Source of the DNA: Octopus sinensis
Taxonomy: Eukaryota
DNA length: 34,584 bases
Assembly (NCBI RefSeq): GCF_006345805.1
Contig: NW_021831663.1
Coordinates: 1 to 34,584, forward strand
Reading direction: 5' to 3'
In this document: positions 1 through 34,584 of the stretch, piece after piece
Layout of the letters: each line of letters begins with the position of its first letter
Numbering within the stretch: the stretch's first letter is position 1
Translations under genes and position numbers: made by a program
The notes under the pieces: generated by a model
Told to the model about the DNA's origin: nothing
Databases searched by the model: none
The model's input: only the letters and a program-made list of their open reading frames with translations

Positions 1-178
1 AGCTTTGGATCTAGCTTAGAAATCAGCTCCTTCTCTGTTAGCAAGAAATCTTGAAATAAACTAAATGATGACATACATACATACATACTTGCATGCATAC
101 ATATTTACATATATATATATATAGCGAAATTTTCTTAAAGAATGTTTTGCGTTATGAAGTTCTGAGGAAACACTATAC

Positions 179-276
179 CTTTCCATTCTCCACAATGTCA
201 GTTAACATGACTATAGTGTTGCATTTCAATTGCCAGACCATCCTCCAGAAGTCCGTCACCGTATTTTGTGTAGGAC
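179..276 (-). CDS. Receptor PTP, catalytic-domain exon ([33 protein letters not shown])
   Basis: Manual translation shows the DFWRMVW and IVMLT PTP motifs; AG/GT boundaries; 98 bp, phase 1-0. Confidence 0.95.
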
Positions 277-474
277 CTGTTCAAATAAAAGAACAAAATG
301 AAAACCACTAAGGAAAATTTAAAATAACCTAAAATTTCTGCCTACAACCTATTCCAATTGAAATTGACGTGTGGTCATCTGCGCGAGTCCTGAGAATTGC
401 TTCTCAACGGCCCAAACATTAGAAGTGATTGTCACTGAAATTTATAGTAAAGTTCCTTTGTCTTATTCTGATAC

Positions 475-775
475 CCGTTTCAGTCATTTAAGTGCGGCCA
501 TGCTGGAGCAGTGCCTTTAGTCGAATAAATCATCCCTAGGACTTATTCTTTGTGACCCTAGTATTTATTCTATCGGTTACGTTTGCCGAATCGCTATGTT
601 AGGTGGACATAAACACAGCAACACCAGTTATCAAGCTATGGTGGTAATGCTGGGGTGGGTGGGGAGCACAGACACACGAATATGCTTCCCACACATATAG
701 ATACGACGGGTTTCTTTCAGTTTCCGTCTATCAAATCCACTCACAAGACTTTGGTCGGCCCGAAGTTATAGTAGG
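475..775 (-). mobile_element. Octopus-type SINE fragment
   Basis: Contains tttcagtcat..gcggccatgctggagca and tttcagtttccgtcta..aaatccactcacaag; related copies at 4530, 8570 and 32230 in this window. Confidence 0.75.
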
Positions 776-1249
776 GTTCGATAATTACACATCGAAAGGA
801 AATATAAGATATATAATATACGCATATTCCTTTGGTGGGCGATAGAAAAGAAGAATTAAATGAAAAATTAAAAATATTTTGGGCATGAAATTTCAATTTA
901 CTTCTGTAGTTTCAGCATTCGCTTTGTGGATGTGCTCATGTTTGTCAGTAGACGCATGTATATGACCGAGTGTGTATGCATGTGTTAATGTGCATGTGAG
1001 TGTAATGGGGTGAGTGAGATGTTCTCCTCACTCCCGTCTCTTGCCTCTTTATTCCTCTTCCTTTCATAACTTACTTTCTCGTTACTCTTTCTCGAGTGCC
1101 GACTCCCATCAATCTCTGTTCTACATCCACCTGCACAAGAGAGACTTCCACTCTGCCCCATTTTCCTCTATTGCTACTTCTCTTTCATCTGTTACTCGTC
1201 CTTCTACTCTTGCGTTGCAGCAAGAGATAAAAGAATAAACGCCTATATA

Positions 1250-1661
1250 TGAATGTATGCATGTATGTATGTATGTATGTATGTATGTATACATGTATGC
1301 ATGAATGTGTGTGTGTATGTATGTATGTATTATGTATGTATGTATGTATGTATGTATGCATGTATGCATGCATGCATGCATGTATATATGTATGCATGTA
1401 TGCATGAATGTATGTGTGTATGTATGTATGTATGTATTATGTATGCATGTATGTATGCATGCATGTATGTATGAATGTATGTGTGTATGTATGTATGTAT
1501 GTATGTAGTATGTATGTATGTATTATTATGTATGTATGTATGCATGTATGCATGTAACGTATGCATGTAATGTATACATGTATGTATGTATGTATTATGT
1601 ATGTATGTATGTAAGTATGAATGTATGTGTGTGTATGTATGTATGTAAGTATGTACGTATG

Positions 1662-1694
<33 letters not shown>

Positions 1695-1893
1695 TGTATG
1701 TATGTATGTATGAATGTATGTGTGTATGTATGTATGTATGTATGTATGTATTATGTATGTATGTATGTATGTAATGTATGTATGTATGTGTATGTATGTA
1801 TGTAAGTATGAATGTATGTATGTATGTGTGTATGTATGTATGTATGCATGTATGTATGAATGAATGTATGTATGTATGTATGTATGTATGTAT
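1250..1893. repeat. (TATG)n-based compound microsatellite, ~640 bp
   Basis: Visible directly; source of the spurious MYVC/HTYI ORFs. Confidence 0.97.
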
Positions 1894-2210
1894 ACTCATC
1901 GAAGTTTATTATAGTAGACTGACTTATATGAATGAGGGAAGTCTAAGATATGTAATAATTAGCTGATTGATAGGGCTGCTGCTTTTGTTGAGAAGAAAGT
2001 AAACATCTGAAAATAATTTAGGGATAGATTTTCAGTGAAAATTTATGGAATATCTATTTTTCTTTACCCCTCAAATGACCACAGAAATGCGATATATAAT
2101 ATAACCTGGAAAATACAGTTTCATTTACTGAAATCCCTGAAGATGTTAGGATTCACGCAAAACTTTCAATATAATTATTTTTCTTTATCAATATAATTAA
2201 TAATACATAC

Positions 2211-2235
2211 CTTGACAAGCGATATAACGCTGGTT
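2211..2235 (-). CDS. Receptor PTP micro-exon (NQRYIACQG)
   Basis: YIAxQG motif; tttcag acceptor and gtatgt donor; phase 0-1 fits both neighbouring exons. Confidence 0.9.
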
Positions 2236-3009
2236 CTGAAACAAAACAAAGGTAAATCAAAGGATTATTAACATGTCAAGTATTAAATACCAAAGAATGA
2301 ACTATGAAATTTAATTCATTATCGAAACTTCCATCTATGTTAAGGGTCATGGCTTCTTTTACTTTGTTGTCGTAGCAAATATTAATAGCGTTGTTGCCCC
2401 AACTCATCTTCTTTGCTACGTTAATATTTGACCATGGATGGTTATAAATTTAACACAGCAATCTCAAGAAATATTCACCATTCATAATCTGCACCTAGTA
2501 TCTTAATTTAGTTATCTCTATATCTACGGATTACTGATTTTATCCTGAAGTAAAATACTTGTATTGTGTGCATATTAAAGTGCATACATGCTGATGAGCG
2601 TTCGTTTCAATTTGAACAGAAGTGAACTTTGCTAAAAATAGTTATGATTGTTATAGTTGTAAGTAGGTTTGTTATATTTTTGTCACAGAACAATTCTCAT
2701 TTGTTCTAATTTTCTTCCCCTCTTGTTTTAAGAAAATAGCAAACTCACTTCCGTGAGGTTGCGAAACAGTACTCAGTATTACGAATAAGTTAGGTTATCA
2801 AATAACCCAATAAACACTCTACATTTCGTAAAACTACAGAATGATCTTCAAATATTTAAATAGGGAAGAAATTCAATGGTCACATATATACAGCATCAAA
2901 ACGAAGACGAGCTTAGTTTACATAAACCAAGGACACCCCCACGTTAAAAGGAAGTTATAGTAACATATGACATGATTCATAGAGATTCATAGAAATATTT
3001 TTGACGTAC

Positions 3010-3083
3010 ACTGATGAAGTTTGCATTGATGTAATCTGAGGAGGACATCTCGTCAGGTTGAAGCCTAACACGTGAATGGTCGT
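3010..3083 (-). CDS. Receptor PTP exon (YDHSRVRLQPDEMSSSDYINANFIS)
   Basis: DHSRV and DYINAN motifs; canonical splice sites; 74 bp, phase 1-0. Confidence 0.95.
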
Positions 3084-3281
3084 CTGAAATATGCAGCGAA
3101 GATATATTTATTTTAACGAAGAAATATTTAGAAAGACATTAGTTATATCGGCAAGAAGTATAATTTACAATGGAATCTAAAAACTACCAAAAAATGCTTA
3201 AATTAGGAAAAACGTTACCAATAAGTGAAATTATACATCTCTTTTGCGATTATATTTTGTTGTCAGATTTACACGCGGTAT

Positions 3282-3329
<48 letters not shown>

Positions 3330-3570
3330 TTCTATGCATGCCACGACTTAGCAGCTTTAATCGGTGCTTAAATTCATGAAATATATAAAACATATATAAA
3401 CGAAGTAATCGACATTATGTGAATTACTCCGAGCATAGAAGGGCAGTATAATGGAAGAGCTTTGTCAAGCTGGAATAATATCTAGATTTTTCACAACAAA
3501 GGCGCACATTTTATTTCAATTCTTTGATGGATATGATACCGTAAATACAAAAACATAAATCCATATTTAC

Positions 3571-3658
3571 AAGGCAGTATCGTTTTATAGCGATTCTTCT
3601 TTGTATTCTCAGGTTTTGTTGCTTCAGTATAAGGCAGTGGTAAGGTCTTTGGCAGTCT
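3571..3658 (-). CDS. Receptor PTP exon (RLPKTLPLPYTEATKPENTKKNRYKTILP)
   Basis: KNRY phosphotyrosine-recognition motif; 88 bp, phase 0-1; lies within supplied ORF 3491-3697. Confidence 0.95.
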
Positions 3659-3884
3659 CTGTGAAAATAAGAAAACGATAGCTGTACATTTTAACAATGT
3701 TATAAATAATAAGACTAAATTTCAGTAAATGAGACATAACAGACATTTTGTTAGTGGACACAAAACAAAGAATCTAAGAAATAACAGTGATTAATATTAC
3801 TAAATATATAGTTGTGAAAAGCTATTAACAATATGTTTAGTGACAAAATGATTTCAGATATGGGAGCAGTTTTGAGTGGAAATG

Positions 3885-4050
3885 ATAAGTCGGTACAATG
3901 TTCCTTCGATACTTGATTGCTGTTTTATTTAATCACTCCCAAAAAGAGGAAAGGCAAACAACAACTCGGTGGGATTTGAGCCCATAGCATAAAGTATCGG
4001 AAGAAATAATGCAAGGCAGATTTATTCGAAGCCTCTGCCAGCTCACCGGT
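3885..4050 (-). mobile_element. Degenerate tRNA-derived SINE of a second family
   Basis: Minus strand reads ggctcaaatcccaccgag..tttgcctttcctct, a B-box-like motif plus a body resembling common octopus SINEs. Confidence 0.45.
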
Positions 4051-4330
4051 CTTGTGCTACAATAGTGATAAGGGATCGCTGTTTTCTATTTTCTATTTTA
4101 AAATAGAAAATTATTTCTATAACACTGTTTTCTATTTCAAAATTTTGTTGCAATTGTTTTCGTAGTTGGTTAACTGATGTAGTTTACTATGCTGAATTAA
4201 CACACCACCTTCCAATTCTATTGATACATTAAATTTATACTGACACTAATAAGAATAATGCAACATTATTACAATAAAGTGGTTTACAAATGAAAATGAA
4301 ATTAACATATTCATAAAAATAGTCGCTGAC

Positions 4331-4455
4331 CAAGAACTCATCATTAAACGGCTCCACTTCTTGTTTCTTCTCAGAGACGTATTTCTGCAGATTTGACTTG
4401 AACAAAGTGTTGGCAATGTTCACGTATATACTTTCGGTTTCGTTCAGCTGGATTT
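4331..4455 (-). CDS. Juxtamembrane/wedge exon (EIQLNETESIYVNIANTLFKSNLQKYVSEKKQEVEPFNDEFL)
   Basis: FxxEF immediately before the KNRY exon is typical of RPTPs; gtcagc donor. Acceptor position inferred from phase. Confidence 0.8.
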
Positions 4456-4527
4456 CTTCACAGAGATGTGGTATAAAGAATGACAAAGATTAATAAAGAT
4501 TAATAAGAAAGAATTGCACATATGGTT

Positions 4528-4640
4528 ATACGACGCTTCTTTCAATTTCTGCTTACCATAACCACTCGCAAGGCCCTCGTCAGCCGGAAGCTATAGTAAA
4601 AGCTAGTTGTCCAAGTTGCCATTCAACTCTGAACCATGCC
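4528..4640 (-). mobile_element. Degenerate SINE fragment, same family as 475-775
   Basis: Similar to 704-775 and continues into a CORE-like segment. Confidence 0.6.
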
Positions 4641-4832
4641 TGTGTCGGTATATGTATATAAATATAATTAAGTAGAAAGCAGAAAGATAGCAGTTCGCAT
4701 TATTTCTACGTAATTAAGTAGATATGAAAATACTTCATACGTGAAAAAGAGAGCAGAAAATTCATGATAGGTCTTCACAGCTGTTTCAGGGATAAGATAT
4801 AAGATATTAGACGAAATCTGGATGTGGATTGC

Positions 4833-4882
<50 letters not shown>

Positions 4883-5009
4883 CTGTTCTAAGTTAGTTAT
4901 ACCATGTGTCTGTGTGCATGCTTAGGTGCGTGCAAGCGTATATATGTATACATGTACATGTATGTAGAAAATGCTAAAAGGATTCATACTAAATGTTAGG
5001 ACTACTACT

Positions 5010-5247
5010 ATCTGCTGCCTACTACCTAGAACTCACATGAGTAAAAAAGAGACAGAGACAGATAGAAAAAAAGAAAATGTCCCTTACATTTGAAAACTAT
5101 GGAAATATATTTTAAAAGATTTCACTTAATTTTTCCACAATTTAATTGTTTTCCATGCTTTACTCTGGAGAAGTCGCAAAAACTGAAACTGGTACTAAAA
5201 TGTTCTTCCTGATAAAATTATTTTAGCATTTTCTTCCTTGTCTTATT

Positions 5248-5255
<8 letters not shown>
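5010..5255 (+). mobile_element. PLE-type 3' end fragment with a decayed minimal hammerhead, ending in (TA)n
   Basis: Homologous to 18888-19207 (ctacc.agaactcaca; ctggaga-agtc..aact-gaaa-ctgg-ta). Confidence 0.55.
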
Positions 5256-5314
<59 letters not shown>

Positions 5315-5319
<5 letters not shown>

Positions 5320-6076
5320 CTATAAATACAGTTTACATTAAAACACATACGAGGCATCCATCATAGGAATCCTTGCACGCTAGAAAGAACAGTTAAATTA
5401 AAAACTACTATTAAGGATATTTTTAATTCCCTTCGAAGTTTGGAGTTTAACTGCTCTTTCTAGCGTGCAAAGAGTCCTATGATGGATGTCTCTTATGTGT
5501 TTAAATGTACACTGTATTTATATGAATAATATATAGTCTATTGACTAAATTGTTTTACACGCCAGGCCACTGGAAATAGAAATTTCTAATATTTCTTATT
5601 ACCCTTGATATTAATTATTGATAATTTTTCCTGGATAATTTTCGAATTGAAAAGCCGGCATTATTATTTACTGCCGGCAAGGAGCTTCCATTGCGCGGTA
5701 GATTAAAAAAATTAGAATGTATAAGCACGGGGCATATACTGGATTGCCCCGTGCATATATATTTAATCTAGGTGTACCTGCTGAAGAAGACTTTGCCTAC
5801 AAATTATTATATTTGCTAAAATAAATCTAAAAACATGGTCCAGGAGTTAGATGGTAAATGTTTTCATTTTTCATTCCATTCTAAATGTTATCCCTAATAG
5901 TGGTTTGGAATTTAACTGTTCCTTCTAGCATGCAAGGAGTCCTATGATGGATGCCTCTTTTGAGTTTAAATGTACACTGTATTTATATGAATAACATATA
6001 GTCTATTGACTAAATTTTTTTACACGCTAGGCAATTGGTAGTAGAAATATTTAATATTTCTTATTACCCTTGATAT

Positions 6077-6078
<2 letters not shown>
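5315..6078 (+). mobile_element. Non-coding mini-PLE/retrozyme-like element between (TA)n tracts
   Basis: Direct repeats 5438-5613 and 5903-6078 (period 465); inverted copy 5315-5419 of ~5889-5993; hammerhead-like core in between. Confidence 0.75.
5777..5844 (+). ncRNA. Degenerate type I hammerhead ribozyme
   Basis: cctg-CTGAAGA-aga...tct-aAAA-acatgg-TC-cagg; stem I cctg/cagg is perfect; the catalytic G of GAAA is mutated to A. Confidence 0.6.
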
Positions 6079-6107
<29 letters not shown>

Positions 6108-6161
6108 TATATATATTATATATAATATATATGTATTATATATCTATATATATATATGTAT

Positions 6162-6230
<69 letters not shown>

Positions 6231-7164
6231 AAAGAAAAAATGGGATTAAAAATCCTGGTTGATATGAATTAAGCACTCAGTATTATAGAGTAAGATTAAA
6301 TTCCTGCAGTCAGATACCAGAAAATGTAAGTAGAATGCAAATTCCCGGTTAACCTCATGTATGACAAGTAAATCCAGCAATCATTTTACAAGAATTTTAA
6401 AAATTCAGAGTATTTGGCAACAAATATATGTCCGAAAAAATCATATCTTTATTTTGGATCGCACCTTAAAAATCAAACGGTTGTTTCAAATTCAGATCAC
6501 AATTGCATTTTGTTTTTACATTTTAATTGCTTTCTTTTTCAATCTCTTTTTAATTTTTTTTCAGTCAAGTTAATTACGCTTTCAGCATTGTGTTCTCTGT
6601 ATTAGAAATAATTGCAATATTTCCCATCGAAGCCTTGCACAGCATTCACTTATACTTCAGCGTATGTCTGTATGCACTCATGTATTTATGAATGAGTATG
6701 CATGTATGTTAGGGAGTGTGTGAGTTGATGACAACGTGTGTTGTGGTGCGTATATGTGGGTGCGCGTGTATGTTATACATAAAAACTAAGTGCGTCAGCT
6801 TCTGATCTATTAACCGGTAGTTCTCCCGAGAACTAGCTTGTCTTCTTCTCCCTTATCCCTTGGGTACTCCATAATTATTTGATCTTCTTCCCGTCTTTCA
6901 TATTATTACGATATCCCGCACCTCCCCACCATCCCATGCTAAACTCTACGTTCATTCATCGTTACAAAACGTCACCCCCAAGAGGTCGTCCCTAGATTAA
7001 TATCCTACCTAATCATTATGATACATATATGTAGAGAAACAGTTATAATGTACAAAAGACAACATAATAAATCATAATAAATTAGCCACTGGTTTTCCGA
7101 GACGACGAAACGTTCACAAGACAGAGAAGAAAAATTGAAGAAACAGTGAGAGATAATAACCTAC

Positions 7165-7259
7165 CTGTATCTTCAGGAATGGCTCCTGCATACTTATTCT
7201 CCGGTATTTTGCGTATTTTCTGGTCACGTTTTGCAATTGGTATTTTACCCCTAAATTTC
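7165..7259 (-). CDS. Basic juxtamembrane exon (KFRGKIPIAKRDQKIRKIPENKYAGAIPEDT)
   Basis: Open frame rich in basic residues after the TM segment; tttag acceptor, gtaggt donor; phase 2-1. Confidence 0.7.
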
Positions 7260-8261
7260 CTAAACGAATTACAGAAATATTTCATGAATTACAAGTGTAT
7301 GATTATCAATGTGATGTCTAAGACAAACATGTTAAATATTATACAGTTCCAGTATAATGTTAAATAGTATGTTAATAATGATAACAGCTCGTCAATTTTA
7401 TAGTAATAAATCAAAGAATTAAAAGTTAAACAGCAAGGTCTTCAATTTCATACTAAAACTGAAACTATAAGTAATCTGTAATACAACCAGTCATATGAAC
7501 ACATTCTTACTTATAGGTTAGTTTTCCTTTATTTATATCACAAAGTTTTGCGAGGGAAATATTATTGCCATATGAGAATATTATTTCTCCATCTTATAGG
7601 GATTAAATTCTGAACCTATGTGAAATACTGTTATTTTAAACATTATTAGATTACGTAGAGTGGCCTTACTGCCTTGTGGTCATTATTTTCATCCTTTACG
7701 TTCAGAATGCATTCAGTTACCAAATTTATCGCTGCTAAGTTGATAAAATAAATGTTAAATAATATATTTTATTTTTGGAGTCGGTTCCAACTAGCTACAC
7801 CTATTGTTTGTCAGTTATATTACGGTGCCAAAAATAACAATGCATAATTATTAGTAATATATGTAGGTATCTACCTACTTACGTACATACATACCATACA
7901 CACACCACGCACCATTAAACACACGAACACACACAGGCGAAATTTGCTTTCACATCCCACGAAAATTATAAAAATAGTTTTTAATATGTTAATATAAAAT
8001 TCTTAAGTAATGCAACAGTTCTTACTTCTAACATTAATTCAGAATTTAGCATAATAACAGGCAGTTATTGAATTTAATATTCTCGTAAGCAGTAATAGTA
8101 AATCAGTACACATGGTAATTAGGAAAGGATATTGCATATTTATATGTATTAGATTATATAAATTATGAATTATGACATATTCTTATATCACAATAACCGA
8201 AAATGGCACATAGTAAGGACACTAACTAAAACTATAATGGTCATTTAACTCCATTAATTAC

Positions 8262-8394
8262 TTTTGAAAGTAAAAAAAGGTTATAAAAAATATCCACATA
8301 CCAATACCAATTGCAGTCACCAGTCCTATGATTAGTAATATGAACAAGAGCAATGGAACTAACACAAACACCAGGGTACTTTGGGCTGATTTCT
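8262..8394 (-). CDS. Transmembrane exon (EKSAQSTLVFVLVPLLLFILLIIGLVTAIGIGMWIFFITFFYFQK)
   Basis: Long hydrophobic run; ttccag acceptor. The donor gtaatt at 8261 gives phase 2, matching the next exon; an alternative donor gtatgt lies at 8301. Confidence 0.8.
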
Positions 8395-8435
8395 CTGGAA
8401 AATGAGAAAATGCATTGGTTACTTAAACACATATG

Positions 8436-8505
<70 letters not shown>

Positions 8506-8510
8506 CGATA

Positions 8511-8561
<51 letters not shown>

Positions 8562-8564
8562 TCT

Positions 8565-8670
8565 TCACCTGGTTTCAGTCATTTTGATTGCGGCCATGCT
8601 GGAGCACCACATTTGGTCGAAAACAATCACCTTATTCTTTGTACTATTCTATCGGTCTCTTTTGCCGAAA
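8565..8670 (-). mobile_element. SINE 3' fragment, family of 475-775
   Basis: gtttcagtcattttgattgcggccatgctggagcacc...tattctatcggtctcttttgccgaa. Confidence 0.7.
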
Positions 8671-8709
8671 TTATTATTATTATTTATAGTATATGCATAT
8701 ATATACACA

Positions 8710-8825
8710 CATGAATGGGTGTTGAAAAGTTCATGGTTTTAAGTAAAAGAAGATAGAGGAGAATATGTTAATTATGATTTTATTCAATATATACCCTTCT
8801 CAGATTCAAACACTTATTGCAGCTC
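8710..8825. mobile_element. Possible mariner/MITE terminus
   Basis: gggtgttgaaaagttcatgg resembles the TIR at 10616; no partner end found. Confidence 0.35.
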
Positions 8826-9539
8826 TCATTCATAGAGGTACGGATCGCACCCTTCCCCCACTAATTTTCAGTCTTTATGGATGCCAAATATACAAAAACC
8901 GACGCCGAGATACGCGAATGTTGCAAAGGAGAGCATGACAATGTTACAACAGAAACCATTGCAACATAAAATCAAATTATAAATTAGATAATATCACATT
9001 GATATGTTAGGAATAGAATTGTGTGCAGCGCAACCAATACACGACAAGATTTAGCAGAACAAAACTGTGTGAAAATAAGATCAAAAATGAAGCTGAGAAG
9101 CGTAGGATATAAAGCTACGATGGATGGGGGATTGAATACTGACATATCAGAAATTACTTCTGACTAGAAACTACCAAACATCTTTAATGAGGCAGAGTAA
9201 AAACGATAACTTTAGTATAAGTAGAGGCTGTACGAAAAAAGAATCAATAACTTGACACTACTTCCCACGTGCATTCTTAGTGAAAACAGGCTAATGTTGC
9301 TTAGAAACTATAACAGGGGAATCTTATGAGCTGGCCATTTGGCATTTCGGTGAGATGTTCTTAGAAAGATGTAGCGTAACTGAGAACTACATGAAATGCC
9401 TCACATTACACATTCATTCCTACTAATAATCTGGTATATATTGTCTTCATAATATATCAAACTCCTTATATATCGAAGAATCAAAGAATCAATTAGAGAA
9501 ATAAGTTATCTATGACACTATTAATTCTCATTAATACAC

Positions 9540-9909
9540 CTGTTAATTTCAGGTTCACATAATTTGTGGTCTTCATTCTTTTCCTCTTGATAGTAACATT
9601 ATAAATAAGACATTTATACAGTCGTTATCACAGACCACCTATCAATTCACTCGGGTTGTATATTACCTCTCCAATCCACCTCGTTTAACTTAATATTATA
9701 TTACAAAACGTGTTTTGTGGTATCATGTCCCACTTTAATTAAAAGTTACGGATTGATCCATGAATGAATATTTAGAAAATATATTCAGCTTTATATCAGT
9801 GCAGCTCAATTTCTATTAATAAAATCCATTTGATAAAGTTTTGTCCATCGCATTGTTGATAAAGAGGCATGTTTCCATATAATCTGTAGCAAACTGAGCT
9901 ACTTAACCA
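9540..9909 (-). CDS. Possible extracellular stalk exon (interrupted frame)
   Basis: ttttcag acceptor and gtgtat donor between the last EGF exon and the TM exon; partial Cys-containing reading, but it needs frameshifts. Uncertain. Confidence 0.3.
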
Positions 9910-10170
9910 CTGAAAATATCACAACGAAGACAAAATACATAAGATGGCTTTTACTTCCGTACTCTTAAAAAATGATGACTATACTCATTTTCTGCATTAG
10001 AAATATAATGAGGTATCAAAACATACATCTTTACTCAATATAAGAATTTTGAAATAACTCTTTATTAAAACTCAATCAGTTTTATTATAAAGAAGGAAGG
10101 TAAATACGCTGATTTAATAATATTAAAAAAAAATCAATAATTCATGCGTATAAAATGTATTGAAAATAAC

Positions 10171-10300
10171 CTTTTTGGCAGTTGAATCCGTGGTATATCC
10201 TTCATCACATGTACCTGGACAGGAGCCGTTAATGTTGTTACACTTTTCAGAACAACGACATGACACATTGCATCCAAGACCAAATCTATCATGGAACACT
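10171..10300 (-). CDS. EGF/laminin-EGF exon, type A (EC..DRFGLGCNVSCRCSEKCNNINGSCPGTCDEGYTGFNCQK), with small indels
   Basis: 8-Cys MEGF10-like spacing; canonical splice sites; 130 bp versus the expected 129. Confidence 0.85.
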
Positions 10301-10615
10301 CTGAAATCGAAGTGGTTACAGACGAATTGCTATAAGGATAATTTTATAGTCTTATATAGACGGTAAGATCTGCCACAACGAAGTAAAGTTATTCTTGTCC
10401 ATCAATTTCATTGCATCTTAAGATAAAGAAATATAATCTATCTCGTATGAAAAATGGACAAATAAATTATTTAGATGGAAATAAATATTTTCCAGATACT
10501 TGGATTAAACTCATTTTGTTAACTATATCAGTGAAATGTAAAATGTATAATAAATACAGAAGCATGGTTACAACAACATTCGTATGAAACCAATGACACC
10601 AGCAAAAAACAACGT

Positions 10616-11416
10616 AGGAGGGTTGGCCGAAAGATTCATTGGTTAACTATGAAGGAATGAGGCTAGAGCTATGAAATGCTACATGAATGAATTTCAGCAC
10701 ATTTTACTAATATTTGCATTGTAAACTGACATTTGATTGTTCAAAGAAGACTTCAAATGTAACTAGCAGCAACTTCTCTACAAAAAGTACCACAATCAGC
10801 GTCGTGCTGTTATCAAATACCTACAAAAAAAAGGTTTAGGCCCGGAGGACATTCATGCTGACATGGTTGCTACATTAGGGCATGTCATTCCAGGTTTAAC
10901 AACATTGCAAAAGTGGGCAGTTGAATTTAGCGGGTGAGGGTGTGTGTTGATGTTAACGCAAGGTCTGGAGGTCTGGAGTACTATTCCAATTTACTGAGGC
11001 AGTTGCGAAAGGCTATCCACACCAAATGTCTAGGAAAACTAATGAAAGTGGCTTTGCTTCATCAGCTCAATTCTCCAGCATAGAAGTCCTTGATTTTAAT
11101 GGCTGCTGTGTGTGACTGTCTTTGAACTAGTTGATCACTTACCCTACTTTCCTGATTTGGTCCCACCTGACAAATGTCTGTTTCCCCAACTGAAAAAACA
11201 CTTGGCTGGGAACTAGGATCGCAATGGCGATGATGTCATACCGCTGTCGATATTTTTTAACTAAGGGTTGAAAGCCTCTTCAGCAATGGGATCCAAGCAC
11301 TGCAACTCGATTGAAGAAATGTATGGAATGCAGGGGGGACTTTTTGAAAAATAAGCCTCATTGATGTTATTCCATTTGAGTATCTTGGTCAGCTTATGGA
11401 CTCGTCCACACGAATA
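10616..11416 (+). mobile_element. Internally deleted, decayed mariner transposon
   Basis: Translates RAVIKYLQKKGLGPEDIHADMVATLG..LQKWAVEF (HTH) and LLHQLNSPA..HLPYFPDLVPPD..LFPQLKKHLAG (YSPDLAPxD-like); imperfect TIRs at ~10616-10650 and ~11386-11416. Confidence 0.85.
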
Positions 11417-12283
11417 TTGTATTGCATCAAAGCCATACAGCCTTCGCGTAGATCAGTCATTTTTTGGCTTTCCTCTTATTAGTAAACGCTGATATCTAAA
11501 GATAACTAGTCATTTTAGAGTAATAATGCCATGAGTGAAATACAAATCAGTCTAGGATGTTGATATTGCAGCATATGTTAATCCTCCTAAATAATACAAG
11601 AGATGTACCGTATAATATGAAAATAATTTCAGTTAACTATCACCATTTTCCAGCCTCTAACAATGGTTATGTATGTCGGTGGGATTTACAAAAATGTAAT
11701 ATTTAGGTTATTTATGGCAGTAGTCTACGATGTAGATTATTAATTAATATGCTATATAATGAAAGAAAAACAAACACAATTGTTGATAATTTGCTATATA
11801 TACCATCTTTCTTTACAAAACATGTGTTTATCAGTTAGGTATCGGTTCTACATTTGGTTTCTGCTTTTATTCCCAGTCTAGCAGCATAATCTCTAACATA
11901 ATTTCAGTTTCATATTTAAAGCATTATTAATATACATAAATATTGTTGTGAGATATATCAAAACAGTGAATTATGTAGTTAAAACTGTAATGTATAATAT
12001 GACCATACCCTGCTTTTACTGGCGAAATATATTTATATCATTCCACAGGCACATATTCTGGGAATGAGTAAGGCATGAATAGTATGGCATCACATTTATC
12101 TTTCGTATAAATGTCACACAATCTATCACAATCATAAACCAATATGTGAAAGGTGTGCAATATTGACAGATACGAACTACCTCTTCAATTAGAATAATTA
12201 TCGAAGGAGTAATTCATATTTAAAATTGTTTGACTTATGTTACTATGCACGCATATTAAACTGAGGACATCAAAATATGGGAC

Positions 12284-12314
<31 letters not shown>

Positions 12315-12315
12315 A

Positions 12316-12384
<69 letters not shown>

Positions 12385-12524
12385 ATACGTATAAAATAAT
12401 ATGACGTTTGGGAGTTCTCATCTTTCCACTCGCACATTATTAAAATAACAGGAAATATTTAGAAAGAAACGAATCCACAGGTTGAGACATATTTTTAAAA
12501 ATATAATATAGACTTAAATTATAC

Positions 12525-12658
12525 CTTGTTGACAATTATCACTTCATATCCAGCAGCACACCCATTTGGACATGTTCCATTTCGTCTGTCGCACTTTTTG
12601 TTGTCAACACAGTGACATATATCTATACAATTTACACCAAATTTATCTCCTTCACATT
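12525..12658 (-). CDS. EGF exon, type B (ECEGDKFGVNCIDICHCVDNKKCDRRNGTCPNGCAAGYE.DNCQQ), 1-bp deletion
   Basis: Cys pattern and splice sites; 134 bp versus the expected 135. Confidence 0.88.
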
Positions 12659-12901
12659 CTGAAAATATTGGTATAAACAATTATATTAGATATCATTTAC
12701 TGAATATAATAAAAGTTATATCTATAATACTTTCTACTTCAGAATATAATTAAGATATTGTATGCCTAAATAATAAACATTAAACATTTGTTCGCTTAAC
12801 GTAATATGTTATCATAAAACAAGATTGAACAGGTAGAGACACATTAAATGAAATATAAAAATTAATTTAATAATTCTGGAATAAAGTATAGAAGAAATTA
12901 C

Positions 12902-13029
12902 CTTCTTGACAGCTGGATCCGCTGTATCCTGCATCACAATCACCTGGACATGATCCATGTACGTGGTCACATGTTAGGGAACAATGACAATCCTTTATGC
13001 AATGTGACCAAAGCTACCACTGGAACATT
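12902..13029 (-). CDS. EGF exon, type A (ECSNGSFGH.CIKDCHCSLTCDHVHGSCPGDCDAGYSGSSCQE), 1-bp deletion
   Basis: Cys pattern and splice sites; 128 bp versus the expected 129. Confidence 0.88.
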
Positions 13030-13255
13030 CTGAAATAAAGTATTGTTAGAAATGAATCCGGAGTATTCCGCCTATATATATGTATATACAAGCAATTATG
13101 CCCCTACGTGATTTTGCATGTGCAGAAATGCAGATGCACACACATGCCACGTTAAGTCACTGAAATACATTTATTCACAGTTGTATGGATACCTATCCAT
13201 CCATGCATACAATACTTACTTACATGTATATGTACATAAGTACACAGCACCCACG

Positions 13256-13286
<31 letters not shown>

Positions 13287-13349
13287 TTGTATGTATATAT
13301 ATGTATATATGAGTGTTAGTGTGTGTCTGTGTCTGTGAGTGGATGTGTG

Positions 13350-13660
13350 AACACGCATGGCTCTGGTTAAGTGGTTTCATTTCACTCACAATTGCGAGGT
13401 CGTGGGTTCGATTCCCAGACCGGGCGTTACGTTGTCTTCATAAGCAAAGTAATCCATTTCACGTTGCTCAGCGATCATTTGTCGTTGCACCTTTACAAAT
13501 AATGTCGATTTGATGGAGGTGTGTAACTTATGCGTAAGACAAACATTTGATGACTATAATCATCTGCGTAGTTGTTTGCTAAGACATTGTGGAACCCTCA
13601 CTTGGTGTTCAACAACGGGTGAGTCCATCATCGCCGTGAGCGGTACATCATTTGTACAAT
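13350..13660 (+). mobile_element. Degenerate tRNA-derived SINE related to 24943-25268
   Basis: B box gggttcgattccc followed by atttcacgttgctc, shared with the 25-kb SINE. Confidence 0.65.
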
Positions 13661-13695
13661 GTGGAAAATATACCGCCAACTTTGCACAAACGACC

Positions 13696-14125
13696 TAAAC
13701 ATTAGCTTCAGGTTCACCCAAGACTTGGACCACGGGCTATACGTCCCCTGCCCAATTCAAGATCACAACATACATGCACTGCAACATGATTTCTTTTCCT
13801 CAACAGGCCCTGCGCTATTTAACATTGTCCCGAGGGAGATCAAAGAGGAAAAGGATCCCATCAACTTTAAACAGAGTCTGGATAGATTCCTTCAAAGAAT
13901 ACCAGATAAGCCACTCATAATTGGATACAACTCACCCAACAAGAACTCACTACTTGAACAAACTGGATACAACTCACCCAACAAGAACTCACTACTTGAA
14001 CAAAACGTGACTGGAACAAAACTTGACTTAAACAGGATTCGAATAATCCTATCAGGTGGTGCTATTAAGTTAGACATGGCCTGGACCAATCTTTGGTCGA
14101 AACATATCTAAGTTTATCTAAGTTT
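13696..14125 (+). mobile_element. 5'-truncated LINE (CR1/L2 group) 3' end
   Basis: GPALFNIVPREIK..FKQSLDRFLQRIPDKP..GY..NSL C-terminus; (ATCTAAGTTT)2 tail; internal 42-bp tandem duplication (GYNSPNKNSLLEQ twice). Confidence 0.8.
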
Positions 14126-14134
14126 ATATATATA

Positions 14135-14259
14135 TATTAGAAGAAATGAGTTAATCAGAAGATCGGATGGTTTATATTTACAATATATTTTATATATTAC
14201 TTTTTTATATATATTACATATCACTTAGATCATTAGCGCTTTCTCATCATTCTAGTGGG

Positions 14260-14264
<5 letters not shown>
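14135..14264 (+). repeat. Short interspersed repeat; inverted copies at 18681-18850 and 25297-25470
   Basis: agaagaaatgag..aatcagaagatcggat...atcattagcgcttt...ctagtgggg reverse-complements those copies. Confidence 0.8.
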
Positions 14265-14300
<36 letters not shown>

Positions 14301-14369
14301 ACATGCACTCACACATCATTCACACGATCTTTCTCCTCTATCTCTCTTCCCCTTCCTCTCTCTCTTTCC

Positions 14370-14402
<33 letters not shown>

Positions 14403-14457
14403 TTAGTGTAGGAAGAAATGGAGCTGAACGAAGATTTAACAAAATTCCTTTTTATTA

Positions 14458-14541
14458 TTTTCTACATATGTTTCAAAGGCTGCAAAGTCCCTAATTCGGA
14501 TTGAATAAGGAGACCATTTTGCAGCCTTCTCTTCAGGAAAA
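14458..14541 (-). ncRNA. Type I hammerhead ribozyme, intact core
   Basis: Reverse complement of the ribozyme at 14728-14810. Confidence 0.85.
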
Positions 14542-14727
14542 TCCAGGAACTTAATTCTCCAACAAGATGCACAGCAAGCTTTTCAACAAACGCTCACGAG
14601 GAGCCCATGGGATAAATGGCGTCAACGCATACTGAGAGACAGTTTTGTGCCATTTATCCCATGGGTTCCTCGTGAGCGTTTGTCGAAAAGTTTGATGTGC
14701 ATCTTGCTGGAGAATTAAGTTCCTGGA

Positions 14728-14810
14728 TTTTCCTGAAGAGAAGGCTGCAAAATGGTCCCTTATTCAATCCGAATTAGGGACTTTGCAGCCTTTGAAACAT
14801 ATGTAGAAAA
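14728..14810 (+). ncRNA. Type I hammerhead ribozyme, intact core
   Basis: ttttc-CTGAAGA-gaaggctgcaaa..gtccct..agggac-tttgcagccttt-GAAA-catatg-TA-gaaaa; stem I, a long stem II and a palindromic stem III all pair. Confidence 0.9.
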
Positions 14811-15012
14811 TAATAAAAAGGAATTTTGTAAATCTTCGTTCAGCTCCATTTCTTCCTACACTAAATATATAAAACTTCAATTTCCGCACTAAGGCACGGT
14901 TTGAGACCCATGGTCGTAACCTCAACCGTGATGTTTCGTTGTGATTTTTGCTACCCAGGTATCGGTTATCATTTGAATAATCCGTAACAAGATAATTCAT
15001 TTATCCATTTCA

Positions 15013-15043
<31 letters not shown>

Positions 15044-15048
15044 TATAG

Positions 15049-15101
<53 letters not shown>

Positions 15102-15181
15102 TAATACAGTGATTGTTTCTTGTCAGGAACAGAAAGATTAATACGACTGCTATAGAAGTGCTCTATTGAAAGAGACAATAT

Positions 15182-15471
15182 ATCAAACGAAGGTTATAAA
15201 CAAACAAAAATGCAAGGTCATCCGCATAAACAATTCTATTCGATCGAACATTTAATCATAGAATATACATATAAACCCCCGCAAGATGGAACATAATTCA
15301 TCTGTACAAGCATATAAGCATATAAGAAGGTGCGAGAAAAAAGTTCATCACGGTTTAGAGTTAATACTTTAGCGATTCAGAAAAAAAAATTTTTTTAAAA
15401 ACATTACAACACCTAGAAAATAAAAATATATATAAAGTAATATATAAAATATATAGGTATATAAAATATAT

Positions 15472-15505
<34 letters not shown>

Positions 15506-18500
15506 AGGCATATAAAATATATGATATATATCGTGTAAATAAAAATAAAGTTCATCGTTAAGAAATATTATAAAATTATTATTCAAGTAAGAGAAGCCTT
15601 ATAGTTAAAAAAGAGGAAATCATATTTACTTAATTCCTATGGCCATTTCATGGGTGTATTTTATGTTTAAAGCACTAGGGTGCATCAAGATAATACCTCC
15701 TTCGTCAGGGGAAAAATAAAGAAGACAGACATCATCGCGTACCAGGCTAGAACAATGTTCTGTGCTTTCCTATTGAAGCATTCATGCTCGGATAAGCCCA
15801 AAAGAAAGAATTAAAGCAGTAAAAAAAATTTTCTTTTAAAGCAGTAGAGAAATAAGGCGGTAAAAAAAATGGGTGTATTGAAATAAATTAAGTTCAATTA
15901 AATTAAATTGAATTAAATTGAATTAAATTGAATTAAATTGAGCCTCCGTGGTTTAAAACCTGTAAAAGCTAAATTATTTATTTTCTACAACTTATTTTAT
16001 TCCTATAGACTTAAAAAATGGGTGTATTAAATTAAATTAAGTTCAATTAAATTAAATTGAATTAATTGAATTAATTGATCCTCCGTGGTTTCAAATCCTG
16101 TAAAAGCTAAATTATTTATTTTTATTTTCTACAACTTATTTCTATAGACTTTAAGAATGTAGAAGAAAATTTATGGATGCAAAAGGGAATCACGTCCGTA
16201 AATTTATTCAGAACGTGCGGTCCATAACACCTAAGGATGGTAAGTGATTCCCTTTTGCATAGCTTAAACTTGTTAATATTTCTCTTGAAATTTGGGGTTT
16301 TAGAAATAATGGACCATTCTAGATGATAATTCTTATTATTTTTCTTCAAGTTGTGTATATCGGATGCAAGTTAGTTGAGTTACAGTATTTGTCGTTAGCA
16401 AAGGGGCTCATATGTGATCTATATCTCGCCTTAAAGTCTATCGTGCTACCTATATAAAATTTATTTAGCTTATCTTCGTCCTTCACTATACATTTATATA
16501 TAATGTTGGTAACTAGACAGAACCATCTAAAGGACATAATTCGGGTTTTCTACAGTTAGATGTCTTTCCGGGCCTTTCCTAGTTTATTCCTATTGTTACC
16601 TTTACTTATTGTATCTCCAGTTCCAGACGGGTTCCCACCTTCATTCCATCAAATCTTCCCTTATTACATGGGTTCGATATACCCGGTAAAGGCAGACTGC
16701 TTGTAGCATTGGCATTAGGCGTTACAAGATTATCATACGCAGTTCCTGTGTCATCCTCAAAGGAACTTTTTCCGCTATTCCACCCAGCAAGCTTGCTTCT
16801 ATTGATTGAAGCAATGATGGAAGCAAAGTTAGGCATTACAGAGTAAGAGAATTTTATCGTTGACTTGTTGCAGATGCTATAGTATTTTGATTCTTTGGGA
16901 AGTTCTCCTTATGAATTCTAAAAAACCTTTTTGCTAAATTCCTTTCTCTAAGGGAAAAGGGGGGCGAACCAAACACTTCCCTTATTCTAGACCGTGAACC
17001 TCCCGTTTTGTTTAACTCCTTATCAAAATTACTAATTTTCTTATACCTGTACCTATTACCTATTGCGAGTATCCCTAAACATATTACTATTCAAAGGCCT
17101 GTTATTATTGCAGTTGGGGGGGGTTCTCTGCATTATTTATAGTATTTGTAATGTGCTTAATTGGCAAACCAGCCATTTTGTTTTTGAGTCTAGTATTAAG
17201 GATATAAATATTTTAGATTTGAAACAACTTAAACTTAGGGTATTATTATACCACCGGTGCATGCTGTTCAAAAATCTTTTCATTCGCAGATAAGTTAGAT
17301 ATTCTAGTTGAAATCGCAGTAATGATGCGGTCTATTGTGGATTTGGGGGTTGGATGATACATTATATATTGATTTATTAGGCTTAGGAAGGGATAATAGA
17401 GACCGGTATTTAGACTCAAGGTAACATCCAAAAAGTTTACCACCCTAGAGTTAATGTCGAAGATGATGTTAAGATTTAAAAAATCCCTCAAGAAGCTTCT
17501 CAGCGACTTCTTTAATCTGTTTTTCCGTCTTAGAGAGGCCCAGCACGGCAAAGAGGGCATCATCCCTTATAATCCACCAGTAAGATTAGGGAAGCTTTTC
17601 TTAATTCCCGAGAGAGATATAGGCCAACTAGGTCTGTAACCTGTGCAGAGTCTGATGACTCCATGGTTGTATCAAAAAATTTGTTGGGTCGGCTCTCTGC
17701 CAGTCACTCTCGTTATAGGAGATAAGTGTTTCTCTTGCCGCCAAAATTACCCCTATATCCGACTTAGGTATATCTACAAACCTTCTTGCAAATATTAAGG
17801 CTTTGTTTAACAAGATAGGGCTTATAGAGCTATAGTAATTCGAAATGTCGAATTGTATGAAATTGAGCTTAGGTTTCTTTGAGAGAGTCAAAACCAAAGT
17901 ATCACATCCTCAGTTCCTTTCCATAAGGGAGGTTGGACCTTTTCCCTCACAATTGGGATAATACCATCGATAATAAGTTTGCTGATTCTGCCCAAATCAG
18001 ACTTTGTCGGACATATCAATCTAATCGAAGGATTAGATAAAAATCAGACTATGGTCCTTCAATAAAGCATGGGGAGTATTTGGAGCATAAGGTTGGTTCT
18101 ATCAAGCAGGCCCAAACCAGAGATTATTTCCAATGGTTAGTATTAATCTTATTTATAGCATTTTTACTGCTTGTTTATAGCCTGAGTTTAGTTCCTTCAA
18201 TATCAAGTCGTTATACAAATTTGGTGGTACAGAGTAAATATTCCCGGTTTTATCAGACAATACATGTAGGTCAGGAGATGATTTCATGGACGATATCTTC
18301 TGAGATAGCAGCTTCTGGAAGGGATTGGTGTATTTTGAAAATTTCAAACGCTTAATTAAGTTCATCAGGTCCTGTTCAAACTTGGCAAGAGCTGGGTTGG
18401 ACGGAGGGTTTCTATAGGTTTTAAGCTTATATGCTTGTACAGATGAATTATGTTCCATCTTGCGGGATGTTTATATGTATATTCTATGATTAAATGTTCG

Positions 18501-18558
18501 AATTATGAATTGTTATGCGGATGACCTTGCATTTGTTTGTTCTATAACCTAGTTTGAT
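15182..18558 (-). mobile_element. Naiad-type Penelope-like element A, copy 1 (RT + GIY-YIG, frameshifted)
   Basis: SDKTGN, FIQFDISNYYSSI, VVNFLDVT and IIYKC..FYIGST motifs; inverted terminal arms 15182-15326 / 18425-18558; extra ~140-bp tandem duplication at 15864-16152. Confidence 0.92.
15634..15713 (-). ncRNA. Hammerhead ribozyme in the 3' UTR of element A1
   Basis: ttccc-CTGACGA-long stem II-GAAA-tggcca-TA-ggaa; base of stem II imperfect. Confidence 0.7.
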
Positions 18559-18615
18559 TATATTATATATATATATATTATATATTATATATTATATATA
18601 TATATATATTATATA

Positions 18616-18660
<45 letters not shown>

Positions 18661-18887
18661 CATACACACATACACATACATGAACCCACTAGAGTGGAAA
18701 AAGCGCTAATGATTTAAGTGATATGATATATATATATATATAAAAATGTAATATATAAATAAATATCTATAAATATAAACCATCCGATCTTCTGATTACC
18801 ACATTTCTTCTAATACATAATACCCGTACATCATCTCCAAACCTTCCAATATATATATAGTATATTATATATATATTATATATATAT

Positions 18888-19207
18888 TCCCGATTCAAAA
18901 TACGACCATCAGGGCATTCCCAGATTCTCCCACCCCCTTACCTCATCAGCCTTCTACTACTACCCTACCAAGAACTCACAACGACCTCCAACACACAAGT
19001 GCAAACAAGGGAGTCAGAGAAATGCAGAATGCTACTTATATCTGAACACTACTATAGAAATATTCCTTTAAAAAAACTTTTCTTCTATTTTTCTAAATTT
19101 AATAATTTAATCGTTACAGTTGAAAAGGTCTCAAAATGACCGAAACCGGTACTGAAATGTTCACTATAAAATTATTTTACCATTTTCTATTTTTGACTTG
19201 TTTTTTC
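18888..19207 (+). mobile_element. PLE 3' fragment with a degenerate minimal hammerhead (~19117-19154)
   Basis: cag-tTGAAaA-ggtc..gacc-GAAA-ccgg-TA-ctg; flanked by (TA)n on both sides. Confidence 0.65.
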
Positions 19208-19224
19208 ATATATATATATATATA

Positions 19225-19347
19225 TATATTAATTATCTTTTTTTAATAATTTCGATATATATTTAAATAATTAAATAATTAATCTTATGTATTGGCTTAA
19301 GTTTTTCATTGTATGATTTGCCTAATAGTGGTTTTTAATCTCTAATT

Positions 19348-19391
<44 letters not shown>

Positions 19392-19540
19392 TATATATAC
19401 CCATACATATACAGATATATGTATGTGTGTGTATGTATATAAGTACGAACATGTTGTCTGTGGTTTTGTACTACACAAACCACATATACACTAATCCCCC
19501 GTTTTAAAATTTCATTTCAATTAGGAACGTATATATAATA

Positions 19541-19573
<33 letters not shown>

Positions 19574-20450
19574 TATGATAATATATATTTTTATATGAGG
19601 GAATATATATATATACATATATATATACATATGTATATATTGTTGTATTTAGGAATTCCAATTTTTCCAGTTTAGCCAATAAAAACACACGCATTATATA
19701 TTTGGTATTACTATGGCTTCAGCGTTATTTATTCTTTACATTCATCTTAATCTTATTTCGGCCAGAGTTCTTTCGTCACACTCCTGTAACCGCATCAGTG
19801 GTCCTTTGCTTTCTTCTTTCTTTTTTGTGTGTCTCTCAATACTAACCGTCAGCCATATTGTATTTCTATTGTATGTGTCTTCATGTAGGCATGCGTATAT
19901 CTCTATGAGCGTCTATGTTTAGTTAGTGTGTGTGTGGGGGTGATGCCTGTAATATTTGTATCTCCTTTTTATATATGTTCGTGTAATGCACGCCCGAAAA
20001 ATACATAAACCACACCCACACACGGACACACATAGAACCCCTGAAAACAACACACTCAAACAACACACACACACATACATATGCACCTTCCACACACTCA
20101 TACGGTTGCACAGACACACACATACACACATGCGGACAAGTATACAACACAAACATACTCTGACAGAGACACACATATTCACGTACACGCACATAACATC
20201 ACCACCAACACAACACACACAAACATACACTCGAACACACACAGACGCACACATACATGAAAAATAATACATACACACATGCGCACACACAGTACCCTGA
20301 CAAACAAATCACACATACACACGCACAAGCGTTCACACATATACACGCACCATCCTGCTAAATATAAACGACACACATATACACAGACCCATACACACTA
20401 CACACTAAACTCTAAGTCCAATAAAAAAAACCAACACACACAAACACAAG

Positions 20451-20488
<38 letters not shown>

Positions 20489-20576
20489 TTCACTCACAAC
20501 GTTTTGAATTCTAAAACCAGTCCTCTTTTTACATCATCTAATTAGACGCATCTGCACGGAAGTTTCGCACCCGAGT
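19225..20576. repeat. Non-coding block X, copy 1 (duplicated at ~29165-30695)
   Basis: Colinear, near-identical sequence including a degenerate (CA)-rich tract; ends gtttcgcacccgagt in both copies. Confidence 0.93.
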
Positions 20577-20861
20577 GAGATAGATGCAGAAATTGTTTTC
20601 CATTTTCCGCCTCTGTGATTTGTTTTATTTTCAACGTACACTGATAAATTCCTGAAGAAGATCCAGCGACAATTGTATAATTACCGTTGATGACGTCAGG
20701 TAGCTATAGACATCGAACGTACTTTATCGGTATACTACTTGAAATATACCCATCACTTATATACTAATATCTGCTTCCCTTGCTTTATGCATCTCGTAAA
20801 GAAATATATGTGGTGATGGAAACATATTTTTTACAAAATATAATATAGATTTAAATTATAC

Positions 20862-20996
20862 CTTCTTGACAATCGACGCCTAAATATCCATCAGAACATC
20901 CACCTTCACATGATCCATTTACTCTGTTGCAGCTTTCGTTGTCGATACAATGACATGTTCGTTTACAATTTCGCCCAAATCTACCAACTTCACATT
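20862..20996 (-). CDS. EGF exon, type B, intact (ECEVGRFGRNCKRTCHCIDNESCNRVNGSCEGGCSDGYLGVDCQE)
   Basis: 135 bp, phase 1-1, open frame, canonical splice sites. Confidence 0.93.
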
Positions 20997-21246
20997 CTGA
21001 AAATATTAATATAAGCAAATTGAATTATATATTATTAGCTACATATAATAAAGGCCATGATTGCAATAACAGATTTAACTGAGATATCAATGATGTTCCT
21101 TCTACAGTATGCCCGTTGCTAAGAAAGAAGATTTTTGCTGTGATTATCATAGTATCTTATGATAAAGAAAAAGTTAACTACGTTTAGAAACACTAAATCA
21201 AATATAGAGAATTTTGAATAATTGGGGAAAGTGTATTAAAAATAAC

Positions 21247-21374
21247 CTTTTTGGCATTTGAATCCGGTGTATCCATTATCGCATTCACCTGGCACGATCC
21301 GTTTATGCGGTTACATGCTACGGAACAATGACAGGACTCATTGCAATTGTGACCAAGGCTACCATTGGGACATT
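21247..21374 (-). CDS. EGF exon, type A (ECPNGSLGHNCNESCHCSVACNRINGSC.GECDNGYTGFKCQK), 1-bp deletion and GG acceptor
   Basis: Cys pattern present; the acceptor reads tttcGG instead of tttcAG; 128 bp. Confidence 0.8.
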
Positions 21375-21593
21375 CCGAAATAAAAAAAGATGTTACAATG
21401 ACTTGCTATTACAAGAGTTTTATGATAAAGTATATTTCACTTTATATACCAGATACTGTAATTACTTTTAGAGTTACAAAGACCGGATATGGTTAAATAT
21501 TTATTTAATATAGCATTGTATTTCTACTTTGGGCAGTATTAAAGTTACTGTAGGGAATATTATAGTGAAAATATAAGTTTTGATGTTAATATG

Positions 21594-21884
21594 ATCAAAC
21601 TAAGCTTATAGAACAAACAAATGCAAGGTCATCCGCATAACAATTCATAATTCGAACATTTAATCATAGAATATACATATAAACATCCCGCAAGATGGAA
21701 CATAATTCATCTGTACAAGCATATAAGCATATAAGAAGGTGCGAGAAAAAAGTTCATCACGGTTTAGAGTTAATACTTTAGCGATTGAGAAAAAAAATTT
21801 TTTTTAAAAACATTACAACACCTAGAAAATAAAAATATAATATAAAGTAATATATAAAAATATATAGGTATATAAAAATATATA

Positions 21885-21936
<52 letters not shown>

Positions 21937-24902
21937 AGGCATATAAAAAACATATGATATATATCGTGTAAATAAAATAAAAGTTCATCGTTAAGAAATA
22001 TTATAAAATTATTATTCAAGTAAGAAGCCTTATAGTTAAAAAAGAGGAAATCATATTTACTTAATTCCTATGGCCATTTCATGGGTGTATTATTATGTTT
22101 AAAGCACTAGGGTGCATCAAGATGGTACCTCCTTCGTCAGGGGAAAAATAAAGAAAGACAGGCATCATCGCGTACCAGGCTAGAACAATGTTCTGTGCTT
22201 TCCTATTGAAGCATTCATGCTCGGATAAGCTCAAAAGAAAGAATTAAAGCAGTAAAAAAAATTTTCTTTTAAAGCAGGAGAGAAATAAGGCGGTAAAAAA
22301 AATGGGTGTATTGAAATAAATTAAGTTCAATTAAATTAAATTGAATTAAATTGAATTAAATTGAATTAAATTGAGCCTCCGTGGTTTCAAATCCTGTAAA
22401 AGCTAAATTATTTATTTTTTATTTTCTACAACTTATTTCTATAGACTTTTAAGAATGTAGAAGAAAATTTATGGATGCAAAAGTGAATCACGTCCGTAAA
22501 TTTATTCAGAATGTGCGGTCCATAACACCTAAGGATGGTAAGTGATTCCCTTTTGCATAGCTTAAACTTGTTAATATTTCTCTTGAAATTTGGGGTTTTA
22601 GAAATAATGGACCATTCTAGATGATAATTCTTATTATTTTTCTTCAAGTTGTGTATATCGGATGGAAGTGTAGTTGAGTTACAGTATTTGTCGTTAGCAA
22701 AGGGGCTCATATGTGATCTATATCTCGCCTAAAAGTCTATCGTGCTACCTATATAAAATTTATTTAGCTTATCTTCGTCCTTCACTATACATTTATATAT
22801 AATGTTGGTAACTAGACAGAAACCATCTAAAGGACATAATTCGGGTTTTCTACAGTTAGATGTCTTTCCGGGGCCTTTCCTAGTTTTATTCCTATTGTTA
22901 CCTTCACTTATTGTATCTCCAGTTCCAGACGGGTTTCCCTCCTTCATTCCATTAAATCTTCCCTTATTACATGGGTTCGATATACCCGGTAAAGGCAGAC
23001 TGCATGTAGCATTGGCATTAGGCGTTACAAGATTATCATACGCAGTTCCTGGGTCATCCTCAAAGGAACTTTTTCCGCTATTCCACCCAGCAAGCTTGCT
23101 TCTATTGATTGAAGCAATGATGGAAGCAAAGTTAGGCATTACAGAGTAAGAGAATTTTATCGTTGACTTGTTGCAGATGCTATAGTATTTATGATTCTTT
23201 GGGAAGTTCTCCTTATGAATTCTAAAAAACCTTTTTGCTAAATTCCTTTCTCTAAGGGAGAAAGGGGGAGCGAACCAAACAACTTCCCTTATTCTAGATC
23301 GTGAACCTCCCGTTTTGTTTAACTCCTTATCAAAATTACTAATTTTCTTATACCTGTACCTATTACCTATTGCGAGTATTTCTAAACATATTACTATTCA
23401 AAGGCCTGTTATTATTGCAGTTGGGGGGTTCTCTGCATTTATTTATAGTATTTGTAACGTGCTTAATTGGCAAACCAGCCATTTTGTTTTTGAGTCTAGT
23501 ATTAAGGATATAAAATATTTTAGATTTGAAACCACTTAAACTTAGGGTATTATTATACACCGGTGCATGCTGTTCAAAAATCTTTTCATTCGCAGATAAA
23601 TTAGATATTCTAGTTGAAATCGCAGTAATGATGCTGTCTATTGTGGATTTTGGGGGATTGGATGATACATTAATATATTGATTTATTAGGCTTACGAAAG
23701 GGATAATAGAGACCGGTATTTAGACTCAAGGTAACATCCAAAAAGTTTACCACCCTAGAGTTAATGTCGAAGATGATGTTAAGATTTAAAAAATCCCTCA
23801 AGAAGCTTCTCAGCGACTTCTTTAATCTGTTTAATTCCGTCTTAGAGAGGCCCAGCACGGCAAAGAGGGCATCATCCCTATATAATCCACCAGTAAGATT
23901 AGGGAAGCTTTTCATAATTCCCGAGAGTAGATATAGGCCAACTAGGTCTGTAACCTGTGCAGAGTCTGATGACTCCATGGTTGTATCAAAGAATTTGTTG
24001 GGTCGGCTCTCTGCCAGTCACTCTCGTTATAGGAGATAAGTGTTTCTCTTGCCGCCAAAATTACCCCTATATCCGACTTAGGTATCTCTACAAACCTTCT
24101 TGCAAATATTAAGGCTTTGTTTAACAAGATAGGGCTTATAGAGCTATAGTAATTCGAAATGTCGAATTGTATGAAATTGAGCTTAGGTTTCTTTGAGAGA
24201 GTCAACCAAAGTATCACATCCTCAGTTTCTCTCCATAAGGGAGGTTGGACCTTTTCCCTCACAATTGGGATAATACCATCGATAATAAGTTTGCTGATTC
24301 TGCCAAATCAGACTTTGTCGGACACAGCAATCTAATCGAAGGATTAGATAAAAAATCAGACTTATGGTCCTTCAATAAAGCATGGGGAGTATTTGGAGCA
24401 TAAGGTTGGGTTCTATCAAGCAGGCCCAAACCAGAGATTATTTCCAAATGGTTAGCATTAATCTTATTTATAGCATTTTTTCTTGCATGTTTATAGCCTG
24501 AGTTTAGTTCCTTCAATATCAAGTCGTTATACAAATTTGGTGGTACAGAGTAAATATTCCCGGTTTTATCAGACATGACATGTAGGTCAGGAGATGATTT
24601 TATGGACGATATCTTCTGAGATAGCAGCTTCTGGAAGGGATTGGTGTATTTTGAAAATTTCAAACGCTTAATTAAGTTCATCAGGTCCTGTTCAAACTTG
24701 GCAAGAGCTGGGTTGGACGGAGGGTTTCTATAGGTTTTAAGGTGAAAATTATTTTTCTCGCTTATATGCTTATATGCTTGTACAGATGAATTATGTTCCA
24801 TCTTGCTGGATGTTTATATGTATATTCTATGATTAAATGTTCGAATTATGAATTGTTATGCGGATGACCTTGCATTTGTTTGTTCTATAAGCTTAGTTTG
24901 AT
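21594..24902 (-). mobile_element. Naiad-type Penelope-like element A, copy 2
   Basis: ORF fragments 24801 to 22426: LKDHK..IRLLCPTKSD, FDIS, SDSAQVTDLVGLY, GLYRDD, FLDVT, NCR..CPLDGFC, FYIG; 142-bp inverted arms 21594-21735 / 24761-24902. Confidence 0.95.
22065..22145 (-). ncRNA. Hammerhead ribozyme in the 3' UTR of element A2
   Basis: CTGACGA ... GAAA-tggcca-TA-gg, as in A1. Confidence 0.7.
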
Positions 24903-24937
<35 letters not shown>

Positions 24938-24942
24938 TACAT

Positions 24943-25268
24943 AAAAAAAAGACTCCGCCGATTACGACGACGAGGGTCCCAGCTGATACGATAAACGGAA
25001 CAGCTTGCCGTGAAATTAACGTGCAAATGGCTGAGCATTCCACAGACACGTGTACCCTTAACGTAGTTCTCGGGGATAATCAGCGTGACACAGAGAGTGA
25101 CAAGGCTGACCCTTTGAAATACAAGTACAACTCATTTTTGCCAGCTGAGTGGACTGGAGCAACGTGAAATAAAGTGTTTTGCTCAAGGACACAACGCGTC
25201 GCCGGGAATCGAACTCACAACCTTACGATCATGAGCCGAATGCCCTAACCACTAAGCCACGCGCCCTC
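24943..25268 (-). mobile_element. Full-length tRNA-derived CORE-like SINE
   Basis: A box tggcttagtgg, B box gttcgattccc, CORE-like gtgtccttgagcaaaacactt, T-rich end; absent from the paralogous site near 18650. Confidence 0.88.
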
Positions 25269-25486
25269 ACACATATACATACACACATACACATTCATGA
25301 ACCCCACTAGAGTGGGAAAAAGCGCTAATGATTTAAGTGATATGATATATATATATATATAAAAATGTAATATATAAATAAATATCTATAAATATAAACT
25401 ATCCGATCTTCTGATTACCTCATTTCTTCTAATACATAATACCCGTACATCATCTCCAAACCTTCCAATATATATATATATATATA

Positions 25487-25647
25487 TATTATGTGAAATA
25501 GAAAGATGAATAATCTTGTCGTAGATTAATCAAAAGTTTAACCGATACCTTAGTAGCAAAAATCACAGCAGTGAACAGCACTAAGGTATCGGTTAAACTT
25601 TTGATTAATCTACGACAAGATTATTCATCTTTCTATTTCACATAATA
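25487..25647. repeat. Perfect 68-bp inverted repeat with a 25-nt loop at the 5' end of element B
   Basis: 25487-25554 is the reverse complement of 25580-25647. Confidence 0.95.
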
Positions 25648-28600
25648 CATACCGCTTCGTCAGAAACTGCTACTTTAACCGACGCCAATAATGGAGTTGT
25701 TCGAGATTGATGCGTCCCTTAAGGATATTCCTATACCACCCAAAGATGCCTTCCTTAAGGAGTTGGTTTGTAAAACCAACGCATTCATAAACCGGATAAG
25801 ATGGCTCATTTTCTTCCACGAGAACGAAGATCTAAAATCGAACCGGACAACTGCATCGTCCGAATACGGCCGGCTTTTTAAAACATTGGATACGCCGCCA
25901 CCGAACCCAAGACTGAAGAAGTTTGAGGACGACTTGTGGGACATAGTTAGAAAGATTAAGTTCAGGAAGTCACCCAGGAGAATGCCCACCTCAGATACCT
26001 AGATAAAATTACCAAGGACATTAATAGAACGGACGGAGTCCTGTCCAGTCCGACAAGACCAGGAACACATACAAGATGCCCATTAAGCAGTACCTAGATT
26101 TACTCGGTAAAGAGATCAAGAAAATTATAGAAAAACCAATTGGAGTACCCTGAGGAAGGTAAACTTGGAAATTAAGGATAAATATTTAAACACCGAATTC
26201 AAATGAGAACTCAGCCGCTTAGCCCCAAGCAACCCAGATTTATAGTGAAGGACCATAAACCCAACTTCCACACCAACCCAGCGCTAAACTCATATGCCCT
26301 GCTAGATCTGATATCGGGATAATCAGTAAGTACATTTTAGATAAATATATCCCTAGTTTAGTAAACAAGCTGAAGCTCAGCCTCTGGCCAACTCCTCGCA
26401 GGTAGTGAAGTGGTTCTCTTCCATCCCCAATAAGAACCGTACTAGGTTCATTCAGTTTGATATCGCCAGCTTCTACCCCTCGATTAACCCTAGTGTGCTA
26501 AATAAGGCCCTCTGGCATGCTCACAACAAGGCAGGCCTCACCAGAGAAGAGATAGATATCATTTTAGTTGCCAGGAAATCGTTTATTAAGTTTGATAATA
26601 AGCTGTGGATCCGTAAGGATACTCCCAATGAATTTGATGTGCCTATGGGTAGTTCGGATAGTGCGCAGATAGCCGATTTGGTCGGAATATATTCTTCTCT
26701 ACGAATTGTCCGATCAATTCCCGGAAATCGCGGGCGGCCTGTATCGTGACGATTGTCTGTTTTACCTGCAAAACACCACGAACAGAATAGTGCAGAAAAC
26801 TAAGAGCAGGTTAGCTAGGTTTTTTAATAGAATGGCATGAGTATAGTTTTTTGATAACGAACTCACAAGGCTAATTTCCTAGACGTTACACTTAACCTTA
26901 ATAGCGACTCATACTGCCCTTACCATAAGCCTTCCACTAATTTGAAGTATGTCAGTGTCTTCTCAAATCATGCCAAAACCGTAACAGACAATTTGGTTAA
27001 AAACATCTCTCTAAGATTGTCTGGCCTGTCCGCCAGTGCCGATATTTTTATGCAGAAAGCGGATTTTTATAACGCCGCACTATCCAAGGCCGGTTATAGG
27101 CAGAAGGTAATTTATATTGATCCGGCCCTTCCGATGCCATCATTCGGTCATCAGGATAGGGCCGTATATAATAACATTAACATTTTAAAAGTAAGACGGG
27201 AGCGCGGCGGATACCGGGGTAGTCGCTCCCGCATTTAATTTAGCGAACAAGGATAATTATCGGTCCGGGAGGTCTTACACTAACCCAAGACCCGTTATTC
27301 ATCCGAGAATCACCCACCCAAATGCGAGAGCTGGCGTCCCGACCCATCACACTGATAGGAATAAGCATATATGGTTTGTAATCCCCTTTGGTAAGCAGAT
27401 TAGAACTAACCTCCCCCTCATGTTTAGACAAGCCATCGCCAATAACTTCCCCAAAATTCCAAATATTACTCCACGGTTAACTCACATAAAGTTAGGATAG
27501 CTTTCTCCAACACTAAAAACCTCCTCGCCAGATAATCGCCTCCCATAATAATAGGCTACTTACTAAGACCCTATCACCTTTTTCCGGAGGCACAGCCTCT
27601 TCCGCTCCCGGTTTAATGCTCAGTAGGAATAATTATAGTAGTAATAATGATATGAGAGCCAGTACAGTGACACATAATCTCAGCTCCAGCCAGGGAGTAC
27701 CCACTAGGGGTATAGTTATAAATAGGGGTGTTGTGGTTGATGGTAACAATGGGAGTAGGGTAGAGAGCCCCTTTATCATCCCCAGCATCATTTCCCGCAA
27801 TAGCAGTACCACGGGCAGTAGCAATGACAGCACTCTGATAGATAGTGGAGAATCAGGGTTATTCCTATAGTTAATAGTGACGTAGTGGAAAATAGAGTAG
27901 TAAGCGGCTGCAGGTCTCGGAACGAATATAGTGACAGGAACGCAGTTCTAATTTCAGAAACCAATCCTAGCAGAGTAAGATTTACGTCGGCGAACTCCAA
28001 GATCAAAACGCCGTCTACCAATGCAAGGTTTACACCGGACTCAGATGCCTTCACTTATATAGGGGCATCATCCTCAAGATTGTCTTTGCGTGTCTCCAAC
28101 CACCATTACGCAACTTTTCGGGACGTGAACAAGCGCCAGACCACGGGACTCAGTAAGCTAATATGGCGACTGAAGGATGCGAACTTAAGCTATAGGCTGG
28201 AATGGTCAATTTTGTCGGTGGCCCTCCCATTTGATAGGGGCAGAAGACAGTGCAACCTTTGTGTCTCCGAACTCTTCCATATTTTGTTTGCCAGAGGCCG
28301 GATGGTAAACGGGCTCTTACAGTCGGCTTTTCGATGCCCCCATTGGCGGCGTTACACTTATCTGGCCTTTAAATAGCGTTTATAAATAAGACCGGCACCC
28401 ATAGCCCTTGGTAACAAATTCTGAAATAGATTTTAAGATATCTACAATTAACCACTGCAAGGGAAATTACTCCTGTAAGACAACGGGGCTTGTTTTTTCA
28501 CAGCGGGGGGTTTCCTTGTCAAGGTAGGCTTAGATGAACACACACACACACACATAAAACATAAAATATATATATAATTTCTTTATTTTTTTTCTTTCTG

Positions 28601-28984
28601 CCACCCAACGGTTATCACGCAGTAGCCACTGACAGCCGAACGATCAAACGCACACACGTACACAAAAATGTTTTCTACCCCTACGCCAACACACACATAT
28701 ATAGAACAGTATACACACACACACACGTCTCTAAGTAGATTTTTTCTCGCCCCTTATAAAACATCCAATATTCTTTAAATAGTCAGAACTTTATTCTCGG
28801 TCACAAAGAACATCTATACACCCTCACCCACATGTTTGACCGATGCCTGACCTGTTGAATCTTCAGCCACCGGTTCTCAACATACACTGATAAACAGTTT
28901 CGCCATGGGCTCTTAGGAGCACAGTTCGATTGTTTTTTTTGCTCTGCCTCTGTTCTGTTTTGTTTTTCCAACGGATTTCCTTTT

Positions 28985-29070
28985 TTCTTCCTGAAGAGAA
29001 GACACAATATGGTCCCATTATTCAATCGGATTTTGGTAATTTGTGCCTTCGAAACACGTGTAGAATGAAA
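28985..29070 (+). ncRNA. Type I hammerhead ribozyme at the 3' end of element B
   Basis: ttc-CTGAAGA-gaagacacaa..ttgtgccttc-GAAA-cacgtg-TA-gaa. Confidence 0.88.
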
Positions 29071-29129
29071 TACAACGATTTCTGTTCAATCTGCGTTCAG
29101 CTCCATTTCTCTTCAATTCACCAATAATG

Positions 29130-29164
<35 letters not shown>

Positions 29165-29172
<8 letters not shown>

Positions 29173-30695
29173 TTATCTTTTTTAATAATTTCGATATATT
29201 TAAATAATATAAATAATTAATCTTATGTATTGGCTTAAGTTTTTCATTGTATGATTTGCCTAATAGTGGTTTTATCTCTAATTAATATATATATATATAT
29301 AATATATATTATATATATATAATATTATATAACATATATGTATAGATAGATAGATTCTGTAAATTTCAATTATATATATATATATATGTACGTATGTATA
29401 TAACAAATGAAAGTATATATGTATATATATGTATATATATATATATAATATTATATACACATACATATACGATATATGTATGTTGTGTATTGTATGTATA
29501 TGTAAGTACGAACATGTGTCTGTGTGTTTTGTACAACAATCACATATACACTAATCCCCGTTTTAAAATTTCATTTCAATTAGGAACGTAATATACATAT
29601 AAGATATATATAATATTATATATATCTATATATATATATATATATTATATATATATATATATATATACGTATATATGATATATATATATTTATATGAGGG
29701 AATATATATATATACATATATATATACATATGTATATATTGTTGTATTTAGGAATTCCCATTTTGCCAGTTTAGCCAATAAAACACACGCATTATATATT
29801 TGGTGTTACTATGCTTCAACGTTATTTATTTTTTACATTCATCTTAATGTTATTTCGGCCAGAGTTCTTTCGTCACACTCCTGTATCCGCATCAGTGGTC
29901 CTTTGCTTTCTTCTTTCTTTTTTGTGTGTCTCTCCATACTAACCGTCAGCCATATTGTATTTCTATTGTATGTGTCTTCATTTAGGCATGTGTATATCCT
30001 ATGAGCATCTATGTTTAGTTAGTGTGTGTGTGGGGGTGATGCCTGTAATATTTGTATCTCCTTTTTTATCTATTTCGTGTAATGCACGCCCGAAAATACA
30101 TAAACCAAACACACCCACACACGGACACACATAGAACCCCTGAAAATACAACACACTCAAACACACACACACACATACATATGCACCTTCACACACTCAT
30201 ACGGTTGCACAGACACACACATACACACAGGCGGACAAGTATAACAACACAAACATACTCAGACAGAGACCATCATATTCACGTACACGCACATAACATC
30301 ACCACCAACACAACACACACAAACATACACTCGAACACACACAGACGCACACATACATGCAAAAAACCATACACACATGCGCACACACAGTACCCTGACA
30401 AATACAAATCACACATACACACGCACAAACGTTCACACATATACACGCACCATCCTGCTAAATATAAACCACACATATACACAGACACCATACACACTAC
30501 ACACTAAACTCTAAGTCCAATAGAAAAAACCAACACACACAAATACAATCATATATATATATACACACCACGCGCGCTCACATTCACTCACAACCGTTTT
30601 GAACTCTAAACCCAGTCCTCTTTTTAAATCATCTAATAAGACGCTTCTGCATCGAAAGACGCACCACAACTGGTCAATAAGTTTCGCACCCGAGT
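29165..30695. repeat. Non-coding block X, copy 2
   Basis: Matches 19225-20576. Confidence 0.93.
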
Positions 30696-30857
30696 ATCTT
30701 CTCAAATTACACAAACACCCAAAATCTCAGACAATAACACATAATATCGTATTTATTGTCTGTGAAAATTATAGAATATTCAAATTGGATAAAAACTTAT
30801 ACTCACTTTTCTGACGAAAACAATGCTGTTCTGAACATTTTGGCCGCAAGTGTATAT

Positions 30858-30942
<85 letters not shown>

Positions 30943-30999
30943 CATATATATATAAAAGCATAAATACATATATATATATATATATGTATACACACACAC

Positions 31000-31056
<57 letters not shown>

Positions 31057-31350
31057 ATATATATACACATATATGTATGTATGTTGTATAAATACATATA
31101 TATGTGTATGGACAAATACATATCCATACATATATACACCATTCATAAAAGCGCTTACAACCCATACATCTCAATATATCTCATATGAATTCACGAAGTA
31201 TTTAATGAATGTAAGTTTGGAAAATAAAATAAACTGGTTAGTCTGCGTCTTCATTACCACGTTAATTAAGTGAAAGGAAAGTTAGAATAAGAATCAGATG
31301 CAGAGGTTTAAACATAATTTTATGAAAGGTATCGTAGTTCTATATCATAC

Positions 31351-31486
31351 TTTGTTGACAATTGTAGCCTCTATATCCAGCAGAACATCCTCTGAGCAGT
31401 TTCCATTTGTTCTGTTGCAGTTTTCCTCTCGTCAATACAATGACATGTCCGTCACAATTACTAACCAAATCTACCAGCTTCACATT
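31351..31486 (-). CDS. EGF exon, type B, several indels (ECEAGRFG..C.RTCHCID...CNRTNGNC...CSAGYRGYNCQQ)
   Basis: Clear paralogue of 20862-20996; splice sites intact; frame broken. Confidence 0.8.
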
Positions 31487-31744
31487 CTGAAAATATTAAT
31501 ACAACCAATAGGTTAGATATTATTAACTCCACACAATAAAAGTTATGGCTGTAAGAGTTCTCTTCTACAAATATATGTGAGATATCAAGACACGCTTTTT
31601 TATTATCTGGATCTTAAAGCATAACTCATGAGTTAACATTGAAGTAGTCTTTGATGATAAATAAGAAAGTTGATTTACGCTAAGAAACACTAAATCAAAT
31701 GTAGAGAATTTTGAAATCGTGGAATAAAAAGTATTGGAAATAAC

Positions 31745-31873
31745 CTTCTTGGCAGTTGTACCCGGTGTATCCTGCATGACACAATCCTGAACACGATCCA
31801 TTTATGTGGTTACATGTTGCGTGACAATGACATTTCTTTGTACAATTGCGACCAAAATAACCGCTGGAACATT
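31745..31873 (-). CDS. EGF exon, type A, intact (ECSSGYFGRNCTKKCHCHATCNHINGSCSGLCHAGYTGYNCQE)
   Basis: 129 bp, phase 1-1, open frame, canonical splice sites. Confidence 0.93.
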
Positions 31874-32224
31874 CTGAAATAATAAAAAAAAACGTTGGCT
31901 ATGAATTGCTATTATAAGAGAGTTGTATGGTATCTTATAGATGACTCAGTATGCCAGATATTGTTATATATTTTAGCATTACAGACACTAGATAGAGATG
32001 AGTATATACTTGATTCCTCATTGTATTTCAACGTGGATCAATGAAATGTCACTATAGATTATAAGATGAAAGTATTCGTTTAAAATAAGATTGGATGAAA
32101 TATCAAATATAGATAATTATAAAGAATCACGAGCAGACAAAAGACTTCTTTCAGCAACTTTTGCATACGTCGCCTCCCTATATCAGAAATGGTGTTCAAT
32201 GGTGATAGAGTTATTAATGAATGA

Positions 32225-32375
32225 AAGTTTGGTAAGAAGCTTGCTTCCAACCATATGGATCCGGTTCAGTCCCACTGCATAGCACCTTCTGCATCTGTCT
32301 TCTATTATAGAGTCGAGTCGACCAAAGCCTTGATAGTGCCACTTGGTAGGCAGAAACTGAAAGAAGGCATCGATA
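32225..32375 (+). mobile_element. SINE 5' fragment, family of 475-775
   Basis: ggttcagtcccactgc..tgtcttcta.tatag..cgaccaaagccttg..gaaactgaaagaag. Confidence 0.7.
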
Positions 32376-32444
32376 CATGCATACATACACACACATACAC
32401 ATAAATATATATGTATATAGATAAATATTATATATATATATCCA

Positions 32445-32479
<35 letters not shown>

Positions 32480-32824
32480 AATGTAACATATATATATATG
32501 TATATATATATATATTATATATATATATATTATGTATAATATAATATATATATATATATGTAATATTTATATTTAAATTATTAACATATGTATTTTTACC
32601 TTGGGGTTGGCCAGATTGGGGTAATCTCAAGTATAACCAGTCGCAATTGCAAAGATAATCTGGAACTTGACTGAGGAAAGAACCTCCGAATGACCCGTCC
32701 TTATTTCTTTGTACTATCAATATGGATGGTTGTTATAACTTTTTTGTATCATCTAACTGTCTGGATGTTTGCGTTCTTGTCCCATTTTGTATTATATATA
32801 TATATATATATAATATATATATAT

Positions 32825-34370
32825 GGCCGCCCCATCGTCTCTGCCTGTAACTGCCCCAGGAGCTCATCTCTAAATACCTCGACCGTGTCCTTGCCCCCCT
32901 AGTGGCATCTCTTCCCTCCCACATCCACGATACCAACCATGCTCTCCGGCTTTTCAACTCTTTCTCCTCCTCCCGGCTCTTCCAAAATCCTTTTACTATG
33001 GACATCCAAAGCCTCTATACTGTTATCCCTCACCACGAAGGACTGCAGGCCCTTCGACACTTTCTTACCTTCCTTCGCTCTAACCCTGTACCTGACACCT
33101 CCACACTCATTCGTCTGGCCGAACTTGTCCTTACTCAACTGCTTCTCGTTCGCGGGCGAGTTCTACCATCAGGTCTCGGAGTGGCAATGGGAACGCGAAT
33201 GGGCCCCAACTATGCGAACCTGTTCGTTGGCTATGTTGAGGCCCAAATATTCTCCAATTTCACTGGTCCCACTCCTGAACTATATGGTCGTTATATTGAC
33301 GACATTATCGGTGCCACTCACTCTCCTCTCTCCCCCGAAACATCTAGATTCCTTCCTCTCTTTCGTCCAATCTTCCATCCAGCCCTCCACTTCACTTCCA
33401 CTATCTCCAACACCTCTGTCTCCTTCCTCGACATTTCGGTTAGCATTCTTCACTCCACTCTTACCACCTCCATTCACTACAAACACACAGACTCACACTC
33501 ATACCTCAACTTCTCTTCCTCCCACCCAGAACACACCAAGCTTTCCATCCCCTATTCCCATTCCTCCTTCTGTCTACGTAGGCTCTGTAGTGACGACCAT
33601 GACTTTGAGACTCAGTCTCAATGTATGGCTCACCACTTCACCCTAGTGGATACCCCCTCACCACTATCCACACCGCCCTTGCCAAAGCACGGTCCGTGGA
33701 CCGTGTATCTGCTCTCTCTCTCCCCGACCCGCCCTGTAGTCTCCCGCCTCCCTTTTCCCCTCACTTACCACCACCACCACGACCCTACGTCTCCAACGCA
33801 CCATTCTTTCGAGCTTTCGTCATCTCCAGTCCGACCCGTCCACTTCACACCTCTTCCCTAACCGACCCCTCCCTCTCTTTCAAACGAGCCCACACCTTCG
33901 AGACCTTTTGGTCCATAGCTCCTTCCCTGACCCTACCTCCCACCCCGGCTCGTTCCCCTGCTCCCGCCCACGTTGCCGCACTTGCCCTTACTCTCCAACA
34001 CCACCCGCCTCACTAGCACCCACCATCGACCCTATCCCATCATCCACTCCTTCACCTGCACCTCCAGCAATATTATCTATTGCATCTCTTGCTCTCTCTC
34101 TGCAATTCCTTGTACATCGGACAAACGGGACGCCGCTTGGCTGACCGGTTCGCGGAACACCTTCGTGACATCCACCTTGCCGACACGACACACCGGTCTC
34201 ACGCCATTTCCGCTCCACCGGTCACTACTCCTTGCAACACCTATCTGTGTTCGGTTTGTCCTTACACAGAGGCCATCCGGATTCCCGTTTGCGCCGTGAA
34301 CAGGAATTAATCTTCTCTCTTCGCTCTTATACGCCATTTGGTCTCAACTCTCCCCCCCTCCTCATCTAAC
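32825..34370 (+). mobile_element. 5'-truncated Neptune-type Penelope-like element (RT + GIY-YIG, frameshifted)
   Basis: GRPIVS, TMDIQSLYTVIP, GVAMGTRMGPNYANLF, RYIDD, FLD, CSRPRCRTC, FTCTSSNIIYCISC and LYIGQTGR..RFAEH motifs; starts directly at (TA)n. Confidence 0.93.
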
Positions 34371-34584
34371 CCCCCTCTCCCCCCCTCCTCACCTATCCTT
34401 TATCCCACCGACCCCTACTTCTTCAGTCCTTCATCCTTTCACCCCTACTACCCCTTCCCTTCTTCCTCTTTCTCCCTCCCTCTTCTTCCCCTTCCCTCTG
34501 CTCCCTCACTCCCTCTCTCCCCTCTCCCCCCCCCTTCTCTCTCTCTCCCCTCTCCCTCTTCCCCTTCATCCCCCTCCTCACCTT
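34350..34584 (+). repeat. C/T-rich low-complexity tract, probably the Neptune 3' UTR
   Basis: Almost pure pyrimidine sequence directly after the ORF. Confidence 0.8.

Follow-up and report, generated by a model that had tools for sequence, protein, structure and literature searches.

In L1 twin priming, both target strands prime on one RNA and microhomology is found at the joint; the second primer is placed at variable internal sites, and the arms are without overlap. For Penelope-like elements (PLEs), the origin of inverted arms, tails and pseudo-LTRs is called an open question in PMC8557442 and PMC2377424; here and below, comparisons refer to the consulted portions of the cited papers. PMC8557442 also notes an inverted 5′-truncated copy of Penelope-13_HM, and its supplement already contains Hydra-1_Obim of Octopus bimaculoides, hammerhead ribozyme included. 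Circular templates were proposed earlier in PMC4209133, and retrozymes have been described as PLE parasites (PMC7229834, bioRxiv 10.64898/2026.07.22.740005).

A biochemical precedent is the anole Penelope protein PAc, which in vitro cleaves both target strands and extends each of them, accepts RNA that is uncleaved, and has a predicted dimeric structure (Frangieh et al. 2024, PMC11167929). It has two start sites bounding the tail, and these are reverse-transcription starts in vitro. The authors saw no strand difference in the start site; pairing on single molecules is not part of the study in the sections consulted.

Elements and proteins of the window

The window, i.e., the whole stretch of DNA that was analysed, comprises 34,584 nt of Octopus sinensis (GCF_006345805.1, contig NW_021831663.1), with the elements in question at 5315–29130. 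An earlier note had read this stretch from its letters. In four families (A, B, B′ and the coding-free M5) 3′ ends lie at two fixed sites, E1 and, 85–156 nt beyond it, E2; the segment between them is the known "tail". The start codon lies downstream of both sites, in B some 45 nt past E2. The earlier note had described four different elements with one layout. An inverted arm is indeed present at one end of each, but the 14.4-kb element derives, with 5′ truncation, from a coding family that is related to B. What was first read as the tail of A is the segment ending at E1, whereas the true optional tail lies beyond E1.

M5, the 5.3-kb element, consists of an inverted arm (5315–5419, minus strand), terminating at E1, and a forward arm (5438–6088, plus strand), which carries 1.4 copies of a 465-bp unit without a substantial frame (the longest is 50 aa) and terminates at E2; both ends adjoin (TA)n. 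The B′ stub, which is the 14.4-kb element, has an inverted arm (14402–14620, minus strand) with an intact hammerhead (core 14536), terminating at E1 next to (TA)n, and a forward arm (14617–15012, plus strand) with a hammerhead core at 14733, a cut site after 14805, E1 at ~14868 and a tail to E2 at ~15012. Copy 1 of A comprises a main arm (15098–18429, minus strand) with a 5′-truncated RT-GIY-YIG frame and a hammerhead-like core at 15708, its E2 end adjoining (TA)n, and an inverted arm (18419–18558, plus strand), terminating at E1 next to (TA)n. Copy 2 of A is a duplicate of copy 1: its main arm (21594–24761, minus strand; motif core 22140) lacks ~185 nt from the start of the frame, and its inverted arm (24752–24902, plus strand) terminates at E1, adjoining (TA)n. 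Abutment on (TA)n, claimed earlier for all elements, is seen at every end, including that of A copy 1, which runs to 15098, except in A copy 2, whose left end (21594) is a segmental-duplication breakpoint at E1 without (TA)n.

Element B has an inverted arm (25490–25581, minus strand), terminating at E2 next to (TA)n, and a main arm (25580–29130, plus strand), in which a 68-nt remnant of an upstream tail precedes a whole unit with its E1 end adjoining (TA)n; the matching site on contig C14 is without this main arm. The reading frame (25691–28376, plus strand) encodes RT followed by GIY-YIG. It differs from an intact 895-aa natural copy (L062) by 19 small indels and 7 substitutions, for which reason its frameshifts may be assembly errors. 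The idea of coding-free circles might apply to M5, whose 465-bp unit is coding-free and has the same two-end signature, but not to the 14.4-kb element, longer copies of which carry RT-GIY-YIG: 7 of the best 30 B′ loci extend upstream into the GIY-YIG frame, and at locus L128 the frame is present from its start codon.

By domain order and motifs, A and B are Hydra-type PLEs and not Naiads, as which they had been classed: the nuclease is C-terminal, not N-terminal, and a canonical hammerhead motif is present. The natural B protein (895 aa, a single frame) carries YRDD at 353 and, at its C-terminal end, GIY-YIG at 777–793; an N-terminal GIY-YIG motif was found in none of 96 aligned proteins. SDKT is present in both B and A, DK[TS] in 90/96 aligned proteins and DKG in 1/96, while the residue following the RW motif is L in B and R in A (the Hydra reference motif being RWK). 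CCHH is absent; nuclease motifs are CNLC (855) and CPH (883) in B, and CRLC and CVH in A. The CxCX5C linker is present in A and in 59/96 aligned proteins, some of these partial. Its cysteines are lost in B, B′ and B″, and for this reason B is filed as a Hydra-like variant and not as a full member. The B unit of 3635 bp exceeds the usual Hydra size (<3 kb), which is only a tendency. The best fold matches of the B-type protein are telomerase RTs. Pfam recognized a C-terminal GIY-YIG domain in the A-family frame; for the window fragments and the intact B protein, RT and nuclease families stayed below threshold, and a PDB sequence search with the 96-protein profile gave no meaningful match.

A strict type I hammerhead descriptor produced three hits in the window (14733, plus; 14536, minus; 28991, plus), compared with 0.05 on average across 100 resampled windows. 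The last of them is the B hammerhead (28986–29070, plus strand; core 28991), with a palindromic stem III and a cut site after 29062. Hammerheads had been reported in all four elements. Those of B and B′ pass in the window, whereas those of A (cores at 22140 and 15708, both minus strand) and of M5 (5781) fail, although each family includes passing copies elsewhere (distinct copies: A 12/23, M5 16/37, B 17/21, B′ 31/35). The M5 motif (5776–5845, plus strand; core CTGAAGA at 5781, predicted cut after 5840) has AAAA instead of GAAA, and this window copy is likely inactive, judging from its sequence. An Rfam scan of the window at E ≤ 1 returned simple-repeat noise only and no hammerhead. A weak CTGACGA...GAAA match at 25663 on the minus strand failed the strict descriptor and was rejected.

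Two fixed 3′ ends and their pairing

Genome-wide copies confirmed that inversions are not unique to this locus. The B sample comprised 100 genomic stretches and the window, with 102 insertions, of which 76 are simple and 6 complex two-arm insertions, while 20 have a single arm. All samples consist of best-scoring, young copies, and in the B′ and A searches the query fixed one of the two ends. Outer ends of B adjoin TA-rich sequence in 196 of 202 cases. The "permuted" copies and "variable start points" of the earlier note were not borne out: 3′ ends are fixed at the two sites, with an internal end in only 3/82 two-arm B insertions, and variation between copies is confined to 5′ ends (truncation). 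A pile-up of B-family 5′ ends at the hammerhead cleavage site was considered and rejected, as none of 172 arms begins within ≤10 nt of it. Nearly every arm contains an uncleaved hammerhead site, and some arms span up to three.

Among 82 head-to-head B insertions, 77 (71 simple and 6 complex) have both ends at E1 or E2, and all 77 are mixed E1+E2 pairs (binomial p = 7e-24 against free choice). Their 3′ ends both face the flanks, in agreement with the earlier suggestion that cDNA is primed from either end of the target break and then joined. The other three families together yielded 44 mixed pairs and 2 same-end pairs. E1+E2 was found in 16/19 head-to-head loci of A, with no same-end pair, and in 16/19 of B′; for M5 it was found in 12/29 loci, with one E1+E1 pair (L047) and 16/29 not classifiable. 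The sole adjoining E2+E2 pair, L014, joins one arm 97% identical to B′ and another 91% identical to B; being from two families, these arms derive from two RNAs. Apparent pairs at L030 and L129 are separate insertions.

We found no report of strict E1/E2 pairing in the literature searched and regard it as new; some older PLE papers and supplements outside that scope may bear on its novelty. Inverted arms, tails, retrozyme parasitism, the elements, the ribozymes and their occurrence in octopus are already published in kind.

Probable priming on one RNA, and alternatives

We consider it probable that a cut in (TA)n leaves two ends which both use the same RNA as template for cDNA, one end starting at E1, the second at E2. 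The element protein would cleave both strands of the (TA)n target, and each broken end would prime reverse transcription. A putative protein dimer, assumed by analogy with a distant clade, would bind a single RNA, its two active sites loaded at E1 and E2, respectively; the ends would be mixed because two active sites could not occupy one site. The leading cDNA would be displaced by the trailing one, and cDNA 3′ ends might then be joined via short inverted matches and filled in; extension of one end only would give a one-arm insertion. The template would have to retain an intact hammerhead site, being either multimeric RNA that escaped cleavage or a circle closed again by religation. Several observations count against this reading: the E1+E1 pair at L047 and the 16 unclassed M5 loci, three internal B arm ends, the mismatches of L210, the presence of only 58 of 188 private alleles in both arms, and the palindromic minority described below.

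Lineage markers point to a common template. Within B insertions the two arms agree at 422/448 marker sites, compared with a mean of 17% between insertions, and arm divergence is 0.22% within and 1.18% between insertions. An alternative in which the subunits of an asymmetric dimer each use an RNA of their own (one always starting at E1, its partner at E2) would explain the 77/77 pairing equally well, and arms could have common markers because both RNAs would usually come from the same active source copy. It would also accommodate L210, whose arms show 3 marker mismatches and yet end at E1+E2, and the 130 of 188 private alleles seen in one arm only. We nevertheless hold it to be unlikely. Several lineages coexist, with 82% of 2402 cross pairs differing at three or more markers and only 11% showing ≤1 mismatch at common markers, yet 49/50 insertions match internally at that level; the remaining 58/188 private alleles are present in both arms, and L014, the single clear two-family insertion, violates the E1+E2 rule. 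Arm identity could be inflated by gene conversion or assembly polishing.

The geometry of the arms bears on fold-back, in which a single cDNA, or in the proposal of PMC3846280 an antisense template, primes itself to form a hairpin and the nuclease then trims the ends at E1 and E2; PMC8557442 suggests an "EN-mediated resolution". Near-identical arms are consistent with it, as is an excess of near-perfect palindromes (7/71 against 1 expected), several of them centred on short hairpins or palindromes, as fold-back predicts. However, in 21/71 B insertions neither arm contains the other, so neither can be a copy of the other and simple fold-back is excluded for those insertions; marker concordance extends to such non-nested pairs (61/67). 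If trimming were by a staggered cut of fixed polarity, the tail would go consistently with either the longer arm or the shorter one, whereas the longer arm ends at E2 in 38 insertions and at E1 in 26 (equal lengths in 7), and the two sites act as reverse-transcription starts in vitro (PMC11167929). We therefore rate fold-back as quite improbable, though it may still account for the symmetric minority. Joints lie within 40 nt in 75/76 insertions, with overlaps of at least 4 nt in 15/76 (1.6% expected).

As for the template, the earlier note rightly took it to be longer than one unit or circular: 18/172 arms enter the upstream unit and 10 cross a second cleavage site. Its full version, in which a Naiad RT starts at variable points of a circular or multimeric RNA and makes permuted copies, could draw on these arms, on the different points of the unit at which copies begin and on the internal ends at 3/82 two-arm insertions, but is very improbable given that variation lies at 5′ ends, that priming ends are fixed in four families and that the proteins are not Naiad. 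It is likewise scarcely credible that the inverted arms arose by independent later insertion or as artefacts of assembly, for all the one-base assembly errors, the preference for the same (TA)n tracts and the separate insertions at L030 and L129, since arms adjoin within a few bases with a strict end pattern and common lineage, and the same structures recur on the second haplotype (contig C14).

Within the preferred reading of two primings on one RNA, we tentatively entertain a narrower possibility: a single circular RNA, ligated by its hammerhead and with both fixed sites in one fold, might be copied two times by the dimer, each end of the double-strand break priming one of the copies, and the 465-bp unit might be a retrozyme circle that exploits this process. 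Nucleotides past E2 are needed for a predicted fold that encloses E1 and E2 (z = −5.1 in B and −3.1 in a relative); for the predicted E1–E2 fold, A (z = 0.31) and M5 (z = −1.24) were not significant. A circular template would fit, in that every copy stops at E1 or E2 and yet the predicted fold takes in nucleotides past E2, which a circle would supply, and in that arms pass through as many as three hammerhead sites; the template may instead be uncleaved linear multimers. Tandem units differ at 49 of 10,398 columns, with no difference recurring in 10 overlapping arms, a comparison of low power for telling a circle from a linear multimer; the apparent unit discordance at L205 is an alignment artefact in a TA run. 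Two consecutive M5 units, each with a complete hammerhead, occur at L050 but not in the window copy. Among 50 M5 loci, no copy is continuous with a Hydra frame (a separate Hydra match lies nearby at 2) and no autonomous partner was found; the ends of A, B and B′ do not resemble M5. M5 likely borrows a Hydra-type protein.

Significance and comparison with described systems

The near-strict rule of one tail per insertion, in combination with arms that are non-nested yet alike in lineage, restricts the possible mechanisms to those primed at both DNA ends, and the pairing rule can be tested sharply in the existing in vitro system. If the circular version were true, tail, inverted arm and pseudo-LTR regeneration would follow from one mechanism. 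The two-end signature offers a way to assign coding-free repeats to Penelope-type machinery, and a very active family targets (TA)n without the zinc-finger linker proposed for targeting. L1 twin priming is alike in its priming on one RNA and joint microhomology; here, in contrast, neither site varies, and the two arms repeat one and the same sequence.

With the Hydra clade (Craig et al. 2021, PMC8557442), the elements described here have in common RT followed by C-terminal GIY-YIG, DKT, RW, the lack of CCHH, nuclease CxxC and CxH motifs, a canonical type I hammerhead near the 3′ end and (TA)n targets. They differ from the clade as described there in a unit of 3.6 kb (<3 kb in Hydra), tails of 85–156 nt (30–40 in Hydra), a long hammerhead stem II and, in B and its relatives, targeting of (TA)n without the CxCX5C linker. 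The Naiad clade (PMC8557442) also shows (TA)n targets, inverted and tandem insertions and a tail, but has an N-terminal nuclease and no canonical hammerheads in that account, the opposite of our elements on both points. M5 resembles animal non-LTR retrozymes, for which PLEs were proposed as helpers (Cervera and de la Pena 2020, PMC7229834; Li et al. 2026, bioRxiv 10.64898/2026.07.22.740005), in its short coding-free tandem unit and type I hammerhead. Unlike the retrozymes of these reports, M5 occurs mostly as dispersed short partial tandems with inverted arms and the PLE two-end signature.

Pseudo-LTRs, an inverted 5′-truncated copy and an optional tail are described for PLE insertions (PMC8557442, PMC3846280, PMC2377424); here they are counted as a near-strict rule tied to same-template arms, and the self-priming explanation of PMC3846280 fails for the non-nested pairs. 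Poseidon PAc of the green anole (PMC11167929) has in common two internal starts bounding the tail, an AT-rich target, extension of both strands and use of uncleaved RNA. Its two sites are close together inside the frame, whereas those described here lie upstream of the start codon; and the consulted text on PAc draws no connection between its two sites and either inverted arms or the opposite ends of a single insertion, at which E1 and E2 are found here in head-to-head copies.

Two fixed 3′ end sites and their pairing

For family B, 100 stretches, each 10 kb long and surrounding nuclease matches, taken in list order with neighbouring matches merged and with three loci already sampled and about the last 35 rows of nuclease matches excluded, were mapped together with the window on one natural B unit of 3635 bp. 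The 3′ ends lie either at E1, 66 nt past the hammerhead cleavage site, or at E2, 222 nt past it and 44 nt short of the following start codon; the 5′ ends are scattered along the unit. Between E1 and E2 lies the optional tail that was already known, measuring 156 nt in B, roughly 145 in B′, roughly 80–85 in A and 88 in M5. The earlier note had described permuted layouts, but the sampled B copies keep two fixed 3′ end sites and vary in their 5′ ends only, so that the apparent permutation reduces to two fixed starts plus truncation. None of the 172 B arms has a 5′ end within 10 nt of the cleavage site, which is intact inside 165 of them; ten cross a second cleavage site.

The 102 B insertions divide into 82 head-to-head pairs of arms and 20 single arms (14 ending at E2, 6 at E1). 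Two of the pairs are cut off by Ns or a stretch edge, and three others end internally on one side; throughout the remaining 77, E1 is paired with E2 (77/77, p 7e-24). Families A and B′, sampled with one of the two ends fixed by the query, each show E1+E2 at 16 of 19 head-to-head loci. The other three A loci have one end unclassed, and the other three B′ loci were scored E2+E2: two proved to be separate insertions rather than true pairs, and the third (L014:1490-2170, a genomic stretch) is head to head, with both arms ending at E2 but drawn from two families, one arm 97% to B′ and the other 91% to B. The older family M5 gave 12 E1+E2 loci out of 29 head-to-head loci, one E1+E1 and 16 unclassed. 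Every window element follows the E1+E2 rule, M5 and the 14.4-kb stub with E1 left and E2 right, A copy 1 and B in reverse. Inverted arms, direct repeats and flanking (TA)n, as noted previously, are all present; the single exception is A copy 2, whose left end is a duplication breakpoint.

Origin of the two arms

Within one B insertion the two arms diverge at 0.22% of sites, compared with 1.18% between insertions; lineage markers agree at 422/448 positions within insertions versus 17% between, and in 49 of 50 insertions the arms mismatch at no more than one common marker. This identity, though not the end pairing, could be inflated by gene conversion or assembly polishing. Among the 71 simple pairs are 21 in which the E1 arm extends further 5′ and only the E2 arm carries the tail; therefore, neither arm was copied from the other. 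At these non-nested pairs 61/67 markers agree.

For another clade, PMC11167929 established a protein that cuts and extends both DNA strands, two start sites bounding the tail and use of uncleaved RNA; that protein is predicted to form a dimer. Our counts make it probable that one RNA serves both active sites: because both would act on a single RNA, each DNA end would prime at its own site, E1 or E2, and the two cDNAs would be joined afterwards. Two RNAs from one source, with an asymmetric dimer, are an improbable account of the same pairs. Fold-back with trimming is less likely still: near-symmetric pairs are in its favour (seven, where one would be expected, and several of them with a short palindrome or hairpin at the centre), although such pairs can also arise when two like cDNA ends anneal, whereas the 21 non-nested pairs speak against it and a cut of fixed polarity is at odds with a tail lying on the longer arm in 38 simple pairs and on the shorter in 26.

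B joints are enriched in microhomology (at least 4 nt in 15/76, 1.6% expected). Six B insertions (stretches L185, L208, L213, L225, L235 and L241), with which window 25496-25638 and 14402-14865 are grouped, contain additional internal fragments, in either orientation, where the two arms join, which suggests template jumps during joining.

In B and one relative, E1 and E2 are enclosed by a predicted RNA fold in which the segment preceding E1 pairs with the region of the start codon; in A and M5 such a fold is not significant. No copy extends past the last E2, and therefore the downstream arm of the modelled fold would be supplied by a circular RNA, or else by long-range pairing in a linear one.

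Our literature search, which several older papers fell outside, returned no statement of strict E1/E2 pairing or of a same-template test. The pairing rule is clean and testable, and bears on an open mechanism.

Haplotypes and host region

The window is a complete contig of 34,584 bp in a 2.7-Gb genome, whose size and repeat content are in keeping with a cephalopod. A stretch of contig C14 matches it closely and, judged by sequence, reads as its other haplotype; past 30.7 kb their structures diverge. Segmental duplication within the window (15.2-20.6 kb versus 21.6-30.7 kb) accounts for the two copies of A. Its breakpoint at 21594 coincides with site E1 of A, and a third short fragment of A lies on C14 where the next repeat begins or ends; the coincidence may be accidental, or the element may have been cut at its own end. 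Repeated cysteine-rich EGF-like exons on the minus strand (9780-10270, 12480-13045, 20810-21390 and 31300-31890; about 70% alike) form a tandem host gene array.

Element B is missing at the matching C14 site, and the 150 best nuclease matches to it are 98-100% identical, which together mark B as a young family on sequence grounds. Near that site C14 carries a short B-like two-arm insertion (E1+E2; L123, about 3200-3820) without counterpart in the window. Degenerate hammerhead-like modules next to (TA)n at 19051-19203 and 5096-5248 (73% alike, core letters mutated in both) are probably ends of another PLE family. An unrelated RT fragment at 32825-34300, reaching the contig end, resembles another PLE clade; it has a weak Pfam RVT_1 match and, downstream, a cysteine motif. 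By eye, 13340-13620, 24940-25270, 13623-14111 and 10780-11350 include what we take to be tRNA-derived SINE-like inserts, a LINE-like tail and a mariner-like remnant; a weak tRNA match lies at 25195-25264.

Element families and their relation to known clades

An intact natural B copy encodes 895 aa, and the best matches of the B protein model are telomerase RTs. GIY-YIG follows RT; SDKT, CxxC and CxH are present and CCHH is absent. RW is also there, followed by L in B and by R in A, whereas the Hydra motif reads RWK. The CxCX5C linker is found in A and lost in B and two relatives, which makes B a Hydra-like variant. It has been proposed that (TA)n targeting is directed by this cysteine linker; B, B′ and B″ (window 27846-28376; stretches L128 and L301) lack it, yet TA repeats adjoin 196/202 B ends. 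The 14.4-kb element, earlier regarded as coding-free, is a stub of the B-related coding family B′; M5, the 5.3-kb family, alone is coding-free, with a 465-bp unit in partial tandems. A 919-aa open frame at L108:756-3515, also seen in L139, fuses a thumb and CCHH-type GIY-YIG end, belonging to another PLE clade, in frame to the A RT-nuclease; it is a natural chimera, perhaps originating by template switch.

The strict type I hammerhead descriptor gives three window matches (0.05 by chance), in B and the 14.4-kb element. Hammerheads had been ascribed to all four window elements; those of A and the 5.3-kb unit are degenerate there, and the same descriptor finds intact ones in 12/23 A copies and 16/37 copies of the 5.3-kb family. 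In all of them stem III is short and palindromic, as PMC4209133 describes for PLEs.

Naiads, according to PMC8557442, carry the nuclease ahead of RT and have no canonical hammerhead. The Naiad assignment thus has to be abandoned, since here the nuclease follows RT and canonical hammerheads are present; the domain order, SDKT, CxxC, CxH and absence of CCHH in these RT-GIY-YIG proteins match what the same text gives for the Hydra clade. Among the elements in its supplement is Hydra-1_Obim, found in Octopus, which has a hammerhead and prefers (TA)n, and the finding as the earlier note worded it is largely known biology under the wrong clade name.

Follow-up and report, generated by a model that had tools for sequence, protein, structure and literature searches.

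A dispersed retrozyme-like repeat family with Penelope-type insertion ends in the genome of Octopus sinensis

Results

The element and its locus

We analysed a window of 34,584 nucleotides of Octopus sinensis DNA (assembly GCF_006345805.1, contig NW_021831663.1, positions 1 to 34,584), in which the element under study lies at 5315-6078 and is flanked on both sides by (TA)n runs. Its parts, in window coordinates, are as follows.

5253..5317, no strand: likely cut target, a (TA)n run on the left side that adjoins the inverted arm at its 3' end
5315..5419, minus strand: inverted arm, unit positions about 452-465 and then 1-91, stopping at 3' site 1
5418..5437, plus strand: where the direct arm truly begins at its 5' side, covering unit positions about 428-447; an 18-nt deletion comes next
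5438..5902, plus strand: one full 465-nt unit
5653..5678, plus strand: GC-rich short hairpin, perfect in the window copy only
5715..5764, plus strand: long hairpin, rich in G-U pairs and conserved across subfamilies, in which the longest internal TA run of the unit is buried
5765..5853, plus strand: type I hammerhead, helix II with an extra hairpin in loop II, and helix III; predicted cut after C5840
5777-5780 with 5841-5844, plus strand: hammerhead helix I; distal part about 5765-5769 with 5849-5853
5781-5787, plus strand: hammerhead core CTGAAGA, intact
5830-5833, plus strand: broken GAAA, reading AAAA
5903..6078, plus strand: second unit, partial (positions 1-176), stopping at 3' site 2
6073..6230, no strand: (TA)n run at the right end

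The direct repeat formed by 5438-5613 and 5903-6078 measured 176 nt with a period of 465 nt and 90.3% identity (E = 7e-66), in agreement with an earlier annotation of these letters (hereafter the sequence-only reading). That reading had estimated about 1.4 copies of a 465-nt monomer; the unit length was confirmed and the extent was revised to about 1.45 units, the direct arm running from about 5418 to 6078 and lacking 18 nt between 5437 and 5438. The 5' inverted arm that it had noticed was delimited to 105 nt at 5315-5419 (88% identity to 5889-5993, E = 9e-33), and the two ends of the copy were of mixed type, site 1 on the left and site 2 on the right. The absence of an ORF likewise held, with no stop-free frame of 100 aa in the element region and a longest stop-free stretch of 50 aa when the unit was read as a circle.

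Folding of the region gave z scores of -6.7 for 5715-5772 and -5.8 for 5640-5780, equalled by 0/200 shuffles. The two hairpins singled out beforehand, gccggca/tgccggc and gcacggggca/tgccccgtgc, were both present, but their perfect pairing proved peculiar to the window copy, most family copies having one mismatch in the former and G-U pairs in the latter. In the window element, the occurrence of the repeat, inverted arm, hairpins and hammerhead-like motif goes far beyond chance. This motif (5777-5844), described initially as occurring once per period, is indeed there with an intact CTGAAGA and with GAAA read as AAAA, and the window copy as a whole holds a single hammerhead. Its suspected loss of function was upheld: the core has lost both G12 and C15.2, the latter a second change (to A), and the hammerhead taken alone does not fold as one (z -0.2 in one test and +1.8 in another). 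With both residues altered, the hammerhead of the window copy is probably inactive, given established hammerhead chemistry, and the copy is probably dead. Rfam hammerhead models gave no match on the window element or on four loci with other family copies, and our own descriptor scan of the window missed the studied copy, as expected with GAAA broken. A pairing is possible between positions 5700-5708 and the 5' strand of distal helix I (region 5700-5771); it is present in three of the six circular folds shown, and in such models it could hold the hammerhead shut in a circle.

The same locus was found on a large contig (G000:C14:65311848-65315188), with a unit 98% identical and 96% identity over 3.3 kb, the gaps falling in microsatellites. 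Given this near-identical counterpart, the window contig may represent a second haplotype or a recent duplication. The studied stretch itself is probably a decayed insertion, inert at its locus.

The repeat family and its hammerhead

A DNA search of the 2.7-Gb genome returned 1614 first-look candidates, of which the best 40 were scored. In exact-pattern searches, a 26-mer close to the 3' end was matched 795 times, a 29-mer of the hammerhead 72 times and a 32-mer farther upstream 43 times, with 0 for the reversed-pattern controls; the gradient is rough, the patterns being unequal in length and in the number of subfamilies that they fit. At about 6% divergence, the family probably comprises thousands of copies. 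We analysed 130 locus records, or 119 after 11 duplicates were dropped (the window among these, its near-copy L002 standing in for it), and an unbiased sample was defined as the 66 loci picked solely by the 3' pattern. At least five subfamilies were distinguished, whose representatives were 71-91% identical and all of which retain a unit of 465-482 nt. The median distance of copies from their subfamily majority was 6-10%, so most insertions are old. The copies are mostly dispersed beside TA microsatellites and non-coding; in eight units, GC content was 29-35%, the longest stop-free frame measured 46-94 aa, and each unit contained 7-13 runs of four or more T. These eight units gave no strict match to the Pol III box A or B patterns that a tRNA-derived SINE would carry. 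The predicted circles of the eight units were 60-65% paired and, in the fold check that had been proposed for the 465-nt circle, beat their shuffles (25 each) with z scores of -1.4 to -8.0. Contigs from four putative RNA runs covered 26-30 of the 30 bins of one locus (L033) at very uneven depth, such contigs carrying no information on ends, strand, level or circularity.

The GAAA lost from the window copy, whose return in family members had been set beforehand as a check, was carried by 25 of the 31 aligned copies, which had been selected by overall similarity (counted by eye). Among 64 copies that had not been selected by core pattern, 44 carried CTGANGA, 43 combined GAAA with helix III and the cleavage triplet, and 31 passed a pattern requiring both core parts. 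The family hammerhead is of type I, with a helix I of CCTG/CAGG that includes a bulge and a distal helix, a helix II of 4-5 pairs whose loop bears an extra hairpin, and a short helix III that is wholly or nearly palindromic though variable (CCATTGG, CCATGG, CCAATTGG and CTATGCATAG). The ccatgg stem III expected of a family consensus was recovered in other subfamilies (CCATGG, 10/64), but the subfamily of the window copy has CCATTGG instead (13/64). In 26 copies spanning the subfamilies, 87% of hammerhead cells were paired, compared to 27-40% in slid-partner controls, and two-sided changes were counted in 47 cells versus 14.8 in shuffles (0/500), with changes on both sides in all 5/5 pairs of helix II; the shuffle ignores relatedness, which inflates such counts, and the changes do run between subfamilies. 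An intact copy (L048) folds into helices I and II and the loop hairpin, whereas the window copy does not. Pair 10.1-11.1 was often non-standard (9/22 cells) and some subfamilies carry U at C3, both of which may lower activity. Eight arms in the 119 loci span two hammerhead regions, and the window copy has one hammerhead, broken, while the active-locus definition of Li et al. (bioRxiv 10.64898/2026.07.22.740005), in its accessible text, asks for two consecutive units with complete hammerheads. According to the same text, cleavage was seen in only 1/9 predicted frog retrozymes, and in the accessible portion of PMC7229834 axolotl hammerheads with a short palindromic helix III act as pairs.

Insertion ends and arms

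The 111 arms of the unbiased sample ended at site 1 in 49 cases, at site 2 in 46 and elsewhere in 16, site 1 lying about 160 nt and site 2 about 245 nt after the predicted cut, and thus about 85 nt apart. A TA-type microsatellite adjoined 84 of the 95 ends at these sites, and where target-site duplications were considered, the ends fell within (TA)n. Within the unit, the longest TA run served as an end for only 1/111 arms and is buried in a conserved hairpin, and so TA likeness alone does not determine the ends. Tail-out pairs of arms were present at 66 loci. Of these, 19 had an end outside both sites and were excluded from the count, and the remaining 47 pairs comprised 44 that joined site 1 with site 2, 2 with site 1 at both ends and 1 with site 2 at both ends (binomial P = 1e-10); within the unbiased sample, 29/31 tail-out pairs combined the two sites. 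The arms are 5'-truncated with scattered 5' ends, at lengths of about 0.1-1.8 units; 54/111 cross the cut site and 17/111 exceed one unit. The junction was exact in most aligned copies that cross the cut site. No copy with three clean units and no long array was found among the best 40 candidates per search, and the longest arm measured about 859 nt.

Non-majority bases were shared within a locus at about three times the expected frequency (99 vs 34 for direct arms, 200 vs 56 for inverted arms), as would follow from one template lineage, an observation equally compatible with a circle and with a tandem transcript. Near the cut site, 18 5' ends fell within 22 positions where about 9.5 were expected (P = 0.009), in a range of positions chosen after inspection. 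This clustering looked strong at first, became a mild excess under subfamily references, and was set aside as support, because nearby palindromes can draw inversion points. The family thus displays 5' truncation, an inverted 5' arm, a tail at one end and a microsatellite target, and the inverted arm together with two different ends is a Penelope insertion signature.

Search for a coding parent

Apart from diverged unit sequence and one duplicated locus, nothing was common to the flanks upstream of 120 loci. Among the 60 best long matches drawn from two subfamilies, arms reached up to 858 nt and there was one shared upstream match of 171 nt, and at L274 two same-strand pieces of the unit are split by another repeat. 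No match better than E = 0.006 was obtained between the unit and 60 Penelope loci, and in 28 comparisons with the ends of two Hydra families none was significant (z -1.6 to 2.6); short motifs common to the unit and Hydra ends by eye were likewise not significant. An ORF with RT and GIY-YIG at a fixed position beside the unit was not found in this sample, which represents a few percent of the family.

At one locus (L191, 3129-6530) the unit passes into a decayed Hydra ORF with no intervening TA run, and at another (L222, 1113-1260) a unit fragment is joined to the 5' end of the same Hydra family. L191 was rejected as an autonomous parent, since 27/29 other copies of its Hydra family lack the unit and the family has its own, different 3' hammerhead; most of these 29 copies bear their own upstream sequence. 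On so few cases (two or three), L191 and L222 may be insertions into TA-rich Hydra sequence or template-switch chimeras. In 3/30 loci, these two included (L191 3129-6530, L222 1113-1260 and L209 reversed 981-1260), the unit was joined to or lay just upstream of 5'-truncated copies of the AT-rich Hydra family, and such copies may be template-switch chimeras. Two loci with Hydra-like ORFs nearby (L278, L302) were discarded, a TA run or other sequence lying between ORF and unit, as were two with Neptune-like ORFs nearby (L057, L054) that showed no direct join. Further tblastn matches fell at L029, L038, L068, L088, L116 and L294, some of the queries coming from a loose motif filter and being maybe not Penelope proteins.

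Penelope-like elements in the genome and window

Two coding families matched the published Hydra motifs (RWK, DKT and CxCX5C) and the alignments in the accessible part of PMC8557442, the RWK-like motif being identified by eye from DNA. These motifs occur in the separate coding families only, the studied element having no ORF. In both families a type I hammerhead of their own, in which loop II is long, is followed by two (TA)n-adjacent ends, and the end spacing of the AT-rich family, judged by eye, is close to that of the studied family. Neptune-like loci showed no such hammerhead ends in the portion covered, which did not reach all true ends. A protein search with a Hydra ORF returned 14 relatives, and the Pfam protein-domain searches gave nothing at the cut-off. 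By anatomy alone, the helper of the studied family is probably of the Hydra clade, although Naiad and other clades also target (TA)n.

The window contains further elements of these kinds. A different repeat, which carries a small hammerhead-like motif, is present in two copies of 74% identity at 5096-5252 (+) and 19051-19230 (+), and both copies end in (TA)n; the second holds a weak Rfam HH9 match (19106-19170, E = 2.1), and the studied element sits in the TA tail of the first. Tail-out hammerhead ends with intact cores and 76-80% identity to the GC-richer Hydra family occupy 14412-14539 (-) and 14730-15023 (+), one arm ending at the first TA-adjacent site and the other at the second. The AT-rich Hydra family is represented by solo ends at 19208-19386 and 29130-29312 (76-80% identical to L221 and L213). 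A near-full, frameshifted Hydra-clade element at 25483-29134 is 98% identical to other genomic copies, and its family, which includes many open frames of 800-920 aa, looks recently active. Another Hydra-like element, whose inverted ends are complex, has two decayed copies of 96% identity at 16013-18585 and 22297-24932 (-). A GC-rich Penelope element at 32824-34584 (+), which we take to be Neptune-like by its motifs, had about 12000 first-look candidates in the genome, with open frames up to 1009 aa.

Discussion

The explanation that we favour, with a probability of roughly 0.65, is a non-LTR retrozyme that bears a type I hammerhead motif and was copied into TA microsatellites by a Penelope-like enzyme, probably of the Hydra clade, with a predicted circular RNA as template. 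At the family level several of the features that define non-LTR retrozymes are present: a type I hammerhead per unit, a short non-coding head-to-tail unit with partial repeats up to 1.8 units, GC below 50%, and a predicted circle that is well self-paired. The retrozyme-like character proposed by the sequence-only reading is supported, and neither of the two observations it had named against itself, a consensus lacking GAAA or descent from longer coding elements as their mere 3' end, was made; as to the second, all 17 arms (of 111) that exceed one unit run into more unit.

In the proposed cycle, a copy with two hammerheads would be transcribed and cut twice, probably by the hammerheads acting as a pair, because helix III is short and self-complementary. 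The monomer would then be ligated to a circle, as suggested by the mussel, coral and axolotl cases, for whose repeats circles are documented in the accessible part of PMC7229834. A Penelope protein may nick both strands of the (TA)n target, as the end pattern suggests, and reverse transcription would start at the two fixed internal sites, about 160 and 245 nt past the cut, one per target strand. The two cDNAs would run backwards through the cut site to variable lengths and be joined 5' to 5', giving the tail-out arms seen in the genomic copies. Both strands are cut and extended by a purified Penelope protein of a lizard, whose two internal starts define the tail (PMC11167929). A circle would most simply account for the continued regeneration of copies beyond unit length despite 5' truncation, and is what we infer here. 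The partner is assigned by anatomy only, since the unit has no significant similarity to Hydra ends or Penelope loci. The window copy cannot restart this cycle, because it has one hammerhead and that one lacks G12 and C15.2.

Among the alternatives, the same non-autonomous Penelope-driven element could be copied from linear RNA, either by uncut read-through or from cut monomers via template jumps, with no circle. For the lizard protein, hammerhead mutants had no effect on insertion and uncut RNA was the main substrate in vitro, as given in the accessible portion of PMC11167929; no arm here exceeds 1.8 units, the slightly raised number of 5' ends beside the cut site is consistent with some linear cut templates, and genomic copies alone do not tell a circle from an uncut tandem transcript. 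Yet purely linear copying with 5' truncation shortens the element at each generation, whereas five subfamilies retain the whole unit; the junction is exact in most aligned copies crossing the cut site, and the hammerhead has been maintained by compensatory change. We consider such linear copying unlikely.

Still less probable, in our estimate, is that a coding Penelope family with full-length copies outside our sample has the unit as its terminal repeat (pLTR), the copies being its truncated 3' ends. The anatomy is that of pLTRs, the unit is joined to Hydra sequence at L191 and L222, frog retrozymes match pLTRs in the accessible text of bioRxiv 10.64898/2026.07.22.740005, and the sample amounts to a few percent of the family. 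This reading has to contend with the rarity of the unit in the joined Hydra family (absent from 27/29 other copies, with a different 3' hammerhead), with the continuation of 17/17 unbiased arms above one unit into further unit, and with the 120 upstream flanks, which have only diverged unit or one duplicated locus in common. We regard as very improbable a DNA-level repeat (satellite, MITE or Helitron-like) with an incidental hammerhead likeness, which the resemblance of the inverted arms to terminal inverted repeats and the lack of an Rfam hammerhead match would favour, because the 3' ends are fixed, the 5' ends variable and the ends unequal, long arrays are absent, and the helices show both covariation and G-U pairs, the latter being of consequence in RNA on one strand.

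Within the favoured retrozyme reading, one component is put forward tentatively and as somewhat less than an even prospect: that each of the two nicked strands is primed at a fixed site of its own on a single circular RNA, the two sites lying 85 nt apart. If so, the one-sided tail and the inverted arm would be explained in one step, a retrozyme without sequence likeness to its helper would be recognised by position or structure alone, and a Hydra-clade protein with the family RNA would form a ready test pair. The family would then be a fossil record of Penelope enzyme action in cells. The copying enzyme and the circular template of animal retrozymes are proposed and not demonstrated in the accessible parts of the literature cited here. 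The family offers countable genomic evidence for Penelope machinery, with two fixed ends, one per side, in 44/47 insertions, and one genome supplies both natural two-hammerhead copies (L033, L058, L119) and near-full Hydra ORFs for a direct test. With the family old-looking and the window copy inert, it is unlikely to matter to the host.

Comparison with known systems

Our search of the literature on retrozymes and hammerheads in octopus, cephalopods and Penelope elements, with subscription papers and repeat databases mostly outside its scope, found no description of this family. The family itself is thus new, while its kind, the non-LTR retrozymes, is already described in the accessible text of PMC7229834 and bioRxiv 10.64898/2026.07.22.740005. 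Like the metazoan non-LTR retrozymes in the accessible portion of PMC7229834, it has a non-coding low-GC unit, one type I hammerhead and a well-folded predicted circle; the mussel example there is 350-390 nt long, and Penelope-like elements are proposed as the mover. The unit here is longer (465-482 nt versus 150-450 nt) and has an extra hairpin in loop II, and the copies, known from genome sequence alone, are dispersed, 5'-truncated 0.1-1.8-mers with inverted arms, compared to the tandem arrays of that account, whose accessible text does not describe the two-ended anatomy for metazoan retrozymes.

The vertebrate retrozymes in the accessible part of bioRxiv 10.64898/2026.07.22.740005 are likewise rich in monomers and co-occur with Penelope-like elements, and their range of 51-972 nt includes this unit; the groups named there include no mollusc. 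Homology to pLTRs was reported in that text for 24/57 frog families, whereas none was found for this family, and its favoured model of local tandem growth from an inserted pLTR differs from the present case, where copies bear their own insertion ends. Hydra-clade elements such as Hydra-1_Obim share the (TA)n targets, a canonical hammerhead, the inverted 5' arm and the tail at one end, and the Hydra-1_Obim hammerhead (core ctgaaga, helix III acca-a-tggt) is close to that of the family. Unlike these elements, as far as the accessible portion of PMC8557442 describes them, the family has no ORF and its tail measures about 85 nt, not 30-40 nt.

The Poseidon element PAc of Anolis, in the accessible text of PMC11167929, also has two internal RT starts downstream of a hammerhead, cutting and extension of both strands, and AT-rich targets. 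PAc is a coding element with sites 30-40 nt apart, compared to about 85 nt in this non-coding family. In vitro, according to the same text, the two strands did not differ in where PAc started, whereas here the two ends differ in 44/47 insertions. This strict pattern of one site per end is the least expected result of our analysis.
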